Part shown: positions 1-64,000 of the stretch, in pieces | Layout of the letters: every line of letters starts with the position of its first letter | Position numbering within the stretch: the first letter of the stretch is position 1 | DNA from: an uncultured Gammaproteobacteria bacterium | GTDB taxonomy: Bacteria; Pseudomonadota; Gammaproteobacteria; UBA9214 | DNA length: 64,000 nucleotides | Assembly (NCBI GenBank): GCA_963748215.1 | Contig: CAVVHS010000009.1 | Location: 352,001-416,000, forward strand | Direction of reading: 5' to 3' | Program-made: the position numbers and the translations under genes | The notes under the pieces: model-generated | Seen by the model: the letters and a program-made list of their open reading frames with translations, nothing else | What the model was told of the DNA's origin: nothing | Database searches by the model: none

Positions 1-1
1 C

Positions 2-442
2 TGGTGGAGCCTCACCGACGGCGCCGCACCGTCATGGTGGATCGGTGTGCCGGCGGTGTTGCTTGCGGTTATTGCCAGCGTCGCGCTATTGCCACCTGCA
101 CCTTTAGTCTGGTACGAGTTGCTGAGGTTCGCGCCCTTTTTCCTCATGCGCTCCTTGCGTGGTGGTGCGGACGTGGCATGGTGCGCGTTTCATCCTGATA
201 TGCCCATTGCCCCTGACCTTATTGAATACCCGCTGCAGCTGCCGCCGGGATTGCCGCGGGTATTCATGGCCAACGCAGTCAATCTGCTGCCAGGCACTTT
301 GACCGCCGAACTCGGTGCGAATTGTTTGAAAGTGCATGTGCTGGACAGGCAGAAAGGTTTCCTAGCCGAGCTCGAGGCGGTGGAGCAAAGCGTGGCCCGG
401 ATATTCGCTATATCTATGAAGGTTTCTGGAGGAGGTGAATGA
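2..442 (+). CDS. mnhE: Na+/H+ antiporter subunit E (MnhE/MrpE), 5'-partial
   Basis: Frame open from position 2; MnhE-like motif MANAVNLLPGTLT...LKVHVLD; first gene of an mnh cluster. Confidence 0.85.
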   Translation, partial: WWSLTDGAAPSWWIGVPAVLLAVIASVALLPPAPLVWYELLRFAPFFLMRSLRGGADVAWCAFHPDMPIAPDLIEYPLQLPPGLPRVFMANAVNLLPGTLTAELGANCLKVHVLDRQKGFLAELEAVEQSVARIFAISMKVSGGGE

Positions 443-1427
443 AATGAAGCGATTCAAGGATATTCTTTGCGTGGTGGAAACCACGGCGGCATGCGAGCCT
501 GCGCTGGCGCGTGCCGTCACGCTGGCAGAGGACAACCAGGCCAGCCTGACGATCGTTGACGTGGCCGAGCGCGTTACAGCCGGCATCGGGATGCCGGATG
601 GTGGGCCGATATCTGTCGACCTGCAGGCCGCGACGGTGAGCGCGCATACGCAGGATCTGGAAACCCTGGTCGATCCTTACCGCAAACGGATCGAGATCCA
701 CACCAGGGTATTACTCGGTGTGCCTTTTCTGGAAATCATCCGCGAGGTACTGCGCAACGGACACGACCTGGTGATCAAAATCCCCGAAACATGGGATTGG
801 CTGGACCGGTTTTTCGGCAGCGATGATATGCACCTGCTGCGCAAGTGCCCCTGCCCGGTTTGGCTCATCAAGCCTCAGGCGCCGAAAGCCTACCGGCGTA
901 TTCTGGCGGCGGTTGATGTAGACGATGCGTACCCGCCGGCGGAGTTAGAATCACGACGCGCGCTGAACCGGCAGATTCTAGAAATGGCCAGTTCCCAGGC
1001 GCTGTCCGACTTCGCCGAGCTGCACATTGTGCATGCCTGGGATGCAATCGGCGAAAGTGCCATGCGCAGCGGGGCATTCATGAGTCGGCCAGAACACGAG
1101 GTCGACGCTTATGTCGAACAGGTGAGGCGGCAGCACACGGCCAATTTGGACGGGCTGATACGCGAGGTGACCAGCCATCTGGGGCAGGACGCCCTTAATT
1201 ATCTCAAGCCTCAAACGCATCTGGTGAAGGGATGGGCTCGCAAAGAGATACCGGCATTGGCCAAACGGATCGAGGCCGATCTTGTCGTCATGGGGACCGT
1301 GGCGCGCACCGGCGTTCCCGGATTCATCATGGGCAATACGGCGGAGACAATCCTCAACCAGATCGATTGCTCTGTGCTCGCGATCAAGCCGCCCGGCTTC
1401 ATCACGCCGGTCACGTTGGGGGGTTGA
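435..1427 (+). CDS. Universal stress protein, tandem Usp domains (UspE-like)
   Basis: LLRKCPCPVWLIK and ADLVVMGTVARTGVPGFIMGNTAETILNQIDCSVLAIKP Usp motifs. Confidence 0.92.
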   Translation: MNEMKRFKDILCVVETTAACEPALARAVTLAEDNQASLTIVDVAERVTAGIGMPDGGPISVDLQAATVSAHTQDLETLVDPYRKRIEIHTRVLLGVPFLEIIREVLRNGHDLVIKIPETWDWLDRFFGSDDMHLLRKCPCPVWLIKPQAPKAYRRILAAVDVDDAYPPAELESRRALNRQILEMASSQALSDFAELHIVHAWDAIGESAMRSGAFMSRPEHEVDAYVEQVRRQHTANLDGLIREVTSHLGQDALNYLKPQTHLVKGWARKEIPALAKRIEADLVVMGTVARTGVPGFIMGNTAETILNQIDCSVLAIKPPGFITPVTLGG

Positions 1428-1433
1428 ACACAC

Positions 1434-1712
1434 GTGCAGATCCTTTACCTTGCATTGGCATTGTTTCTGCTGCTGAATCTCGGCGCAGGAATGTGGCGCG
1501 TGCTGCGCGGCCCGACTGCCGCCGATCGTATGCTGGCCGCGCAGTTATTTGGTACCACTGCGGTGGCCGTGCTACTGCTGCTGGCGCAGGCGACTGGAAA
1601 TGCAGCCTTGCGCGATGTGGCTCTGGTGTTCGCCCTGTTGGCCGCGGTCACGGCGGTGGCCTTCGTGCGGCGCGCCTGGCCGGATCAGGGGGTGGACCAT
1701 GATTCCGAGTGA
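1434..1712 (+). CDS. mnhF: Monovalent cation/H+ antiporter subunit F
   Basis: RVLRGPTAADRMLA motif; 92-aa hydrophobic protein. Confidence 0.9.
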   Translation: MQILYLALALFLLLNLGAGMWRVLRGPTAADRMLAAQLFGTTAVAVLLLLAQATGNAALRDVALVFALLAAVTAVAFVRRAWPDQGVDHDSE

Positions 1713-2000
1713 TTATCCTCTCCGCGGCACTGCTGATCATCCGGGGCCGTCTTCTTTCTGGCCGGCACCCTGGGCCTGCTGCGCTTTCCCGATGTGTATA
1801 CCCGCCTTCACGCCCTGACCAAGGCCGACAATGTTGGTCTGGGTCTTATGATAGCGGGGCTGGCCGTGCAGGCGGAATCATGGGCGGTGGTGGGCAAGCT
1901 GCTGCTGATCTGGGTCTTGGTGTTGCTTGCCGGAGCCAGTGTTGCCCATCTGGTCGCCAGGGGGGCATTGCAGAGGGGAATACAGCTGTGGAGACGCTGA
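1699..2000 (+). CDS. mnhG: Monovalent cation/H+ antiporter subunit G (frameshifted near the 5' end, likely sequence error)
   Basis: Joining frames gives FFLAGTLGLLRFPDVYTRLHALTKADNVGLG, the MnhG signature. Confidence 0.85.
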
Positions 2001-2281
2001 CCCTGTTGGCATGGACGTTCGATAGCCTGTTGGGATTGGGATTGTTGTGGTTGGCCTGGCGGGCGTTGGCCTGCCCGGATCTGTTCAGGGCCATAGTGTT
2101 GTTCGTCGCCTTTGGCCTGCTGATGGCACTGGCCTGGGCGCGCCTGGATGCGCCGGATATCGCCCTGGCGGAGGCGGCCATCGGTGCAGGACTCACGGGT
2201 GCCTTGTTGATGGCGGCGCTGGCGCGTCTCAATCGCGCCGATCGGGAACAATGGAAACAAAAACAGCACGATGAGCAATAA
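1988..2281 (+). CDS. DUF4040 / MrpA C-terminal-like subunit
   Basis: GTG start at 1988; LDAPDIALAEAAIGAGLTG motif. Confidence 0.85.
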   Translation: METLTLLAWTFDSLLGLGLLWLAWRALACPDLFRAIVLFVAFGLLMALAWARLDAPDIALAEAAIGAGLTGALLMAALARLNRADREQWKQKQHDEQ

Positions 2282-2750
2282 GAGAACGATGCATCGCGGC
2301 TCAACACAACACCTCTATACGGGAAAATCAACAATGATTGGCTATCTGAAAAAATTCGAGCGCGTGGTTGTCGGGGCATTGCTCCTGATGCTGGCGCTGG
2401 TGGTGTTTCTGTCGGTAGTGGAGCTGGGCTGGGTATTGATCAAGTATATAGCTACGCCCCCGCGATTCATTCTTGAAATCAGGCAATTGCTGGAACTGTT
2501 TGGACTGTTTCTCCTGGTCCTGATTGGTATCGAGTTGCTGGAAACCATAAAGAAATACTACACGGAAGGCCGGGTGGACCTGGATGTGATCATTGCCGTC
2601 GCCCTGATCGCACTTAGCCGCAAGATTATCACTGTGGATCCGAAGGAATATGATCCCCTTACCTTGGTCGGAATGGCGGCCATCATCCTGGCGTTGGTGC
2701 TGGGTTACTGGATCGCAAAGAAGACAAACCGAGACGCACAAAATGCATGA
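2271..2750 (+). CDS. Phosphate-starvation-inducible PsiE family membrane protein
   Basis: LLVLIGIELLETIK...VALIALSRKIITVD PsiE pattern; true start may be ATG 2334. Confidence 0.8.
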   Translation: MSNKRTMHRGSTQHLYTGKSTMIGYLKKFERVVVGALLLMLALVVFLSVVELGWVLIKYIATPPRFILEIRQLLELFGLFLLVLIGIELLETIKKYYTEGRVDLDVIIAVALIALSRKIITVDPKEYDPLTLVGMAAIILALVLGYWIAKKTNRDAQNA

Positions 2751-3447
2751 CAAGACGGCACGGCTGACAACCGATGAATACACACAGGTCGCGCCGGTGG
2801 TTCGCCTGGTGATTGCGCTACTGGTCTCGGCGGTTGCTGCAGGGCTGGCTTATGCCGTGTCGTCATTACCGCTGGTCACCACGGGTTTGCAGGAAGCTGT
2901 TGCAGAGCAAATGGCGCTGAGCGGGGTCAGCCATCCGGTGACCGCAGTGCTGCTCAACTTCCGCGGCTATGACACATTACTCGAGATGGGCGTATTGCTG
3001 CTGGCGCTGGTGGGCGTCTGGTCGCTGGGCTCGGCACCATCGAGTCGCGAACCCTCGCCGGGTGCCGTGCTGGAATTTCTCGCCCGGTTCTTTGCCCCGC
3101 TGATGATCCTGATAGCCGGTTATCTGCTTTGGGCCGGTGCCCATGCACCAGGTGGCGCCTTTCAGGCGGGGGCGGTGCTGGGCGCCAGCGGCGTACTGCT
3201 GCTGTTATCGGGCTGGCATCTGCCTGCGTCGCTGGCGGGCTGGCCGCTGCGCTTGACGTTGGTTGCGGGCCTGGCGGTGTTCGCCGCAGTGGCGGCAGGT
3301 GTCATGTGGACAGGGGCATCGCTGCTGGAGTATCCGCCGCAATGGGCTGGCGGCCTGATCCTGCTGATCGAGGCGGCAGCAACCCTGTCCATCGGCGCGA
3401 CCCTGGCGGCCCTGTTTCTGGGCGGACGGCCGGAGGATCGTCCGTGA
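2743..3447 (+). CDS. mnhB: Na+/H+ antiporter subunit B (MnhB domain)
   Basis: VTAVLLNFRGYDTLLE and GAHAPGGAFQAG motifs. Confidence 0.9.
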   Translation: MHDKTARLTTDEYTQVAPVVRLVIALLVSAVAAGLAYAVSSLPLVTTGLQEAVAEQMALSGVSHPVTAVLLNFRGYDTLLEMGVLLLALVGVWSLGSAPSSREPSPGAVLEFLARFFAPLMILIAGYLLWAGAHAPGGAFQAGAVLGASGVLLLLSGWHLPASLAGWPLRLTLVAGLAVFAAVAAGVMWTGASLLEYPPQWAGGLILLIEAAATLSIGATLAALFLGGRPEDRP

Positions 3448-3752
3448 CACCTGCGTTGCTCTATGCGCTGACCGGGTTGGGGCTCTTTTCCCTGGGCCTT
3501 TATGCCTTGATTGTTCATGCCCACCTGTTGCGCAAGATCCTGGCGCTGAACGTCATGGGCAGCGGCGTATTTCTGGTGCTTGGCGGACTGGCACGCCGCG
3601 TGCCGCAGGGGGCGCCAGACCCGGTGCCGCAGGCGATGGTGATCACCGGCATCGTGGTGGCGGTGGCGGCCACCGCCCTGGCCCTGGTGCTGATGTTGCG
3701 CGTGCGGGCGGCCACTGGCCGCACCGTGTTGCCCGACGGACAAAGTGACTAG
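3444..3752 (+). CDS. mnhC: Na+/H+ antiporter subunit C
   Basis: PDPVPQAMVITGIVV motif; GTGA overlap with the mnhB stop. Confidence 0.9.
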   Translation: MTPALLYALTGLGLFSLGLYALIVHAHLLRKILALNVMGSGVFLVLGGLARRVPQGAPDPVPQAMVITGIVVAVAATALALVLMLRVRAATGRTVLPDGQSD

Positions 3753-5224
3753 CCCAATGGAACAAACCACTATCGCCCTCACCTGGAGCGTCGTGCTCAT
3801 CCTGTTGCCGCTAGCGGGGGCCCTGCTGGCTTTTTTGTTCCGGCGCGTAGCCACTTTAATCGGTATCGGCACCGCAGTAGCGACGAGCTTCACCGCTGTG
3901 GCACTAGCCCGGGCGGTGATTATGGACGGCACAGTGCATCACGCCGTCGGCGGCTGGGGCGCACCGCTCGGCATTGATCTGCGTGCGGATGGCCTGAGTG
4001 TGCTGATGCTGCTCATGACCGCCGCAGTCGGTCTGGCGATCAGCCTCTATGCACCGGCTTATTTCCGGGACGAGTCGCGCAAGGCAGAACAATTCTGGCC
4101 ACTGTGGCTGTTCTTGTGGACGGGACTGAATGCGCTGTTTCTGTCCGCCGACATCTTCAACCTCTATGTCACCCTGGAGTTGCTGGGCCTGGCGGCGGTG
4201 GCGCTCACTGCACTGTCCGGTCGGGCCGATGCCTTGACCGGCGCCATGCGTTATCTGCTGGCTACGCTGCTGGGGTCGCTCCTGTACCTGCTTGGCGTCG
4301 CGCTGCTCTATCACGGCTTTGGCAGCGTTGACATCGCGATACTTGCCGTGCGGGTCGAGCCCTCTCCAGTGGTCTGGGCCGCGTTGGGGCTGATGAGTGC
4401 CGGCCTGTTGCTCAAGACAGCACTTTTCCCGTTGCATTTCTGGCTGCCGCCGGCCCATGCCAGCGCCCCTGCACCCGTGAGTGCGTTGCTGTCAGCGCTG
4501 GTGGTGAAAGCCTCTTTCTATATCCTGCTGCGTTTGTGGCTGGAGATCTTCGGTACCCTCGGCGAGGGCGTCGACACACTGTTCGGCCTGCTCGGTGCTG
4601 TGGCCATACTCTGGGGCTCCTTGCAGGCCTTGCGCCAGACCCGGCTGAAGCTGCTCATCGCCTATTCCACCGTAGCGCAGCTCGGCTACCTGTTCCTGGC
4701 ATTTCCGCTGGCGGTCACCGCCGGGGCTGCTGCCTGGAGCGCGGCCGCGTACCTGGCGCTTTCTCACGCCCTGGCGAAGGCGGCCATGTTTCTGGCGGCC
4801 GGCAATCTGTTGCGCTTTGGCGGCCATGACCGCATCGCGGACCTGGATCGGGTGGTGCAGCGTCTGCCGCTCACCACCGGCGCCTTCGCGCTGGCCGGGG
4901 TGAGCATCATGGGCCTGCCGCCGAGCGGAGGTTTTATCGGTAAGTGGCTGCTCCTTGAGACGGCCCTGGCACAGGGACGATGGGACCTCGCGGCGGTGCA
5001 TGATCCTCGGCGGTTTGCTGGCGGCGGGCTATATTTTCAAGGTGCTGGGGCACGCCTTTACCCAGGCGCCTGAAACACACGAGCCAATTGAAGTGCCCGC
5101 CAGCATGGAATGGGCGGCGCTGTTGCTCGCGATGGGGGCGGTGCTGCTGGGCTTTCTGGCCGTTCCTGTGTTGTCGCTGATTGGCATCGGCGACCCATTC
5201 GGCGCCGGTGAGGTCATGCCATGA
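3745..5224 (+). CDS. mnhD: Proton-conducting antiporter subunit D-like (frameshift near 5000)
   Basis: DIFNLYVTLELL, KTALFPLHFWLP, GLPPSGGFIGKW; C-terminus continues in ORF 4955..5224. Confidence 0.85.
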
Positions 5225-6720
5225 ACTGGGATGCGTGGATTCCTCTCCTGGTAATTGCAAGCTCTCTGCTGCCGGGTTTGATCATCTTCGGTCTGGCAGA
5301 AGACCGGGTACGTACACGCACGCTGCTCAACCTGCTTGGGGCCTCGGTCAAACTCGCATTGGTAGGCTGGATGCTGTGGGGTGTCTACCACGGGCATCAT
5401 TTCGAAACGCGGCTGGCACTGTTACCGGATCTGGAACTGGTGCTGCGTGCTGGCCCACTGTCGCTGTTGTTCGTCACCCTGTCCACCGGGCTCTGGCTGG
5501 TCACTACGGTCTATGCGATCGGCTACCTGGAAGGCTCGCCCCATCGCAGCCGTTTCTTCGGCTTTTTCAACCTGTGCGTAACCGCCACTGTTGGCGTGGC
5601 CCTGTCCGGCAACCTGATCACCTTCCTGGTGTTCTACGAGCTGTTGACCCTGGCCACCTACCCGCTGGTCGTGCATCGCGGCACGGAAGCGGCTCGCCTT
5701 GCCGGGCAGACCTATCTTGCCTACACCATCTTCGGTGGCGCCTTGCTGTTGTTGGGAACTGTGTGGCTCTACACCTTGACGGGTACCCTGGAATTTACCC
5801 CGCGGGGTTTTCTTGAGGGTGTGGAGGAAGGGCATCGCCCGGCGCTGGTGGTCATCTTCGCCCTGCTGATCGCCGGATTCGGCGTGAAGGCGGCGCTGGT
5901 GCCGCTGCATGGCTGGCTGCCAAAGGCCATGGTCGCCCCGGCACCGGTCAGCGCCCTGCTGCATGCGGTGGCTGTGGTGAAGGCCGGCGCGTTCGGCATC
6001 GTGCGTGTGGTCTATGACGTGTTCGGGGTGGAGTATGCCGCCGGACTGGGTGTCACCGGTCCGTTGGCGGTCGTGGCCGCCGTGACGATTATCTACGGAT
6101 CGCTGCGTGCCCTGTTTCAGGATGATCTGAAGCGCAGGCTGGCCTTCTCGACAGTGAGTCAGGTGTCCTACATTGTCCTGGGTGTCGCCATTGTCGGACC
6201 GGTCGCTACCATCGGCGGCGTGGTGCACCTGGTGCACCAGGGCGTGATGAAAATCACTTTGTTTTTCTGCGCGGGTAATCTGGCCGAGACCCTGGGGATT
6301 CACAAGATCAGCGAGATGAACGGCGTGGGCCGGCGCATGCCCTGGACCATGGCGGCGTTTACTGTCGGTGCCTTCGGCATGATGGGTGTGCCGCCGATTG
6401 CCGGATTCATTAGCAAATGGTATCTGGGTCTGGGCGCGCTGGAGGCCGGCCAGGGCTGGGTGATCTTCGTGCTGGCCGGCAGCAGCCTGCTCAATGCCGC
6501 CTATTTCCTGCCCATACTGCATGCGGCCTGGTTCAGGGAGCCTCCGGTTGTCTGGCCGGAGGAGCACGACTTTGGCCGCAAGGAGACTGCCTGGGCGCTG
6601 TTGCTGCCACCGCTGATTACGGCAGTCATGGCCCTGGGCGTGGGGCTGTTGGCCTCGGTGCCCTTCAGTCCGCTGGAGTGGTCAAAACTGATAGCGGCAC
6701 GGGAGTTTTACCGGCCATGA
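5221..6720 (+). CDS. mnhD: Monovalent cation/H+ antiporter subunit D family protein (second copy)
   Basis: FLVFYELLT, KAALVPLHGWLPKAMVAPAPVSALLH, DDLKRRLAFST. Confidence 0.9.
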   Translation: MNWDAWIPLLVIASSLLPGLIIFGLAEDRVRTRTLLNLLGASVKLALVGWMLWGVYHGHHFETRLALLPDLELVLRAGPLSLLFVTLSTGLWLVTTVYAIGYLEGSPHRSRFFGFFNLCVTATVGVALSGNLITFLVFYELLTLATYPLVVHRGTEAARLAGQTYLAYTIFGGALLLLGTVWLYTLTGTLEFTPRGFLEGVEEGHRPALVVIFALLIAGFGVKAALVPLHGWLPKAMVAPAPVSALLHAVAVVKAGAFGIVRVVYDVFGVEYAAGLGVTGPLAVVAAVTIIYGSLRALFQDDLKRRLAFSTVSQVSYIVLGVAIVGPVATIGGVVHLVHQGVMKITLFFCAGNLAETLGIHKISEMNGVGRRMPWTMAAFTVGAFGMMGVPPIAGFISKWYLGLGALEAGQGWVIFVLAGSSLLNAAYFLPILHAAWFREPPVVWPEEHDFGRKETAWALLLPPLITAVMALGVGLLASVPFSPLEWSKLIAAREFYRP

Positions 6721-8444
6721 TCGAGGTAACAACCTCTCTGGCCTTGTTGCTGGCTGTGACCTGGCCGCTGCTGTTGGCTGTGGGGTTGGCTTTCGGCGCC
6801 ACGCGCTCTGTGGCCTTAAGACTCGTGCCCTGGGCGGCGTTGCCGGCGCTGGCGACGGTGGCAACGCTCGCCGATACCGGGCTGCGGCTCCCCGGTGCCA
6901 TGCTGGGCAGTGCGCTGGTACTCGATGGAATGGGGCGGGTGTTCCTGCTGTTGAGCGCCTTCCTCTGGCTGGCAACCGGATTGCTCGCGCGTCCCCAACT
7001 GCATAACGCCGGGGCTAACCGCTTCGCTGTTCTGCTGCTGCTTGCCATGACGGGCGCATTTGGTCTGGCGCTGGCGGCCGACGCCCTGTTGTTTTTCACC
7101 GCAGCCACCCTGGCAGGCTATGCCCTGTACGGCCTGCTGGTCCACGAGGCGAATGTCTCAGCGCAGAAGGCGGGCAGGGTGCTGGTGGTGCTGCTCGTGG
7201 TGAGCGATCTTCTGGTGTTTGAACTGCTGTTGATGCTGGGCCAGGCGGCGGGGAGTGTTGATTTCCCGTCCCTGCGCCAGGCTTTCGTGGACTCTGGCAA
7301 CCAGGGGCTGATGCTCGGGCTGTTGATTGTCGGCTTTGGGATCAAAACAGGTGTCGTTGGGGTGCATTTCTGGCTGGCGCCGGTTTTCGTGACCTCGGTA
7401 ACGGCGGTACGCCCGGCGCTGATCAGCTTCATATTCAGTGCCGGGCTGCTGGGCTGGTTGCGTTTGCTGCCGCTTGGTGACATACACGATATACACTGGA
7501 CCGTTGCGGGAGCCGTGCTGCAGTGGCTGGCGTGGGTTACGCTGGGGTACGCCGTCTTCGTGGGTCTGTTGCAGGCCCATTTTCGCTCGGTACTGGCTTA
7601 TGCCGCCATTGCCCTGTCCGGGTTTTGGGTAGCGACGCTGGGGTCGGCCTTGCTGTACCCGCAGGCCTGGAACGGGATGGCCGAGTCGACACATGCTGCC
7701 GTTCTCCAGTCGGGATTCGCCCTTGCCGCTTTGCTGCTGCTCGATTGGCGTACAGGCGGTTGTGCCCCGGTATGGCTGTGTCGTATGTCAACTGGCGTGA
7801 TGTGGTTGGCCACTCTGTTATTGGCGGCCGCACCCGTGGGCATCACTGGGTTCCTGTCGAAGGTCGATGGCATGGCGGCGGTGCAGATGTCCTGTGCGAC
7901 GGCTGCTATCGCCTTCCTTGTCATTCGCGGCCTGCTGCTGATTGGTCCCCCCGGCCAGGGTGCTCGCGACATGAGTACTTCCCTGTACGTCATGCAGCAA
8001 CCCGCGCAAGCGCCCACGACAACGTCCCTGCTGGTGGCCGGGGGGCTGGCGGCAGCGGCCTTGCTGGCTGCGGCATACAACCTGGCCGGGCTATCACTTT
8101 CCGAACTGTTGCGTCCCGCCATGGTGGTGTCAGCTGCCGCGCTGGTAGCGTGGCTGAGCGCTGAAAGGCGCGTGCCGCGCCTGACGACTCTTCCTCCAGG
8201 TGATCTGTTGGTGCCCATCAGCCGCGGTTTGTCTCAAGCCCTCACCTTTGTCCGCCGCTTGGCCGACGAGCAATTGCCACGTTGGTGCGATGCGTGGTTG
8301 GTCTCGTTGGGACGGCCCTGGTCCAATGTGGATTGGAGGGGGATGGTCGAACGGATCGACTTCGGGCTTACTCGCTGGCGGACCGTGTTGGTGGTTCTCT
8401 TGCTGCTGGGTCTGATGGTGGCCTGGTGCGGTAGAAACGGATAA
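6717..8444 (+). CDS. Divergent complex I subunit 5 / MrpD-like membrane protein
   Basis: ATGA overlap with the upstream gene; GFGIKTGVVGVHFWLAP motif; highly hydrophobic. Confidence 0.75.
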   Translation: MIEVTTSLALLLAVTWPLLLAVGLAFGATRSVALRLVPWAALPALATVATLADTGLRLPGAMLGSALVLDGMGRVFLLLSAFLWLATGLLARPQLHNAGANRFAVLLLLAMTGAFGLALAADALLFFTAATLAGYALYGLLVHEANVSAQKAGRVLVVLLVVSDLLVFELLLMLGQAAGSVDFPSLRQAFVDSGNQGLMLGLLIVGFGIKTGVVGVHFWLAPVFVTSVTAVRPALISFIFSAGLLGWLRLLPLGDIHDIHWTVAGAVLQWLAWVTLGYAVFVGLLQAHFRSVLAYAAIALSGFWVATLGSALLYPQAWNGMAESTHAAVLQSGFALAALLLLDWRTGGCAPVWLCRMSTGVMWLATLLLAAAPVGITGFLSKVDGMAAVQMSCATAAIAFLVIRGLLLIGPPGQGARDMSTSLYVMQQPAQAPTTTSLLVAGGLAAAALLAAAYNLAGLSLSELLRPAMVVSAAALVAWLSAERRVPRLTTLPPGDLLVPISRGLSQALTFVRRLADEQLPRWCDAWLVSLGRPWSNVDWRGMVERIDFGLTRWRTVLVVLLLLGLMVAWCGRNG

Positions 8445-8514
8445 ATCTCACGGTCGTGTCAGACGTTCAAGCCATAGTGCGAACCGCGCTCTCTATGCGG
8501 GCAGACTGCGTCCC

Positions 8515-8825
8515 GGGTGTTTATGGCGTATTCATAAGTATGCCGCCGATTGGAAAGGCAGAAATCCCTGCGGGGATTTTGCGGGACTCGGTTGTGCATT
8601 GTTATGCATCGTGGTGCACAGTGTGCAACGGGCGCCACGGTAAGTTATTGAAGTGAAAGGCTGAAAAATCGCCTTTCTGTCCATTTAATCCGATGGTCGT
8701 TGGTTCGAGCCGAGGACGACGCAGTCGGCCGAAACAACTGCGTCGCATCAGCGACGCTGACCCCGAAGGGGCGAGAGCGCAGCCCGAGTAATCCTTCACG
8801 ACCCACCCTTTAATCAAGTTAGTAA
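8515..8825 (+). repeat. att-like repeat copy 1: GCGGGA direct repeats + IHF-like site + tRNA-Lys 3' half with 82-nt T-loop insert
   Basis: TTTAATCCGATGGTCGTTGGTTCG[8708-8789]AATCCTTCACGACCCACC; homologous to the copies at 10.2, 23.4, 48.5 and 56.5 kb. Confidence 0.9.
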
Positions 8826-9021
8826 CAGCTAGATTTCAGCGCTCTTTTCATGTAGACGTTATATAGCCGAGTTACCCACCGACAGGCGTGACTGGCGGAA
8901 CAGAACCAGAACTCGAACATCGAGATACCACTCCATGCGAATGATTCACAGACAGGGAGTCATATAACCCGAAACGTTCATGAGGTAGTGTAACGTGGAG
9001 CAAAATGTTGGAGGTACTGGA

Positions 9022-10137
9022 ATGACCAGGTGCTGGATAACAGTAGTCGGATTGGCGCTGCTCACCTGCGGTGTCGCCGCCGCGCAGGATGCTGCAGTGC
9101 TTGAGAGTGACAAGGCACGGCTAAGTTACACCCTCGGCATGAATTTCGGGAACCGGCTCCAGGACCAGTCGATGGCGGTGGACTCAGAATTCAGCATTCA
9201 GGAATTCAGGGATGCCCCGACCGGCGGCAAGACGCTGCTGACCGAAGCGGATGTACAAAGCATCCACGCCGGACAGCCAGCCAAGCTGAAGCAGCAGCAG
9301 AATGCCTTGCAGGACGACAAACGGTTACTGAATAAACAGACAGGGGAAGCGTTTCTTGTCGCAAACAAGGACACGGAGGGCGTCATAACCCTCAAGAGCG
9401 GTCTGCAATACAAGATCCTCGAGGCTGGTCATGGCGACAAGCCCACCCGCGATGACACGGTCGTAGTCCACTACCGTGGGGCCCTGGTCGACGGGTCCGA
9501 GTTCGATAGTAGCTACCAGCGTGGCCAGCCGGCGACCTTCGCCGTCAATCAGGTCATCCGGGGCTGGGGTGAAGCCCTGCAACTGATGCCGGTAGGATCG
9601 AAGTGGCAGCTCTTCATTCCTCCGCACCTTGCCTACGGCACGCGCGGCACGGGCCACCAGATCGGTCCCAACGCGACACTGATTTTCGAGGTGGAACTGC
9701 TTGCCATTAAAGGTCCGCCTGGCGGAGCTGCCCGGGTCCCTGCAAGCATCGATACGGCTGCCGTGACCGATAATCTCACGGATATCCAGGCATCGTTCAA
9801 GCTGGACCCGCGACTCACCCGGAGTTTGTACATGGGCGAGCGCTGGGTTACGCCGCCCACCTTTGCCAGTACTCACCATGCGGGGGATGAGTACACGCTG
9901 GAGTTGCGGGTACATGGTATCGATGACCGGGGTCGGCGCATTCCAGTCGATCCCGAGTGGATACCCTCCGACCCTGATATGGTGGTCTTGTCCTCCGTAC
10001 GGGGTGATAAGATCAAAATAACCGTGAAGCATGCCGGGGTGAGCACGCTGAACGTGTCGGCGCTCGGATTTACCAAGAAATTGCTCATCAAGGCGACAAA
10101 TGTTGGTAATGCCATTCAGGTAGAAATATCCCAGTAA
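9022..10137 (+). CDS. FKBP-type peptidyl-prolyl isomerase (FkpA/Mip-like) with an extra C-terminal domain
   Basis: Signal peptide, SGLQYKIL, VHYRGALVDGSEFDSSY, IGPNATLIFEVELL; GGAGG RBS at 9010. Confidence 0.9.
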   Translation: MTRCWITVVGLALLTCGVAAAQDAAVLESDKARLSYTLGMNFGNRLQDQSMAVDSEFSIQEFRDAPTGGKTLLTEADVQSIHAGQPAKLKQQQNALQDDKRLLNKQTGEAFLVANKDTEGVITLKSGLQYKILEAGHGDKPTRDDTVVVHYRGALVDGSEFDSSYQRGQPATFAVNQVIRGWGEALQLMPVGSKWQLFIPPHLAYGTRGTGHQIGPNATLIFEVELLAIKGPPGGAARVPASIDTAAVTDNLTDIQASFKLDPRLTRSLYMGERWVTPPTFASTHHAGDEYTLELRVHGIDDRGRRIPVDPEWIPSDPDMVVLSSVRGDKIKITVKHAGVSTLNVSALGFTKKLLIKATNVGNAIQVEISQ

Positions 10138-10166
10138 CAGGATTGGTCAGCAGTGCAGGTTGCACC

Positions 10167-10238
10167 GTGTGTATTGCGAATTGCTGTTCAGGCGGCTTCG
10201 GCAGCTGGTAAAGACAGTGGCCATGAGATTTCCGACTG
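10167..10238 (-). mobile_element. Right-end fragment of an rve-type IS
   Basis: Similar to the IS ends at 18639 and 36760 (tgtgt..gcgaattg...caggc...atgagatttcc). Confidence 0.6.
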
Positions 10239-10239
10239 G

Positions 10240-10597
10240 TGGAAGCCGGAAATCCTTGCGGGACTTTTTGCGGGACTCGGTTATGCATCGTCCTGTCTCG
10301 TGGTGCAGAGTGTGCAACGGGCGCCACGGTAAGTTATTGAAGTGAAAGGCTGAAAAATCACCTTTCTGTCCTTTTAATCCGATAGTCGTTGGTTCGAGCC
10401 GAGGACGACGCAGTCGGCCGAGACAACAGCGTCGTATAGGCGACGCTGACCCCGAAGGGGCGAGGGCGTAGCCCGAGTAATCCAACACGACCCACCATTA
10501 AAGGGGATTCTGCGGGGATTAACCGCAAATTTTCCTCGTTGGTTAAATTCTGCCTGTAGAGAATTCTTGGTTGCGCACCAGTAACAGACTCGAATCA
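10240..10597 (+). repeat. att-like repeat copy 2 (tRNA-Lys 3' half with T-loop insert)
   Basis: CTTTTAATCCGATAGTCGTTGGTTCG[10397-10478]AATCCAACACGACCCACCA; right arm interrupted by the IS at 10598. Confidence 0.92.
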
Positions 10598-11751
10598 TGT
10601 CCTTCCCGAAAATACGTACTGCCTGATATTCTTGACCTTTTTCAGAGACGCTATCAATCTGGTGTCCGCTGTCATTGTTAGTATCCAGAATCATGAAGCC
10701 CATTGTCTGCGCGCTGTTACTGCTGGTGTCTACTGTGGTCCGTTCGCGGGTTTCCCTGCAGCTCGAGATTGTGGCACTGCGACATCAACTTGCCGTGTAT
10801 CAGAGATCAACCAAACACCTGCAGATTAGCTCCGAAGACCGTATTCTCTGGTCGTGGTTCGCGCGCCGCTGGTCGGGGTGGTGTGATGCGCTGGTTTTTG
10901 TCCAGACAGGGACTGTGATTGCCTGGCAGCGTAAACGTTATCGCGATCGTTGGGCCAAATTGAGCAAGCATGGCAGGCCCGTTAGACCGCCGGTATCAGA
11001 ACAAATCAAGGCGTTGATCCGCAAGATGTCGGCAGCCAATATCAGCCGGGGTTCACCACGGATTGTCGGGGAGCTACACAAGCTCGGCATCGATGTTGCT
11101 AAATCAAGCGTGGAGAAGTACCGGGTGCGGCCCAGTAAGCCATCCTCTCCGACGTGGAAGGCTTTTCTGAATATTCATCTCAGGGACCTGGTGTCCATTG
11201 ATTTCTTCGTGGTGCCAACCGTGAGAAACATCGCGCTGTTAGTTTTGGTGGTACTCGCACATCATCGTCGCAGGGTTGTGCACCTCAATGTCACGGAGCA
11301 TCCGACCGCCCTGTGGACAGGTCAGCAGATCATTGAAGCATCCCCTGGGATACGGCACCGAAATATCTACTGCGGGACCGAGATGCTGTCTATGGAAGCC
11401 AATTCCAGAAACGCGTCCAAAGCATGGGTATCGAAGAGGTGCTCTCGGCGCCGCGAAGCCCCTGGCAGTATGCATTTGTGGAACGCGTCATTGGCAGCAT
11501 CCGGCGAGGTCGTCTGGATCATGTCGTTGTGTTGAACGATTGTCATTTGAAACGAATGCTGACGTGTTATTTCAACTATTACCATCACTGGCGCACGCAT
11601 CTTTCGCTGGGAATGGACAGTCGCGGGTCGCGATCTGTGCAGTCACCAGACCTTGGAAAGGTAGTACAATTTCCAGAAGTCGGTGGTCTACATCACCATT
11701 ATGAACGGTTGGCGGCATGATAGGGTGTGATACGAGTTTTCAGGAAGGACA
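10598..11751 (+). mobile_element. IS481-like insertion sequence with frameshifted rve (DDE) transposase (about 10693-11720)
   Basis: 21-bp imperfect terminal inverted repeats tgtccttcccgaaaatacgta / tacgagttttcaggaaggaca; SIDFFVVPT, SPWQYAFVERVIGSIRR, GGLHHHYERLAA. Confidence 0.85.
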
Positions 11752-12248
11752 TCTTTCCTGACCTGGGGCGGGGGCAAAGCGGACCGCGAAAAAGAAGCCG
11801 GCCCCGAAAACCCTCATATCCGTGCGACGGACAGGCCGAAAAAGCACAAAAATGGGGGGTTCCCACCGGTAACGGCGAAATCCGGGCCAATTTTGTGGCG
11901 GCCCTGGGGCTGGGTTGGCCTTCAACTGCATCCAGGGAAGGGTTAGGCGTGACTGGGCCTGATATGCGCTGCGTGTTTATGAGGACATTAAAAGATTTTG
12001 CTGTGAGAATTCACACTTTTCCGGAAGCTCGGCTACCATAGGGTAGCAGCGCAATGGGGTATTCGAAACACACGATTGCACGTAGGCTTTAACCCTGTGG
12101 CATGGTTGCTGTCATACACCTGAGTAGAACTTTTTGTCCGTTGATCGATCTACTTAATTCGAACGTCCGGGTCAGTGGCTGATGCTTGAGGCGGGCACTC
12201 CGTCTCGGTGTGGTTCGTATAAACAGCTAACACAATGAGGATAATTTA

Positions 12249-13101
12249 ATGTTCACCAGCAATCCCTTTTCCGAGCTTTCGGCATCTATATCACCCATAG
12301 TCATGCAGGGGTACGTCATCTTGATGGTCCTGCTGGTCATAGGCGGAACTGTACTTGATATGATTCACAAGAAAAGTGCGCAGTACTTTTTCGAGAATGC
12401 GAAAAAAGCGAAAAAGAGCGCGAAACGGTCTGTGGGCACTGGTGAAAAGGCATCAATTGCCGTTCAAGGTGCTGGCTAATGAAGTGTTAACTTCCGGTGA
12501 ATTCTGCAACATAAAACGCAGGCTTTCCCATCTTTTGACCATGTATGGCTTCATTATTTTCGTCGCAACGACCGCCATTATGATTTTTGCCTATCCGACG
12601 CCGGCGACGCCTACGCCAGCCATCCTGCCGCAACTGTGGCATATCGGCGCACTGATGCTGGCTATTGGTGGATACTGGTTCTGGTTCTTTATCCGCGTTG
12701 ATGTGTCTGCGGAAGGCCTTTCGTGGTATCGCTTCGAACGTACGGATTTGTTTATTGTCTCGCTGCTCACTACTGCGACATTCGGATTAATCTGGTCCTA
12801 TACGCAGTCGCAGGGCATTGCCGGATGGTCAACCCTGGTCTTCGTTTTGTTCATCGTCTCAAGCACGATGCTTTTTGGCAGCGTATTCTGGTCCAAGTTC
12901 GCACATATGTTCTTCAAGCCTGCCGCTGCTTTTCAGAAACGTGTTACCCGTGCCGATGGTTCAAGAGAGAATTTACCTGCTGATTACGATCTGACGGATC
13001 CTGCAGTACAGGCAAAATTTCCGGATATCCCGGAATATATGGGCAAGAACCCAGCTTACATGGGGCATGGTATCAAGCGTGAGTCAGCAAACCACTACTA
13101 A
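12249..13101 (+). CDS. aprM: Adenylylsulfate reductase membrane anchor AprM (+1 frameshift near 12467)
   Basis: Multi-TM protein with RRLSHLLTMYGF and WSKFAHMFFKP directly upstream of aprBA. Confidence 0.85.
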
Positions 13102-13142
13102 CATTCATTCAATTACCGTTACAGGAATAGAGAGAATATATT

Positions 13143-13625
13143 ATGCCAACTTTCGTATATATGACTCGTTGTGATGGTTGTGGCCAGTGCGTTGATATCT
13201 GTCCATCTGACATCATGCACATCGATAAAACACTTCGTCGTGCTTACAACATTGAACCTAACATGTGCTGGGAATGTTATTCCTGCGTAAAAGCCTGCCC
13301 TCACCACGCGATTGATGTGCGTGGTTATGCAGATTTCGCTCCACTGGGTCACTCGGTACGCGTGCTCCGTGATGAGGAAAAAGGCACGATTGCGTGGCGC
13401 ATCAAGTTCCGCAACGGCAAAAAAGACATGGATCTTCTGGCGCCTATCACAACCAAACCCTGGGGCACCGCAATTCCCCAGCTGTCCGAAGAAGCAGCAC
13501 CAAGTAACGAAATGCGTGACAGTGAGCTGTTGTTTAACGAGCCCAAGTATATCCGCCTGGATGAAGGTGGCTTGCACACACTTGAGTCAAATGGCCTGAA
13601 ACTGAAAGAAGGGGTGTACTACTAA
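13143..13625 (+). CDS. aprB: Adenylylsulfate reductase beta subunit
   Basis: MPTFVYMTRCDGCGQCVDICPSD...CWECYSCVKACP; two 4Fe-4S motifs. Confidence 0.97.
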   Translation: MPTFVYMTRCDGCGQCVDICPSDIMHIDKTLRRAYNIEPNMCWECYSCVKACPHHAIDVRGYADFAPLGHSVRVLRDEEKGTIAWRIKFRNGKKDMDLLAPITTKPWGTAIPQLSEEAAPSNEMRDSELLFNEPKYIRLDEGGLHTLESNGLKLKEGVYY

Positions 13626-15491
13626 TGGGCTACAAAACTATTATTGAAGACGATATCGACATCCTGGTAGCAGGTGCCGGCCTCGGTGGTACCGGTGCTG
13701 CATTTGAAGCAAGATATTGGGGCAAGGACAAAAAAATTGTCATTGCAGAAAAAGCAAACATCGATCGTTCTGGTGCAGTAGCCCAGGGTCTTTATGCGAT
13801 CAACTGCTACATGGGTACACGCTTCGGCGAAAACAATCCAGAAGATCACGTCCGTTATGCGCGTATGGATCTGATGGGTATGGTTCGTGAGGATCTGGCC
13901 TTTGATATGGCGCGTCACGTTGACTCCACTGTTCACCAGTTTGAAGAGTGGGGCCTGCCGTTGATGAAAGACCCCAAGACGGGTCACTATATGCGTGAAG
14001 GGCGTTGGCAGATCATGATTCACGGTGAATCATACAAGCCGATCGTTGCAGAAGCCGCGAAAAAATCAGCAGACAAGGTATTCAACCGTATCTGCGTAAC
14101 CCATCTGCTGATGGATGATGCCAAAGAGAACCGCGTCGCGGGTGCTGTTGGATTCAATGTGCGTACGGGTAACTACCACGTATTCAAGTCCAAGACCGTT
14201 ATCTGTGGTGCCGGTGGTGCTTCTAACATCTTCAAGCCACGTTCAGTCGGTGAAGGTGCGGGTCGTGTCTGGTATGCCCCATGGTCATCCGGTTCTGCAT
14301 ATGGTCTGATGATCGAAGCAGGCGCGAAAATGACACAGATGGAAAACCGTATCGTACTGGCTCGATTCAAGGATGGTTACGGCCCGGTGGGCGCCTACTT
14401 CCTGCACCTCAAGACTTATACACAGAATGGTCTGGGTGAAGAGTATGAATCCAAGTGGTTCCCGGCGCTGACCGAAATGGTCGGTAAGGAATATCTGGAT
14501 ACGGAAGGCCAGCATTTGTCCCACAAGCCAATACCGACCTGTTTGCGTAACCATGCATTTATCTCTGAGGTGAATGCCGGTCGTGGTCCTATCCACATGG
14601 TGACCATGGAAGCCTTCCAGGATCCTCATCTTGAAGAGATCGGCTGGCACAACTTCCTGGGCATGACCGTTGGTCAGGCGGTACTTTGGGCGGCAACAGA
14701 CGTTGATCCTAAATACGAAAACCCTGAACTAACCACTTCTGAGCCATATGTTATGGGTTCACATGCAACGGGTTGTGGTGCATGGTGCTCAGGTCCGGAA
14801 GATGTTTCTCCACCGGAGTACTACTGGGGCTATAACCGTATGACCACAGTTGAAGGTCTGTTTGGCGCGGGTGATGCGGTCGGTGGTACACCGCACGCAT
14901 TCTCATCGGGTTCTTTCACTGAAGGTCGTCTGGCTGCTAAAGCTGCCTGTAAGTACATTGATGATGGCAAGGCCGAAGGCATTCGAGTTTCTGAGAAGCA
15001 GATTTCTGATCTTAAAGAGAAGATTTACAAGCCATTGGAAACCTATCAAAGTTTATAGCAATGAAATCGTTGGCGGTTCAGTTAATCCAAACTTCATCAA
15101 CCCAAGACAGGGTCTGGATCGTTTGCAGAAACTGATGGATGAGTATTGTGGTGGTTTTGGTGTCAACTACATGACCAACGAAAAACTGCTCCAAATCGGT
15201 CTCAAGAAGCTTAAAACGCTTGAGGAAGACATGGAGAAGATTGCGGCGGAAGATATCCACGAGCTGTTGCGTGCATGGGAATTAAATCACCGTGTTCGCA
15301 CTTCTGAAAGCGTGTTCCAGCATACCTTGTTCCGTAAGGAAACGCGTTGGCCTGGTTACTACTACCGTGGTGATGCGATGAAACTGGATGATAAAAACTG
15401 GCACGTGCTGACAGTTTCTCATCGTGATCGTAAGACGGGTGAGTACACTATGGAGAAAGCACCCCTTTACCACCTGGTGGGTGATGAATAG
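13625..15491 (+). CDS. aprA: Adenylylsulfate reductase alpha subunit (+1 frameshift near 15047)
   Basis: RSGAVAQGLYAINCY, WQIMIHGESYKP, C-terminal ETRWPGYYYRGD in the second frame. Confidence 0.96.
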
Positions 15492-15540
15492 GGTAATAGC
15501 CGAGTAAATATCAAGATTAATTTCTACTTGTCTTTGAAAT

Positions 15541-15574
15541 AAAGACCAGCATATTGTTTGTTGGTCTTTTTTTT
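15541..15574 (+). terminator. Probable intrinsic terminator after aprA
   Basis: aaagaccagc...gttggtcttt hairpin followed by a T-run. Confidence 0.65.
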
Positions 15575-15637
15575 CCATAGTTTAGTAGTATGCGGCCTTT
15601 GTTCGATCGATAGTCCTGCGAAACTTATATGTTTTAA

Positions 15638-16003
15638 GTGAACAATAGAATGATGAATATTATTGAAAAAACAGATGAAGAGATATTGGCGCTCGCTAAC
15701 CCAATGTGGGCTGATCTTGTTAAATACTCGAATGAACAAAACTACGGTGCTTTCACCCGACATTTCGCAGCAGCTATGCTGATGGGTGCAAATGAAATCG
15801 AGATGGGCAAACAGTTTGCAAGAAGTGAATTGACAAAGAACCTGTCTGAAAATTACGAATATCTTGGCATAATACGCCGTGGTGAACATGTAACGGTTTT
15901 ATATAAACAAAGACATACCAAGAAAGAGGGCGAGTGGCTGGGCAGGCTGGTGCTGGGTTATGAAAAGGACAAGGTAAAAATATTTGGTGCTACGCTGTTC
16001 TAG
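15638..16003 (+). CDS. Hypothetical protein (apr-associated)
   Basis: 121-aa ORF, co-oriented within the apr cluster. Confidence 0.7.
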   Translation: MNNRMMNIIEKTDEEILALANPMWADLVKYSNEQNYGAFTRHFAAAMLMGANEIEMGKQFARSELTKNLSENYEYLGIIRRGEHVTVLYKQRHTKKEGEWLGRLVLGYEKDKVKIFGATLF

Positions 16004-16035
16004 GGCAGCTTTATCGATAACAGGTTTTTCTGGTT

Positions 16036-16545
16036 ATGTCAGATACAATACAAAACGAAAAATTCGTTGAACTAAGTTATAAAATCATCGATGAAAAAAC
16101 CGGTGACATACTTGTTACTGTTGATTATCCTCTGGGGTATGTTCATGGTGTGAATGATGTTTTGTCTGATCAGGTGACAAAGCAACTGGATGGCAAAAAA
16201 GTCGGTGATATCATCGAAGTGCCTGTTGACACTAAACTGCTATATGGTGAGAGAGACGAATCACTTGTGTTTACTGACCACATCGAAAATGTTCCTGAAG
16301 AGTATCGAGAGATCGGTATGACCATTACCATGGAAAATGAAAAGGGTGAGCCCAGAAATTTTATCGTCACCCGTTTCGATGACAAAACATTAACCGTCGA
16401 TGGAAATAATCCACTGTGTGGTAGAGACGTTGTTTTCAGGTTGGAAGTGTTGAACATACGTGAAGCGACCGATGAAGAAATCGATCTTGGCGGAGCTGTT
16501 GACGCCGACCCAGACTTAAATGATATTTTCAGCCGGGCAAAATGA
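16036..16545 (+). CDS. SlyD-like FKBP-type peptidyl-prolyl isomerase
   Basis: PLGYVHG, LTVDGNNPLCGRDVVFRLEVLNIREATDEEI. Confidence 0.88.
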   Translation: MSDTIQNEKFVELSYKIIDEKTGDILVTVDYPLGYVHGVNDVLSDQVTKQLDGKKVGDIIEVPVDTKLLYGERDESLVFTDHIENVPEEYREIGMTITMENEKGEPRNFIVTRFDDKTLTVDGNNPLCGRDVVFRLEVLNIREATDEEIDLGGAVDADPDLNDIFSRAK

Positions 16546-17720
16546 AATTCTCCAATACTTACATATTTTACCCGGTCAATAAGGCCTTGGAACGTGCAAT
16601 AGCAAATTCTATAGCCGGGCTTGGTGAGGAATCGGCCAAAGTTGCTGCTCCGGATACCAGGGTAACCGCAGCTGATAATTTTCTTTATACACGGGGAAAT
16701 TATGAACAGCATCGTTTCAGTTCCAATATTCTTGACAGTGCGCGTGAGGCACTTGAAGCATCACTGACAGATGAATATCGCGACAAGGAGCCATTAGCCT
16801 GGGCTGAGACTCATAATAGTCTTGGCAATATTCTTGCGGCACAGGGGCAACAGCAGAGAGATGTTGAATTGTATGAAAAGGCCATTCAGTGTTTTAACAA
16901 TGCGCTAGCAGAGTTTAACCAGGAAAAGTCACCCCTCGACTGGGCAGCAACACAAAATAACCTGGGAACCGCAAAGCAAGCTTTGGGCCGGCAACTGGAT
17001 AACTCGAAATTGCTGAAAGAATCCATTGATGCTTATACTAATGCGTTATTGGAATGGTCTCGAAAAAAGACGCCTGAAGAATGGGCATCAGCCATGCATC
17101 AACTTGGTGCTACTTTCCATACTTATGGCAAACTTTTAAAAGGTAACCGTACTTTTCAAAAGTCCGTTGTCGCCTATAAAAATGCAATCGCAGAGTTCGA
17201 TGCTGATAATAATGCTTTCGAGTTGGCCGCTACACACAATAATTGTGGTGCAGTACTGCATAATTTGGCTGAATCAGAAGAAAACCCGGATCGCCTGGAA
17301 GAGGCAATAAGATCATATGAGACGGCATTGACAGTTTGCATGGAGCAGCAACTTCCCATTCATCTCGCAGTACTATGCAAGGTAAACAGGTCTACCGCTC
17401 GAGGCGTGCTGGCTGAGTTAACAAAAGACACTACAATTGCCGACGAAGCGGCTGATGAGTTTGAATTGATTATCGAATGTTTTCCGCATGCGCTTCAACC
17501 ACTCTGTTTAAAGCATTGCGAGGAGCAAATTAATAGGGCAAAGTGCGCTAGCATGCGATTAGCTCTAGCAGATGAATCAGGAAACAAGAAGGCGCTTGAT
17601 TTTGTTATTTACGTCAGTCAAGTGGGAGGGCTGACATACCTGTTTATATTCCACTCGTTTCAACCATTTAGGAGTTATGACTATGAGCGATGCACCAAAA
17701 ACCAGGCCCAAAGTTCCTGA
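16542..17720 (+). CDS. Tetratricopeptide repeat protein (true stop possibly earlier)
   Basis: Repeated WAxTxNNLG TPR motifs; tail overlaps the next small ORF and may be read-through. Confidence 0.8.
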   Translation: MKFSNTYIFYPVNKALERAIANSIAGLGEESAKVAAPDTRVTAADNFLYTRGNYEQHRFSSNILDSAREALEASLTDEYRDKEPLAWAETHNSLGNILAAQGQQQRDVELYEKAIQCFNNALAEFNQEKSPLDWAATQNNLGTAKQALGRQLDNSKLLKESIDAYTNALLEWSRKKTPEEWASAMHQLGATFHTYGKLLKGNRTFQKSVVAYKNAIAEFDADNNAFELAATHNNCGAVLHNLAESEENPDRLEEAIRSYETALTVCMEQQLPIHLAVLCKVNRSTARGVLAELTKDTTIADEAADEFELIIECFPHALQPLCLKHCEEQINRAKCASMRLALADESGNKKALDFVIYVSQVGGLTYLFIFHSFQPFRSYDYERCTKNQAQSS

Positions 17721-17844
17721 AGGCAAGTCACGTTTTCTGACAACCACTCAGATGGAGGCTAATGAAAAAGGCTACGTTGGCTATAAAACTACCTGGGAAG
17801 CATTCCAGAAAGAAGTACCATACAAGACCCCCAAGAAGCCTTGA
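17683..17844 (+). CDS. Small 53-aa basic protein, not in the ORF track
   Basis: AGGAG RBS at 17670; MSDAPKTRPKVPEGKSRFLTTTQMEANEKGYVGYKTTWEAFQKEVPYKTPKKP; followed by a GC hairpin. Confidence 0.7.
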   Translation: MSDAPKTRPKVPEGKSRFLTTTQMEANEKGYVGYKTTWEAFQKEVPYKTPKKP

Positions 17845-18031
17845 GATATTCAGCCGCGCGTACCTGCAAGGTCGCGCGGCCACCAAGTCTGATTTTTTGT
17901 TTGTATAAGGGTGTTTTTTTTGCGGGCTTTTTTGAAATCCGAAATATTAACTTTGCATACGGCTAAGTCGCTTGTGCTTGGACTTGGTACTGGCGGGTGA
18001 CAGCACCTTGCAGCCACCTTCTAATTTCGTT

Positions 18032-18160
18032 GGCTCTTCCCCAAATCGAGTGGGTAGATTACCGTTGTAGGGCCGAATTCATTCGTCCAACAACCTTGGC
18101 ATCATAAGGAATGCGTCTCGTCTGAATTGATGTGTTACCCACTCAATCAGGGGAAGATCC
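18032..18160. mobile_element. 129-bp MITE with 8-bp target-site duplication
   Basis: Inverted ends ggctcttccccaaatcgagtgggta / tacccactcaatcaggggaagatcc; flanked by direct ATTTCGTT at 18024-18031 and 18161-18168. Confidence 0.85.
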
Positions 18161-18174
18161 ATTTCGTTTATAGC

Positions 18175-18591
18175 TTAAATACGATTAGAAAGCTGGTAAT
18201 CCACATTAATAAAAGCGCCAATATCTGCCAGGAAACGAATCGTTCTGGCGCCGAAACCAACATCGGGTGCTGTTTCGTTTTTATCGACTGACAAAACCAG
18301 GACCACGCCAATTCGGGGTGATAAATTATGGCTTTTTATCACTTCAAGGATCTTTTCCTTGACCGGTTCAATTTGCTTGATAAGTTCGTTCGTCAAATCA
18401 TAAACGTCCACATCATCAGTAATCGTTTCCGTAGATAACTCCCATGAACTGATCACGGGTTTGTCCAATCCGCTGCTTGCACCGGAAGCATCGACTGCGG
18501 TGGGTTCTATGCCAAGCAGGCGAGTGATGTCATCGGGATTGAAATGATAGCCACTTAGTGTGAAGTAGGCCCTTCCTTTATTAGAAGCCAA
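18175..18591 (-). CDS. DUF4279 domain protein
   Basis: AYFTLSG..FNPDDITRLLGIEPT...FLADIGAFINVD pattern. Confidence 0.75.
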   Translation of the reverse strand: MASNKGRAYFTLSGYHFNPDDITRLLGIEPTAVDASGASSGLDKPVISSWELSTETITDDVDVYDLTNELIKQIEPVKEKILEVIKSHNLSPRIGVVLVLSVDKNETAPDVGFGARTIRFLADIGAFINVDYQLSNRI

Positions 18592-18638
18592 GATATTACC
18601 CTGATCAATTGATTGTAAATATGATGGGTGATTATAGC

Positions 18639-19725
18639 GTGTGTGTGGCGAATTGTTACACAGGCTGCTGCGGGCACCTGGTATAGCTCACGGCAATGAG
18701 ATTTCCAACTGAGTTTGTTGAGATCCGCACGGTGGATAATGGCTTCACCACTGATTTCTGACGGTGTATTGCCGTCGAGTGGATTGTGCACACGATGAGC
18801 GTTGTAATACTGCCGAAAGTTTTCCAATTTCCTCTCCAGGTCGCTGGCGTTCCAGAAGAGTGCCTGGTCAAGATATTCGCGGCGAATGGTCCTGATCAGC
18901 CATTCGACGAAGGAATGCGATAACGGTACGTACGGAACGGGTTTGATCTCTTCGACATTCATGATGCGAAGATTCGCTTGCCATCGGTGATACAGGAATA
19001 AAGGGTCATTGTCAGAACTGAGGTAGTGTGGAATACCTCTGGGTAGAGGACGCCTTGTTGAACATGCGACAAAGGGCAATACCATCGACATCGCCCGTAT
19101 GGACGCCAAAGCCGATGATGCGCCGAGTGAACTGATCCATGATGACGAGTACCCGGTGGCTCTTCGAAAGAATGGATTCACACCGAAACTGATCAATGCT
19201 CCAGAGGCTGTCCTTCGTGTGTTCTGGAAAAGACAGCCATGATGGCCCATTGTCATCGGAGCTTGGCCGGTAATGTGCGGCGAGGACACGCCGCACTACA
19301 TCTTTATCGATGTCGATTACGAACGCGTTGTTGATCTGTTGTGCGATTCGTGGGCATCCGAATCGAGGATTGCGTTGCTTCAGTTCGACGTTAGCCTGGA
19401 TGGGTTCCTGCGATGGGCCCTTGGGACCTGGCTTGCTTTTGCTGCCAGATGAATACAGCCGTTGATAATTTCGCTTCTTGAGAATGTCGTCAAATGCCAA
19501 AAGCGTCGATGGCCGAATAATCACGTCGACCCGCTGAATGCGGCATGGGCTGAGAAACAGCGACCAGAAGCCGAGCAGGAGTCTATCAAGTGCCGAAAGA
19601 TTGGGTGCGCGTCTCCTGGCGCGGTTCATAACCAGGAGCTGCTGCTTCATGAGGAGGCTGTCAGCGACGACAGCCCCCGCCCCGCCGGGCCCCGGCAGTA
19701 ACCTGCTCAGCATAAAGTGGAGATG
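18639..19725 (-). mobile_element. Degenerate rve/integrase-core IS transposase remnant
   Basis: Fragments KPGPKGPS...NPRFGCPRIAQQI, DSLWSID, VPLSHSFVEWLIRTIRREYLD across frames. Confidence 0.85.
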
Positions 19726-19826
19726 AATTCTGGATACGTAATAGCTTGCTACTTACCCTTTACATGATGTTCTTCGCTACAATAGCTCCCTGTTACACCT
19801 TATTCATTTGACAAGCATAGAGAAAT

Positions 19827-21035
19827 TTGAACTCATCGATTACGAGAGCGGTTGACGTCCTCATCATCGGCGCCAGCGCCGCCGGGCTGATGTGTGCAAT
19901 CGAGGCAGGCAAGCGGCAACGCAGTGTGCTGGTCATCGATCACGCCAACAAGGCCGGCAAGAAGATCCTGATGTCCGGTGGCGGCCGCTGTAACTTTACC
20001 AACTACCAGGTCGGTGCGCATAACTTCCTGTCCCACAATCCGCATTTTTGTAAATCCGCCTTGAGTCGTTTCACTCAATGGGATTTTATCTCCATGGTCG
20101 AACGCCACGGCATTCCTTACCACGAGCGCGAGCATGGCCAGTTGTTTTGTAATGACAGCGCCAAGGACATTCTGAACATGTTACTCGAGGAATGCCAACG
20201 TGCAGAGGTGCGCGTACAACTCGACACCTCGGTTGGAGAAATTAAAAAAAACAGTGATGGCCGCTTCCAGGTTAAGATCGAAAATCGCCTTCAACCCGCT
20301 GTTACCGATTGCCAATCCCTGGTGGTGGCCAGCGGCGGCCTCTCGATCCCCAAGATGTGCGCCAGTCCGATTGGTTACCGTATTGCCGAACAGTTTGGAA
20401 TAAACATCCGGGCCACCCGTGCCGGTCTTGTACCCTTTACCCTGCATGAGGCAGATAAACAACGCTTTGCAGAGTTGGCTGGGATCGCGGTGGAGAGTGT
20501 CGTCTCGAATAACCGCGCCCGGTTTCGCGAGAACATCCTGTTCACCCATCGGGGCTTGAGTGGTCCGGCGATCCTGCAAATTTCTTCCTACTGGCAGCCC
20601 GGCGAAAGTGTCACGATTAATTTATTACCCGACAAACACGTCGCCGAACTGCTCACCGTTGCACGCCAGACTGAGGCCAGTAAAAAACTCAAGACCATCC
20701 TGACGCAATGGCTACCAAAGCGATTGGTGGCGGCCCTGATCGATGATGCACTGCTGGAGAACCCGTTACAGCATCTGAATCAGGAGCAGATTCAGTTTGT
20801 CAGTGACGCCATCCATCAATGGGCGCTGCGACCCAATGGGACCGAAGGCTATCGTACGGCAGAAGTCACGCTCGGGGGTGTGGATTGTGATGCACTCTCG
20901 TCAAAAACCATGGAATCCCAAAACGTGGCCGGATTATATTTTATTGGTGAGGTGCTGGACGTGACGGGCTGGCTAGGCGGTTATAACTTTCAGTGGGCCT
21001 GGTCGTCCGGCTGGTGTGCGGGACAATATGCCTGA
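19827..21035 (+). CDS. HI0933/YhiN (BaiN) family flavoprotein
   Basis: GKKILMSGGGRCNFTN, ENILFTHRGLSGPA, GWLGGYNFQWAWSSG. Confidence 0.93.
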   Translation: MNSSITRAVDVLIIGASAAGLMCAIEAGKRQRSVLVIDHANKAGKKILMSGGGRCNFTNYQVGAHNFLSHNPHFCKSALSRFTQWDFISMVERHGIPYHEREHGQLFCNDSAKDILNMLLEECQRAEVRVQLDTSVGEIKKNSDGRFQVKIENRLQPAVTDCQSLVVASGGLSIPKMCASPIGYRIAEQFGINIRATRAGLVPFTLHEADKQRFAELAGIAVESVVSNNRARFRENILFTHRGLSGPAILQISSYWQPGESVTINLLPDKHVAELLTVARQTEASKKLKTILTQWLPKRLVAALIDDALLENPLQHLNQEQIQFVSDAIHQWALRPNGTEGYRTAEVTLGGVDCDALSSKTMESQNVAGLYFIGEVLDVTGWLGGYNFQWAWSSGWCAGQYA

Positions 21036-21070
21036 ATGCATAGGCCGGCAACCAGGCGGTTACCGGCTTA

Positions 21071-21457
21071 TCATGGCATGTTTATCTGGCAGTCTTTTTC
21101 AGTAAAGGGAAAGACATCGGTAAATCCCATGATGTCGGCGAACGGCAACACCAGAAACACCAGTGCCGCGGCACCAGGCAGGCTGCTACCGTCGGCAGGC
21201 AGCTCCTCGAATTTTTGATTCATGCTGCGCACATCCTCCGGGGTCATGCGTGCAGCGCGCGCGACGGCCATGGCCGGATACACACTGCGTTCGATCAAGG
21301 CGGATTTCACCTCTTGCCGGTCGAGCAGTTTACCAACCTGTCACAGGCAAGTTGATCCTGCTGCTTCGGGCAATAGCTGCCTCGCCGCTACGCTCCATGC
21401 AATGACCAGGAATGTCAAACGGTCGAAATCGGACAGAGATAACTCCCGATTCGCCAT
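21071..21457 (-). pseudogene. PA2779-family-like protein with an in-frame TGA
   Basis: LLDRQEVKSAL...EELPADG...FLVLPFADIMGFTDVFPF; stop at codon 39. Confidence 0.6.
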
Positions 21458-21619
21458 TATTAAATAGCATAATAGTGTTTGTATCCTTTCCCCTTGCTGT
21501 ACCGAATCCAGCCTGTAACAGGATTAATCTGCCCGCCTGAAGTTACCTGACCTGCGTTAGAATACCCAACCACCACCCGAACATGCAGACTCACCACAGA
21601 GCAAACCGGATTATCCTAC

Positions 21620-23245
21620 ATGCTACGTTTGACCGAAATCAGGCTTCCCCTCGATCACACCGAAGACTCGCTCAAGCTCGCGATCCTCGAGCGGCTGGGG
21701 ATTCCGGCGGAGGACTTGCTCGGATATTCCATCGCCCGCAGCGGACATGATGCGCGCAAGCCGAAGGCGATCGTGGCCGTGTACACATTGGATGTTGAAA
21801 TCAAGGGTGAAGCGGCAATGCTTCAGCGATTCGCGCACGATCCGCATTGCATACCCACGCCGGATACCGAATATCACTTCGTCGCACAGGCACCCACCGA
21901 TTTTGAATCACGCCCGGTGGTGATCGGCTTGGGGCCAGCGGGTCTGTTTGCCGCGCTTATCCTGGCACAGTCGGGCTTCAATCCCATCGTGCTGGAGCGC
22001 GGCAAGGCGGTACGTGAACGCACCAGGGACACCTTTGCACTGTGGCGCCAGGGTGTTCTCAATCCGGAATCCAACGCGCAGTTTGGCGAGGGTGGTGCGG
22101 GCACGTTCTCAGATGGCAAGTTGTATAGCCAGATCAAAGATCCGAAACATCATGGCCGCAAGGTGCTCACGGAATTCGTTAAAGCCGGCGCACCGCCGGA
22201 AATTCTTTATGTGAGTAAGCCACACATCGGCACCTTCCGGCTGGTGGGCATGGTGGAAACCATGCGCAACACTATCGAGGCGCTCGGCGGTGAGATTCGT
22301 TTCGAATCGCGGGTGGACGATTTCGAAATTGATAATGGACAGCTGCGTGGCGTAGTGCTCGCCAGTGGCGAACGCATCGCGACGGAGCATGTGGTACTGG
22401 CCATAGGCCACAGTGCACGCGACACCTTTCAGAAACTGTTCGATCGCGGTGTGTATATCGAGGCCAAGCCGTTTTCAATTGGCTTCCGCATCGAACACCC
22501 GCAATCGCTTATCGACACATGCCGCTTTGGCAGGAATGCCGGCAACCCGCTGCTCGGCGCTGCCGATTACAAGTTGGTGCATCACTGCAGCAATGGCCGC
22601 TCGGTATACAGCTTCTGCATGTGCCCTGGCGGCACGGTGGTCGCTGCCGCCTCTGAACCGGGTCGCGTTGTCACCAATGGCATGAGCCAGTATTCACGCA
22701 ACGAGCGCAATGCCAACAGCGGCATTGTGGTCGGCATCACGCCTGAAGATTATCCGGATGGCCCCTTGGCCGGCATCGCCTTCCAACGGCAGTGGGAAGA
22801 ACGCGCTTTTGAGTTGGGCGGTGAAGATTATTCAGCGCCAGGTCAGTTGGTCGGTGATTTCCTGGCCGGACGCCCTTCGACTCAATTGGGCTCGGTCATA
22901 CCGTCGTACAAACCGGGTGTACATCTATGTGACCTGAGCAAGGCGCTCCCCGATTACGCGGTTACCGCAATCCGCGAGGCACTGCCTGCCTTCGGCAAAA
23001 AAATTAAAGGCTTTGCCATGAACGACGCCGTGCTCACCGCCGTCGAGACGCGCACCTCGTCACCGATCCGTATCAAGCGCAATGAAGATTACCAGAGCCT
23101 GAATACGCGCGGACTGTATCCGACGGGTGAAGGCGCGGGCTATGCGGGCGGCATTCTGTCCTCAGCGGTGGATGGCATCAAGGTCGCCGAGGCGGTGGCA
23201 TTAAGTATGGTGCGAAGCCTTAATCCACACGCCCACGATTGCTGA
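21620..23245 (+). CDS. Uncharacterised FAD-dependent dehydrogenase
   Basis: GLGPAG, FGEGGAGTFSDGKL, YSFCMCPGG, GEGAGYAGGI. Confidence 0.92.
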   Translation: MLRLTEIRLPLDHTEDSLKLAILERLGIPAEDLLGYSIARSGHDARKPKAIVAVYTLDVEIKGEAAMLQRFAHDPHCIPTPDTEYHFVAQAPTDFESRPVVIGLGPAGLFAALILAQSGFNPIVLERGKAVRERTRDTFALWRQGVLNPESNAQFGEGGAGTFSDGKLYSQIKDPKHHGRKVLTEFVKAGAPPEILYVSKPHIGTFRLVGMVETMRNTIEALGGEIRFESRVDDFEIDNGQLRGVVLASGERIATEHVVLAIGHSARDTFQKLFDRGVYIEAKPFSIGFRIEHPQSLIDTCRFGRNAGNPLLGAADYKLVHHCSNGRSVYSFCMCPGGTVVAAASEPGRVVTNGMSQYSRNERNANSGIVVGITPEDYPDGPLAGIAFQRQWEERAFELGGEDYSAPGQLVGDFLAGRPSTQLGSVIPSYKPGVHLCDLSKALPDYAVTAIREALPAFGKKIKGFAMNDAVLTAVETRTSSPIRIKRNEDYQSLNTRGLYPTGEGAGYAGGILSSAVDGIKVAEAVALSMVRSLNPHAHDC

Positions 23246-23349
23246 AGGCGGCACTATTGATATCCTGTGTATGGCGAATTACTGCTTATGCAGCCACAGG
23301 CAGCTGATGAAGGCCTGGGCAAGGGATTTCCGGCAGAATCGACTGTTCA

Positions 23350-23910
23350 CAGTTCGGGACTTTTACGGGACACAGTCCTGCACAACTATGCACCGTTATG
23401 CAATCGAGGCAACGGACGCCCCAAATTACCCGTATAAAAACAATCATATACATGCCAACTCTGTCACTCATAATGCTGGGGTCGGTGGTTCGAGCCGAGG
23501 AAGACGCAGTCGGCCGGGACAACCGCGTCGCATTAACGGACGCTGACCCCGAAGGGGCGAGGGCACAGCCCGAGTAATCCAACACGACCTACCATTAAAA
23601 CAACTAGTTACCTCTTGTATTTCTTCCCACAAAAATTGATTGTGGGGATTTTGCAGGGATTAACCGCATACTTTCTCGTTGGCTTGATTTCACCTGTAAT
23701 AAATTCAATTGGTTGCGAATCAGTAACCGACTCGAACTGTCGTTTCCTGGACAAAACATTCGATGCTTGTCGTCGAATGTCGCAGAGTGGCGAATTCGGA
23801 CATACGAAACTGATATCGGAACAACTTCGCTGCATTGTTCAGCCTATGGGGAAATTCCATTTCCTGGCGCCGCTATTTTCAGCGGCGAATTGCCGAGCGT
23901 TCAGGCCTCT
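23350..23910 (+). repeat. att-like repeat copy 3: chimeric tRNA-Met/tRNA-Lys 3' half with T-loop insert plus conserved right arm
   Basis: TCACTCATAATGCTGGGGTCGGTGGTTCG[23493-23575]AATCCAACACGACCTACCA; 23637-23908 matches 48802-49063. Confidence 0.9.
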
Positions 23911-24035
23911 GCTGTTCCACATCATGAGTCAGCAGTGAACGAATGACTGATTCAATCAGCCTCCCTCAGGGAATCGTAATTTTCGCCGATAATCAACCAA
24001 CTAGCTGAACAGGCGTTGCACGCGGCAGTGATGCA

Positions 24036-25520
24036 GTGGGGCGAAGAGTGCCCAGGGTGTGGCCGACATCGCGATGGCGTGTGCCTGTCAATGCAGTCGC
24101 TACGGAGATTCGAGTATTGAACATGTTGGCGCAAAAGTTGGCGGAACCGCAACCGGTAATCACTGATAACCGGCTGCCGAAAATCATCGAGCTGGTATCA
24201 CTCACGCTGGATCAGCCGCATTTCCAGAGTGCGGCAATCGCGCTGGCGACGAAACTGGCCGTCGAACTATCCTGCAGCCGTGTCAGCATCGGCTTCCTGC
24301 GAGGCAGGTTCATCACCGTGCGTGCCCTCTCACACAGTGCCAGCCACGGCGTCAAGACCAGCCTGCTGCGTGCGATTGCGGAGGCGATGGAAGAGGCGAT
24401 TGACCAGGATACGGTGCTGGTCTGTCCGGGCAGGGGCCATGTCAATATCGCACACCGCACACTCATGGAACAGAACCGGGATACAACCGTCTGCAGTATT
24501 CCGCTCGTCGATGACCAGCGGATCATCGGTGCCATGACCTTCGAGCGCAACAACGGGATTGCCTTCGATGCCGATACCGTCGAGCTCTATACCCATGTCG
24601 CGAACCTGGCCGGGCCGATCCTGGAACTCAAGCGCCGTAATGATACCTGGCCGCTTATTCGGCTGGCCCAATCCCTTGGCGGTGTGCTGCACAAGCTGTT
24701 CGGTGCGCGACATGTGATGCTCAAGCTCGCCGCGTTGCTGCTGACCCTATTGACAGGTTTTCTTGCCCTTGCAACCGGCACCTGGCGTGTAACGGCGGAT
24801 GCCGCCCTGGAAGGTACCATCCAGCGCGCGATCGTAGCACCCATCGACGGCTTCATCCTCGATTCCGACATTCGGGCCGGTGATCTGGTGCAGGCCGGGC
24901 AGGTGCTGGGGACTCTGGATGACAGGGAGCTGAAGCTCGAGCAGCAGAAAATCACCAGTGAGAAGGCGCGCCATGCGCGCGAGTATCGCAACGCCCTCGC
25001 CGGGCATGATCGCGCGCAGGTCTCGATCCTCAGTGCGCGCATCAGCCAGTCGGATGCCCAGTTGCAGCTGATCAACAAGCAGCTGGAGCGCATGCAGATC
25101 ACCGCGCCATTGACCGGCGTTGTGGTCAGTGGCGACCTGTCCCAGTCGCTGGGCTCGCCGGTCGCGCGCGGCGATGTGCTGTTTGAGGTGGCACCGCTCG
25201 AAGCCTACCGCCTGGTGCTGCGCGTGGACGAGCGGGACATGAACGCGATCGCGACGGGGCAGGCCGGCAGGCTGAAACTGTCGGGATTGCCCGGTGATGC
25301 CCTGGCTTTCGAGGTCAGCCGGATTACCCCGGTGTCCGAGTCCGCGGATGGCGGCAACTACTACCGGGTCGAGGCACAGTTGCACGAGACCCCGGCGCTG
25401 CTGCGTCCCGGTATGGAGGGTGTCGGCAAAATCGAGCTCGGCGAGCGCAAGCTGTTATGGATCTGGACGCACCGCCTGTTCGACTGGATGAAGCTGAAGG
25501 CCTGGTCCTGGTTGCCCTGA
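24036..25520 (+). CDS. GAF-domain HlyD-family periplasmic adaptor (5' end uncertain or truncated)
   Basis: GAF-like N-terminus, APIDGFI..RAGDLVQAGQVL, LRPGMEGVGKI, WIWTHRLFDW. Confidence 0.85.
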   Translation: MGRRVPRVWPTSRWRVPVNAVATEIRVLNMLAQKLAEPQPVITDNRLPKIIELVSLTLDQPHFQSAAIALATKLAVELSCSRVSIGFLRGRFITVRALSHSASHGVKTSLLRAIAEAMEEAIDQDTVLVCPGRGHVNIAHRTLMEQNRDTTVCSIPLVDDQRIIGAMTFERNNGIAFDADTVELYTHVANLAGPILELKRRNDTWPLIRLAQSLGGVLHKLFGARHVMLKLAALLLTLLTGFLALATGTWRVTADAALEGTIQRAIVAPIDGFILDSDIRAGDLVQAGQVLGTLDDRELKLEQQKITSEKARHAREYRNALAGHDRAQVSILSARISQSDAQLQLINKQLERMQITAPLTGVVVSGDLSQSLGSPVARGDVLFEVAPLEAYRLVLRVDERDMNAIATGQAGRLKLSGLPGDALAFEVSRITPVSESADGGNYYRVEAQLHETPALLRPGMEGVGKIELGERKLLWIWTHRLFDWMKLKAWSWLP

Positions 25521-25521
25521 C

Positions 25522-26343
25522 ATGGCCCGGTCGATGTACAGCCAGCACTGGTACCGGGTGGCGGACATCAGGCCTCGGCTGCGCGGACATATCAGCCTGC
25601 ACCGTCATTACTACCGTGGTAACCGTTGCTATCTCCTGCAGGATGAGGCCACCGGTGCATTTCATCGCTTCGGCCCCGAAGTCTACGAAATGATCGGCCA
25701 GATGGATGGCGTACGCACGGTCAACGAGATCTGGGAAGAGACACTCGACCGGCTTGGCGATGACGCGCCGGGCCAGGAAGAAACGATGCACCTGCTCGGA
25801 CAGCTGCATGCCGCTGATATCCTGCAGTGTGATCTGACGCCGGATGCGCTCGAGGTGTTTCACAGGCATCGTCACAAGCAGCGCCAGGACTGGAAGCAGC
25901 GCGTGCTGAATCCGATGTCGTTACGGCTGCCGTTGTGGGACCCGGACCGTTTCCTGTTACGCTGGCTGCCGTACCTGCGCCCGGTGTTCACCTGGGCCGG
26001 GCTGGCCGTGTGGCTGCTGGTCGTGGCCACGGGCGTGGTGCTGGCCGGCCTGCACTGGGAATCCATCACGGCAGACATCGTTGACCGGGTGCTGAATCCC
26101 TGGAACCTGGTCATCATGTTTTTCACCTATCCCTGCATCAAGCTGCTGCACGAGTTCGGGCATGCCTTTGCCACGCGCCTGTGGGGTGGAGAGGTGCACG
26201 AGATGGGCATCATGTTCCTGGTGCTCATGCCCATCCCCTATGTCGATGCGACCGCGTCGGCCGGCTTTCGGGAGAAGCACCGGCGCCTGGCGGTGAGTGC
26301 GGCGGGCATGATGGTCGAGCTGTTTCTCGCACCGCCGCGGTGA
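25522..26343 (+). pseudogene. PqqD-like/M50 site-2 protease, truncated by a deletion
   Basis: KLLHEFGHA zinc motif, PYVDATAS, AAGMMVELFL then an abrupt junction with adhesin repeats. Confidence 0.8.
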
Positions 26344-29300
26344 TCAACGTGAATAATGCCCCAACCGGCAGCGTGACGATCGACAACATCACTCCTGCCG
26401 AGGGTGACACGCTCACCGCATCCAACACCCTGGCCGATGTGGACGGCCTCAGTGGTCCGGTCAGTTACCAGTGGTACCGTGACGGGCTGGCGATCGGCGG
26501 CGCGACAGGAACAACGTATACCACTACACAGGCCGACGTGGGCGCAGTGATTTCGGTGGCTGGCAGTTACACCGATGACCAGGGCACAGTCGAGAGCGTG
26601 AGCAGCGCGGGCACCGCCGCGGTCACCAACGTCAATAATGCCCCGACGGGTGCGGTGACGATCGACAACACCACGCCGGCCGAAGGCGATACGCTCACGG
26701 CATCAAACATCCTGGCCGATGTCGATGGACTTAGTGGCCCGATCAGCTACCAGTGGTACCGTGATGGCGTGTCGATCGGTGGGGCCACAGCCTCCACCTA
26801 CACGACGGTCCAGGCCGACGTCGGTGCAGTAATCACTGTAATAGCGAGCTATACCGACGACCAGGGTACGGCCGAGAGCGTGAGCAGCACCGGTACGTCA
26901 GCAGTCACCAACGTCAACAATGCCCCGACGGGTTCCGTCAATATCGGTGGTACGCCGACCGAGGACCAGATGCTCACGGCCTCGAACACCCTGGCGGATG
27001 TGGATGGTATGGGGCCGGTTTCGTACCAGTGGTACCGGGATGGTGTCGCCATCGTCGGCGCAACCGCGAGCACCTATATCCTCGGTGATGCCGATGTGGG
27101 TACGACGATTACGGTCGCGGCCAGCTACACCGACGGTCAGGGTACGAATGAGAGCGTGACCAGTGCCGGTGTGGGTCCGATCGCCAATGTTAATGACGTG
27201 CCGACCGGCAGCGTCACGATCGACAACACTACGCCGGCCGAGGGCGACACGCTGACGGCTGCCAACACCCTGGCCGATGTCGACGGCCTGAGCGGGGCGA
27301 TCAGTTACCAGTGGTATCGTGACGGTGTGGCGATCGGTGGGGCTGCCAATAGTACCTATACCACCGTACAGACGGATGTGGGTGCCGTAATCAGCGTGGT
27401 CGCCAGCTACACCGACGACCAGGGTACACCCGAGAGTGTCAGCAGTACGGGTACCGCGGCAGTCACCAACGTCAACAATACCCCGACGGGTTCCGTCAAC
27501 ATCGGCGGTACGCCGACCGAGGACCAGACGCTCACGGCCTCGAACACCCTGGCGGATGTGGACGGGATGGGGCCGGTCTCGTACCAGTGGTACCGGGATG
27601 GTGTCGCCATCGTCGGCGCGACCGGAAGCACCTATACCCTGGGTGATGCCGATGTCGGTACGACGATGACGGTCGCGGCCAGCTACACCGACGGGCAGGG
27701 TACGAGTGAGAGTGTGACCAGCGCCGGTGTGGGTCCGATTGCCAGCGTCAACGATGTACCAGCAGGCCAGCCGGTCATTACCGGTACGGTAGCCGAGGAC
27801 CAGGTGCTCACGGCAGACACCTCCGGCATCAGCGATGCGGACGGGCTGGGTACCTTTGGTTACCAGTGGTATCGCGATGGCATGGCCATCGGCGGTGCGA
27901 CGAACTCCACCTATACCCTGGGTGATGCCGATGTCGGCGCCACGATATCCGTCGAGATCAGTTACACCGACGGGCAGGGAACCAGTGAGGCGATTACCAG
28001 CGCCGGTGTGGGTCCGGTTGTGAACGTGAACGATGCACCGGCTGGGCTACCGGTTATTGCCGGCACACCTGTGGAAGATCAGATAATCACGGTTGATACA
28101 ACAGGCATCACTGATGCCGACGGCATCAGCGGTGCGTTCAGCTACCAGTGGTACCGCGATGGTGTCGCCATTGCCGGTGCAAATGGCGGGGGCTATATCC
28201 TTGGGGATGCGGATGTTGGCGCAATCATTACCGCTACCGTCAGCTACGTCGATGACCAGGGCGCCAGTGAGTCCGTTTCCAGTGCCGGTGTCGGCCCGAT
28301 TGCCAATGTCAATGATGCGCCGACCGGCAGCGTTTTTATCGACAACATGACACCGGCTGAGGGCGACATGCTCACCGCGTCAAACTTCCTCGTTGACGCC
28401 GATGGCCTGAGCGGTGCGATCAGTTACCAGTGGTACCGGGATGGCATCGCCATCGGCGGTGCAACAGCCTCCACCTACACCAGCGTGCAGGCAGATGTGG
28501 GCGCCATGATCAGCGTGGTGGCAAATTACACCGACGACCAGGGCACCAGCGAGAGTGTCAGCAGCGCCAGCACGGCGGCGGTCACCAACGTCAACAATGC
28601 CCCGACCGGCAGCGTCATCATCGATAACATGACACCGGCCGAAGGCGACACCTTGACCGCCAGCAACACCCTGGCGGATGTCGATGGCCTGAGTGGCCCA
28701 ATCGGTTACCAGTGGTATCGCGACGGGGTTGCCATCGGTGGAGCCACCGGCAGTGCCTATACCACCGTGCAGGCCGACGTCGGTGCGGTAATTACCGTCG
28801 TGGCGAGCTACACCGATGACCAGGGCACGGCCGAAAGCATAAGCAGCGCCGGGACCGCGGCGGTCACCAACGTCAACAATGCTCCGACCGGTGCGGTGAG
28901 CATCAGCGGCACACCGGCCGAGGATCAGACGCTTACGGCCTCGAACACGCTGGCGGATGTCGACGGGCTTGGAGCCATCAGCTACCAGTGGTACCGCGAT
29001 GGTATTGCCATTGCCGGTGCGACTGGAAGCGCCTATACCCTCGGTGACGCCGATGTAGGTGCCACGATAACGGTGGCCGCCAGCTATACCGACGGACAGG
29101 GTACAAATGAGAGTATGACCAGTAACGGAGTGGGTCCGGTGGTCAACGTGAACGATGCTCCAACGGGCAGTGTCACCATCGAAAACCCGACGCCGGCCGA
29201 GGGTGACATGCTGACGGCGAGCAACACCCTGGCAGACGCTGATGGCCTGAGCGGTGCGATCAGCTACCAATGGTACCGGGATGGCGTGGCCATTGCCGGT

Positions 29301-30902
29301 GCCACGGGATCGAATTACACCACAGTGCAGGGAGACGTCGGTAGCGTCATTACGGTGGTGGCAAGCTACACCGACGATCAGGGCACGGCCGAGAGTGTGA
29401 GCAGTACGGACACAGCGGCAGTCACCAACGTCAACAATGCCCCGACGGGTTCAGTGAGCATCAGCGGCACGCCGGCAGAAGACCAGGCGCTCACCGCCTC
29501 TAACACGCTGGCGGATGTGGATGGTATGGGACCGGTCTCCTATCAGTGGTATCGGGATGGTGTTGCCATTACCAGCGCGACCAGGTCCTTCTATACCCTG
29601 GGAGATGCTGATGTGGGCGCGATGATTACCGTCGCCACCAGCTATACCGACGGGCAGGGTACCAGTGAGAGCGTGACCAGTGCGGGCGTAGGTCCGGTTG
29701 CCAATGTCAATGATCTGCCAGGTGGCTTGCCGGCCATCACAGGCATGGCGCAGGAAGACCAGGTCCTGGTCGCCGACACATCCACCATCAGCGATGCTGA
29801 CGGTCTCGGAGCCTTCAGCTATCAGTGGTTGCGTGACGGATCAGCCATAGCCGGTGCCACCGGCAGTACCTATGCCCTGGACGATGCCGACGTCGGTAGC
29901 CAGATCAGTGTGACGACCAGTTACATCGATGCCAAGGGTACTGCAGAGAGCCTGACTTCAGCGCAGACCGCGCCGGTCGCGAATGTGAATGATATTCCGA
30001 CCGGTGCCGTGACGATCGATAACCTGATGCCGGGTGAGGGCGACACCATCAGCGTCAGTCATACGCTGGCGGATGCCGATGGTATCAGCGGCCCGATCAG
30101 TTATCAGTGGTACCGCGGTGGCGTCGCCATTGCCGGGGCAACCGGCATGACCTATACGACCACCCAGGCCGATGTCGGTACTGTCATTACCGTAGAGGCG
30201 AGTTACACCGATGATCAGGGTTTCGCCGAGAGCCAAAGCAGTGTGGGCGCGCTGGTTGCGGGTGTTTTTGTCGACCCCAGTGAAGATACAACTGATGAAA
30301 CAGTTGTGCCGCAAACAGAACCCCCTGTGGTTTTGCGTGACAGCATTGGCGCGACCCCGGTGGGAAATGAAGAGCAATCCGGTGTAATGAAGGAAATAAT
30401 TGCCATCCACGAAGTTGCAGCGGAAGGCGATACCGATTACCGGGTCGATCCGTATCAGTATCTGGACGATGCTGACCTTGAACTGGATGAAGTTCGGAAA
30501 GACAACGTTATAAAACATGCGGTGCGCAGTATTGTCCAGGCCGGGTATCAGATAACCGAGGAGATGCTGCAACTGTTTGATCTTGTACGTATCAAGATGA
30601 GTGAAGTGGACGATCAGCCGGCGAGTGGAGTTATCAAGTCTGTGGGTGGTCTCGCCCTGTCTGTGTCTGCGGGCGTTGTGAGCTGGGTGCTTCGCGGCGG
30701 TGCCCTTGCTGCGAGTATGCTGTCATCAGTCTCTGTGCTGAAAGGGTTTGATCCCTTGCCAGTCATGGACATGAATCCCAAGAAGGGTAACCGTCCCGGG
30801 CATGAAGATGATGCAGACAGTGATGTTGATAATATGTTCGAAGAGGCGGATCTGGAAGAGAAGGGAGAAGCTTCGCAGACAGCAGGGAAAGCGGATAAAT
30901 GA
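26330..30902 (+). CDS. Giant repetitive surface/adhesin protein, C-terminal part (N-terminus lost)
   Basis: 14 repeats of 92-94 aa (NVNxAPTG...YQWYRDG...SYTD); C-terminal WVLRGGALAASMLSS..FDPLPV motif. Confidence 0.8.
26345..30250 (+). repeat. 14 intragenic tandem repeats of 276-282 bp
   Basis: YQW codons at 26466, 26748, 27024, 27306, 27582, 27861, 28143, 28425, 28707, 28983, 29265, 29541, 29820, 30102. Confidence 0.92.
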
Positions 30903-33806
30903 CAAGACTTGGTCCTGCGATGCGAATAAGCCTCGGCCTGATCATGGCCGTAGTTTCCATTATCCTGCTGTCTGACCTGATCGGAATTATTCCGGACCGC
31001 TCATCAGCCGTGATTGATGGCAGAAAACGAATCGCAGAGACAGTGGCCGTACAGTACTCTATGGCAGTCAGAAAAAACGATTACGACTCCATTGAGTCCA
31101 GCCTCAAGATGCTGGTCGAGCGGAATGACGACGTGCTCTCTGCAGCATTGCGTGCAGAGAATGGCAGATTGATTGCAGTATCGGGTGATCATGAAGCCCA
31201 CTGAGATGCCAGTCTTGGCGACAAGTCTACTGCCACCCAAATGCAGGTTCCGTTGTATAAGAATGCGCGTTTGAAACAGAAATGGGGCAGCGTTGAATTG
31301 CGCTTCAGGCCTGTAAACCGGACCAATATTCTCGGATTCGGAATCAGTCCCATGCTGGTGCTGACGCTGTTTGTTGCAATCTTCGGATTTCTCGTCTTCC
31401 TGTTTCTTGTCAAGAAAATATTCACATCTATCGATCCCGGCTCGGTGGTTCCCTCGCGGGTCAAACGTGCGCTGGATACGTTGACCGAAGGTGTGCTGCT
31501 GATTGATAACAAGGGCATGATCCTGTTCGTGAATACAACGTTCCTGACAGCCACCGGTACCCGTGAAAAGGAACTGATTGGGAAGCGGGCGGTGAGCCTG
31601 CGCTGGAAGAACATTGATGGCGAGATCCCCTGGTTGAAGACGCTGCAATCCGGTGACAGTGCTACAGGTGAAACAATAGCGCTCGAAACTCCCGGCCAGG
31701 CCGACAGGCAGTTTACCGTTAACAGTTCGCCCGTGCTTGATGAAAAGGGTGTCCGCAAGGGTGCCATGGTGACATTTGATGATGTCACCGAACTGGAAGA
31801 AAGAAATGATGCGCTCAGGGAGATGGTCAATAAGCTCAGGGAGTCTTCGGAGGTAATCAACAGGAAAAACGAGGAACTGCTCATCCTGGCAACCCACGAT
31901 CCGTTGACCAACTGCAAGAACAGGCGCGTACTCTTCAGCAAGTATGAAGGTGTCTATCACGACGCCGTTGATGAAAAGAGCGAATTCAGCTGTCTCATGA
32001 TCGATATCGATCACTTCAAGCGGATCAATGACAGCTTCGGCCATGCGGCGGGAGACACGGTCCTCAAAGCGGTTGCCAATGCCTTGCGTGGCATGTTGCG
32101 CGGTAATGACGAGGTGTTTCGCTATGGTGGCGAGGAATTCTGCATGCTGCTGCCAGCAACCTACGAAGTCAACGCGCAGAAACTGGCGGAGCGATTGCGC
32201 AGGAATATCGAGTTGCAGAAGATTGATAATGCGGTGGCAGGAGAGGTGATCAGTGTAACCGCCAGCATCGGTGTCAGTTCAATCACTTCCGGATCCGGCA
32301 GCTTGTCGGAACTGATCGAGCAGGCCGATATCGCGCTTTATCATTCCAAGAATAACGGACGTAACCGCGTTTCTGTCTGGAGTGAAATGTTGCATGAGAC
32401 CGGGCCGGCGTCTGTTGACGCGCAGGGCGGTAACCAGATGATAGCGGAGAATATGTTGGCGAGAGCCGGCCTCGATCATGTAACGGGTTTGCCGAGCCGG
32501 ATCAATTTCAGGGAGAAGCTGGCGCAATCGATAGTAAAGTCGCGGGAATCAGGCAAGCACACTGCCGTGTTGCTGGTGGATCTGGATACCTTTCAGCGCA
32601 TCAATAATGTATTTGGCTATACCTGCGGCGACACGATGTTGAATACCGTGGCACGAAGGTTGTCAGAATCACTGCGCGCCTCGGATGCGCTGGCCAAGCT
32701 GCCGGAAGGTCTGCTGGATCAGAGTGTATACGGGCTGGGTGGCGATGAATTCGGTGTCCTCCTTGCAGAGATGTCAGCCAGCGATGATGTCAATATTGTT
32801 GTCGAGCGCCTGATTAACAGCATTACCGAACCCTTCGAGGTCGATGGCCACCAGGTACACATGACGGTGAGCATTGGCGGCAGTCGCTATCCCGCTGATG
32901 GCGAAGATGCAGATACCCTGATCACCCGGGCCGGACTCGCCTTGCAGCAGGCAAAACGTATGGGCAATCAAAATTGTCTGTTTTTCAGGGATGAATACAT
33001 CTCGACAGTGAGGCAGGATTACGAGATCGAGAAGGACCTGCGTCGTGCGCTGCAGGCAGATGAATTCGAGTTGTACTTCCAGCCGCAGCTCGATCTGGCT
33101 AGCCTGAAAGTCATTTCCATGGAGGCATTGATCAGATGGCACCATCCGGAGCGCGGCATGGTATCGCCCGCCGAATTCATACCTGTTGCAGAGGCTTCCG
33201 GCCTGATTGTGAATATCGGGCAGTGGGTAATCGAAACAGCCTGCAGACAGATCCGGAGCTGGCTTGACATGGGGATTGTCCTGCCGGTGGCTGTGAATAT
33301 CTCGGCGATACAGTTTCGCCATAAGAGTCTGATCGAACAGATCAGGAATGCAGTAGCATCTGCAAGAATCGATCCGGACTGTCTGGAACTGGAGATCACA
33401 GAATCGACCATTATGGAGAATGTTGACCATGCGCTTGAGACGATGGAGGAACTCAGGAAGTATGGTCACAGGATAACAATCGACGACTTTGGGACAGGCT
33501 ACTCCTCACTCGAGTATCTGAAGCGGTTCCCCGTCAGCACAATCAAGATCGACCGGGCATTCGTCAAGAATGTGGATGAAGACAAGAGTGATGCCGCCAT
33601 TGTGCAGTGCTGCAGTCACCATGGCACACGGTATGAATATGAAAGTGGTCGCGGAAGGGGTTGAGAACGAGCAGCAACTGTTCTTCCTGCGCAATTTGCG
33701 CTGCGACATGGTGCAGGGATATCTGCTGGGTTACCCGCTGCCTGCCTCCGAGGCAATCGCGCTGGTAGATGAAAACCATCGGCAGGCCAACTTAAGGGGG
33801 CTCTGA
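30899..33806 (+). CDS. Membrane PAS-GGDEF-GGDEF-EAL protein, interrupted (in-frame TGA at 31202; frameshift near 33610)
   Basis: RYGGEEF, LGGDEF, MEALIRW, IDDFGTGYSSL, VVAEGVE across three ORF pieces. Confidence 0.85.
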
Positions 33807-33807
33807 T

Positions 33808-34092
33808 TGGTGAGGAGTTCTGCATGCTGCTGCCTGAAACGTACGAAGTCAACGCGCAGAAACTGGCGGAGCGATTCCGCAGGAGTATCGAGTCGCAGAA
33901 GATTGACAATGCGGTGGCAGGAGAGGTGATCAGTGTAACCGCCAGCCTTGGTGTCAGTTCAATCACTTCCGGATCCGGCAGCTTGTCGGAACTGATCGAG
34001 CAGGCCGATATCGCGCTTTATCATTCCAAGAATACCGGGCGTAACCGCGTTACTGTCTGGAGTGAAATGACGTATGAGACCGAGCCGGCATC
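33808..34092 (+). pseudogene. Duplicated ~285-bp fragment of the first GGDEF domain
   Basis: Near-identical to 32128-32412. Confidence 0.9.
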
Positions 34093-34179
34093 GCTGTCTT
34101 CAGGTGGCTGTCAGGCTGGCCGATATTTTTCATGTGACTACCTATAACGGGCAGGCGTGACACAGGCAGGGCCACTAAA

Positions 34180-34647
34180 ATGACAGATTTCCCCGGTGAC
34201 AGCAAAGGTTCAGGTAATTTTTCTCTGGAAACCCTGGACACGGCACAAACTGACCGTGCCAGATCATCGTTCGTTATCGATCTGCGCCGATCTCCACGTA
34301 TTGAGACGCGCCTGCCGGCCAGACTCATATCGGAGCGCGGCACGGTTAAAGGTCTGGTCACCAATCTATCCCGCACTGGCTTGCGTTTTGAGGCTGGCAA
34401 GGCACTGGCAGATCTAATGATTGCGAATTCCGGCCGTGTGACCGAGGGCGCCGGGATTACTGTGGAGGTTTGCTTTGAGGTGCCGGCAACCGATGCGGGT
34501 TCTCAGGCTGTGATCGTGCTGGCACGGAACGTTTACGTCATTCAGAGCAGCAGTGAAAATTACCAGTGTGGTCTTGAGTTCAAGTTCTTCGCTGAAGGCG
34601 AGGATGTACTTGTGAACTACCTGCACGAAAGGGGGGTTGCCGGCTGA
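34180..34647 (+). CDS. PilZ domain protein
   Basis: RRSPR and NLSRTG motifs, CGLEF. Confidence 0.85.
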   Translation: MTDFPGDSKGSGNFSLETLDTAQTDRARSSFVIDLRRSPRIETRLPARLISERGTVKGLVTNLSRTGLRFEAGKALADLMIANSGRVTEGAGITVEVCFEVPATDAGSQAVIVLARNVYVIQSSSENYQCGLEFKFFAEGEDVLVNYLHERGVAG

Positions 34648-34745
34648 AGATTGTGCTATCTGCCGGTTCGGTCTCCGCAAGGCGGTGGCCCAATGAAGTG
34701 TGAAGCCGGAATGACTATCTGATCGTTGCAGTGGCTAATGTGCAA

Positions 34746-36065
34746 TTACTGGATAGTATTGACCTGTTGGGGCGGTTTGACCTCGCAAGCCCAGAGTAGT
34801 TTTCCGGTGCCGGCGAGGATTCTGTAGGCACTGAATATGAGATCATTCAGGCCGTTTATGTAGTTGATGCTTGCCTGGAATACCTCGTTCTCCTGGTCGA
34901 GTAAATCAAGCAGGGTGCGTTGGCCAATGTTGAACTGCTTGCGGAAGACCACTAATGCCTGTTTGCTCGCATCTTCGTAAACCTTGAAGTGTTCAAGCTG
35001 GGTTTTTGCTGTCTCGTAGGCGTTCCACGAGAGCTGGATCTCTTCAACGACCTGTCGATAGGTGCGTTCATGAAACTCCCGCGCCTGCCGGAGTTTAAAG
35101 ACGCTCTCCTTGCGTTTTGCAGTGTCGCTGCCGCCGGTGAGTTTGTACTGTCCCCGCACCATCACTTCCGCATCATTGTTGGAACCCCGTACACCATCAA
35201 GATTGTCGTTATTGGAACCCTTTATCTCGAGGTCTATCCTTGGGAAAAACAATGCGTTCGCTGCTGAATGCTGCTGTCGTGCAGCCTCGATACCGGCATC
35301 GGCGGACTTGAGCCTGGGGTGATTCTCCACGGCGATAGCAGTTGCCTCGTCGAGTGTCGCGGGTAACAGATGCGCCGGGGGTGCCGGTTCGGCCAGATTG
35401 GCCGGGTCATGACCGACGATATTCCTGAATGTGGCTCGTGCATCCCTCAAGCGGTTTTGCTCTGCCATGAGATTGGTCCGGGCCAGGGCAAGACGCCCCA
35501 GCGACTGCTGGACATCTGCCTTGCTGCTCACGCCGCGTTCGTCGCGCTTGACAATGCGGTCATAGGTTTCCTGATGGCTCTTCAGGTTTTCGGTTGCCAA
35601 CTGGACGAGTTTTTGTTCGCTGATAAAATTCAGGTAGGCCTCTACCGCCTTGAGACCGACAGCTTCAGCAGTCGCGAAGGTATCGTAGGCCTGTGAGTTC
35701 ACACGTGCGCGCTGTCGTCCGAATTCGCTCTTCGTTCCAAAACCATCAAACAGCAACTGCCTGATCCTGATTTCAGCCTCCTGCCGGTTTAAATTCCTGG
35801 AACCGTCGCCGGCAGTTCGTGTCGTTGGATTGTCACTGGTTTCCCGGCCGGCCCCGGCGCTGATGTCAACCTGTGGAAAGAAACCACCTCTGGCTTGTTC
35901 CATCTGTTGTTCGACAGAATCCCGTTCGCTGCCGGCTATCAGTATGTCCGGATTGGATTCGATGGTTTCCCTTACTGTGTCTGCAAGGGATACGGCGAAT
36001 GCATCGCCACCCAGCGTCAACCCGAGTAATTGAGGAATTATCCAGCGCCATATTCGCATGGTCAT
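34746..36065 (-). CDS. TolC-family type I secretion outer membrane protein (LapE/AggA-like)
   Basis: QLLFDGFGT, QFNIGQRTLLDLLDQENE. Confidence 0.9.
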   Translation of the reverse strand: MTMRIWRWIIPQLLGLTLGGDAFAVSLADTVRETIESNPDILIAGSERDSVEQQMEQARGGFFPQVDISAGAGRETSDNPTTRTAGDGSRNLNRQEAEIRIRQLLFDGFGTKSEFGRQRARVNSQAYDTFATAEAVGLKAVEAYLNFISEQKLVQLATENLKSHQETYDRIVKRDERGVSSKADVQQSLGRLALARTNLMAEQNRLRDARATFRNIVGHDPANLAEPAPPAHLLPATLDEATAIAVENHPRLKSADAGIEAARQQHSAANALFFPRIDLEIKGSNNDNLDGVRGSNNDAEVMVRGQYKLTGGSDTAKRKESVFKLRQAREFHERTYRQVVEEIQLSWNAYETAKTQLEHFKVYEDASKQALVVFRKQFNIGQRTLLDLLDQENEVFQASINYINGLNDLIFSAYRILAGTGKLLWACEVKPPQQVNTIQ

Positions 36066-36759
36066 GCAAAACTCATTCGTGTCTCATTAAGCAATACCCT
36101 GATCATGTCCCTGGCCTCCGTGCCATTTTTGAGAACAGTACCTATATATCCAATTGGATTCAATATGTTGCACTGGGAAGATTCAACTTTGTATTGCAGC
36201 GGGTAATTTGTGCTGGTTTTACGAAGACTTTGGAGGGCGTGTGGTGAATACCTGTCCATACAGCAATCTGTGTCTGGAAAAGTCAGCTGAAATACGGTGC
36301 CTGTAAACAGATACCGTGAATTGCACGCTATTTCTACTGTCACCATTTATGATCCCCTGCATATAACGGCCGTAACGATGGATAAGTAAAGTTGTGTATG
36401 TGGTATTTCCCGAAGGCCATAACCTCTTTTCAGGTCGGCAGCATTACAGAATGCTGTGCTGTGAGTGTGCTCAACAAATCGTTCCAGTCACCCGCTCACC
36501 AATGGGGCGTGATAGCGGAGAGCAGTGGGGCTTGATCGCCTCAACACCCAAAATCCGGACGCTGACGAGTAAGTGATGATGCAGAAATCACAGGTCGCTG
36601 TCAGGGCTGAAATATCCAGGAGCCGATGCAAGAAATGCGCCTAGCATTCTAGTCCTGTTCATCATGGAGTGAGGCATGATTCATGAAATAAGAATTCCAG
36701 CAGCGATGATGAATCGCCACGGAAGCACGCGGAATGTCACGAAAATAAACAATGCATCC

Positions 36760-37550
36760 TGTGTGTGGCGAATTGATGTTCAGGCGACAGCGTGTAGTTG
36801 GAAAAGTCCATGGCAATGAGATTTCCATCGGAATTGCTTGAGGGTGGCACGGCGGATCACGGTTTTGCCACGGATTTCTGACGTTGCATCACCGTCAAGC
36901 GACGTGTGGACGCGATGGGCGTTGTAATACTGTCTGAATGCTTCCAGTTTTCATTCCAAGTCACTGGCATTCCAGAAGAGCATTTGATCAAGGTGCTCAC
37001 GACGAATGGTCCCGATCAGCCGTTCGACGAAGAGATGCGATAGCGGTGTATACGGGACGGTCTTGATCTCATCGGCACCAAGAATCTTCATATTCGCATG
37101 CTATTGGTGATACAGAAATAGTGGATCGTTAACAGAGCTGAGATATTTTTGGGAACCTCTGGATGAGATAGCGGAGTTGAACATGCGACAAAGGGCGATA
37201 CCGTCGACATCACCGGCATGGATACTAAAGCCGATGATGCGCGGAGTGAACTGATACATAATCACGAGCACCCAACGGCTTTTCAAAAGAATGGATTCGC
37301 ACCGGAACAGGTCAATGCTCCAGAGGCTATCCTTGCCGTGCCCAGGGAAAGTCAGCCATGACGGTCCACCGCCATCGAAACCAGGCCGGTAGTGTGCAGC
37401 GAGGACACGTCTAATGACATCTCTATATGTTAATTCCAAAGGCTTTATTGATCTGCTGTGCGATCCGTGGGCAGCCAAACCGTGGGTTACGTTGCTTCAT
37501 TTTGACAATGGCCTGCATGAGTTCCTGTGATGGACCTTTGGGGCCGGGTT
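36760..37550 (-). mobile_element. Degenerate rve IS remnant, same family as 18639-19725
   Basis: DSLWSIDLFRCESILLKS, DPLFLYHQ; same terminal tgtgtggcgaattg. Confidence 0.85.
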
Positions 37551-37888
37551 TTGTTTACTGCCAGTATCTTCCTTCGTATCATTCGCGCCATGTAAACACA
37601 CCGATGCCATTCGAGAACTGCGCGGAATTCGAAGACACGGTCCTCAGGGTCGCGGATTTCGAACACCGGCTCGATGCGCTGCTTTACTGGCGGATCAGGG
37701 AACGCTTCGAGGCGCACCTCGGTGGAAAGGGGGCACGCTTCCTGATGCCGGTGCACGTGGACCTGTTACAGAAGGTTGGTGACTGAATTTAATGAGGCCG
37801 AATACGATGGTGGCTTGTTTACCAAAGCTGTCTCATAATCCCTCGCGAACCGCGTTGCTGCCCGAAAGGTGTGCATTGCCGCTCCCGA

Positions 37889-38042
37889 CATGGACCAGGC
37901 CAGTCTCTCGACCCGGGCTATGTGCGTAAAAATGGTCTATCCTTCTCCTGCCTCCCGCAGCGATGTACAGGAAGTCCGAGTGTCGCGAAGCACAGGGAGA
38001 AGGTGAGACCGCGTAGCGGTCGAGAGGCTGGCCTGGGCTATG
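37889..38042. repeat. Inverted-repeat-bounded 154-bp element
   Basis: catggaccaggccagtctctcgacc / ggtcgagaggctggcctgggctatg; one arm recurs at 62287. Confidence 0.7.
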
Positions 38043-38229
38043 CGCGAGAGCGACCACTTGTACGTCCCTGTACATCTCGAGGTACACTGCACGGCACGGT
38101 ACTTGATGTACGGGCAAGCCGGGCAACACAGCAAGCGCGTATAGTCGGGTACACTCTTTTGGGGAACGGGCAATTCGCTTCCTGGCATAGTTGCAGCTCG
38201 TTCATGTAGCACCGGCTGCACCAAGCCCA

Positions 38230-38323
38230 CTGCGCCCGCCGTGCTTTTCAGTTCCGGATTGCCCATGCCGGATAACGCCCGGTAAAGGCTTTCCCTGTTC
38301 AGGCCGGTCGCTTCTAGCAGCAT
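38230..38323 (-). pseudogene. Addiction-module antidote (HTH antitoxin) fragment
   Basis: ATGLNRESLYRALSGMGNPEL. Confidence 0.65.
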
Positions 38324-38433
38324 GTGCTCTGTTTCGTAAGGGCTTTTTGTAACGCGTGAGGTGAGGTTTCAACCGGGCCGGAGATTCGGGATAATCCCGT
38401 TCACATAAAACGAGCACGGGACACAGGAGCTGC

Positions 38434-39132
38434 ATGGAAAACGAAGATCGGAATACAGGCGCTAACAGGCGGCCGGGGGCCAGGACCTGGGTTCTGATGG
38501 CGCTGGTCGCTCTTATCACCGTTATCGCCGTCTTGGTGGTGCCGGTGGACGACAAGGATGCGCCGACATCCCTGCCTGAACTGCCGTCTGCCCCGGGCAC
38601 AGAGGAACTGCCGCAACAGCCTTTCGGCCCAGACGTATCCGGAACGCTCGAGTCATCGTCCGGCGCGCAACAGCCATCCGCCACGGGCACATCCAGGTCA
38701 CTTGATCTGCCGTTGCCGCCGGGTGGTGTTGCCACCGTCACTGGCGGGGGCGAGGGAGCGCGCACCTTCCTGTACAGATTGCAAGCCAGCGGCGCTGAGC
38801 CTGATCCGGAGGTGGTCTTTGCCGAGGCAGAACGCTTGCAGGGCAGGGGTGAGCTGGAAGACGCCTACCTGCTATACCGTTATGCGGCCCGTCATGGCCA
38901 CACGCAGGCGGCCATCAAGCTCGGCACGGAGGCAGATCCGGCCTATCACTCGGCAGCTGACAGTTACCTTCCGGAGCCGGTGCCCGGCCAGGCCCGCAAG
39001 TGGTACAGCATGGCCGCTGCCGCCGGCGACGTGGAAGCCGGTCAGCGTCTGGAGGACCTGCGTGTACGTCTGGAGCGTGATGCAGCCGCCGGGGATGAGC
39101 AGGCACAGCGACTGCTGCTACAGTGGCGATGA
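38434..39132 (+). CDS. Membrane-anchored Sel1-like repeat protein
   Basis: N-terminal TM, Pro-rich linker, YRYAARHGHTQAAIKLG / QARKWYSMAAAAGDVEA. Confidence 0.75.
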   Translation: MENEDRNTGANRRPGARTWVLMALVALITVIAVLVVPVDDKDAPTSLPELPSAPGTEELPQQPFGPDVSGTLESSSGAQQPSATGTSRSLDLPLPPGGVATVTGGGEGARTFLYRLQASGAEPDPEVVFAEAERLQGRGELEDAYLLYRYAARHGHTQAAIKLGTEADPAYHSAADSYLPEPVPGQARKWYSMAAAAGDVEAGQRLEDLRVRLERDAAAGDEQAQRLLLQWR

Positions 39133-39152
39133 TCAGCCGGGAGAGGGTGACG

Positions 39153-41096
39153 ATGAGGAACACATTGCTTGTGCTGGTGATGGCCATGCTGGCCTGCCAG
39201 GCAGTGACCGCCATGGGGGCGGGGAGCGCTGACAGGCCGCTGCTGATGACGGGCAAACACAGTCTGTACCAGCGCGTACTGTCCGTGCCCGGTGCCCGGC
39301 TCGCCGACAGGCCAGGCGGCACGGCGGACAAGCCGGTCGTGCCCTTCACCGCCTTCTATGTCTATGCCCGCGAGCAGCAGGGCGGCAGGGAATGGATCGA
39401 GGTCGGCACGAACCGCTACGGCAGCCGCGCGGGATGGCTGCGCGGTTCAGAATCCATCGAATGGAACCATGGGCTTACGGCCGCATTCGAGGACCCGGCC
39501 GGACACGACCGGGTGCTGCTGTTCAGGGATAGCGATTCCCTGCGCCGGATTGCCGAGCAGAACGACCTGAATACCTACCAGCGGCTGTACGACGAGGCGG
39601 TAAAGGGACAACTTTCCGATGATTCGCCCGTGGTCGCCATCCAGCCGGCTGGCCACCTCGATATCCGGGAGGATTTCTACCTCGTGCCGATTCAACGCTA
39701 CGAGGACGTCTATCTTGGCAGCGTGAAGGCACGCCTGCTGCAGGTCTCCAGCGTGCCACTGGCCGCCGAGGACGCCGGCGCCGTCAGGCGGGGCTACACG
39801 GCGGGCCTGGTGTTTGTCATCGACTCCACCCTGTCGATGCAGCCCTACCTCGAGCGTACCCGCAAGGCGGTGACCACCATCTTCGATACCCTGGCTAAGG
39901 CCGACCTGCTCGGTCAAATGAACTTCGGCCTGGTGGCCTACCGCGACAACGTCGCCGCTGCTCCCGGGCTGGACTACCTGGTGCGAACCTATGTCGACCT
40001 CGACGAGGGACGCGATGCCGACGGTTTTCTCTCCCGCCTGAAAACGCTGCGCGATGCCAGCGTGTCGAGCCGGGATTTCACCGAGGATGCCTATGCCGGA
40101 GTGAAGCAGGCGATCGAGGGGATCGACTGGGCGGGTCACGATGCCCGCTATATCGTGCTGGTGACCGATGCCGGAGCGCGAGATGCCGATGACCCGCTGT
40201 CCAGTACGGCCCTGGACGCCGAACACCTGCGGCAACTGGCACAGGAGAAGGGGATTGCCATTTTCGTGCTGCACCTGCTGACAGGCGCCACCATGGCGGA
40301 TCACGCGGCGGATGCCGCGCAATATCGACGGCTGGCGGACTTCCCGGGTGTCGGCAGCCTGTACTACGGCGTACCCACCGGCGATGTCAACGAATTCGGC
40401 CGGGTGCTGGATGCGCTGGCAGGCCAGATCACCGGGCAGGTACGGATAGCCGCCACGAACCGGCCGGCGCCGGTTCCGGCACCGGCCAGCGACAATGCGC
40501 AACTCGCCGAGCTGCAGGAGCGGGTGGTAAAGCTGGGCTATGCGCTGCGCATGCGCTACCTGCGCAAGACCACCGATGGCAAGCTGCCCACCATGTTCGA
40601 TGCCTGGCTGCTGGACCGTGACTTCCGCAATCCGCAACGCAACTCCCTGGACGTGCGGGTGCTGCTCAGCCGTGACCAGCTCTCGGACCTGAGTGATGTG
40701 CTTATGCGGGTGCTCGAGGCGGCGGAAGAGGGCCTGCTGTCACCGCAGAACTTCCTCAGCGAACTGCAGAGCCTCGCTGCGACCGCCACGCGCGATCCCG
40801 AGCGCCTGGGTGCGACGACGGCTACCACGGCGGGCGCGGGTGGCAGCCTGGCGGACCTGGGTTTCATGCGCGAGTACATCGAGGACCTCCCCTATACCGG
40901 TGAGGTGATGGGCATGTCGCTGGCTGACTGGCAAAGCTGGTCGACGCAAGAGCAGATCGCCTTCCTCAATCGCCTGGAGGACAAGGTCAGCTATTACCGC
41001 GCCCTGCACGATCATACCGATCTCTGGATCAGTCTGGATGGTGGGCCGGTCAGCGGTGACTCGGTCTACCCGATCAAACTGGAACAGTTGCCCTGA
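39153..41096 (+). CDS. Exported vWA domain protein (resembles the periplasmic part of vWA-type PpkA)
   Basis: Signal peptide, LYQRVLSVPGA, VFVIDSTLSM MIDAS motif, LVTDAG; alternative start 39129. Confidence 0.8.
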   Translation: MRNTLLVLVMAMLACQAVTAMGAGSADRPLLMTGKHSLYQRVLSVPGARLADRPGGTADKPVVPFTAFYVYAREQQGGREWIEVGTNRYGSRAGWLRGSESIEWNHGLTAAFEDPAGHDRVLLFRDSDSLRRIAEQNDLNTYQRLYDEAVKGQLSDDSPVVAIQPAGHLDIREDFYLVPIQRYEDVYLGSVKARLLQVSSVPLAAEDAGAVRRGYTAGLVFVIDSTLSMQPYLERTRKAVTTIFDTLAKADLLGQMNFGLVAYRDNVAAAPGLDYLVRTYVDLDEGRDADGFLSRLKTLRDASVSSRDFTEDAYAGVKQAIEGIDWAGHDARYIVLVTDAGARDADDPLSSTALDAEHLRQLAQEKGIAIFVLHLLTGATMADHAADAAQYRRLADFPGVGSLYYGVPTGDVNEFGRVLDALAGQITGQVRIAATNRPAPVPAPASDNAQLAELQERVVKLGYALRMRYLRKTTDGKLPTMFDAWLLDRDFRNPQRNSLDVRVLLSRDQLSDLSDVLMRVLEAAEEGLLSPQNFLSELQSLAATATRDPERLGATTATTAGAGGSLADLGFMREYIEDLPYTGEVMGMSLADWQSWSTQEQIAFLNRLEDKVSYYRALHDHTDLWISLDGGPVSGDSVYPIKLEQLP

Positions 41097-41881
41097 TGCC
41101 GTGGCCCCTGCAGGCTGTGAAGAGGGTGCATGAGGCGGTGAGCGAACCCCAGCGCAGCACCATCTACCTGTTGCACGATGTGGTTAAGGACCGCACGTCC
41201 CGGGGAGTGGGATTCCGCCTCCGGGTGCCGCGTCTGCGGATCAACCAGGGCGAGCAGATCGCCCTGATCGGTGAGTCGGGCAGCGGCAAGTCGACCCTGC
41301 TGGACATGCTGGCCTTCGTTCTGCAGCCATCCTCGGCGGGCGCCTTTCGTTTCCGTCCGGGAGAGGACGGGAATCCCGTCGATGTGGTCGATTGCTGGCA
41401 GCGTGCCAGGCAGGACAAGCTGGGTGACCTGCGCAAGCGTCATATCGGATACGTGATGCAGACCGGTGGCCTGCTGCCCTTCCTGTCGGTACGCGACAAT
41501 ATCAGCCTCAGTCGCAATGTGCTTGGCATGAAACGTGACGGGACGGTGGAACACCTCGCCGAGATGCTGGGCATCGCCAGCCAGTTGAAGAAACTGCCGG
41601 CTGATCTGTCCACGGGCGAGCGCCAGCGCGTGGCCATCGGCCGCGCGCTGGCGCACCGGCCCGACATCGTGATCGCCGACGAGCCAACCGCCTCGCTGGA
41701 TCCGTTTGCCGCGGAAAAGGCCATGTCACTGTTTCTCTCGGTGGCACAGGAGTTCAATTCGACGGTGATCCTCGCCAGCCATGCCTGGCGCAACGTCAAG
41801 GAGCTCGGGCTGCGGCGGCTGTCCCACCGCACCACACATTCAAAGGACAGCAAGCTGACAGAAACGGTGGTCAGCGGCTAG
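41096..41881 (+). CDS. ABC transporter ATP-binding protein (TagT/LolD-like)
   Basis: GESGSGKST, LSTGERQR, IADEPT. Confidence 0.9.
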   Translation: MPWPLQAVKRVHEAVSEPQRSTIYLLHDVVKDRTSRGVGFRLRVPRLRINQGEQIALIGESGSGKSTLLDMLAFVLQPSSAGAFRFRPGEDGNPVDVVDCWQRARQDKLGDLRKRHIGYVMQTGGLLPFLSVRDNISLSRNVLGMKRDGTVEHLAEMLGIASQLKKLPADLSTGERQRVAIGRALAHRPDIVIADEPTASLDPFAAEKAMSLFLSVAQEFNSTVILASHAWRNVKELGLRRLSHRTTHSKDSKLTETVVSG

Positions 41882-42018
41882 GAGCCTGTCTGAGTGATGC
41901 AGATACATGGACAGGCTGAACCACAGATGAAGACACAAGACTCAAACCGTTCTGTAAACCTGTCCTCGTTCCGGGCGTGCATCATGCAACAGTCCCTCCC
42001 GGCCATCCGCGCTGTGTC

Positions 42019-43230
42019 ATGATCAAAAACAAGTTCAGGATCCTGCGACTGGCGAGCCGGGACTACCTCCACGAGTGGCAGATGTCGGTGTGTTTTGTGC
42101 TCGGGCTGGCGGCGGTGCTTGGCCCCATGCTGGTACTCTTCGGTCTCAAGTTCGGCATCGTCGGTGCGATGATGGACAACCTGATCGAAGACCCGGTCAA
42201 CCGCGAAATCCGCCCCGTGGGGAGCGGGCGTTTCGAGCAGAAATGGCTGGATAATGTACGCGGCAAGCCCGAGGTCGTATTCCTGGCGCCGCGTACACGC
42301 AGCATCGCGGCGACCATCGAACTCTCCAGTCAGCAGGTATCCCGCATCGTGCCGGTGGAGCTGATCGCCTCCGGCAGCGGTGACCCGCTGCTTGCATCGG
42401 GTGCTCCGTTGCCGGAGGGATTCGACCGGGTGGTGCTCTCGCGCAACAGCGCTGACAAGCTGGCCGTCAGTGCGGGTGACGTGCTGGATGGCAGTCTTGC
42501 CCGGCGCTTCCAGGGTCAGCTGGAACGCGTACACCTGCCCCTGACAGTCGCGGCCATTGCCCCGGAGGGAGCGTTTGCGCGCGATGGTGCCTTTGTCTCG
42601 GTAAAGTTGCTGGAGGCACTGGAGGATTTTCGCGACGGACGGGCGGTACCCGAACTCGACTGGGGCGGCCTGCCCGCTGACGTCCAGCGCAGTTATCCGG
42701 GCTTCCGGCTCTATGCGCGTTCCATTCATGACGTGGTGGGCTTGCGCGATGGATTCGCCGCCATTGGCGTCGAGGTGCATACACGGGCGGCAGAAATCGA
42801 AACGGTGCAGCGCATGAACCGCAACCTGACCGCCATCTACTGGGCCATTGCGGCGATCGGCCTGGTGGGATTCTCGCTGTCACTGGGTGCCAGTCTCTGG
42901 GCCAATGTCGAACGCAAACGGAAGCAGCTGTCGATTCTGCGGCTGGTGGGATTCCGCACCCGGGACATTGTATGGTTTCCGATGGTGCAGTCGCTGTTCA
43001 CCGCCATGCTGGGCTGGGCGCTGGCTGTGGCTATCTACTACGCAACGGCAGTGGTTATCAATGGCATGATGTCTGATCAACTGGAGGCGGGCCAGCAGGT
43101 CTGCCGGATGTTGCATATTCACTATCTCATTGCCCTGGCACTGACCTGCAGTGCCGCAGTGATTGCGGCGGGCCTGGCGGGTACGCGCTCGGCGCGTATC
43201 GAACCCTCCGAAGGCCTGCGCGAAATCTAG
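42019..43230 (+). CDS. ABC transporter permease (FtsX/TagS-like)
   Basis: LAAVLGPMLVLFGLKFG, ANVERKRKQLSILRLVG, ARIEPSEGLREI. Confidence 0.88.
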   Translation: MIKNKFRILRLASRDYLHEWQMSVCFVLGLAAVLGPMLVLFGLKFGIVGAMMDNLIEDPVNREIRPVGSGRFEQKWLDNVRGKPEVVFLAPRTRSIAATIELSSQQVSRIVPVELIASGSGDPLLASGAPLPEGFDRVVLSRNSADKLAVSAGDVLDGSLARRFQGQLERVHLPLTVAAIAPEGAFARDGAFVSVKLLEALEDFRDGRAVPELDWGGLPADVQRSYPGFRLYARSIHDVVGLRDGFAAIGVEVHTRAAEIETVQRMNRNLTAIYWAIAAIGLVGFSLSLGASLWANVERKRKQLSILRLVGFRTRDIVWFPMVQSLFTAMLGWALAVAIYYATAVVINGMMSDQLEAGQQVCRMLHIHYLIALALTCSAAVIAAGLAGTRSARIEPSEGLREI

Positions 43231-43393
43231 CGATGCTGCGGCAGGAGTGCAGGAAAATGTGGTCTGTCTCCAATTTACCTTATTGCGGACGCGCAATAGA
43301 CCGAGACGGCTGAAGTCGCCAGGTGCTAGAATGACGTCACACTGCCCTTGACGGTTTTCGCAGCCCTTCGTATCCGAAGCCTGATCGATTCGC

Positions 43394-46300
43394 ATGACCC
43401 AGAACCCTGTTCGCATCCGCGAAATTCCCTATAACTACACCTCGTTCTCTGATCGCGAGATCGTGATCCGCTATCTCGGTGTGGATATGTGGGAGGTGCT
43501 CAACGAATTGCGTAGTTCGCGCAAGACGGGTCGCTCGGCACGCATGCTGTTCGAAGTGCTGGGCGACATGTGGGTCATCGACCGGAATCCCTATATCCAG
43601 GACGATCTCCTCGACAACAGGAAGCGCTGGGGATCCCTGGTGCACGCGCTGCATCACCGGCTGGACCAGATCGTCGCGCGCGCCGAAGACAATGCAAAGG
43701 CGCTCGAACTGGTCGCACGGGCGCGCAATGTGGTCCAGCGTTTCGAGTCCTGGTTTCCGCAGGCACATGAGTTGCGCCGGCGTATCCGCCGCCGCCTGGG
43801 GCGGGTCACCCGCGCCGACAATATCGATTTCGGCGGCCTGGCGCGGGTTTCGCACGCAACCGATGCCACCGACTGGCGTGTCGAAATGCCGTTCGTCGTC
43901 GTGAGTCCGGATACGGAAGACGAGGTCTGTTCGGTAGTTGCTGCCTGCATCGAGCTGGACCTGACCATTATCCCGCGTGGTGGCGGAACCGGTTATACCG
44001 GCAGTGCCGTCCCGCTATCCGGCAACAGTGCAGTGATCAATACCGAAAAGCTCGAGGCCCTGGGCCAGATCGAGCTGCGCCGTTTCGAAGGCGTCGACCA
44101 CGAAGTCGCCACGGTGCGCACCGGCGCCGGGGTGATCACCCGCCGCGTCGCCGAGAGGGCCGAGGCGGCCGGGTACGTGTTTGCGGTCGACCCGACCTCG
44201 CAGGATGCCTCCACCATCGGCGGCAATGTGTCCATGAATGCCGGTGGCAAGAAGGCCGTGCTCTGGGGTACCGCGCTTGACAATCTGGTGTCCTGGCGCA
44301 TGGTAACGCCGCAGGCACAGTGGCTGGAGGTCGAGCGCCTCAACCACAATCTCGGCAAGATCCACGATCAGGCGACAGTAACCTTCCGCATCACCCGCTA
44401 TGAGCGCGACGGACACACGCCCATCGGCGAACCCGAGCTGATGCAGATGCCCGGCGCCTCGCTACGCAAACAGGGACTGGGCAAGGATGTCACCGACAAG
44501 TTCCTCGGCGGCCTGCCCGGGATCCAGAAGGAAGGCTGCGATGGTCTGATTACCTCGGCGGTGTTCGTACTGCATCGCATGCCGGCGTTCACCCGTACCC
44601 TGTGTCTGGAATTCTTCGGCAGCGACCTGCGCCGCGCAGTCCCGGCTATTATCGAAACCAAGGATTACCTGGATGCGCGCGAAGATGTATTGCTGTCCGG
44701 CCTGGAGCATCTCGACGAGCGTTACATCAAGGCGGTGAACTACAGCGCCAAGGCGCCACGGCGCGAGTTGCCGAAAATGCTGTTACTGGTCGATGTGTCG
44801 GGCGACAACGAGGACGCCGTGGCCGATGCCTGTTCCGTTGTCGTGCGCATGGCCAATGCGCGCGGTGCCGAGGGTTTTATCGCCGTCAGCCCCGAGGCGC
44901 GCCGGCGTTTCTGGCTGGACCGTGCCCGTACTGCCGCCATCGCTGCGCATACCAATGCCTTCAAGATCAACGAGGACGTGGTGATTCCGCTGGAGCGCCT
45001 CGCGGAATACGAGGAAGGGATCGAGCGTATCAACATCGAGCATTCGACGCGCAACAAGCTGGCAGTGATTAATACGGTGCTCGACTATCTCGGCGGTGAA
45101 ATGCCCGAGCTCCGCGCCGGTATGGAATTCGAGGACAGTGCGGAGAATCGCGCCATCGTCTCCGCCAAGGTCGAGGCGGCGCGCCGCCATCTGCTCAAGG
45201 TCACGGAATACTGGCGTACTCTGCTGGAGAATCTCGACCAGGCAGCGGCAACACACGAGACGCTGCTGCCGGAGAGTTTGCGCGGACATGTCCAGCCCGG
45301 TGATACCCTGTTGGCCATGCTGCTGCGCCGCGAGTTGCGCATTTCCTACCGGCGCGAGGTGGAGCGCCCCCTGAAGGAGATCTTTGCCGGTCGCGAATGG
45401 GATGGTGTCACGGCGCAGCTGGATACGATCCACGGCCGTATCCGTTCCAGCCGTCTGTTCGTGGCCACGCATATGCATGCCGGCGACGGCAATGTGCATA
45501 CCAACATTCCGGTCAACTCCAACGATTACCAGATGCTGCGTGAAGCGGAACAGATCGTCGATCGCGTGATGGCACTGGCCACCGCGCTGGGCGGCGTCAT
45601 CTCCGGCGAGCACGGTATCGGGATCACCAAGTTCCGCTACCTGGATGCGGCGGTCATCGATGCATTCACTGCCTACAAGCAGAAGGTCGATCCGCAACAT
45701 CGCTTCAATGCCGGCAAGCTGCTGGCCGGTTCCGGCCTGGAGAATGCCTATACACCCTCGTTGCGCCTGGTGCAGCAGGAGGCGTTGCTGCTGGAAGAGA
45801 GCGAGCTGGGCGATCTCAACGACGACATCCGCAACTGCCTGCGCTGCGGTAAATGCAAACCGGTGTGCAACACGCACATACCGCGCGCGAACCTGTTGTA
45901 TTCGCCGCGCAACAAGATACTGGCCACCGGTCTGATCATCGAGGCCTTTCTCTACGAGGAGCAGACCCGTCGCGGTGTTTCCATCCGTCATTTCGACGAG
46001 ATGAACGATGTGGCCGATCATTGCACCATCTGCCACAAGTGTCTCAGTCCCTGCCCGGTCAACATCGACTTCGGTGATGTCTCCATCCGCATGCGCAATA
46101 TCCTGCGCGCACGCGGCCAGAAACGTTCCAGTCCGATGACCTGGGCGGCCATGGCCTTCCTCAACATCACCGATCCGCGCAGTATAAAACTGGTGCGCAA
46201 GGCGATGATCGAGTGGGGTTACAAGGGGCAGCGGCTCGCCTACAGATTCGCCAGGCGTTTGGGAATCGGCACCCGTGGCAGTGTGCCCCGGGCAACCACG

Positions 46301-47245
46301 GGCGCCATGCCCATCAAGGCGCAGGTCATCAATTTCGTGAAGAAGCCGATGCCCGCTGGCCTGCCGACCCGGACCCTACGTGCGTTGCTGGGGGTCGAGG
46401 ACAGCAAGCTGGTGCCGATCCTGCGCGACCCGGCCAGGGTCACCGATGAATCCGATGCGGTGTTCTATTTTCCCGGCTGTGGTTCGGAACGGCTGTTCAG
46501 CCAGATCGGCCTGGCCACGCTGGCCATGCTCTATGATGTCGGTGCCCAGACCGTACTGCCGCCGGGTTATCTGTGTTGCGGCTATCCGCAGACCTCGGGA
46601 GGAGATGCCGAGCGTGGTCGCAGAATGAGCACCGACAACCGGGTCCTGTTCCACCGGGTGGCGAACACGCTGAATTACATGGACATCAAAACCGTGATCG
46701 TCTCCTGCGGGACCTGCATGGATCAGCTCATGGGATATGAGTTCGACAAAATATTCCCCGGTTGCCGGCTGCTCGACATTCACGAGTATCTGATGGAAAA
46801 GGGTGTCAGCAGCGAGGGCGTGGACACTGTGCAGTACCTGTATCACGACCCCTGTCACACGCCCATGAAGACCTACAGTCCCGTTGCTGTGGCGGCAAAA
46901 TTGCTCGGGCAGGACGTAACACTGTCGGACCGGTGTTGCGGCGAGGCCGGTACCCTTGCGGTGTCGCGCCCGGATATCTCGACACAGATCCGCTTCCGTA
47001 AACAGGAAGAACTCCAGCAGGGGATTAACAGCCTGACCGGCGCTGACCGCGCCGTCGCCGGCAATGTGAAAATACTCACCAGTTGCCCGGCCTGCCAGCA
47101 GGGCCTGTCACGCTACGTCAACGATACCGGTCTGGAGTCCGATTACATCGTGGTGGAGCTGGCCAACCGCCTGCTCGGCAAGCAGTGGCAGAACGATTTC
47201 ACTGAGCGTGTGAAGAACGGTGGTATTGAGCGGGTGCTGCTGTAG
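43394..47245 (+). CDS. Large FAD-linked oxidase / Fe-S oxidoreductase (DUF3683 family)
   Basis: [55 protein letters not shown] domains. Confidence 0.93.
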
Positions 47246-47402
47246 ACCGCTATCCAGCGGGCAGGCTCTTGGATGTGATGCATGACCACTGTTGCATTGC
47301 GAACGGGTGCAGGGCAGGCACCGCCGCGCCCTGTCCTGAAGACAGCGTACGTGACCTGGTGTTTACCGGTATGGCCACTCAGCCGGTTTTAGATTCAATG
47401 AA

Positions 47403-47518
47403 TAGGGAGCCTCTGATTCATTCACTCATCGTCATCCCGGCGCATGCCGGGATCCAGATTTTTCAATGACCTGGATGCCGTCCTTCGCCGGCATGACAAA
47501 TTAATCATAGATTCCATA
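47403..47518. mobile_element. MITE-like element containing a CGTC-type REP doublet
   Basis: Imperfect inverted ends tagggagcctctgattcatt / aattaatcatagattccata around cgtcatcccggcgcatgccgggatccag...ctggatgccgtccttcgccggcatgac. Confidence 0.7.
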
Positions 47519-47528
47519 GGAGTTCGTC

Positions 47529-48245
47529 ATGACAGATTCGACACGTCTCGCCGTCGTCACCGGTGCCTATCGCGGGCTTGGGCTGGAGACCTGCCGGCAG
47601 CTCGCCGGAAAGGGTATCCGGGTCATTCTGACGGCGCGTTCGGCCGACAAGGCCGAAGCGGCCGCACGAACATTGCAGACGCAGGGACTGGATGTCATCC
47701 CGCAGGCGCTGGATGTCACCGATGCCGATTCCGTGAACGCCCTGGCGCGTTACCTCGAGGAAACGTTCGGGCGTCTGGATATACTGGTGAACAACGCCGG
47801 CATTTTTGTCGATGCCTACCCGCCCGATGCAGGCTCCAGCGTGTTCGATGCCGACTTCGAAAGGATACGGCAATCGATGGAGACCAATGCCTATGGCGCG
47901 TTCCGTGTCGCGAGTGCGCTGATACCCCTGATGAAAGGCCGGGGTGCGGTGGTCAATGTATCGTCGGGCATGGGCCAGCTGTCGGATATGAACGGCTGCT
48001 GCCCGGGGTACCGGCTATCGAAAACGGCGCTGAACGCGGTAACCCGCATTCTCGCCGATGAACTCAAACACACGACCGTCAAGGTCAATTCCGTCTGCCC
48101 CGGTTGGGTGCGGACCCACATGGGCGGTGAGGGTGCTGAACGCAGTGTCGAAGAGGGTGCTGCCGGCATCGTCTGGGCAGCGAGCCTTTCCGACGACGGC
48201 CCCAGCGGCGGCTTCTTCCGCGACGGCAAGGTGATTCCCTGGTAA
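47529..48245 (+). CDS. Short-chain dehydrogenase/reductase (carbonyl reductase-like)
   Basis: TGAYRGLG, NNAG, YRLSK, VCPGWVRT. Confidence 0.93.
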   Translation: MTDSTRLAVVTGAYRGLGLETCRQLAGKGIRVILTARSADKAEAAARTLQTQGLDVIPQALDVTDADSVNALARYLEETFGRLDILVNNAGIFVDAYPPDAGSSVFDADFERIRQSMETNAYGAFRVASALIPLMKGRGAVVNVSSGMGQLSDMNGCCPGYRLSKTALNAVTRILADELKHTTVKVNSVCPGWVRTHMGGEGAERSVEEGAAGIVWAASLSDDGPSGGFFRDGKVIPW

Positions 48246-48319
48246 CGTTGTCAGGTGGCCTGACTGTGGGTGGTGGCGGCGCACGCCGGCGGGTTACGAG
48301 CCATGTGATAGACGCCTGC

Positions 48320-48480
48320 ATTGGTTTGCCCGGCATGTTCCAGCGCATTCGCAGAGCGGTTTGCGCGCTCCATAAAGTACGAATGCCAGGATTGCATGAT
48401 TTTGTTCAGGAAAGCAGCGTTTCGCCGGGCACCCTGAGAATATCTTGCGCATCACCATGCCGAATGCAATCGTCAGGGTG
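48320..48480 (+). mobile_element. rve transposase fragment
   Basis: Translates to SAFAERFARSIKYEC..CMILF...EYLAHHHAECNRQG. Confidence 0.6.
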
Positions 48481-49063
48481 TCTATGGCGAATAGAAAATT
48501 ATGCCGCCGACTTGAATAGCAGAAATTCACTGCGGAAGTTTTGCGGAGCTCGGTTCCGCATCGTCCTGCATCGTGGTGCACCGATTGCAACGGGCGCTAC
48601 GGTAAGTCATTGAAATAAAGAGCGTAAAAACGCGCTTTCTGTCCTTTCAATCCGATGATCGTTGTTCGAGCCGAGGGCGACACAGTCGGCCGAGACAACA
48701 GCGACGCTGACCCCGAAGGGGCGAGGGTGCAGCCCGAGTAATCCAGCACGCCCCACCATTCATACAAAGACTTATCCCCCTGCTGTTAGATCCGCAACCA
48801 CTGATTGCGGGACTTTTGCGGGGATTGGCCGCAAATCTATAATTACGCCTATAGAAAATACAATTAGTTGCGAGTCAGTAACTGATTCGAACTGTCGTTT
48901 TATGGACAAAAAAATCCGATGTTTGACCTCGAATGTCGCTGAGTGGCGAATTCGGACATACGAAACTGATATCGGAACAACTCCACTGCAATGTTCAGCC
49001 TATGGGTTATTACATGTCCTGGCGCTACTATTTTCAGCGGGGAATTGCCGAACGCTCAGGCCT
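48476..49063 (+). repeat. att-like repeat copy 4 (insert has lost one hairpin loop)
   Basis: CTTTCAATCCGATGATCGTTGTTCG[insert]AATCCAGCACGCCCCACCA ending at 48758; left arm like copy 1, right arm like copy 3. Confidence 0.9.
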
Positions 49064-49116
49064 GTCCTTGGCGAATTCCTATTCATGCAACAATTGGCCT
49101 CTGGGGGGTGTTTGTG

Positions 49117-51587
49117 ATGAACAAGACAAAACAAGACAAGGCCGATTCGGTGTCGATAGATCCTGTCTGTGGCATGCAGGTTGGTGCTGACAGCAAACAC
49201 CGGCATATACATAAGGGTACGGAATACCTGTTCTGCAGTGAGTCATGCCACGATAAATTTATTACCACACCTGAAATCTATCTGCGTCCGGAGGCACAGG
49301 GATCGATGGCGGAGGCCGATGTGGCCGGTTCCTGCCCGGATCATACCTGTGAGATCGACGCGTCGCTTTACACCTGCCCGATGCACCCGGAGATACAACA
49401 GACAGGACCGGGTGCCTGTCCCAAGTGCGGGATGGCGCTGGAGCCAATGACGGTACCACTGGCGGCTACGCGGACTGAGTTTACCTGTCCGATGCACCCG
49501 GAAATTGTTCAGGATCATCCTGGCAGTTGCCCGAAGTGCGGCATGGCGCTGGAGCCACGCACCGTACAGGTGGAAGAGGATACCAGTGAACTCGATGACA
49601 TGACGCGGCGCTTTCGGGTGAGCAGCCTGCTCGCCATCCCCGTGTTTCTGCTGGCGATGATTGCAGACCTGGCGCCGTCACTCCTGCCGGACGGCCTGAG
49701 CATGCAGGCCGTGCAATGGACTCAATTTGTGCTAGCCACTCCGGTCGTGATCTGGGGCGGCTGGCCGTTTTTTGTGCGTGGTGTTAAATCTGTTATCACC
49801 TGGAATCTGAATATGTTCACGCTGATTGGCCTGGGCGTCTCCGTCGCCTGGACCTACAGCACGGTTGCATTGCTGTTTCCGAGGATCTTTCCGGCGCTTA
49901 TGCAAATGGAAGGCGGGCGCGTGGATGTCTACTTCGAGGCGGCAGCCGTCATCACCGCACTGGTGCTGCTGGGACAGGTCCTGGAATTACGGGCCCGCAG
50001 TCAGACCAACGCTGCCATCAAGATGTTGCTTGGCCTGGTGCCCAACAGTGCACGCATCGTGCGTGACAACGGTTCCGTGGAAGACATCCCGCTGGAACAG
50101 GTACAACCCGGTAACATACTGCGCGTACGTCCCGGTGAAAAGATACCGGTGGACGGCGTGGCCACTGAAGGTCACACCTCGGTGGATGAGTCGATGGTGA
50201 CCGGTGAATCGATTCCGGTGGAAAAGAGTGCCGGTGACAAGCTGATTGGCGCGACCGTAAACGGCACCGGCAGCCTGCTGATGCGTGCCGAGAAGGTCGG
50301 CGCCGATACCCTTCTGGCGCAGATCGTACGCATGGTCAGCGAGGCACAAAGATCGCGCGCACCGATTCAGAAACTGGTGGATATTGTGGCCGGTTATTTC
50401 GTGCCTGCGGTAGTCATGATCGCCCTCATAACACTGGTGGTGTGGGGCCTCTGGGGCCCGGAGCCGCGTCTGGCACATGCCATCGTGAATGCCGTTGCCG
50501 TGCTGATCATTGCCTGTCCCTGCGCACTCGGACTGGCAACACCCATGTCGATCATGGTCGGCACCGGCAAGGGCGCGACGCTGGGGGTGCTGATTAAGAA
50601 TGCCGAGGCACTGGAGATCATGGAGAAGGTCGACACCGATTGTGATTGACAAGACCGGCACCCTGACAGAGGGGAAACCAACACTGGTCGCGGTACAGCC
50701 AGCCACCGGGTTTACCGAGGATGACGTGCTGCAGCTTGGCGGCCAGCCTGGAACGCGCCAGTGAACATCCGCTCGCCGAGGCCATTGTGCGAGGTGCGGA
50801 AGACCGGAACATGACCCTGAGTCAGACAGATGACTTTGAATCTGTAACCGGCAAGGGTGTGACAGGGAAAGTCAGCGGGCGAATGGTGGCGCTGGGCAAT
50901 ATCAGGCTGCTGGAAAGCCTGTCCATCGACCCGGGTGAACTGCCACGCCTGGCGGAGGCCGGGCGTGCGGAGGGTCAGACCGTTATGTTTGTGGCCATCG
51001 ACGGTCGTGCTGCCGGGCTGATCGGCGTGGCGGACCCCATCAAGGACTCCACGGCCGAGGCCATCCGCGATTTGCACGCAGAAGGTGTCAAGGTAGTCAT
51101 GCTGACCGGCGACAGCCGCACCACGGCCGAGGCGGTTGCACGCAAGCTCAATATCGACCGGGTCGAAGCAGAAGTCCTGCCGGATCAGAAGGCGGAGATC
51201 GTCAGGCAACTGCAGGCCGAGGGACGCATTGTTGCCATGGCCGGCGACGGAATCAACGACGCGCCGGCGCTGGCCCAGGCACACGTCGGCATCGCCATGG
51301 GAACCGGTACCGATGTCGCCATGGAAAGCGCGGGCGTCACCCTGGTCAAGGGCGACCTGCGCGGCATCGTACGGGCGCGGCGCTTGAGTCGCATGGTGAT
51401 GCGCAATATCCGCCAGAACCTGTTCTTCGCCTTTATCTATAACTCACTGGGCGTACCGGTTGCCGCCGGTGTGCTTTACCCGGTGTTCGGCCTGCTGTTG
51501 TCGCCCATCATTGCCGCAGCCGCGATGAGTTTCAGTTCGGTATCCGTGATCGCCAATTCATTGCGCCTGCGCAGGGCACGTATCTGA
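49117..51587 (+). CDS. copA: Copper-translocating P1B-type ATPase with YHS and heavy-metal-binding domains (frameshifts near 50638 and 50738)
   Basis: [14 protein letters not shown]-type motif x2, [25 protein letters not shown]...MSFSS. Confidence 0.9.
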
Positions 51588-51607
51588 CGACGTCCGGGAG
51601 GTGAATC

Positions 51608-51733
51608 ATGCCTGGGACAGACGTCGGATGGGGGTTTGACATGGGGTTAGGCATGTGGGTGTTCTGGATACTGCTGATCGTGATCATCGTGGTCCTGGTC
51701 AAGGTGATCAGCCCTGGTTCCGTATCACGGTAA
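51608..51733 (+). CDS. Small membrane peptide (possibly the N-terminus of a truncated SHOCT-type protein)
   Basis: GGAGG RBS; MPGTDVGWGFDMGLGMWVFWILLIVIIVVLVKVISPGSVSR. Confidence 0.5.
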   Translation: MPGTDVGWGFDMGLGMWVFWILLIVIIVVLVKVISPGSVSR

Positions 51734-51827
51734 TCATCCTCAAAAAACAGCTGATCCCGAAGGTAGGGATTAAGCCACGATGAGCCAGCTTCTGTGTCGG
51801 GGGGTGATTGCCGTGGCAGCACCTGGC

Positions 51828-54800
51828 TCATCGCGGCTCCACCGGGTGATGACTGGGTGTGTGCGGCGACGTGTGCGGCGGCCGGTGCGGCATCTGCTCG
51901 AAATCGTCCGGGTCGGTCCCCAGGCGACGGTCGGTCACCAGCCGGTAGAACAGCGGGATGAAGAAGATCGCCAGGAAGGTTGCCGCCAGCATGCCGCCCG
52001 GCGACACCGGTACCGACAGCGTGGCGCGCCCCGGCGCCGGCACCGGTCGAAATCGCCAGCGGCATGACGCCGAGGATGAACGCCAGCGAGGTCATCAGGA
52101 TCGGTCTGAAGCGCAGCCGCGCCGCCTCCATGGCCGCGGCGCTGGCGGAATAGCCTTCACTCTTTTTGAGCACGGCGTATTCGACAATCAGGATGGCGTT
52201 TTTCGCCGCCAGTCCGAGCAATGTCACCAGACCGATCTGGAAATAGACGTCGTTGTTGAGACCGCGCAGCCAGACGGCGGCCAGCGCACCGAAGGTGCCG
52301 AACGGCAGGGCCAGCTGCACGGCGATCGGCAGCGACCACTTTTCGTACTGCGCGGCAAGGATCAGGAACACCATCAGCACCGCCAGACCCAGGGCGAGGC
52401 CGGAGGTGCCGCTGGAACGTTTTTCCTGGAACGAGGCGGAGCTCCAGTCGTAGCTGAAGTCTTCGGACAGGGTGCGATCGGCGATCGCTCGACGATTGCC
52501 AGTGCCTGGCCGGAACTGATGCCGGGCGCCGAATTGCCAAAGATCTTCACCGCCGGCAGGTTGTTGAAGCGATCCAGCGTTTCCGGACCCGAGGTGTACT
52601 CGACATTGGCGAGTGCCGCGAGCGGTACCATGGGTACCGTCCTGTGCCGGCACGTACAGCGCGCCGATATCCTCCGGCCTGACGCGATAGGCCGGGTCGG
52701 CCGACATCAGCACCTGCCAGGTGCGGCCGAACTTGTTGAAGTCGTTGACATAGAAAGTGCCCAGCGTGGCCGCGACCGTGTTGAACAGCGCGTCGATGTC
52801 GACGCCGAGCAGCTTCGCCCTGTCGCGGTCGACGTCGACATACAGCTGCGGCACCCGCGAGCGCCACAGCGTTAGCGGCTGGACAATGCGCGGGTCCTTG
52901 CGCAGTTCGGCAAGCAGTTGTTCACTGGCGGCGGCGAGGCCTTTGGCCCGCCTTCGCCGCGGTTCTGCACGTACAGCTCGAAGCCGCCGGCGTTGCCGAG
53001 GCCGAAGATCGGCGGCGGACCGAAGGCCAGCACCAGGGCTTCCTGATGCCGGCGGTCTGGCCATGAACAACTCGCCGACCAGTCGCTTGACTGGAGCGCT
53101 GGCGCTCGTCCCAGTGCCGGTGCGGCGACGAAGATGGTCGCCGCGCTGTTGCGGAAGCCGCCGCCGAGAAAATCGAGACCGGTGAACGCCACCACGTGCT
53201 CGGCATCGGGATCGGAACGCATGACAGCGATCACCTCTTGCGTGACCGCCTCGGTGCGGGCGAGGCTGGAACCGTCCGGCAGGAAGACCGCGCCGATGTA
53301 GTAGCCCTGGTCTTCGTCCGGCACCAGCGAGCCCGGTGTGATGTTCCACAGGAACGACCGCCGCGGCGACCATCAACAGGTAGAGTCCGATGGCAAGTAC
53401 TGTCCGCCGCAGCAGGAAATTGACCCCGGCCAGGTAGCCGCCGGTCACATGCGCAAATCCGCGGTTGAAGGCGGCGAAGAAGCGTCCCGGCTGCCGTCCC
53501 TGGTTCCTGAGGATGATCACGGACAGCGCCGGCGTCAGGGTCAGCGCGACGATACCGGAGATCACCACCGCGATCGAGATGGTCACCGCGAATTGCCGGT
53601 ACAGTTCGCCGGTCAGGCCGCCGAGGAAGGCGATCGGCACGAACACCGCGCACAGCACCAGCACGATGGCGATCACCGGCCCGGTGACCTCGTGCATCGC
53701 CTTGATCGCCGCTTCGCGCGCGGCAGCGCTTTTCCTCGTGCATGATGCGCTCGATGTTCTCCAGCACCACGATGGCGTCGTCGACGACGATGCCGATCGA
53801 CAGCACCATGCCGAACAGGGTGAGGGTGTTGATCGAGTAGCCGAGCAGCTGCAGGCCGGCGAAGGTGCCGATCAGCGATACCGGCACGGCGATCACCGGA
53901 ATCAGCGTTGCCCGCCAGTTCTGCAGGAACATGTAACACCACCAGCAACACCAGCAGCATCGCTTCGCCCAGCGTCTTGAGCACTTCGCGGATCGATACC
54001 TCGACAAAGCGGGTGGTGTCGTAGGGAACGCTGTAGGTCAGGCCATCGGGAAAATCGCTCTGCCAGTCCGGCGACCGTCGCCTTGACTTCGTCGCCCACC
54101 GCCAGCGCATTGGCACCCGGCTGCAGGAAGATGCCGACCAGGGTCGCCGGCTTGCCGTTGATAGCGGCCGATGAAGTCGTAGTCCTTCGAGCCGAGCTCG
54201 ACGCGCGCGACATCCTTCAGGCGCAGCAGCGAGTGCCGTCCGGCTCGGCGCGCACGATGATGTCGCTCGAATTCTTCCGGGGTCGGACAGGCGGCCCTGG
54301 CGTGTGATGGTGTAGACCAGCTCCTGTCCCTCGCCGATCGGCGGCTGGCCGATCTTGCCGGCGGCGAACTGCGCGTTCTGCTCGTTGATGGCGCTCGCTG
54401 ACTTCGGTGGCAGTGACGCCGAGTTGCGCCATGCGGTCCGGCTTCAGCCAGATGCGCATGGCGTAGTCCTTGGCGCCGAAGATCTGCACGTTGGTGGTGC
54501 CGGGGATGCGCTTCAGGCGATCCAGCACGTTCAGGGTGACGTAGTTGCTGGTGTAGATGTCGTCGAAGCGGCCGTCCGGCGAGAGGAAGGCGAGCACCTG
54601 CAGGAAGGCCGACGAACCCTTCTCGACGGTCACGCCCTGGCGGCGCACTTCTTCCGGCAGGCGTGGCTCGGCCTGCTTGACGCGGTTGTTGACGTTGAGC
54701 GCGGCCTGGTCGACGTCGGCGCCGATTTCGAAGGTGACCTGAATCTCCAGCACGCCGTTGGACGCCGAGGTCGAGCTCATGTACATGCAGGTCCTCGACG

Positions 54801-55019
54801 CCGTTGATCGGCATTTTCCAGCGGTGCGGCGACCGTTTGCTCGAGGATCTGCGCCGAAGCGCCGGGGTAGATCGCCCGCACCGTGACCACCGGCGGTGCG
54901 ATTTCCGGGTACTGCGCGATCGGCAGGATGCGCATCGACAGCACGCCGGCCAGTACGAGGAAGATCGACATCACCGCCGCGAAGATCGGACGGTCGATAA
55001 AGAAGCGCGACAGCACCAT
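51828..55019 (-). CDS. HAE1 RND efflux permease (AcrB/MexB-like), many frameshifts
   Basis: [50 protein letters not shown] in successive frames. Confidence 0.88.
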
Positions 55020-56263
55020 CAGGGCGCCTCGTTGTCGATGGTCTGCGTCGTGGCGTCCTGTGCGGGGGGGGTGGTCCCGGCCGGTTGCGGCATGATCGGC
55101 ATCCCGGGGAAGAATATGCGCGCCGTGCCGTCAGTTACCACCTGGTCGCCCCGGGTGAGACCCGAGCGGATCACCCAGAGTCGTTCGACGCCTTTGGTGC
55201 CGGATTTTTCCACCCACTGGCCGACCTCGACCGGCTTTGGCTGCGCGACTGTCATGCCATTCTCACCCTGGCCGGCGACGTAAACGAACTTGCCGCTGGC
55301 GTCCTCCTGTACTGCCCGCTGCGGTACCGCCAGGGCGCCGGGAAGGATTGCGCCTTCGATCCGGACCCGCACGAACTGGCCGGGACTGAGCTTCGCGTCA
55401 GGGTTTGGCAGTGTTGCCCGAACCGAGAAGGCGCCGGTTTGCGGATCGGTGCGGTAATCATTGAAATCGACCTGTCCGGCCAACGGGTAGGGCGTGCCGT
55501 CGGCGAGCCGCACCTCGACCCGGGTCTGATCGGGCGGGGACATGACCAGGCTGCCATCGGCCAGTTGTCGGTCGATGGTCAATCGATCGTTTTCGGCGAT
55601 GGAGAAATTGACATACAACGGATCGATCTGCGCGAGCCGGGCCAGCGCCCCGGATGTCGGTGACACCAGCGCACCCTCGACCTGCAAGGCGCGTCCGATG
55701 TGGCCGGAGATCGGCGCAGTGACGTTGGTGTAGCCGAGTTCGAGCGTTGCCTGTGTCAGTTCCGCATCGGCGACGGCGACGGCGGCGCGGTTGAGATCGC
55801 GGTTCGATACGGCATCATCCAGTTCGCGCTGGCTGACGGTCTGTTTGTTGGCGAGTGGTGCGAGACGTTTTACATCGCGTTCGGCCTGAACCAGGCGTGT
55901 CCGGGCCTCCGCCAGCGCCGCTTCCGCCGCCTGCTTGCGCGCGGCGAACGGCGCGGCGTCGATGCGGAACAGGGACTGGCCGGCATCGACGCGGCCGCCT
56001 TCCTCGAACAGCCGTTGCTCGATCAGTCCGGTGATCTGCGGTCGGATCTCGATTTCGCGCGAAGCTTCCAGTCGGCCGACATACTCGAATTGTACAGGCA
56101 GGTCCTGTGGTTGCAGTTCGAGCACGGTGACCTGTTGCGGGGGTGACGCACCGCCGCCTTCCGAGGGTTGTGATTCACTCTTGCCGCAACCGGCCAGTTG
56201 CAGTGCGAGAAGGGCGCTCGCCAGGGTTGCCATAACGGCGAAGCTGCGCAGAACTGTCATCAT
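55019..56263 (-). CDS. RND efflux periplasmic adaptor (lipoprotein)
   Basis: LAGC lipobox, [23 protein letters not shown]. Confidence 0.92.
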
Positions 56264-56466
56264 GCCGGAGTCTCCTCGACGGGATTCATCCGGCTCAGTT
56301 CCCGGATGCGGTCGTTGCGGTCCACTTGTGTCGCCGCAGGGACGCTGTGAGTTCTGCGCTGCCAAAAACATGGATATCCATCCCGGGTAACCGCTTGAGC
56401 CTGTTGGCCTCTTCAGGAAGATTGTACTGTACCATCCGGAAATTCTTCCATGGCACGAAGTGCAGG

Positions 56467-56795
56467 GCGAATTTCAGCCCAGGCGGAAGGGTGGCAGCGT
56501 CTAGACCGTGGCATTGTGTGTTCCATCTGGCGGAAGCTGATGAATCCATGCAGGTATTTTTCGGGACCCGGTTATGCACCGTCCTGCATCGTGGAGCCTT
56601 GGTCGAAACAGTAAATTATTGAATAAAAAGGCTTATAAATTGCCTTTCTGTCCTGTTGATCCGATGGTCGCTGGCTCGAGCCGCGGCCGACGCCGTCGGT
56701 CGGGACATCGGCATCGCACAAGCGATGCTGACCCCGAAGGAGCTAAGGTGCGGCCCGGGTAATCCAGCACGACCCACCATTTAATCAATATGTTT
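56467..56795 (+). repeat. att-like repeat copy 5 (diverged)
   Basis: TCCGATGGTCGCTGGCTCG[insert]AATCCAGCACGACCCACCA ending at 56779; left flank like copy 2. Confidence 0.85.
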
Positions 56796-56923
56796 TGAAG
56801 TAGAGCTTCAGATCCTGTTTCTCATGCAGGTGCTATATATACAACCCGTGAAGTCATGAGCTATATGCAGCCGGCCGTTCACCGTCATGAAGCGGATGAG
56901 CCGATATGGCCGGTAGTCGCCAA

Positions 56924-57928
56924 TCAGGAACGATGAAGCACGATGCGATAATGTGCCTGCCCGCTCCTTAATCTGGTAATCGCCTCGTTGACGTCATCCA
57001 TGCTGAATTGCTCGATCACGGGCCTGATGTTGTGGAGTCTGGCGAATTCAAGCATCCTGGCAATGGTTGACGGGCTGCCGACCGGAGAGCCGGATACCGA
57101 TTTTTGCCCCATGATGAGTGAAAACACATTGATATCGAGTGGTTCCAGGGTGGCACCGACGAAGTGTAAACGGCCGCGGGCATTCAGCGTGCCGAGATAG
57201 AGACTCCAGTCCAGCTTGACGTTGACCGTGGAAATGATCAGGTCAAAGCGACCTGCTGCCGCCTCGAGTGTACCCTGATCCCGGGAGTCCAATGTCTGGT
57301 GAGCGCCCAGGCCCAGCGCTTCTTTCCTTTTTGCTTCGCTGGAGGTAAATGCCGTCACCTCGCAGCCCCATGCATTGAGAAACTGCAGCGCAAGGTGGCC
57401 GAGACCGCCGATGCCGATCACCGCCACCTTGTCGGTGGGTTTGATGTCGAACTGTACCAGCGGATTGAAAACAGTAATCCCGGCGCAGAACAGCGGACCG
57501 GCAGATTCCGGTTCAATACCATCCGGAATCGGAACGACACTGTTGGCATCCGCGCGCACCCTGTCGGCAAAACCGCCGTGATGACCGATGATGGTTGGTT
57601 GTGCGGTGGTGCACAGGTTCTGGTCGCCGCTCTGACAAAGCGCGCAATCGTTGCAGTAGCCGGCATGCCAGCCCAGCCCCACTCTCTGGCCGACCTGCAG
57701 ATGTTTAACCTGGTCGCCGACTCTGGCAATACTGCCTACCACTTCGTGCCCGGGCACGACGGGATACTCGGTCATTCCCCACTCGTTGTCGATGACACTC
57801 AGATCACTGTGGCAAATCCCGGTGTAGTGAACATCGATTTCGACTTCACGGGATTTCAAATCACCGGGATCGTACTCGAAGGGTTTGAGTTCTCCCCCGG
57901 GTTCAAATGCTGCAAAGGCTTTGATCAT
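56924..57928 (-). CDS. Zn-dependent NAD(P)H alcohol/aldehyde dehydrogenase (Ahr/YjgB-like)
   Basis: GICHSD, GHEVVG, CxxCxxC, GIGGLGH. Confidence 0.92.
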   Translation of the reverse strand: MIKAFAAFEPGGELKPFEYDPGDLKSREVEIDVHYTGICHSDLSVIDNEWGMTEYPVVPGHEVVGSIARVGDQVKHLQVGQRVGLGWHAGYCNDCALCQSGDQNLCTTAQPTIIGHHGGFADRVRADANSVVPIPDGIEPESAGPLFCAGITVFNPLVQFDIKPTDKVAVIGIGGLGHLALQFLNAWGCEVTAFTSSEAKRKEALGLGAHQTLDSRDQGTLEAAAGRFDLIISTVNVKLDWSLYLGTLNARGRLHFVGATLEPLDINVFSLIMGQKSVSGSPVGSPSTIARMLEFARLHNIRPVIEQFSMDDVNEAITRLRSGQAHYRIVLHRS

Positions 57929-58055
57929 GATGATTTTCCTCTTGTCGGGATCGATGTTTGAAAAAGATGCCGGTGACGTGATGCCAGTTCACTGGCGCAA
58001 GGATATCCGGGTGCATTTTCTGTCTATATATTGAGAGCAACGTGCCCGGGCACCG

Positions 58056-59411
58056 TTATTTGTAAAGAAACCGTTCAAGGATAGCCCGTACATCGATATT
58101 TGCACGCAGGCGTGCTGCCAGCAGGTACAGCCCGCCAAGCTTGCGGTGCAGAAACACGGCATCGGCGGGCGGCGTGTGCCAGTAGCCCTGATCGAGGCTC
58201 AGTGCCATTCCGGCGTCGCGTATGCGCACGGCCAGGTCACTGGTGCCAAAGTCAAAGCGGCCGCGCGTGCGGGCCGGCTCGGTGGCCAGAACGAACAGCT
58301 CCATGACCGCCGCGTGCTGGTGTGCATGGATATCCTCCCGGAAATAACCGATCGCCTCTGCGCTCTCGGTCATGGCCTTATGGTCCTCGCGCAACGCCGC
58401 CTCGAGCAGTCCCCGGTAGGCTGCGATGACTGCGCCGGAATAACGCCTGGTGGCGCCGAAGTCCAGTAAACCGATCTGACGGGTGTCGGCGTTGTACAAA
58501 TAATTCGCAAAGTTGGGGTCGGTTTGAATCATCCCGAACTCGAAGAGTTCCCGGAAAAACAAATCGAGCAGCAAACCGGTGACGCGATCGCGTGTCGCCC
58601 GGGCGGCACTGGCCAGGGACTCGATGGGCTCCCCTTCCAGGAAGTCCATGGCGAGAATGTTTTCCCGGGTGAGGTGCGCCTCGACGCCCGGCACCCGGAA
58701 CGCCGGTGTATCTTTCAGCCACTCCGAGAAGTGTCGCAAATGCCCGGATTCACGCCGGTAGTCGGCTTCCTCGTGCAGCTGTCGCTTGGCTTCCTGCAGC
58801 AGTGGTTTCAGATCCAGTTCGCCGGGTATGAGTCGCGAAATCCTGAGCAGCGTGGCGACATTGTCCACATCGCTGTCGATGCTTTGCCGGATTCCGGGAT
58901 ACTGGATCTTCAGCGCCAGGTGCCGATCGCTTTGCGATACTGCCGCGTGCACCTGGCCGATGGATGCCGCCGCCATCGGCGTAAACGAGAACCGTTTGAA
59001 CTGTTGCTCCCATCCCTTGCCGTACGCCTGCTGCATCACCGCGACCACCTCGCTCATGGGCATGGGCCTGGCATGGGCGCGCAAGCGGGCGAGCAATTCA
59101 GTCAGCTCGGCCGGCAACAGGTTTCCGGCGTCCATGGACAGCAGTTGTCCCACCTTCATGGCCGCACCGCGCAGCTCGGACAGCTTGTCGGCAACGCGAC
59201 GGACATTCGCGGGCGTCAGCACCAGGTCCGCCGGACGGGGGATATTGCCCTGTGCCGCCTGGCGCAGGCCCTCGGCCAGCATGCCGCCAGCGACTCTGCC
59301 GGCCAGCTCGCCCAGGTGTGCCAGGCGCCCGAGCCGGCTGCGGGGCACCGACGATGTCACCACCCTGGCATCATTCACAGTGCGATCGTGTTTTCCGGGC
59401 CCGGTTGCCAT
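58056..59411 (-). CDS. AarF/ABC1/UbiB (COQ8-like) kinase
   Basis: MKVGQ, AAASIGQVH, KIQYPG, QTDPNFAN, LLDFGA. Confidence 0.92.
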   Translation of the reverse strand: MATGPGKHDRTVNDARVVTSSVPRSRLGRLAHLGELAGRVAGGMLAEGLRQAAQGNIPRPADLVLTPANVRRVADKLSELRGAAMKVGQLLSMDAGNLLPAELTELLARLRAHARPMPMSEVVAVMQQAYGKGWEQQFKRFSFTPMAAASIGQVHAAVSQSDRHLALKIQYPGIRQSIDSDVDNVATLLRISRLIPGELDLKPLLQEAKRQLHEEADYRRESGHLRHFSEWLKDTPAFRVPGVEAHLTRENILAMDFLEGEPIESLASAARATRDRVTGLLLDLFFRELFEFGMIQTDPNFANYLYNADTRQIGLLDFGATRRYSGAVIAAYRGLLEAALREDHKAMTESAEAIGYFREDIHAHQHAAVMELFVLATEPARTRGRFDFGTSDLAVRIRDAGMALSLDQGYWHTPPADAVFLHRKLGGLYLLAARLRANIDVRAILERFLYK

Positions 59412-59495
59412 GTCATCTTCAGTCCGGCCGTGACGCCAGGCGCTTCGGCAGTGCCTGCCTTGTGTCATGCTTCAACCGCATTGTCTGAAAGGCAT

Positions 59496-60149
59496 TCAAT
59501 GTCGGGTGGCTGAGCCGGGTGACCTGAATACAGTGTCAAGAATAGCGATGAATGTATCCAGGCGTTCAGCGGGCTGGACGGTTTCCAGCAGCACCTGCTT
59601 GTCTGCTTCGCTGAGCGGCAATGCCATGCTCATGCTGTTGATCAGTTTCACGGTCGACAGGCGTTCGAGCATTGTCCAGTCGACGTCCAGGCCTTCGGTG
59701 CGGAAGTAACCTTGCAGCGTTTTAATCAGGAGACTGTGCGCATTTCTCAGGACATCGCTATCGTCCTTGTAGTCGTCGGCGAAGCGCGACCACCGCGGTA
59801 CGATCAGTCGATAGCCGCGGGTGGTCGGCAGTTCCTCGCCGAGATCGTAGCGGCACACTCCGACCAGCACCAATTCAATCCGGCCGTCGCTGGTTTCGCG
59901 ATATTGGGTAATTCGTCCGGCACACCCCGTGCGGCAGAGTTCGACATCGCCTTTTGCGTTCGGATCCGGCTGGATCATGCCGATCATGCGGTGCTTGCTG
60001 AGCGCATCGCTGACCATGTTCAGATAGCGCGGTTCGAAGATGTTCAGCGGCAGCTCACTGCCGGGCATCACAATCGCTCCGGGCAGCGGAAAGATCGGCA
60101 GGGTGTCGGGTAGTTGATCAAAGGGCACGATAAAGGGACTGTGGCTCAT
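59496..60149 (-). CDS. LON peptidase substrate-binding domain protein
   Basis: LPIFPL..LPLNIFEPRYLNMV. Confidence 0.9.
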   Translation of the reverse strand: MSHSPFIVPFDQLPDTLPIFPLPGAIVMPGSELPLNIFEPRYLNMVSDALSKHRMIGMIQPDPNAKGDVELCRTGCAGRITQYRETSDGRIELVLVGVCRYDLGEELPTTRGYRLIVPRWSRFADDYKDDSDVLRNAHSLLIKTLQGYFRTEGLDVDWTMLERLSTVKLINSMSMALPLSEADKQVLLETVQPAERLDTFIAILDTVFRSPGSATRH

Positions 60150-60349
60150 GGTCCTCCTCCTGGGTTGCTTATGACATAACCCGCCGCTGCACCGCTCCGA
60201 GGATCCTGCAGCAGCTCACCGGCACAACGGCCGCCGGCTACTGCGCTGGATCGCAATCGACGGGAGCCCGTTGCACCGGTATCCGGCAAGCCAGTCGATA
60301 CAGGCACGGTTGCGGTAACAGGTTCCAGGGGCCGGCTCGCCGGGCAGTG

Positions 60350-60580
60350 TCAGTTGATGGAGCCTGTGTTCGGATTGTCCGCCATGTCGTCGTAGATCTT
60401 TTTCAGTCCGGACATGGCCTCAGAACCGTGCGTCGGCGTATTCAGGTATTCACGCTTGTTTGCTTCCGATTCGAAGTAGATCTTCAGACTGTTATTACCT
60501 TCGCCTTCCACGACGAATGGCGCATTAGCCAGGTCGGTCACATCGTTCAGCGAAATCGGGTCCAGTGTGGTGGTAATCAT
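60350..60580 (-). CDS. Hypothetical 76-aa protein
   Basis: GAGGA RBS; MITTTLDPISLNDV...KIYFESEANKREYL. Confidence 0.7.
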   Translation of the reverse strand: MITTTLDPISLNDVTDLANAPFVVEGEGNNSLKIYFESEANKREYLNTPTHGSEAMSGLKKIYDDMADNPNTGSIN

Positions 60581-60632
60581 TGGCAGGTCCTCTCGATCGG
60601 GTTTCCGGTTCGGGCTCGTTCGAACCGCAGTA

Positions 60633-60705
60633 TAGTACAAATGTACAATAAATGTACAATTATAAGTAGAACAAAATGTTGACAGGTACAGATATTTGTA
60701 CAACT
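60633..60705. promoter_or_regulatory. Divergent promoter with TGTACA-type repeats (CarH/LitR-like operator)
   Basis: TGTACA at 60642, 60653 and 60697; TTGACA -35 candidate at 60679. Confidence 0.55.
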
Positions 60706-60742
60706 ATGCAGGTCGGACAGGCCTGACGGAGACAGCCCTATC

Positions 60743-61858
60743 ATGAAATCCAGGTACCACGGACAGCGCGAATTCGAGCACGGACGCATGCCGCGGCTGG
60801 GCGTCGTGCTGGTCAATCTGGGTACGCCGGAATCTCCTACACCGGCGGCCTTGCGGCGCTACCTGGGCGAATTTCTCTCCGATCCCCGCGTGGTCGAAAT
60901 CCCGCGACTGGTCTGGCTGGCAATCCTGCACGGCATCATCCTGCGGGTGCGCCCGAAAAAATCCGCTCGCGCCTATGCCACTGTCTGGACCGAGGCGGGT
61001 TCACCGCTGCGCGCCTTTTCCGAGGCGCTCGCGGAGAAGGTGCGTCAGGAGCTGGAACATCTGGTGCCGGGTCCGGTTTCCGTTGCACTTGCCATGCGCT
61101 ACGGTGAGCCTGCCGTCAACCGCGTGCTCCTCGACATGCAGGCGCAGGGCGTTGAACGGGTAGTGATCGTGCCCTTGTATCCTCAATATTCCGGCGCCAC
61201 GACCGGCTCGGTTGCCGATGCCGTATTCACGAGCCTGAGCCGCTGGCGCTGGGTGCCCGAGCTGCGCTTCATGGGCGCCTATCACGACGATCCGCGCTAT
61301 ATCCAGGCCATTGCCGATTCGGTCCGTACACACCGGGAAACCCACGGTCCGGGTGACAAGTTACTCATCTCCTTTCATGGCATGCCCGCAGCGACACTGA
61401 AAGCCGGGGATCCGTATTTTTGCCACTGCCATAAAACCGCACGCCTGATCGCAGATGAACTCGGTCTCGGGGAACAACAGTGGGAAATGGCCTTTCAATC
61501 ACGCTTCGGGCGTGCGGCCTGGCTGCAACCCTACGTGGTGGAACGACTCGAGGCCCTGCCTGCAGAAGGGGTCAGGCATCTCACGGTTGTGTGTCCGGGC
61601 TTTGCCGCTGACTGCCTGGAGACGCTGGAGGAAATTGCCATGCAGGGACGGGACAGTTTCCTGCAGGCCGGTGGTGAACGTTTTGACTATGTCCCGGCCC
61701 TGAATGCCGGGGCGGCGCATGTACAGCTGCAGGCAGCGCGGATCCTGCAGCATGCCTCGGGCTGGCCCGAAACCAGCGCCGGCTTTGACCCCGTGGCGCT
61801 GGAGACGGCCCTGTCGACCTCCCGAAAACTGGCGCTGGCCGCCGGTGCCAAAGGCTAG
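60743..61858 (+). CDS. hemH: Ferrochelatase
   Basis: LVNLGTP, YLGEFLSDPRVVE, PLYPQYS, FQSRFG, DCLETLEEI. Confidence 0.96.
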   Translation: MKSRYHGQREFEHGRMPRLGVVLVNLGTPESPTPAALRRYLGEFLSDPRVVEIPRLVWLAILHGIILRVRPKKSARAYATVWTEAGSPLRAFSEALAEKVRQELEHLVPGPVSVALAMRYGEPAVNRVLLDMQAQGVERVVIVPLYPQYSGATTGSVADAVFTSLSRWRWVPELRFMGAYHDDPRYIQAIADSVRTHRETHGPGDKLLISFHGMPAATLKAGDPYFCHCHKTARLIADELGLGEQQWEMAFQSRFGRAAWLQPYVVERLEALPAEGVRHLTVVCPGFAADCLETLEEIAMQGRDSFLQAGGERFDYVPALNAGAAHVQLQAARILQHASGWPETSAGFDPVALETALSTSRKLALAAGAKG

Positions 61859-62259
61859 TCGAGGTATCCATCGCCCAACGTCGCCGCGTTGCGGGATGTA
61901 TACCAAAACCCTGCCGGTCGTGTGGTGCGGCTTTAGTCCAGTCGCGCCCGGCTTAGGAATCGAAATCTGCACGAACTCGGGTCGCGCCGGCTGCCCGGCA
62001 GCGATGACGGCGCTGGTTATCCAGCAATCCCTGTGACCGTACCCTGAAGCCGTGCAGGGTCGGATTTAAGGGTACGGTCAACAGCAGCACACTTTATTCG
62101 AAATCATTGCTGTCCCGCATACATAGACTGAAAGTACAGTAAGTCCATGAATGAACGCATTGCACGGATCGGTTGAAAGTGACAGGACACGAAAGCTGAC
62201 GAATTAATCAGAGATTCCCTATACATCACTGCATGAACAGTGCGTCCCTTCTCGGCAAA

Positions 62260-62450
62260 TGCTCCATGCGTTACTCTCGACTCTGGCATGGCCCAGGCCA
62301 GCCTCTCGACCCGGGCCGTGCCCGTAATAATGGCTCACCTCCTCCCTGCAGTCGTCTCCCCAACCCTCTCGGCTTTGGCTCCTGCGTCGCACTACCGCCT
62401 CGGTAACTGCTCCATGCGTTACTCAACCTCCTACATCCATGTAGTCGTAC
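62260..62450. repeat. Intergenic repeat remnant
   Basis: Direct repeat gctccatgcgttactc near 62261 and 62409; shares an arm with the 37889 element. Confidence 0.55.
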
Positions 62451-62591
62451 GTGCATGCAAGCGTCCCGGAGGGAGAGGGAGTATGCGGGACAGCAGTATC
62501 ACCAACGCCTTTTTCTCGCAATCTCGTGATATCTTCTTTGTAGATGCCGGTTCCAGCTATCCTTCAATCACCCGGGTTCGAGCTGTAAGAC

Positions 62592-63491
62592 ATGAAACTA
62601 TTTTCGTTATTGATGCGATCTGTCCCGCTGCTGCTGCTGTTCGGCAGCCAGGCAGCAACGGCTGATTATCCCATTGAGGTGATCCAGCTCAAATCACGCC
62701 CGCTGGAGGAAATCCTGCCCGTGATCCGGCCCCTGATCGGTGCGGATGGAACTGCGACCGGCATGGGTAACAGCCTTGTCCTCAAGGCAGCGCCGGCGCA
62801 GGTTCGGGAAATCAGAAAACTGCTGCTTGAGATTGACCGGCCGCCCAGGCGCTTGCTGATAACAGTCAGTAAACAGGGTGACAGCGCGCGTGGTTCCTCC
62901 GGCTATTCAGCGGGTGCTGATATCAGGACCGGTGACGGACAAATCAGCATCAATTCGCCGGGGCGTGCTGTTGATGACACGCGTGTCCGTCTGCGTATTC
63001 ATGACTCGAGTGACCAGCGCACGCGTATGTCGGGGCAGCAGGTGCAGGCACTGGAAGGCAGGTCCGCCTTTATCGCCAGTGGTTCACGCATCCCGGTACA
63101 GGATGTCGAGCGTTACCATGTGAATGGACATCTGCACGAGCGACAGGTAACACGAATGCAGGATGCAAGCAGCGGCTTCTACGTGGTACCCCGCCTGAAC
63201 GGCGAGTACGTGACCCTTGAAATCAACCAGCGCGATGACCGTCCCGGCATGCGGCGTGGTGTCATCAGTACGCAGAGTACAGATACGGTGGTGCGCGGCA
63301 GGCTTGGCGAGTGGATCAGCCTGGGAGGAGTCAATACCACCAGCAACAGCCGCCAGGGTGGCCTGGGTCGCTCGCAGGCGTCACAGGAATCGGTCGTGCA
63401 GCAGATCGAGGTAATGGTGGAATGTCTGGATTGCGCAGGGGATGCGGAACGGCATCGCCAGTTGCAGCCGCCATTGCAGGGATCTGAATAG
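62592..63491 (+). CDS. Secretin N-terminal / NolW-like exported protein
   Basis: IEVIQLKSRPLEEILPVIRP, IDRPPRRLLITV, SGFYVVPRL, VRGRLGEWISLGG. Confidence 0.8.
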   Translation: MKLFSLLMRSVPLLLLFGSQAATADYPIEVIQLKSRPLEEILPVIRPLIGADGTATGMGNSLVLKAAPAQVREIRKLLLEIDRPPRRLLITVSKQGDSARGSSGYSAGADIRTGDGQISINSPGRAVDDTRVRLRIHDSSDQRTRMSGQQVQALEGRSAFIASGSRIPVQDVERYHVNGHLHERQVTRMQDASSGFYVVPRLNGEYVTLEINQRDDRPGMRRGVISTQSTDTVVRGRLGEWISLGGVNTTSNSRQGGLGRSQASQESVVQQIEVMVECLDCAGDAERHRQLQPPLQGSE

Positions 63492-63504
63492 CATAACAAT
63501 GATA

Positions 63505-63821
63505 GGACGTTTGGGGTCGGACCTTTGAGACGTTTGGGACGTTTGGGGTCGGACCTTGCAAACCCCATGAAAACACTCAATATCAGCTTGTGAAAGGGGT
63601 TGTTTCCAGGGCTTGGAGCATCCATTTTGGTGCCCAAATATTGCCTATAAGATGTTAGAGAACCGCGCCATGCGGCAGCATTTTTTAACGAGATGTATCC
63701 GTTAATCCGCATTTCCTTAAACGCTTCATTTTGACCCCGAAAAATATCCGATAAGGCAGTAGTACGACCGAAACTGACAGTTTGTTTAATATATATCAAT
63801 AGGTTGGGTAGGTCCGACCCC
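63505..63821. repeat. GGGGTCGGACC direct and inverted repeats
   Basis: ggacgtttggggtcggacctt at 63505 and 63537; inverted aggtccgacccc at 63810. Confidence 0.65.
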
Positions 63822-63864
63822 GACTTCCATTCCATCACGCCGCCTGACAGCGTATAAAGCGCCT

Positions 63865-64000
63865 ATGAAAGTACCGAAAAGATTGCAGCCACTGGTCGAC
63901 GACGGCCTGGTCGACGAGATTCTCACCCAGTTGATGAGTGGCAAGGAAGCGCAGGTCTATGTGGTTCGCTGTGGCGCGGCGATACGCTGTGCCAAGGTGT
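63865..64000 (+). CDS. RIO1-like (PA4780 family) serine kinase, 3'-partial
   Basis: MKVPKRLQPLVDDGLVDEILTQLMSGKEAQVYVVRCGAAIRCAKV. Confidence 0.85.
   Translation, partial: MKVPKRLQPLVDDGLVDEILTQLMSGKEAQVYVVRCGAAIRCAKV

Follow-up and report, generated by a model that had tools for sequence, protein, structure and literature searches.

RtT-like cores split tRNA remnants at the seams of a tandem island array in an uncultured gammaproteobacterium

Introduction

Five tRNA remnants, each split in the T-loop by a structured insert, occur in a stretch of 64,000 nucleotides from an uncultured gammaproteobacterium (hereafter the window), where they form seams of a ~98-kb tandem array of integrase-type islands. 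Their sequence identifies the inserts as divergent copies of the conserved core of RtT RNA (Rfam RF00391), known from the 178-bp repeat of Escherichia coli tyrT. We demonstrate homology to RtT in both search directions, the architecture of the array and the fixed position of the inserts in the T-loop. On balance, we think it somewhat probable that the account holds as a whole, that is, that the cores belong to the RtT family, that the five copies are seams of stacked islands, and that DNA exchange and the formation of an RNA unit proceed as proposed below.

RtT repeats have been known for decades in E. coli and are still labelled as an sRNA of uncertain role. This genome adds that the core splits T-loops at a fixed point, follows many tRNA types and forms the seams of two island arrays of ~90-100 kb. 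Passages in the literature report RtT also from Pasteurellaceae and Thioalkalivibrio; RtT is named in version 1 of the CoCoNuT preprint, and no passage on RtT was found in another version of it or in PMC4230796. A literature search for a link of RtT to the T-loop, DDE proteins, islands or integrases found none.

Results

The five sites share one layout: the anticodon loop through to the 5' strand of the T-stem and TTCG, then the insert, then AATCC, the 3' strands of the T-stem and acceptor stem, and CCA. The preliminary description had placed five split T-loops here, interrupted at a single point, TTCG^AATCC, by one family of inserts, and both statements hold at all five sites, the cores being structured and 71-83 nt in length. 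The flanks of copy 2 equal the intact tRNA-Lys(UUU) of the genome but for one base. One correction concerns copy 3, whose left part is not of tRNA-Lys: 27 nt of it (anticodon loop to T-stem) are identical to a tRNA-Met(CAU) gene on contig C8, while the 3' end on the far side of the insert is that of tRNA-Lys. ARAGORN made no tRNA calls in the window, as is to be expected of 3' halves. The junctions, their cores (assigned to the RtT type by sequence) and the adjoining left arms are as follows.

8561-8808, + strand: junction 1 (R4); right arm 8561-8681, pseudo-tRNA-Lys left part 8682-8707, core 8708-8789, displaced tRNA-Lys 3' end 8790-8808 (CCC in place of CCA)
8708-8789, + strand: junction 1 core, 82 nt, four hairpins, RtT-type
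10250-10497, + strand: junction 2 (R5); right arm 10250-10370, left part 10371-10396, core 10397-10478, tRNA-Lys 3' end 10479-10497
10397-10478, + strand: junction 2 core, 82 nt, RtT-type; predicted fold -46.5 kcal/mol, z -3.55
10498-10640, + strand: left arm (P') of the island after junction 2, start shortened; holds the GGGGATT..GCGGGGATT motif (by alignment)
23345-23594, + strand: junction 3 (R6), chimeric; tRNA-Met-type right arm 23345-23463, tRNA-Met(CAU) left part 23464-23492, core 23493-23575, tRNA-Lys 3' end 23576-23594
23493-23575, + strand: junction 3 core, 83 nt, RtT-type
23595-23760, + strand: left arm (P') of the island after junction 3 (by alignment)
48523-48758, + strand: junction 4 (R7); right arm 48523-48642, left part 48643-48668, core 48669-48739, tRNA-Lys-like 3' end 48740-48758
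48669-48739, + strand: junction 4 core, 71 nt, RtT-type; a 12-nt internal deletion removed the second hairpin
48759-48920, + strand: left arm (P') of the island after junction 4 (by alignment)
56539-56779, + strand: junction 5 (R8), the last of the array; right arm 56539-56651, left part 56652-56678, core 56679-56760, tRNA-Lys 3' end 56761-56779
56679-56760, + strand: junction 5 core, 82 nt, RtT-type; predicted fold -61.4 kcal/mol, z -4.48

Junction 1 is followed by no left arm of a next island, and junction 5 by ordinary flank. A hairpin with a run of T lies at 10511-10527, within the left arm after junction 2, and the T-stem in the left part of junction 4 is short of one base. Identity of junction 3 to the other junctions is 0.86 in the core and 0.58 in the left part. 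The core of junction 5 is the most diverged, and its hairpin changes are compensated.

The array stands behind an intact, core-free tRNA-Lys(UUU) gene (G000:C9:310571-310646), with eight junctions downstream. Eight full copies were found in the genome with nhmmer, all on the + strand of contig C9 between 317.8 and 408.8 kb (E 1e-65 to 1e-84); these Lys copies lie 7-98 kb from the gene and the window copies 50-98 kb, the latter separated by kilobase-scale cargo with integrase-type arms. Each seam begins with the right arm of one island and continues with a pseudo-tRNA left part that runs up to TTCG; behind the core come a tRNA-Lys 3' end in displaced position (AATCC to CCA) and the left arm of the next island. 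Left arms follow the tRNA-Lys gene itself and six of the eight junctions, conserved repeated motifs are found on both arms, and cargo is mixed between arrays. At junctions R1 and R2 the cores are identical, as are the flanks over more than 300 nt.

As at an att site, a block of tRNA identity reaching the tRNA 3' end is repeated at the unit borders behind the intact gene, and the placement of the inserts within recombination-site remnants, as first proposed, was confirmed. Element and tRNA share no uninterrupted core site, the block being split by a core of 71-83 nt at all eight junctions. Genome G030 possesses the same terminal junction, the counterpart of junction 5, with the core cut to ~41 nt; the constraint on the core is therefore not universal. 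No empty site for the end of the array was found, homologues of the ADH gene in six other genomes standing in other contexts with no tRNA. Contigs that omit exactly 8708-8789 were considered as excision products and rejected, being contigs of the plain tRNA-Lys gene whose loose end reads into the tRNA D-arm; the sequencing-run data are assembled contigs, in which a joint left by loss of the cassette would look the same. One RNA library yielded an 84-nt contig that spans 8690-8773 and may be DNA carry-over, and a scan for promoters and terminators gave nothing decisive.

The preliminary description knew of no named family for the insert and suggested a comparison with Rfam. A described family does match, namely the RtT RNA core (RF00391), overlapped by RF02902, although this family has no known mechanism. 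Against RF00391 (cut-off 45 bits), paralogues elsewhere in the genome reach 59.4, 52.5 and 48.5 bits, while three of the five window copies match below threshold (junction 1, 31.3 bits at 8639-8808; junction 4, 30.4 bits at 48627-48758; junction 2, 28.7 bits at 10354-10497) and junctions 3 and 5 are not recovered at E<=1; the cmscan alignment of a window copy marks non-standard pairs. Against RF02902 (cut-off 39.8 bits), copies of the array on contig C6 score 41.5, 40.5 and 40.1 bits, and a window copy 15.8 bits. In the opposite direction, a model (R1) built from 18 copies of this genome only, which scores junctions 1 to 5 at 109.3, 114.3, 103.5, 87.2 and 90.6 bits, matches the E. coli tyrT locus at four sites (61-65 bits, E 2e-15 to 3e-14) and the K-12 chromosome at 13 sites in Tyr, Lys/Val, Arg and Pro tRNA clusters, including the lysT-lysQ repeats. 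In the E. coli unit that follows lysQ the parts are arranged alike, and the 3' end is that of a tRNA-Lys.

All five window copies place the core between TTCG(A) and (T)AATCC and continue through a tRNA 3' end to CCA (CCC in copy 1), as RtT units do. They lack the 5' antisense arm, the longest antisense run being 3-4 bp in all eight Lys copies versus 8-12 bp in seven of the 25 copies examined, and they do not lie directly downstream of a tRNA, as 15 of the 34 copies in the genome do. The family itself is known and its setting here is new; the window copies are a variant of it without the antisense arm.

The 34 copies, recovered by a genome-wide model search, stand beside Lys, Arg, Ser, Glu, Gln and Val tRNA ends, and within the genus the same model has matches in 35 of 36 further genomes. 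The insert is bound to the T-loop of tRNA-derived sequence, as had been anticipated: a TA/AATCC-type 3' edge is present in 30 of the 34 hits, an 18-nt tail ending in CCA follows 25 of them, and 17 tails match the 3' end of a live tRNA exactly over 12 nt. Cores cluster by tRNA type; an HMM of Lys cores recovers the eight Lys copies only (E<=8e-15), the next match having E 0.19. A core is present at all eight Lys junctions and at most Arg(ACG)-type junctions, and core-free junctions of the same island family occur at tRNA-Met (C8:211.8k and 207.2k) and at one tRNA-Arg (C6:884.3k). In viral contigs the core pattern gave four candidate stretches.

The core folds on the tRNA-sense strand into four hairpins, closed by pairing of TTCG with CGAG or CGAA. 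In an alignment that had been fitted to the model, 94.5% of 1173 cells are paired, compared to 82.2% in shuffles and at most 54.3% in slid controls, and the covariation score is 0.341 against 0.129, a value reached by none of 500 shuffles. Compensating changes on both sides affect 11 of the 19 hairpin pairs among 63 distinct sequences, and U:G pairs at two positions, in 35 and 30 of the 63, fit folding of the sense strand. Mean pairwise identity over 28 pairs is 0.86 in the core, 0.92 in the 3' end, 0.78 in the left part, 0.62 in the right arm and 0.48 in the left arm. Thus, core and 3' end are more strongly conserved in sequence than all of their surroundings, which gene conversion within the array, instead of selection, could account for.

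A search for co-occurring nucleases or recombinases, suggested in the preliminary description, found none consistently linked to the cores. Pfam family PF00589 has no match in C9:310-409 kb and none in either large array, the five hits of the genome all lying elsewhere. Integrases have been lost or have decayed; remnants beside tRNA-Arg(ACG) and tRNA-Pro converge on the tRNA, the pseudogene adjoining tRNA-Arg(ACG) ends in the arm motif, and in genome G008 a pseudo-end with a core has a convergent integrase at a distance of 14 nt. Two other candidates were rejected. A 356-aa HTH+rve DDE protein belongs to a widespread, unrelated IS-type gene, present as an intact copy right after tRNA-Pro, where it interrupts the integrase remnant, and as a frameshifted copy right after junction 2; at DDE loci in other genomes a core occurs at one of 78, any tRNA at 11 of 60 scanned and an adjacent arm motif at one of 25. 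A RAYT-like Y1 gene, scoring 70 against the cut-off of 80 for the NCBIfam REP transposase, is found in two identical 843-bp units outside the window, neither of which adjoins a core.

Discussion

We infer a mechanism in which each incoming unit would supply a fresh tRNA 3' end, with exchange in or next to the T-loop; the live tRNA would then stay core-free and the displaced 3' end would stay joined to the core. Core and CCA-ending tail may form one unit: by analogy with E. coli rtT, read-through from genes upstream would transcribe it, and the machinery that matures tRNA 3' ends would trim it to a stable RNA with a tRNA tail. Release of RtT RNA in E. coli is reported in passages of PMC4986893 and PMC3318445, which cite Bosl and Kersten 1991. 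Each copy would keep an attB-like tRNA end open to further islands, leaving the tRNA unharmed. The chimera at junction 3, with Met on the left and Lys on the right, places an exchange in the T-loop or the core. Neither simple crossover model accounts for all junctions: were the exchange to the left of the core, junction 2 should have a Met-type 3' end, and it does not.

A further-reaching and, in our judgement, unlikely proposal is that RtT is primarily the cis-acting end of T-loop-specific insertion units, from 0.17-kb non-coding units to 25-kb islands, and not an sRNA gene. On the folded sense strand the two halves of the T-loop would be displayed, in classic units paired to an antisense copy of the intact target, and this structure would guide an enzyme of the host or of the element to DNA exchange at TTCG^AATCC. 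If true, this would explain the repeats that punctuate tRNA operons and the tRNA-linked arrays across the Gammaproteobacteria.

The main idea of the preliminary description was a tiny non-coding element that targets the T-loop. As a mobile element of its own, it would insert at TTCG^AATCC of any T-loop and survive only in dispensable pseudo-tRNA. The T-loop position is fixed in at least seven tRNA types, core identity exceeds that of the left flank, tRNA-Pro and tRNA-Arg halves exist both with and without a core, and at junction 3 a Lys-type core is joined to a Met-type arm and left part that have no core at their own locus on C8. However, cores group by tRNA type, no target duplication is seen, neither the DDE gene nor the RAYT-like unit is linked to cores, and classic units carry core, terminator, antisense arm and fresh tRNA 3' end as one block. 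As originally stated, the idea is not supported, and we consider an autonomous element improbable.

Alternatively, the cores could be neutral scars with no present role, one ancestral RtT-bearing tRNA end having spread by unequal crossing-over and gene conversion. The identity of junctions R1 and R2, the loss of one hairpin from copy 4, the shortened terminal copy of G030 and the tandem mini-units, which are exact duplicates, are all consistent with such a history, but it is unlikely given hairpins held by changes on both sides and a family that spans this genus to E. coli, with the reported occurrences in Pasteurellaceae and Thioalkalivibrio.

A quite unlikely explanation makes the core a built-in cis element of the recombination site, serving an integrase or accessory factor, for example through extruded hairpins that join the T-loop halves. 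Integrases of the T-loop class, as Williams reportedly described in 2002, exchange strands at the T-loop, where the core sits; it is present at every Lys and most Arg(ACG)-type junctions, and its hairpins have GCA or GAA loops, which make hairpins very stable in DNA. An obligatory part of the site, as previously suggested, is contradicted by the core-free junctions at tRNA-Met and tRNA-Arg; moreover, E. coli units stand in tRNA operons, where the annotation of two regions lists no integrase gene, and the U:G pairs speak for folding of a single strand rather than for a duplex site. Finally, that the core encodes a short, arginine-rich peptide, as annotated for E. coli tpr, is hardly credible. 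The tpr gene (b1229) does lie within an E. coli RtT core, and several Lys copies have a frame from a variable-loop ATG to the TAA of the 3' edge motif, but R5 and R6 have no ATG, deletions break the frame of R7, the start is absent from this position in other tRNA types and stem changes are compensatory.

The reading of the cores as RtT copies at island seams ties an orphan RNA family to the build-up of accessory genes behind tRNA genes, and offers a concrete site for tests of recombination and RNA processing. Even if the cores merely ride along, the seams mark the limits of cargo units and are missed at the present Rfam threshold.

Comparison with known systems

Known bacterial tRNA introns are group I introns that sit mostly in the anticodon loop. 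The window copies resemble them in being inserts within tRNA-like sequence, but have no tRNA 5' half, a T-loop position, a core of only ~82 nt and a live tRNA that is core-free; Rfam scans of the window matched no group I or other intron family. REP/RAYT systems and IS200/IS605 ends share GC-rich hairpins with the cores, and the array contains a RAYT-like Y1 gene; however, cores are restricted to T-loops and are not dispersed intergenically beside a RAYT gene, the RAYT-like unit being away from cores and absent from the window.

Another known arrangement is the tandem accretion of integrase islands at tRNA genes, which generates attL, attR and hybrid junctions and includes some cis-mobilizable elements without an integrase of their own. 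Here too, direct repeats of the tRNA 3' part bound the units behind an intact tRNA, and integrase remnants converge on the tRNA. The difference is that a core splits the repeated part in the T-loop while the live tRNA is unsplit, in an array without an intact integrase.

The cores themselves compare best with RtT RNA (E. coli rttR, the 178-bp tyrT repeats), with which they share TTCG(A), the hairpins, among them a CCCG-loop-GGG hairpin, CGAG/CGAA-TA, AATCC and, up to the CCA, the 3' end of the tRNA next to them. AaHKsRNA22 of Aggregatibacter (RF02902) covers the same core, and three copies of the C6 array pass its cut-off. Compared to classic RtT units, the window copies have a pseudo-tRNA left part instead of the GGAT-GAGAACC-type 5' antisense arm, and classic tandem units of ~170-180 nt are present elsewhere in this same genome.

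A core in the T-loop behind tRNA-Lys

At all five sites in the window a tRNA-like stretch, running from the anticodon loop to TTCG, is followed by an insert of 71–83 nt (the core) and then by AATCC and the remaining tRNA 3' end, just as the preliminary description had it, and the insert is real, beyond chance. The extent first given for the repeat was too narrow, for about 120 nt upstream (the right arm) are also conserved. No tRNA was called in the window by ARAGORN, and no Rfam family was found there at gathering thresholds. A search of the whole G000 genome to which the window belongs (3.52 Mb, 9 contigs) with nhmmer recovered 8 full copies, every one on the plus strand of contig C9 between 317.8 and 408.8 kb. 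Just upstream of them lies the sole tRNA-Lys(UUU) gene of the genome (C9:310571–310646), which is without the insert.

A left arm of about 150 nt is conserved downstream of the tRNA-Lys gene and of 6 of the 8 junctions, this conservation being absent after junction 1 and after junction 5, the terminal one, in the window. Right and left arms alike contain a doubled GCGGG-type motif; at the tRNA-Arg(ACG) locus a frameshifted tyrosine integrase convergent on the tRNA has this motif as the end of its coding sequence, and tRNA-Pro is followed by an integrase remnant of the same kind. An integrase domain was not found anywhere in the Lys array. The cargo between seams comprises a Mrp-type antiporter, an FKBP isomerase, oxidoreductases, a GGDEF/EAL protein, RND and HlyD efflux parts and a P-type ATPase, with Wadjet, AbiEii and toxin-antitoxin genes in the array beyond the window. 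The FKBP gene belongs to a unit of 1.7 kb that separates junction 1 from junction 2. The picture is one of islands accreted in tandem behind the tRNA gene, their integrases lost. Since the Mrp cargo of junction 1 is bounded in another genome (G018) by an Arg(ACG)-type seam, cargo moves between arrays. The second island of the array (C9:322–328 kb) holds a Wadjet (JetABCD-like) defence operon together with the AbiEii gene, and in window 26181–30902 a 1573-aa ORF, made up of 279–282-nt tandem repeats and matching Ig-like domains, probably encodes a large surface protein.

The core as an RtT variant

The insert had been described as lacking any named family; by homology, in the broad sense, it belongs to RtT (RF00391), with matches in both directions. 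The architecture of the Lys seams recurs beside other tRNA genes of G000, often as exact tandem units of about 170–180 nt that contain a fresh tRNA 3' end, a terminator, a spacer, GGTTCGA and the core. A covariance model built from 18 core copies of G000 (R1) found 34 sites in that genome. The Lys array accounts for 8 of them and a second array (C6, 807–884 kb) for 9; a further 15 follow an intact tRNA gene (Arg, Gln, Ser, Glu or Val) at a distance of up to about 520 nt, and 2 are odd cases. The second array is placed as follows.

C6:807–899 kb, minus strand: array with tRNA-Arg(ACG)-type ends

A laxer Rfam scan of such tRNA-linked loci in G000 gave three hits above the cut-off for each of RF00391 and RF02902, and three window copies gave RtT matches below cut-off. 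R1 in turn matched E. coli K-12 at four sites in the tyrT-tyrV-rttR locus and at 13 chromosome-wide, and the E. coli unit after lysQ is laid out in the same way, its tRNA end being that of tRNA-Lys. Because the window copies miss three features of RF00391 as defined (score, 5' arm and position), we call them an RtT variant.

Matches to R1 were present in 35 of 36 other genomes of the genus and, under stricter filters, in 2 of 24 genomes from other families of the class. Some cores of the C6 array reach about 200 nt with an extra conserved domain (GGTGAGACC ... GGTCGAGAG ... CTGGCCTGGGCC), which takes the place of the last hairpin after tRNA-Val and has no Rfam name. Seams of tRNA-Pro(GGG) type, with a core variant at TTCA^AATCC, lie at C6:16.9, 40.9 and 57.5 kb; R1 did not detect these three, so the core family in G000 exceeds 34 copies.

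Fold and conservation

RNAalifold paired TTCG with CGAG/CGAA of the 3' edge in 18 of 18 sequences, closing a loop around the hairpins. Pairing was then scored on 70 matches (63 distinct) from G000, 20 relatives' loci and one MAG. In this set 94.5% of cells paired, against 82.2% in shuffles and at most 54.3% in slid controls, and 11 of 19 pairs had changes on both sides, all in an alignment fitted to the model and hence biased in its favour. The frequent U:G pairs indicate that the strand which folds is the tRNA-sense one, whether as RNA or as single-stranded DNA. Across the 8 Lys seams identity is higher in the core (0.86) and 3' end (0.92) than in the left part (0.78), right arm (0.62) and left arm (0.48). 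Against strict constraint count copy 4, which is without one hairpin, and the terminal seam of genome G030, the same one as junction 5, where the core is cut to about 41 nt.

Strand exchange and candidate recombinases

A simple crossover in the anticodon loop with a core-bearing element cannot be right, since the live tRNA-Lys is core-free and every seam has the core. At junction 3 a tRNA-Met-type arm and left part, known from core-free seams on C8, are joined to a Lys-type core and 3' end, which places an exchange in the T-loop or the core. In the same family of islands, seams without a core occur at tRNA-Met and, in one case, at tRNA-Arg, where classic units come next; tRNA-Pro ends occur in both core-bearing and core-free forms, so the arms can exist without the core. 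No single crossover rule was found that fits all seams. At C8:225164–225267, some 60 nt upstream of the intact tRNA-Gln, lies an almost complete tRNA-Gln(UUG) 5' part whose T-loop holds a core; here the layout is mirrored, the unit carrying the 5' side of the tRNA.

The transposase-type genes noted are these.

Window 10714–11717: frameshifted copy of a 356-aa HTH+rve (IS481/IS3-like) transposase
Window 48318–48479: short fragment of the same transposase
C9:315959–316801 and 333292–334134, outside the window: RAYT-like 843-bp units, 99.9% identical, encoding a 245-aa Y1 (IS200-like) protein
Window 18555–19289 and 36760–37426: stretches 75–81% identical, the first encoding a 244-aa protein with an rve_3 integrase-core match

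The RAYT-like gene was rejected as the core recombinase, being a separate 843-bp unit; its protein scores 70 against the NCBIfam REP tyrosine transposase, where the cut-off is 80. The 356-aa HTH+rve transposase is the DDE protein that adjoins tRNA-Pro and recurs as a pseudogene after junction 2; it is an unrelated IS. Its gene is 86–95% identical across many metagenome clusters and is present in several phyla, and the intact copy (C6:889192–890274) splits the integrase remnant beside tRNA-Pro. From the 244-aa protein, the stretches at 18555–19289 and 36760–37426 represent an IS-type gene in two islands. Among relatives, tyrosine integrases adjoin core-bearing ends in a few cases only, which is not a test of association; in genome G008 the stop codon of one lies 14 nt from the pseudo-CCA.

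Relation to RtT in E. coli

The window copies are best read as the seams of an island array in which each displaced tRNA-Lys end has kept its RtT core; the core may serve as an RNA or as a DNA site, or may have no role. The original RtT papers are those of Egan and Landy in 1978 and of Bosl and Kersten in 1991. Other sources describe RtT as RNA that is released from the tyrT transcript, link it to the response to amino-acid limitation and place Rfam members near other tRNA genes as well (PMC4986893, PMC3318445, PMC8092127, bioRxiv 10.1101/2024.07.17.603846). The last of these reports raised tyrT-rttR coverage in exonuclease-treated 'mobilome' DNA of E. coli K-12 under several stresses, its authors leaving the cause open (bioRxiv 10.1101/2024.07.17.603846); this signal might relate to RtT units present as circular or structured DNA.

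What the first reader, a model, noticed from the sequence alone, without database searches (positions are those of the whole stretch)
8515..56795. Possible integrase-less cassette array punctuated by co-oriented att-like sites
Seen: all five copies have the same orientation and similar layout. Left: GCGGGA-type direct-repeat pair (e.g. tgcgggactttttgcgggac, 10257), then TAAGTTATTGAA-like sequence (copies 1, 2, 4, 5), then the tRNA core. Right: an AWCAAnnnnTTA-like site (e.g. 23598, 48762) and, in copies 2-4, a second GCGGG(G)A pair. Established: arm repeats + IHF sites + tRNA-3' core is the architecture of tyrosine-integrase att sites, and tandem islands leave such junctions. The segments between copies carry FKBP (1.4 kb), aprMBA plus flavoproteins (13 kb), adhesin/c-di-GMP/ABC genes (25 kb) and CopA plus RND (7.5 kb). 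No tyrosine integrase or intact tRNA was seen. Inference: an integron-like, tRNA-anchored cassette system mobilised in trans, or a dispersed att-derived repeat that shuffles the genome.
Basis: partly seen in the sequence, partly recalled or inferred. Interest (0 to 1): 0.82.

Follow-up and report, generated by a model that had tools for sequence, protein, structure and literature searches.

The report
tRNA-Lys island array with att scars
The five repeats are leftover attachment-site junctions from gene islands that inserted one after another behind a lysine tRNA gene; each scar also carries an 82-base insert of a repeat family whose function is unknown.

Summary
The window holds five co-oriented copies. 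The genome holds eight, all on one strand and all within 98 kb downstream of an intact tRNA-Lys(UUU) that lies 41 kb before the window.

Each copy has these parts:
- a left arm with a GCGGGA-type direct pair and phased TGCA repeats;
- a tRNA part running from the anticodon loop to the T loop;
- a 71-83-nt insert of RtT / tRNA-linked-repeat type, placed in the T loop;
- the tRNA-Lys 3' end;
- in 6 of 8 copies, a right arm identical in kind to the sequence just after the real tRNA-Lys.

Homologous arms flank tRNA-Arg, tRNA-Pro and tRNA-Met fragments elsewhere in the genome. In relatives the GCGGGA pair lies inside the 3' end of intact tyrosine-integrase genes next to tRNA-Arg or tRNA-Met.

Homology with relatives starts or stops at the element edges. 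The cargo is mosaic.

No integrase lies on this contig, and none was found beside tRNA-Lys arms in relatives.

Best reading: a tandem array of integrase-less islets, like cis-mobilizable elements, bounded by composite att junctions. It is not an integron. Present-day mobility is untested. The T-loop insert is secondary and polymorphic, and it remains unexplained.

The parts
8510..8683 (+). Copy 1, left (P-type) arm: GCGGGG-N5-GCGGGA pair at 8570-8586, phased TGCA repeats, GCAACGGGCGCC, TAAGTTATTGAA, small hairpin
   Evidence: Sequence and alignments. The left edge at 8509/8510 is set by the end of 93% homology with G018:C1 and by the start of the G050 copy.
8684..8708 (+). Copy 1, tRNA-Lys-derived part (anticodon loop to T-loop GGTTCGA)
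   Evidence: 25 nt 100% identical to tRNA-Lys C9:310604-310628.
8709..8790 (+). Copy 1, 82-nt RtT/TLR-type insert in the T loop
   Evidence: Rfam RF00391 full-length match at 31.3 bits, against a cut-off of 45. The insert limits come from the alignment with the tRNA and with insert-less orthologues.
8791..8822 (+). Copy 1, tRNA-Lys 3' end (15 of 18 nt match) plus an IHF-consensus-like site; no right arm follows
8995..10137 (+). Cassette between copies 1 and 2: a single FKBP-type isomerase gene
   Evidence: Pfam FKBP_C and FKBP_N. In 36 relatives only ~70% DNA matches were found, no better than to the genome's own paralogue at C6:793708.
10168..10502 (+). Copy 2: left arm (pair at 10258-10275), tRNA-Lys part 10373-10397, insert 10398-10479, 3' end 10480-10497
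   Evidence: (28.7 bits).
10503..10597 (+). Copy 2, right (P'-type) arm with a GGGGATTCTGCGGGG pair
   Evidence: 82% identical to the sequence 3' of the true tRNA-Lys. Homology of G047:C83 to the cargo starts at 10598.
10598..23329 (+). Cassette between copies 2 and 3: APS reductase (AprB/A), flavoproteins, TPR protein, IS3-type remnant, MITE-like element; GC 50.3%
   Evidence: Pfam and GC content. Matches at 90-93% in G051, G047 and G019. In G051 the cargo lies 3 kb 3' of tRNA-Arg(acg) plus its arm.
23330..23603 (+). Copy 3 (chimera): Met-type left arm (pair at 23353-23370), tRNA-Met-like part up to 23493, insert 23494-23576, Lys-type 3' end 23577-23594
   Evidence: The Met-type site at C8:211949 is shown. 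RF00391 scores 21.4 bits. Logan contigs of two runs bridge this copy.
23640..23915 (+). Copy 3, right arm
   Evidence: Repeat families D13-D16 and the alignment.
23916..48475 (+). Cassette between copies 3 and 4: HlyD/GAF protein, Ig-repeat adhesin, GGDEF-EAL, PilZ, OEP, ABC/FtsX, DUF3683 oxidoreductase, SDR
   Evidence: Pfam. In G008:C10 a copy sits directly upstream of the DUF3683 gene, at the equivalent of window ~43314, where this genome has none.
48476..48766 (+). Copy 4: left arm, tRNA-Lys part 48644-48669, shortened insert 48670-48740 (one hairpin deleted), 3' end 48741-48758
   Evidence: (30.4 bits).
48805..49070 (+). Copy 4, right arm
   Evidence: Repeat families D13-D16 and the alignment.
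49071..56459 (+). Cassette between copies 4 and 5: P-type heavy-metal ATPase (read as two ORFs) and RND/HlyD efflux genes
   Evidence: Pfam.
56460..56788 (+). Copy 5: degenerate left arm, tRNA-Lys-like part ending at 56679, insert 56680-56761, 3' end 56762-56779; no right arm. The T stem is GCTGG/CCAGC, a covarying allele.
   Evidence: Not listed by the RF00391 search at E up to 10.

Best explanation
The five repeats are composite attachment-site junctions of attR/attL-hybrid type. They are five of eight such copies behind a single tRNA-Lys(UUU).

Proposed history. Related integrative elements of a tyrosine-integrase family that targets tRNA genes inserted one after another at the tRNA. Each new insertion pushed the earlier island, and the displaced tRNA 3' part, further downstream.

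Each junction reads, in order:
1. the left arm of one islet, with a GCGGGA direct pair, phased TGCA repeats and an IHF-like site;
2. a displaced tRNA 3' part that starts in the anticodon loop;
3. the right arm of the next islet, with an IHF-like site and a GCGGGG pair.

The integrase genes are gone, so the array is now a chain of integrase-less islets of 1.4 to 25 kb, comparable to cis-mobilizable elements.

After displacement, the T loop of every copy in this genome acquired a 71-83-nt insert of RtT / tRNA-linked-repeat type. It probably spread by gene conversion between copies.

Shown: the anatomy; the link of the arm family to integrases and to four tRNA species; the homology breaks at element edges; the secondary nature of the insert.

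Inferred: that the repeated motifs bind integrase, excisionase and IHF; the order of insertions; any present mobility.
For: 1. Position and orientation. Eight of 8 copies lie on the strand of tRNA-Lys(UUU), 7 to 98 kb downstream of it.

2. tRNA content of the copies.
- They carry 25-31 nt identical to tRNA-Lys positions ~28-58.
- They also carry its last 18 nt: identical in 4 of 8 copies, with 1-3 mismatches in the other 4.

3. Right arm.
- The 180-300 nt after the true tRNA-Lys recur after 6 of 8 copies.
- This stretch is 96.9% identical over 320 nt to the one after copy c1, and 70-83% identical to the others.

4. The same arm family at other tRNAs.
- Homologous left arms precede 3' parts of tRNA-Arg(acg), tRNA-Pro(ggg) and tRNA-Met(cat) elsewhere in the genome.
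- The GCGGGA pair lies just 3' of tRNA-Arg(acg), where it overlaps the end of a frameshifted integrase gene.
- It also lies just 3' of tRNA-Pro(ggg), next to a 30-residue integrase remnant.

5. Intact integrases in relatives.
- Integrases of this family, in open frames of 381-389 aa, sit next to tRNA-Arg(acg) in G017 and G049 and next to tRNA-Met in G024.
- In G017 and G024 the pair lies between the tRNA end and the integrase stop codon.
- In G017 the ORF from its first start codon is 367 aa. It matches PF00589 at E 2.1e-16 and phrog_1 'integrase' at 5.3e-42.

6. Homology with relatives breaks at element edges.
- G018:C1 follows window 3000-8509 at 93% identity and stops at the left edge of copy 1.
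- G047:C83 starts at 10598, the right edge of copy 2's arm.
- G008:C10 and G044:C83 carry copies with other cargo on one side.
- In G044 the copy abuts the secretin-like gene that lies 5.7 kb past copy 5 here.
- In G018 tRNA-Lys lies 2.6 kb from a homologue of that gene.
- In G002, G008 and G018, homology ends 3-10 nt after tRNA-Lys, with no arm.

7. Cargo is mosaic.
- The Mrp-type segment is 93% identical only in G018.
- The apr segment is 90-93% identical in G051, G047 and G019. In G051 it lies behind tRNA-Arg(acg) and its arm.
- The apr segment has 50.3% GC against 60.5% for the genome.
- Islets carry toxin-antitoxin and defence genes: PIN, AbiEii plus Wadjet, and ParE here; Fic and HD plus AbiE in relatives.

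8. The insert is secondary.
- c1 equals the copies in G015:C60, G023:C10 and G012:C301 plus exactly 82 nt between GGTTCGA and ATCC.
- c1 and c2 share a 101-nt core at 100% identity while their left arms are only 64% identical.

9. Copy 5 keeps a covarying foreign T-stem allele (GCTGG/CCAGC), as expected of a 3' half that once completed a working tRNA.
Against: - No integrase or recognisable integrase remnant adjoins any tRNA-Lys arm. There is no PF00589 match on contig C9. tblastn with the family integrase found nothing beside the Lys right arms in the genome at E below 5, nor within 6 kb of 13 true right-arm loci from genomes of the same genus at E up to 1e-3.
- Copies 1 and 5 lack a right arm, so the chain is not a simple uninterrupted accretion series.
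- In G002, genes 65-76% identical to part of the segment before copy 1 lie 8-18 kb from a tRNA-Lys with no arm. Some cargo may therefore be old neighbourhood rather than imported.
- The RtT-type insert is not a known feature of att sites. If it lay in an active attP and crossover were in the anticodon loop, integration would destroy the tRNA.
- Binding of integrase, excisionase or IHF to the motifs is not shown.
- The 96.9% identity over 320 nt between the tRNA flank and the c1 flank would equally fit Campbell-type integration by homologous recombination.
Confidence: 0.78

Rival explanations
1. Stand-alone small-RNA genes. Each copy would be an RtT-like RNA gene with its own promoter. The GCGGGA direct pairs would be binding sites for a response-regulator-type transcription factor that also controls the adjacent genes.
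For: - The core matches Rfam RtT over the full model in 7 of 8 copies, at 21-36 bits.
- It is 73-74% identical to above-threshold RtT copies of this genome.
- RNAalifold gives a multi-hairpin fold with 3 of 34 pairs showing compensatory changes.
- Four of 5 window copies precede a + strand gene.
- Direct pairs with an 11-12 nt period resemble OmpR/PhoB-type sites (recalled).
Against: - No sigma-70-like promoter was found in the arms of copies 1 and 2.
- The same pair lies inside integrase 3' ends next to tRNAs.
- The left arms are joined to tRNA 3' parts of four different tRNAs, beginning at the anticodon loop.
- The insert is absent from orthologous junctions in relatives.
- Rfam's cut-off is not reached, and the covariation term of the alignment is unfavourable at +1.12.
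Confidence: 0.07
2. Homologous recombination only. The repeats would be copies of the tRNA-Lys flank spread by segmental duplication, or by Campbell-type insertion of circles through homologous recombination. No site-specific integrase would ever have acted at tRNA-Lys.
For: - A long, near-identical repeat (320 nt at 96.9%) links the tRNA-Lys flank and the flank of c1.
- The c1 and c2 cores are 100% identical.
- No integrase trace was found at any Lys arm.
Against: - The duplicated tRNA part begins sharply at the anticodon stem-loop in Lys, Arg, Met and Pro sites, which is the signature of attP-borne tRNA halves.
- The left arm is unrelated to the tRNA's own upstream sequence.
- The arm family is physically tied to integrase genes at sister tRNAs.
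Confidence: 0.08
3. A dispersed MITE- or REP-like repeat that transposes into intergenic DNA and only secondarily causes rearrangements.
For: The element is multi-copy, intergenic, about 300 nt long and rich in hairpins.
Against: - It has no terminal inverted repeats and no target duplications.
- All 8 copies are confined to 98 kb behind one tRNA and share its orientation.
- The content is tRNA-derived.
- The true MITE-like element of this genome looks quite different and gives 44 BLAST matches across the genome's contigs.
Confidence: 0.04

Closest known systems
Tandem genomic islands and cis-mobilizable elements formed by accretion at a tRNA or tmRNA gene, for example the Dehalococcoides ssrA islands (PMC3146451; passages read)
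   Same: - Many direct repeats of the RNA gene's 3' part lie within ~100 kb downstream of a single-copy gene.
- Each repeat bounds an island with strain-specific cargo and disrupted synteny.
- Many islands lack an integration module, and those authors propose them as cis-mobilizable or fixed.
   Different: - Here the associated recombinase family is a tyrosine integrase, not a serine recombinase.
- The repeats are 300-500-nt composite junctions with conserved arms on both sides, not 20-bp cores.
- No islet of the Lys array keeps an integrase.
- The cores carry a T-loop insert.
tRNA-linked repeats (TLRs) / RtT RNA, Rfam RF00391 (PMC8144298; passages read)
   Same: - The element ends in the 18-19 nt of a tRNA 3' end.
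- Its structured middle part is homologous to the RtT copies of this genome that sit directly behind tRNA-Glu, Gln, Ser and Arg.
- TLRs have no known function according to that paper.
   Different: - These copies are not adjacent to their tRNA; they lie 7-98 kb away.
- They score below Rfam's cut-off.
- They are embedded between integrase-type arms.
- They keep a genuine tRNA segment from the anticodon loop on.
- Insert-less orthologues exist.
Chromosomal integron cassette arrays (recalled, not tested against a paper)
   Same: Both are a one-directional chain of small, promoter-poor cassettes separated by recombination sites, rich in toxin-antitoxin genes, with the recombinase not inside the cassettes.
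   Different: - There is no IntI, attI or attC.
- The sites are tRNA-derived with arm repeats.
- The cassettes are up to 25 kb.
- The anchor is a tRNA gene.
Tyrosine integrases that cross over in the anticodon-loop or T-loop 'sublocations' of tRNA genes (Williams 2002; recalled, and cited as ref. 24 in PMC3146451)
   Same: The duplicated tRNA part starts at the anticodon loop, and the integrase gene converges on the tRNA 3' end at sister sites.
   Different: The crossover point is not determined here. Chimeric cores (the Met/Lys copy 3 and the hybrid T stem of copy 1) suggest exchanges between the T-stem halves.

Membership tests
att junction of a tRNA-targeting tyrosine-integrase element | Partial direct repeat of the tRNA 3' part, co-oriented with and downstream of the intact tRNA | tested here: met
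   Eight of 8 copies lie on the + strand, 7-98 kb 3' of tRNA-Lys(UUU). They carry 25-31 nt plus 18 nt of tRNA identity.
att junction of a tRNA-targeting tyrosine-integrase element | Integrase gene next to the tRNA-proximal junction | tested here: not met
   No PF00589 match on contig C9. tblastn found nothing beside the Lys arms. The feature is met only at sister sites: tRNA-Arg (frameshifted here, intact in G017 and G049) and tRNA-Met (G024).
att junction of a tRNA-targeting tyrosine-integrase element | Arm-type repeated motifs on both sides of the core | tested here: met
   GCGGGA-type pairs occur on the left arm in 8 of 8 copies (degenerate in 2) and on the right arm in 6 of 8 copies and after the tRNA itself. 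Protein binding is not testable with these tools.
att junction of a tRNA-targeting tyrosine-integrase element | Cargo differs between strains, with breakpoints at the repeat edges | tested here: met
   Breaks fall at window 8509/8510 (G018), at 10598 (G047) and at the tRNA-Lys end (G002, G008, G018). Copies with other cargo occur in G008 and G044.
att junction of a tRNA-targeting tyrosine-integrase element | Excision products (circle or empty site) detectable | tested here: inconclusive
   Only assembled contigs of 4 runs could be laid. The joints seen are explained by other copies or by the true tRNA.
RtT / tRNA-linked repeat (Rfam RF00391) | Score at or above Rfam's gathering cut-off (45 bits) | tested here: not met
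   Seven of 8 copies are listed, at 21.4-35.8 bits. Copy 5 is not listed. Seven other loci in the genome score 45.9-61.2 bits.
RtT / tRNA-linked repeat (Rfam RF00391) | Last 18-19 nt identical to the 3' end of a tRNA | tested here: met
   18 of 18 nt match in c1, c2, c3 and c5; the other four copies have 1-3 mismatches.
RtT / tRNA-linked repeat (Rfam RF00391) | Lies immediately downstream of that tRNA in the same operon | tested here: not met
   The nearest copy is 7.1 kb from tRNA-Lys, with genes on both strands in between.
Integron | IntI-type integrase with attI at the head of the array, and attC sites between cassettes | tested here: not met
   No tyrosine recombinase on contig C9. The sites are tRNA-derived with arms, not attC-like.
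Cis-mobilizable element (CIME) | Flanked by att sites of an integrative element but without recombination or transfer genes | tested here: met
   Pfam scans of the picked ORFs (36 in the window and 35 upstream of it, not every ORF) give no integrase, relaxase or conjugation gene. Both arms are present for the islets between c1-c2, c2-c3, c5-c6 and c6-c7.
Cis-mobilizable element (CIME) | Excised or transferred when an integrase is supplied by a neighbouring or incoming element | not testable with these tools
   This needs an experiment or raw reads.

The most novel reading that the evidence does not exclude
The array would be a working, tRNA-anchored cassette platform. Small islets bounded by full P-core-P' sites would be captured, excised and reshuffled by a family integrase supplied in trans, much as an integron handles cassettes.

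The 82-nt RtT/TLR module would be an active T-loop-specific insert that spreads among displaced tRNA halves by conversion or insertion. It might lock or tune these sites.

If so, tRNA-linked repeats, unexplained since 1978, would be by-products or regulators of integrase traffic at tRNA genes.
Probability: 0.15. Interest if true: 0.8.

Novelty: new variant of a known kind. Interest (0 to 1): 0.5.

Why it matters
Tandem islands behind tRNA genes are known, so the main finding is a clear example rather than a new principle.

Three points go beyond the textbook picture:
- An eight-junction, 98-kb chain has not one integrase left, and the tRNA-Lys islets examined in relatives were also integrase-less.
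- One arm family serves four tRNA species and produces chimeric cores.
- An RtT / tRNA-linked-repeat module sits as an exact insert in the T loop of displaced tRNA halves, while insert-less orthologues exist in relatives.

The third point gives a concrete, testable handle on how tRNA-linked repeats arise and spread. A paper I consulted states that they have no known function (PMC8144298, passages read).

Tried and rejected
- Rfam at gathering thresholds on the window: no match. Only the E-value mode revealed RtT.
- ARAGORN on the window: no tRNA.
- Sigma-54 or sigma-70 promoter reading of the left arm. I considered it from the sequence; the simple scan found no sigma-70-like site in copies 1-2. 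The association with integrase ends made a promoter reading unnecessary.
- Reading the Lys right arm as the remnant of an integrase 3' end, as at tRNA-Arg and tRNA-Pro: tblastn gave no hit.
- Excision or circle joints. Only Logan contigs of 4 runs (2 studies) could be laid.
  - The 'skips 82' joints have 21-24-nt sides and fit the true tRNA-Lys mapping across the insert.
  - The 10534-to-23696 joint carries 21 letters that match the arm of another copy.
  - This is no evidence either way.
- Pattern scan of genome contigs with an 18-nt right-arm motif: 36 stretches. Only 13 loci had real arm homology, all in records titled Gammaproteobacteria, Pseudomonadota or Ectothiorhodospiraceae MAGs. The rest fit my estimate of about 35 chance matches for a pattern this short in a collection this size.
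- ABC1-kinase gene as a conserved right-flank marker: found in only 1 of 5 good assemblies at high identity, so it was dropped.
- Literature.
  - 'tRNA-linked repeat' found 2 papers and 'RF00391' found 2 papers. Neither set links TLRs to att sites in the passages I read.
  - 'RtT RNA / tyrT' returned mostly unrelated papers.
  - I did not see Rudd 1999 or Egan and Landy 1978.

Full report
**What is there**

The window is G000:C9:352001-416000. The repeat finder gives five co-oriented copies of a unit of roughly 250-300 nt. I read all five.

BLAST of copy 1 against the whole genome finds eight full or near-full copies:
- all lie on contig C9, + strand;
- they start at C9:317774, 328149, 334974, 360560, 362249, 375480, 400521 and 408543;
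- E values run from 1e-36 to 1e-133;
- weak partial matches occur elsewhere.

I call the eight copies c1 to c8. The window copies 1-5 are c4-c8. ARAGORN finds no tRNA in the window. On the whole genome it finds tRNA-Lys(UUU) at C9:310571-310646 (+). That is 7.1 kb before c1 and 41.4 kb before the window. All eight copies therefore lie within 98 kb downstream of this tRNA, in its orientation.

**Anatomy**

Alignments show the following order of parts:
1. A left arm of about 170 nt. It holds a GCGGGA-N5/6-GCGGGA direct pair, three or four TGCA(T/C) motifs spaced 10-11 nt apart, a conserved GCAACGGGCGCC, an A/T-rich TAAGTTATTGAA-like stretch, and a small hairpin whose stem varies with compensating changes.
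2. A stretch of 25-31 nt identical to tRNA-Lys, from the anticodon stem-loop to GGTTCGA of the T loop.
3. An insert of 82 nt. It is 83 nt in c6 and 71 nt in c7, where one hairpin is missing.
4. ATCC plus the rest of the tRNA-Lys 3' end. This is 18 of 18 nt in c1, c2, c3 and c5, with 1-3 mismatches in the others.
5. An AATCAAnnnnTTA-like site.
6. In c1, c2, c3, c5, c6 and c7, a right arm of 95-300 nt that starts with a GYGGGGATTTTGCGGGG pair.

The same right arm follows the true tRNA-Lys. The stretch C9:310628-310947 is 96.9% identical to the stretch that begins inside c1's 3' end, and 70-83% identical to the others.

Copy 3 of the window (c6) is a chimera. Its left arm and its anticodon loop (CTCATAA) match a tRNA-Met-type site at C8:211949. 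Its insert and 3' end are of the Lys type.

**The insert is of RtT / tRNA-linked-repeat type**

Rfam at gathering cut-offs finds nothing in the window. In E-value mode the copies align over the whole RtT model (RF00391) at 21-36 bits, against a cut-off of 45.

A genome-wide search with that model gives the following:
- 7 of the 8 copies are listed; c8 is missed;
- seven other loci score above the cut-off, at 45.9-61.2 bits.

Six of those seven lie directly 3' of tRNA genes: Glu, Gln(ctg), Ser(tga), Ser(gct) and Ser(gga). The seventh lies directly 5' of tRNA-Gln(ttg). Further sub-threshold units follow tRNA-Arg(ccg) and tRNA-Ser(cga).

These are classic tandem tRNA-linked repeats, each ending in the 3' end of its own tRNA. 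The insert in the C9 copies is 73-74% identical over ~93 nt to two of them.

According to PMC8144298 (passages read):
- E. coli has 22 such TLRs;
- their hallmark is an 18-19-bp identity with the upstream tRNA or rRNA 3' end;
- apart from three rRNA-linked ones, they have no known function.

**The arms belong to a tyrosine-integrase family**

A loose regular expression for the direct pair finds 32 places in the genome.
- Thirteen lie in the C9 array.
- The others include a pair just 3' of tRNA-Arg(acg) (C5:2582), one just 3' of tRNA-Pro(ggg) (C6:890473), and left-arm pairs in front of 3' parts of tRNA-Arg(acg) (C6:884502), tRNA-Pro(ggg) (C6:16945) and tRNA-Met (C8:211949). The second tRNA-Arg(acg) site, near C6:836850, has a variant pair (GCCGGA, GCCGGG) that the expression missed; I read it in the sequence.
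- The remaining dozen are degenerate and look like chance matches.

At C5 the pair overlaps the last codons of an integrase gene that converges on the tRNA and is split over two frames. At tRNA-Pro a 30-residue remnant of the same C-terminus is left.

Searching the genus with the integrase finds intact genes, in open frames of 381-389 aa, next to tRNA-Arg(acg) in G017 and G049 and next to tRNA-Met(cat) in G024. In G017 and G024 my pair pattern found the pair between the tRNA and the integrase stop codon; it found none in the G049 locus.

In G017 the ORF from its first start codon is 367 aa. It matches PF00589 at E 2.1e-16 and PHROG 1 'integrase' at 5.3e-42.

The left arms in front of Lys, Met, Arg and Pro fragments align with one another. 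In each case the tRNA identity begins at the anticodon loop.

There is no PF00589 match on contig C9.

**Comparison with relatives**

The genus sample consists mostly of fragmented assemblies. Sixteen of 24 sampled congeners match some module of the element. None of 16 genomes from other families does.

*tRNA-Lys without an arm.* In G002, G008 and G018, homology to G000 ends 3-10 nt after tRNA-Lys, with no right arm.

*The conserved right flank.*
- In G018 a homologue of the secretin-like gene (67.7% amino-acid identity) lies 2.6 kb after the tRNA. In G000 this gene sits 5.7 kb beyond c8.
- In G044 a copy abuts that same gene (89.5% DNA identity). The other side of that copy matches G000 contig C8 at 90%.

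*Breaks at element edges.*
- G018:C1 matches window 3000-8509 at 93% and then diverges, exactly at the left edge of copy 1.
- G047:C83 matches from window 10598, the right edge of copy 2's arm. It continues on the other side into unrelated DNA, without a copy.

*Cargo found in other contexts.*
- G051 has the apr segment at 91%. It lies 3 kb behind tRNA-Arg(acg) and its arm, with IS fragments in between.
- G008:C10 has a copy directly upstream of the DUF3683 gene (91.4%), at a place where G000 has no copy.
- The FKBP gene between copies 1 and 2 has no close counterpart in 36 congeners. The best matches are ~70%, the same as to the genome's own paralogue on C6.

*Composition.* GC of the segments is 50.3% for the apr segment, 57-59% for most others and 63% for the copper/RND segment. 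The genome is at 60.5%, with an SD of 3.9% for 5-kb windows.

*Gene content.*
- Upstream of the window the islets hold a MacB-type ABC system, two identical IS200-type ORFs, a PIN toxin, AbiEii plus a Wadjet system, MscK, ParE, ion transporters and an Mrp-type operon.
- In relatives, the first islet behind tRNA-Lys is 2-3 kb. It carries a Fic protein (G015, G023), an AAA/DUF4143 protein (G012) or HD plus AbiE (G015:C242). None carries an integrase.
- tblastn with the family integrase finds nothing within 6 kb of 13 loci with true right-arm homology.
- None of the PF00589 matches listed for the genus lies near the tRNA-Lys arms I had located, but 57 matches were not listed.

**The insert is secondary and polymorphic**

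c1 has the same left arm as junction copies in G015:C60, G023:C10 and G012:C301. Those carry an uninterrupted tRNA-Lys 3' half. c1 differs by exactly 82 nt inserted between GGTTCGA and ATCC.

Left arms of the commoner type also occur in front of uninterrupted halves (loci L096 and L088). They occur with the insert in G015:C242, G008:C10, G044:C83 and L113.

Within G000, the 101-nt core of c1 and c2 is 100% identical although their left arms are only 64% identical. This points to conversion or exchange between copies.

T-stem halves tell the same story:
- c8 has GCTGG/CCAGC, a covarying allele, as expected of a half that once completed a working tRNA in another lineage.
- c4 has GTTGG/CCTTC, a hybrid of the G000 and G015 alleles.

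Among 11 Lys-type cores, RNAalifold predicts 34 pairs. Only 3 show compensatory changes and the covariation term is unfavourable. I therefore make no claim that the insert functions as RNA.

**Interpretation**

The simplest account is serial site-specific insertion at tRNA-Lys. Each incoming element brings a left arm, a tRNA 3' part and a right arm. Integration leaves the right arm behind the restored tRNA and moves the old 3' part, now headed by the new element's left arm, to the far end.

Repetition gives junctions of the form left arm - displaced half - right arm, which is what c1, c2, c3, c5, c6 and c7 are. c4 and c8 lack a right arm, so deletions or other rearrangements have intervened.

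Several findings speak for this account and against a promoter or sRNA reading:
- integrase-adjacent sister sites at tRNA-Arg and tRNA-Met;
- the shared arm family across four tRNA species;
- homology breaks at element edges;
- the mosaic distribution of cargo.

The closest described case I read is the chain of ssrA islands in Dehalococcoides. There, 15 islands without integration modules are discussed as possible cis-mobilizable elements or as fixed (PMC3146451, passages).

**What remains open**
- No integrase trace adjoins any Lys arm, here or in the relatives examined. The islets may have lost their integrases long ago, or they may always have depended on an integrase acting in trans. Each islet with both arms would, on excision, form a complete left arm - core - right arm site.
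- The only family integrase in this genome is frameshifted.
- The attempt to see excision could use only assembled contigs, and it gave joints that other copies or the true tRNA explain.
- The crossover point is not known.
- Why all eight displaced halves in this genome carry the RtT-type insert is unexplained. So is whether the insert disables, tunes or merely marks the sites.
- Part of the segment before copy 1 has 65-76% counterparts 8-18 kb from an arm-less tRNA-Lys in G002, so not all cargo need be imported.

**Verdict**

The att-site reading is largely right, and the integron analogy is loose. The case is a new variant of a known kind. The TLR insert in the T loop is the one feature that could open a new question.

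Noticed in passing
window 18030-18160: A MITE-like element of about 130 nt with terminal inverted repeats. It gives 44 BLAST matches across the genome's contigs. In the contigs of four metagenome runs its summed depth is 430-505 in three runs and 50 in the fourth, far above neighbouring bins in all four, with many loose ends at 18030-18032 and 18160.
   Followed up: partly
G000 contig C6:836600-890640 (- strand), outside the window: A second co-oriented chain. tRNA-Pro(ggg) with a right arm and a 30-residue integrase remnant lies at 890.5 kb. Downstream, left-arm copies joined to tRNA-Arg(acg) halves lie at 884.5 kb (followed by two tandem TLRs) and at 836.8 kb (with a T-loop insert). A lone Arg-type TLR lies at 879.5 kb. 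The cores do not match the anchoring tRNA.
   Followed up: partly
G000 contig C8:211450-211960 and tRNA-Met at C8:221035-221111 (- strand): A left arm plus an intact tRNA-Met 3' half plus an integrase C-terminal remnant, 9 kb downstream of tRNA-Met(cat) and co-oriented with it. The left arm is the type seen in window copy 3.
   Followed up: partly
G000 contig C8:225176-225300 (- strand): A nearly full-length pseudo-tRNA-Gln with an RtT-type insert in its T loop lies directly upstream of the real tRNA-Gln(ttg). Another TLR follows that tRNA.
   Followed up: no
G000 contig C9:319655-328078 (upstream of the window): The islet between c1 and c2 carries an AbiEii toxin gene and a Wadjet-type set (DUF3375, MksE-like, SbcC-like ATPase, JetD).
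   Followed up: no
G000 contig C9:315993-316730 and 333326-334063 (- strand): Two IS200-type (Y1_Tnp) ORFs of 245 aa with identical Pfam scores. Each lies 1-1.7 kb before a junction copy, next to a toxin gene (PIN or ParE).
   Followed up: no
window 18555-19289 and 36760-37426: Two related IS3-type remnants (rve_3 domain), 75-81% identical to each other. Related pieces occur next to tRNA-Lys in G024 and G050 and next to tRNA-Arg in G051.
   Followed up: partly
window 48991-51587 and 51532-53697: The heavy-metal P-type ATPase reads as two ORFs (552 and 288 aa). The RND pump ORF has 721 aa, and its best Pfam stretch covers only the last third of the ACR_tran profile. Both may be broken genes.
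   Followed up: no
window 32128-32412 and 33808-34092: A 285-nt direct repeat at 93% identity, spaced 1680 nt apart, at the end of and just after the PAS-GGDEF-EAL gene.
   Followed up: no
window 26181-30902: A 1573-aa Ig-repeat protein built of 279-282-nt tandem units (9-13 units by family).
   Followed up: no

Follow-up and report, generated by a model that had tools for sequence, protein, structure and literature searches.

The locus at positions 23464-23594 of the 64,000-nucleotide stretch of gammaproteobacterial DNA analyzed here (the window, corresponding to C9:352001-416000 of its own genome, termed G000) raises the question of how sequence resembling tRNA-Met on one side of an insert and sequence resembling tRNA-Lys on its other side became joined in a single tRNA-like arm. 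The initial annotation, whose quoted letters are indeed found at window positions 23460-23600, had interpreted the arrangement as a chimera. In our analysis, the site, which we have named unit w3, is a genuine recombinant of two repeat families, both derived from tRNA tails, that would flank accessory blocks, and the entire segment 23268-23913 is probably best described as a recombinant boundary repeat, constituting neither a tRNA gene nor a new kind of insertion.

To define the parentage of both sides, we used all 43 tRNAs identified by ARAGORN in the own genome as references, including the elongator tRNA-Met(CAU) gene at C8:221035-221111 and the only tRNA-Lys(UUU) that the program finds in this genome (C9:310571-310646). 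The same program detects no tRNA gene in the whole 64-kb window, and a complete cloverleaf is not found at the hybrid, with the 5' strand of the acceptor stem and the D-arm of the tRNA being absent upstream. The assignment of a tRNA-Met to the left of the insert thus holds for the sequence, which matches in 27 of 27 positions, but not for the presence of a gene, since just the 3' half from the anticodon loop onwards is found. The next-best match of this left arm among the 43 tRNAs extends over 12 of 12 bases, and tRNA-Lys matches with just 13 of 14, located in the T-stem (BLAST). The assignment of the right side to tRNA-Lys is borne out by an 18/19 match of positions 23576-23594 to the 3' end of tRNA-Lys(UUU), and alignment to the two real genes hence confirmed both parentages. 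The 3' end of tRNA-Met differs and does not match the right arm, and a tRNA-Ile2 gene is absent from this 95%-complete assembly. As had been noted, the T-stem GGTGG/CCAAC is mismatched, containing exactly one mismatch (G.A), which is due to the single T/G difference between the T-stems of Met and Lys. The unit is organized as follows:

23268..23353, plus strand: far-left segment, starting with the motif TGTATGGCGAATT and common to the far-left parts of the other four units of the window
23354..23464, plus strand: U arm of Met type, 111 nt, starting with a TTCGGGACTTTTACGGGAC-type motif
23465..23491, plus strand: left arm, 27/27 to nt 31-57 of elongator tRNA-Met (BLAST E = 7.9e-12)
23486..23491, plus strand: junction interval TGGTTC, in which alone the Met-type and Lys-type parents agree at the switch
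23492..23575, plus strand: RtT-type core (the former insert), ~82-83 nt compared to an uninterrupted T-loop, located between TTCGA and ATCC
23576..23594, plus strand: right arm, corresponding to the final 19 nt of tRNA-Lys(UUU) except for a single C>T change
23595..23913, plus strand: D arm of Lys type, containing a TTGTGGGGATTTTGCAGGGATTAACC motif as well as hairpins that follow the CCA

Units of both families share a common anatomy of ~0.3-0.5 kb, consisting of a U arm, a tRNA 3' half that extends from the anticodon loop to the CCA and, in most cases, a D arm. Their U arms are homologous, as judged from shared motifs in alignments, with a related motif recurring in the D arm, and in both families the identity to the tRNA begins in the anticodon loop. 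The mixed composition of w3 becomes apparent in a comparison of its parts with both families. Its left arm, which contains the anticodon loop CTCATAA, the variable region, the 5' strand of the T-stem and TTC, is identical to the Met-type unit M211 (27/27, 100%) and closely similar to M207 (25/27, 93%), compared to 15-19 of 27 positions (56-70%) in the seven other aligned Lys-type units, in line with the earlier remark that this arm differs from the remaining copies. Likewise, the U arm of w3 shares 87 of 111 positions (78%) with M211 and 81 (73%) with M207, compared to 43-57% with Lys-type units, and a BLAST comparison of the flanks gives 84.6% identity to M211 and 78.6% to M207 over the 143 nt upstream. 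This Met-type U arm is also present in the congeners G008, G046, G045 and G044. The relationship is inverted on the other side of the junction: the core is 76-92% identical to Lys-type units (92% to K317 and K328) and unalignable with Met-type units (29-31%), the right arm matches Lys-type units in 15-18 and Met-type units in 6-9 of 19 positions, and the D arm is up to 78% identical to its Lys-type and 18% to its Met-type counterparts. The D arm is homologous to the sequence following the real tRNA-Lys and to that following other units, including w4, with which the similarity extends to ~23913. Two decayed rve_3 genes likewise contain the far-left segment (23268..23353) at their 3' ends, and in G046 its first ~15 nt follow the orthologous gene. 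Far-left segments of units and the ends of rve_3 genes have the motif TGTRTGGCGAATT in common; an inverted copy, as expected for the terminal repeat of an insertion sequence, was sought on the minus strand and not found.

In these alignments, the switch between the two parents maps to TGGTTC (23486-23491), at the edge between T-stem and T-loop and to the left of the insert. The proposed strand exchange between the sites of two tRNAs, which had been placed within the insert or the T-loop, is therefore upheld with respect to the two families and the involvement of the T-arm, but did not take place inside the insert. A reciprocal Lys-left/Met-right chimera, whose existence had been suggested as a check, was found neither in the own genome, where up to 2-3 mismatches were allowed, nor as exact junction word in public genome and metagenome contig collections.

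The possibility that the junction is an assembly artefact was addressed by comparing Logan contigs of four sequencing runs over positions 23100-24000. In this way, contigs (as distinct from raw reads) of four runs from three studies were found to bridge the junction:

23246-23694, run X2: 0 differences, same study as the probable source sample
23462-23593, run X3: 0 differences, same study as the probable source sample
23233-23748, run X5: 10 differences, another study
23394-23544, run X6: 0 differences, third study

Excision or circular joints were not detected on 23100-24000 in these contigs, which cannot show rare forms. Uncovered parts of this interval in individual runs did not enter as evidence, nor did runs sharing just a small fraction of its sequence words, among them the sole two RNA runs with any such words. 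Some loose contig ends in this interval belong to other units of the family, and a loose end at 23282 in X2 and X3 fits the arrangement in G046, where an IS5-like fragment follows. The exact junction word of the hybrid has no match in public genome and metagenome contigs, a collection from which the records of the own genome are perhaps left out. A DNA search of 45 relatives did not reveal a second hybrid, with no match extending from the Met-type U arm into the core.

Together with its Lys-type relatives, w3 forms an array of nine units, all residing on the plus strand of C9 and distributed over 98 kb downstream of the real tRNA-Lys gene, among them the units named K317, K328, K335 and w1-w5. 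Repeat finding in the window had yielded five copies (~8562-8817, 10251-10506, 23464-23603, 48524-48767 and 56548-56788), and a BLAST search with copy 2 located K317 (C9:317896-318027), K328 (C9:328158-328394) and K335 (C9:334985-335221), together with an uninterrupted match at C9:310602-310651 that corresponds to the tRNA-Lys(UUU) gene. All Lys-type units of the own genome carry the RtT core inside the T-loop. The units accompanying w3 in the window are listed below, with scores for the Rfam model RF00391 and for our model R1, which are both described in the following paragraph:

8520..8808, plus strand: unit w1, Lys-type, with U arm, Lys left arm, RtT core and right arm; Rfam 31.3 bits, R1 55.2 bits
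10170..10594, plus strand: unit w2, Lys-type, D arm truncated at 5' side; Rfam 28.7 bits, R1 62.0 bits
48481..49068, plus strand: unit w4, Lys-type, with D arm; Rfam 30.4 bits, R1 45.3 bits
56461..56779, plus strand: unit w5, Lys-type, the most distal and most diverged, with an ortholog in G046:C499; R1 48.9 bits

The insert in the hybrid is not a new element but the core of the known RtT or tRNA-linked-repeat (TLR) family, Rfam RF00391. At gathering thresholds, an Rfam search of the whole window returned nothing; the gathering score of RF00391 is 45 bits, and sub-threshold RtT matches are visible in a permissive search alone. Five copies linked to tRNA-Ser and tRNA-Gln in the own genome score at 59.4, 55.6, 52.5, 48.5 and 45.9 bits, and the Lys-type units all remain below 45 bits, with K317 at 32.7, followed by w1, w4 and w2 with the values listed above and w3 at 21.4 bits, corresponding for the hybrid to a sub-threshold match with E = 0.14 in 701 nt. 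In a loose motif scan, the insert was found in the T-loop position beside tRNA-Ser(GGA), Ser(UGA), Ser(GCU), Gln(CUG) and Gln(UUG). One copy located at tRNA-Gln(UUG), which agrees with the tRNA-Gln gene between the 5' end of the latter and the T-loop, likewise contains the core in its T-loop. Since the Rfam consensus of RtT itself consists of a T-stem, TTCGA, the core and AAUCC followed by a tRNA-like 3' end, the apparent T-loop insertion reflects the normal anatomy of the family. For a more sensitive comparison, the model R1 was built from eight aligned Ser/Gln-linked copies only, with a consensus fold containing 26 pairs, 7 of which show compensatory changes. In 122,902 bases comprising the window and the other loci, R1 recovers exactly the eight Lys-type units present there, K317, K328, K335 and w1-w5, with E-values between 1.7e-13 and 6.8e-07 and no further match at E <= 1. 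The hybrid obtains the lowest score of all (38.2 bits, E = 6.8e-07), at a level that still establishes the homology of its core to bona fide RtT, and its MFE z-score is -0.85 compared to -2.5 for unit w2. R1 scores drop with the distance from tRNA-Lys (Spearman -0.83, n = 8), as expected if distal units were older. Clean target-site duplications were not found in the sequence at the ends of the core. A T-loop intron, a tmRNA/YrlA-like RNA, an IS200/605-type mini-element and an integron attC-like site had been considered as candidates and were dropped once RF00391 had been matched.

As described in PMC8144298, tRNA-linked repeats have been known since 1978 without an accepted function or origin, and their hallmark is an 18-19 bp copy of the tRNA 3' end, for which that text states "no known function". 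In a recent preprint, the mode of action of rttR is still referred to as unknown (10.1101/2024.07.17.603846). Our search, which covered few subscription journals, found no literature linking RtT RNA with an integrase, providing weak evidence that such a link is unpublished.

Located at C9:375594, the hybrid resides 65 kb downstream of tRNA-Lys, with neighbouring units at distances of 13 kb and 25 kb and genes in between. It is thus not part of a gene-less tandem immediately behind its tRNA, as is characteristic of TLRs, but its final 18-19 nt do correspond to a tRNA 3' end (18/19 to tRNA-Lys(UUU)). The cargo genes within the arrays and next to them are of an ordinary accessory kind, encoding an Mrp/Nuo-like cluster, an FKBP isomerase, flavoproteins, an HlyD-type protein adjoined by a large repeat-rich ORF, an outer-membrane protein of the OEP family, a heavy-metal ATPase and an ABC transporter. 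The 20-kb block found in G000 before window positions 43314-47263 is missing in G008, where the homologue of these positions is immediately adjacent to a Lys-type unit; such differences in cargo among relatives are seen on fragmented assemblies, where just one side of each is visible. Together, the homology of the arms, their orientation and the variable cargo suggest that Lys-type units would act as borders of genomic islands. A PF00589 match as signature of an integrase was found neither in the Lys array nor on the contigs carrying related units in G008, G024, G015, G012 and G023, and a tblastn search with the integrase of G045 did not detect a remnant within 1.5 kb after any Lys-type unit, with D arms giving noise.

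The second family is found on C8 behind tRNA-Met, where two direct repeats of the tRNA-Met 3' half, M211 (C8:211837-211791) and M207 (C8:207209-207163), both contain a w3-type U arm and an uninterrupted T-loop without core. (The search with the two tRNA-Met pieces also returned two unrelated matches with 2 mismatches on C7 and C8, in no tRNA-like context.) Direct repeats of a tRNA 3' end in the same orientation downstream of the gene are thus found for both families, Lys-type on C9 and Met-type on C8, and the orientation is uniform across units and the same as that of the tRNA genes. Several congeners likewise possess Met-type units, and the T-loop of these is uninterrupted in every case. None of the eight that were read (two in G000, four in G008:C9, one each in G046:C117 and G045:C9) carries a core, and R1 did not detect one on their contigs. 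The suggestion that the insert served as a crossover core common to both tRNA loci thus finds no support. In G045, an ORF with a PF00589 match (58.7 bits, 266-aa frame) reads towards a Met-type unit and ends ~70 nt beyond the CCA of the latter; the frame may be truncated at its N-terminus. In G000, a decayed remnant of the C-terminus of the same integrase is located 60-236 nt after M211 (47.6% identity across 63 aa; E = 6.6e-12, the database being small). It is the sole remnant detected by tblastn when the 1.5 kb behind each unit was compared with the G045 integrase. From the ORF in G045 and the remnant after M211, we therefore interpret Met-type units as the borders of integrase-borne islands arranged in tandem.

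The core has been gained or lost within the Lys family. An uninterrupted pattern of the Lys T-arm has a match in 6 of 37 genomes of the genus, including four copies in G012, none of which is a tRNA gene. Two of these four share the U arm of K317, and their T-loop reads through where K317 contains its ~82-nt core. The core-less Lys-type units of G012 thus define the core as a gain/loss indel of ~82 nt exactly at TTCGA|ATCC. In total, four combinations exist, namely Lys-type units with and without core, Met-type units without core and the Met-type left side with core in the hybrid.

Directly to the left of w3 lies a block of two genes, which is bordered by a decayed transposase gene:

18555..19713, minus strand: decayed rve_3/HTH_32 transposase gene (IS481/IS3-like), bordering the two-gene block on its left
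19700..23282, plus strand: two-gene block immediately preceding w3, with one gene for an HI0933-like flavoprotein and one for an FAD-dependent protein

The block of the FAD-dependent protein is found in 2 of 30 other genomes of the genus, in G008 with 97% and in G046 with 95% amino acid identity. In both cases, the contig also carries Met-type units (four on G008:C9 and one on G046:C117), and neither contains an RtT core detectable with R1. Such an arrangement agrees with a scenario in which the right-hand part of a block from the Met array was transferred into the Lys array. On its left side, the 95-97% identical block adjoins the decayed rve_3 transposase gene. The un-recombined parent, consisting of the block and a complete Met-type unit behind it, was looked for downstream of the orthologous FAD gene in G008 and G046 and not seen. 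In the former, the contig ends past 574 unrelated bases, and in the latter, an IS5-like fragment is followed by the gene of a P-type ATPase.

In the scenario that we propose for the origin of w3, a Met-type unit at the right end of the accessory two-gene block would have recombined with a Lys-type unit. The crossover would have occurred in the few bases shared at the edge between T-stem and T-loop, GGTCG-n-TGGTTC, with the switch inside TGGTTC, and its outcome would be the fusion of the accessory block into the 98-kb tRNA-Lys array. A similar exchange, anchored in the T-arm and involving a resident RtT unit, would explain the gain of the core by Lys-type units. Directly observed are the two parentages, the place at which the switch occurs and the presence in independent assemblies. 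The underlying reaction was, in our estimate, rather likely a short-homology exchange of illegitimate or gene-conversion-like nature and not the normal reaction of the integrase of the family. The preference for such an exchange over an integrase acting on the T-loop is based on the start of the tRNA identity in the anticodon loop, where tRNA-targeting integrases reportedly cross over in most cases, and on the missing partner junction. As the simplest account, the short and universally conserved T-arm would allow tRNA genes, att repeats and RtT units to swap segments. At the same time, the identity at the switch amounts to just 6 bases, which is very few and counts against an exchange by short homology, and a site-specific enzyme acting on the T-arm may be involved. 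Neither the left-hand junction of the transfer nor the reciprocal product was found, and the event can thus not be rebuilt as a simple two-site exchange.

A different route to the same product would have led through an off-target reaction of the integrase, by which a circular Met-type island joined the left pseudo-T-arm of a Lys-type unit, turning the hybrid into an attR-like junction. The link of Met-type units to an integrase would be accounted for in this way, as would the single orientation that all units share with the tRNA genes and the location of the switch exactly at the edge of the T-loop, a position of insertion that is known for ssrA islands of Dehalococcoides (PMC3146451). Yet, the expected attL-like partner with Lys on the left and Met on the right is absent from the genome and from public collections, the left-hand neighbour w2 is itself complete and of Lys type, and no integrase gene is present in or near the Lys array. 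When also considering that the beginning of identity in the anticodon loop would, from what is said of such enzymes, point to a crossover at that place and not in the T-loop, we regard this route as possible but clearly less probable than an exchange over short homology.

Two further explanations concern the nature of the hybrid itself. Its outer helix remains able to pair, containing a single G.A mismatch and a single G.U pair, and the arrangement is found at ~98-100% identity in contigs of three studies, as might be expected if w3 was selected as functional RtT-like RNA in which the Met-like left arm confers a new specificity. We consider this improbable in light of its covariance-model scores, which are the lowest of all units, a fold that is no better than that of shuffled sequences (z = -0.85) and the failure to find the hybrid in 46 other genomes of the genus searched by DNA; tRNA-linked repeats in tRNA operons are, moreover, described as being of no known function in PMC8144298. 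The hybrid is instead most likely a neutral relic, as indicated by its predicted RtT fold, which is the weakest of all copies. The repetitive nature of the region, with nine units on one contig, and the origin of the genome from metagenomic samples could also raise the suspicion of an assembly chimera or of a drifted Lys-type unit that has come to resemble tRNA-Met by chance. With non-branching contigs of four runs spanning the junction, and a 27/27 match to tRNA-Met accompanied by a Met-type U arm of 111 nt that cannot originate from drift, such an explanation is hardly credible. We thus retain a short-homology exchange between a Met-type and a Lys-type unit as the preferred origin of w3.

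These observations place the same core in four different settings within one genus, which include classical tandem units behind tRNA-Ser and tRNA-Gln, tRNA-half repeats that contain the core and border accessory blocks behind tRNA-Lys, homologous Lys-type repeats of a congener from which it is absent, and the hybrid, where it is joined to a tRNA-Met half. They provide dated and comparable states of gain, loss and exchange at TTCGA|ATCC, by which the origin and movement of the repeats become testable, and they imply that an accessory block can move between two arrays on the same chromosome, those behind tRNA-Met and tRNA-Lys. On a more tentative note, and with considerable doubt, we envision RtT/TLR cores as passengers instead of autonomous sRNA genes, which would spread among copies of tRNA 3' ends by exchange at the T-arm and be picked up by islands into their att sites. 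If this was true, the hybrid and the pairs with and without core would be snapshots of the spread of the core among tRNA 3' ends, they would illustrate how a family of islands changes from one target tRNA to another, in this case between Met and Lys, and TLR arrays would be by-products of recombination, which would answer the question of their nature after more than 40 years.

With respect to known systems, the units resemble the tyrT-distal RtT/TLR repeats of E. coli (RF00391) in the placement of the core between a left arm consisting of T-stem and TTCGA and a right arm formed by an 18-19-nt tRNA end including the CCA, in the match of the consensus motifs (GGUUCGAG ... GAGA-A-AC ... CCCGNAGGG-CGAG ... 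CGAGUAAUCC), and in the Ser/Gln-linked copies of the own genome, which pass the Rfam threshold. They differ in the Lys-type copies, which stay below this threshold (21-33 bits), and in the one unit that joins two tRNA identities. Whereas classical TLRs are gene-less tandem units of ~100-180 nt located directly behind a tRNA, the units described here are 1.7-25 kb apart, with genes in between, and extend over 98 kb. Moreover, the Lys-type units contain additional U and D arms, and the left tRNA copy starts in the anticodon loop (25-31 nt) instead of comprising the T-stem alone. The hybrid also shares with attL/attR hybrids at secondary sites that a short stretch of identity within a tRNA-like arm connects two half-sites of different origin; unlike in such sites, there is no partner junction and no integrase, and the junction is not located where the identity block of the family begins. 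A further relationship concerns the ssrA islands of Dehalococcoides, which insert in the T-loop and leave repeats within 100 kb downstream, with many islands being devoid of an integration module and interpreted as cis-mobilizable elements joined by accretion (PMC3146451). There, the borders are plain 20-bp repeats and many islands contain integrase modules, compared to the presence of RtT cores and the lack of an integrase in the Lys array, and in our case two tRNA specificities are combined in one of the borders. With its repeats of the 3' part of the gene in the same orientation within ~100 kb downstream of it and its variable cargo, the tandem ssrA island array of Dehalococcoides (PMC3146451) would by analogy be, in the literature consulted, the closest parallel to the array described here.

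The congeneric genome G012 harbours four Lys-type 3'-half repeats that lack the RtT core, the ~82-nt structured T-loop insert assigned to Rfam family RF00391, at the following locations:

G012:C212:3300-3594, G012:C301 (two sites) and G012:C373: core-less Lys-type repeats, contained in the loci L055-L057

In two of these four repeats, we find the U arm of K317, a Lys-type unit located upstream on contig C9 of the source genome G000. The comparison of G012 with G000 reveals a presence or absence of the ~82-nt core, exactly at TTCGA|ATCC.

On contig C8 of G000, a copy of tRNA-Gln(UUG) is found at ~225130-225320 of the minus strand (locus L008, C8:222500-225500), with the genuine gene ~100 nt downstream of it. 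The match of this copy extends from the 5' end to the T-loop, which accommodates an RtT core (RF00391, 48.5 bits), and the 3' strand of its acceptor is broken. It is a second case of an RtT core interrupting a sequence that is otherwise identical to a tRNA.

At G008:C10:40480-40750, a Lys-type unit directly adjoins the homologue of window 43314-47263, and the 20-kb block occupying window 23600-43300 in G000 is absent at this place. The block comprises a GAF-HlyD gene and, just downstream of it, a large repeat-rich ORF with an outer-membrane efflux (OEP-family) gene nearby. The product of this ORF may be a secreted repeat protein. A 1.7-kb 'cassette' is located between w1 and w2, two Lys-type units that are 90% identical, and contains a single gene, encoding an FKBP-type isomerase. 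A PPIC-type rotamase is found in the tRNA-Met island.

26181-30902, plus strand: ORF of 1573 aa built of ~279-282-nt repeats (families D1-D4 and D10)
8995-10137, plus strand: FKBP-type isomerase gene, the sole gene of the 'cassette'

The motif TGTRTGGCGAATT matches the window 10 times at up to two mismatches, compared to 3.0 expected matches. It is found ~200 nt to the left of every unit and in the downstream arms of both the Met/Lys hybrid unit w3 and the Lys-type unit w4, and two decayed transposase genes carry it at their 3' ends. A search of the minus strand for an inverted copy returned none.

8520, 10170, 18642, 23268, 23784, 36762, 48481, 48940 and 56461, plus strand: matches to TGTRTGGCGAATT
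18555-19713, minus strand: decayed IS481/IS3-like transposase gene (rve_3, weak HTH_32)
~36760-37480, minus strand: decayed IS481/IS3-like transposase gene (rve_3, weak HTH_32)

Both transposase genes reside inside the Lys array and are diverged, with further copies of 70-77% identity on contigs C6 and C8. A MITE-like repeat of ~360 nt is present in ~20 copies in G000, and in G046 such a copy (C499:8559-8925, locus L051) is inserted directly after the unit orthologous to w5.

A tyrosine-integrase frame in G045 (4354-5085 of locus L052, G045:C9:336000-343000, plus strand) ends ~70 nt past a Met-type unit, a core-less repeat of the tRNA-Met 3' half. At the same place in G000, a decayed integrase remnant (C8:211555-211731) follows the Met-type unit M211, and homologous remnants adjoin two other tRNA genes:

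C5:1930-2602: integrase remnant adjoining tRNA-Arg(ACG)
C6:890401-890496: integrase remnant adjoining tRNA-Pro(GGG)
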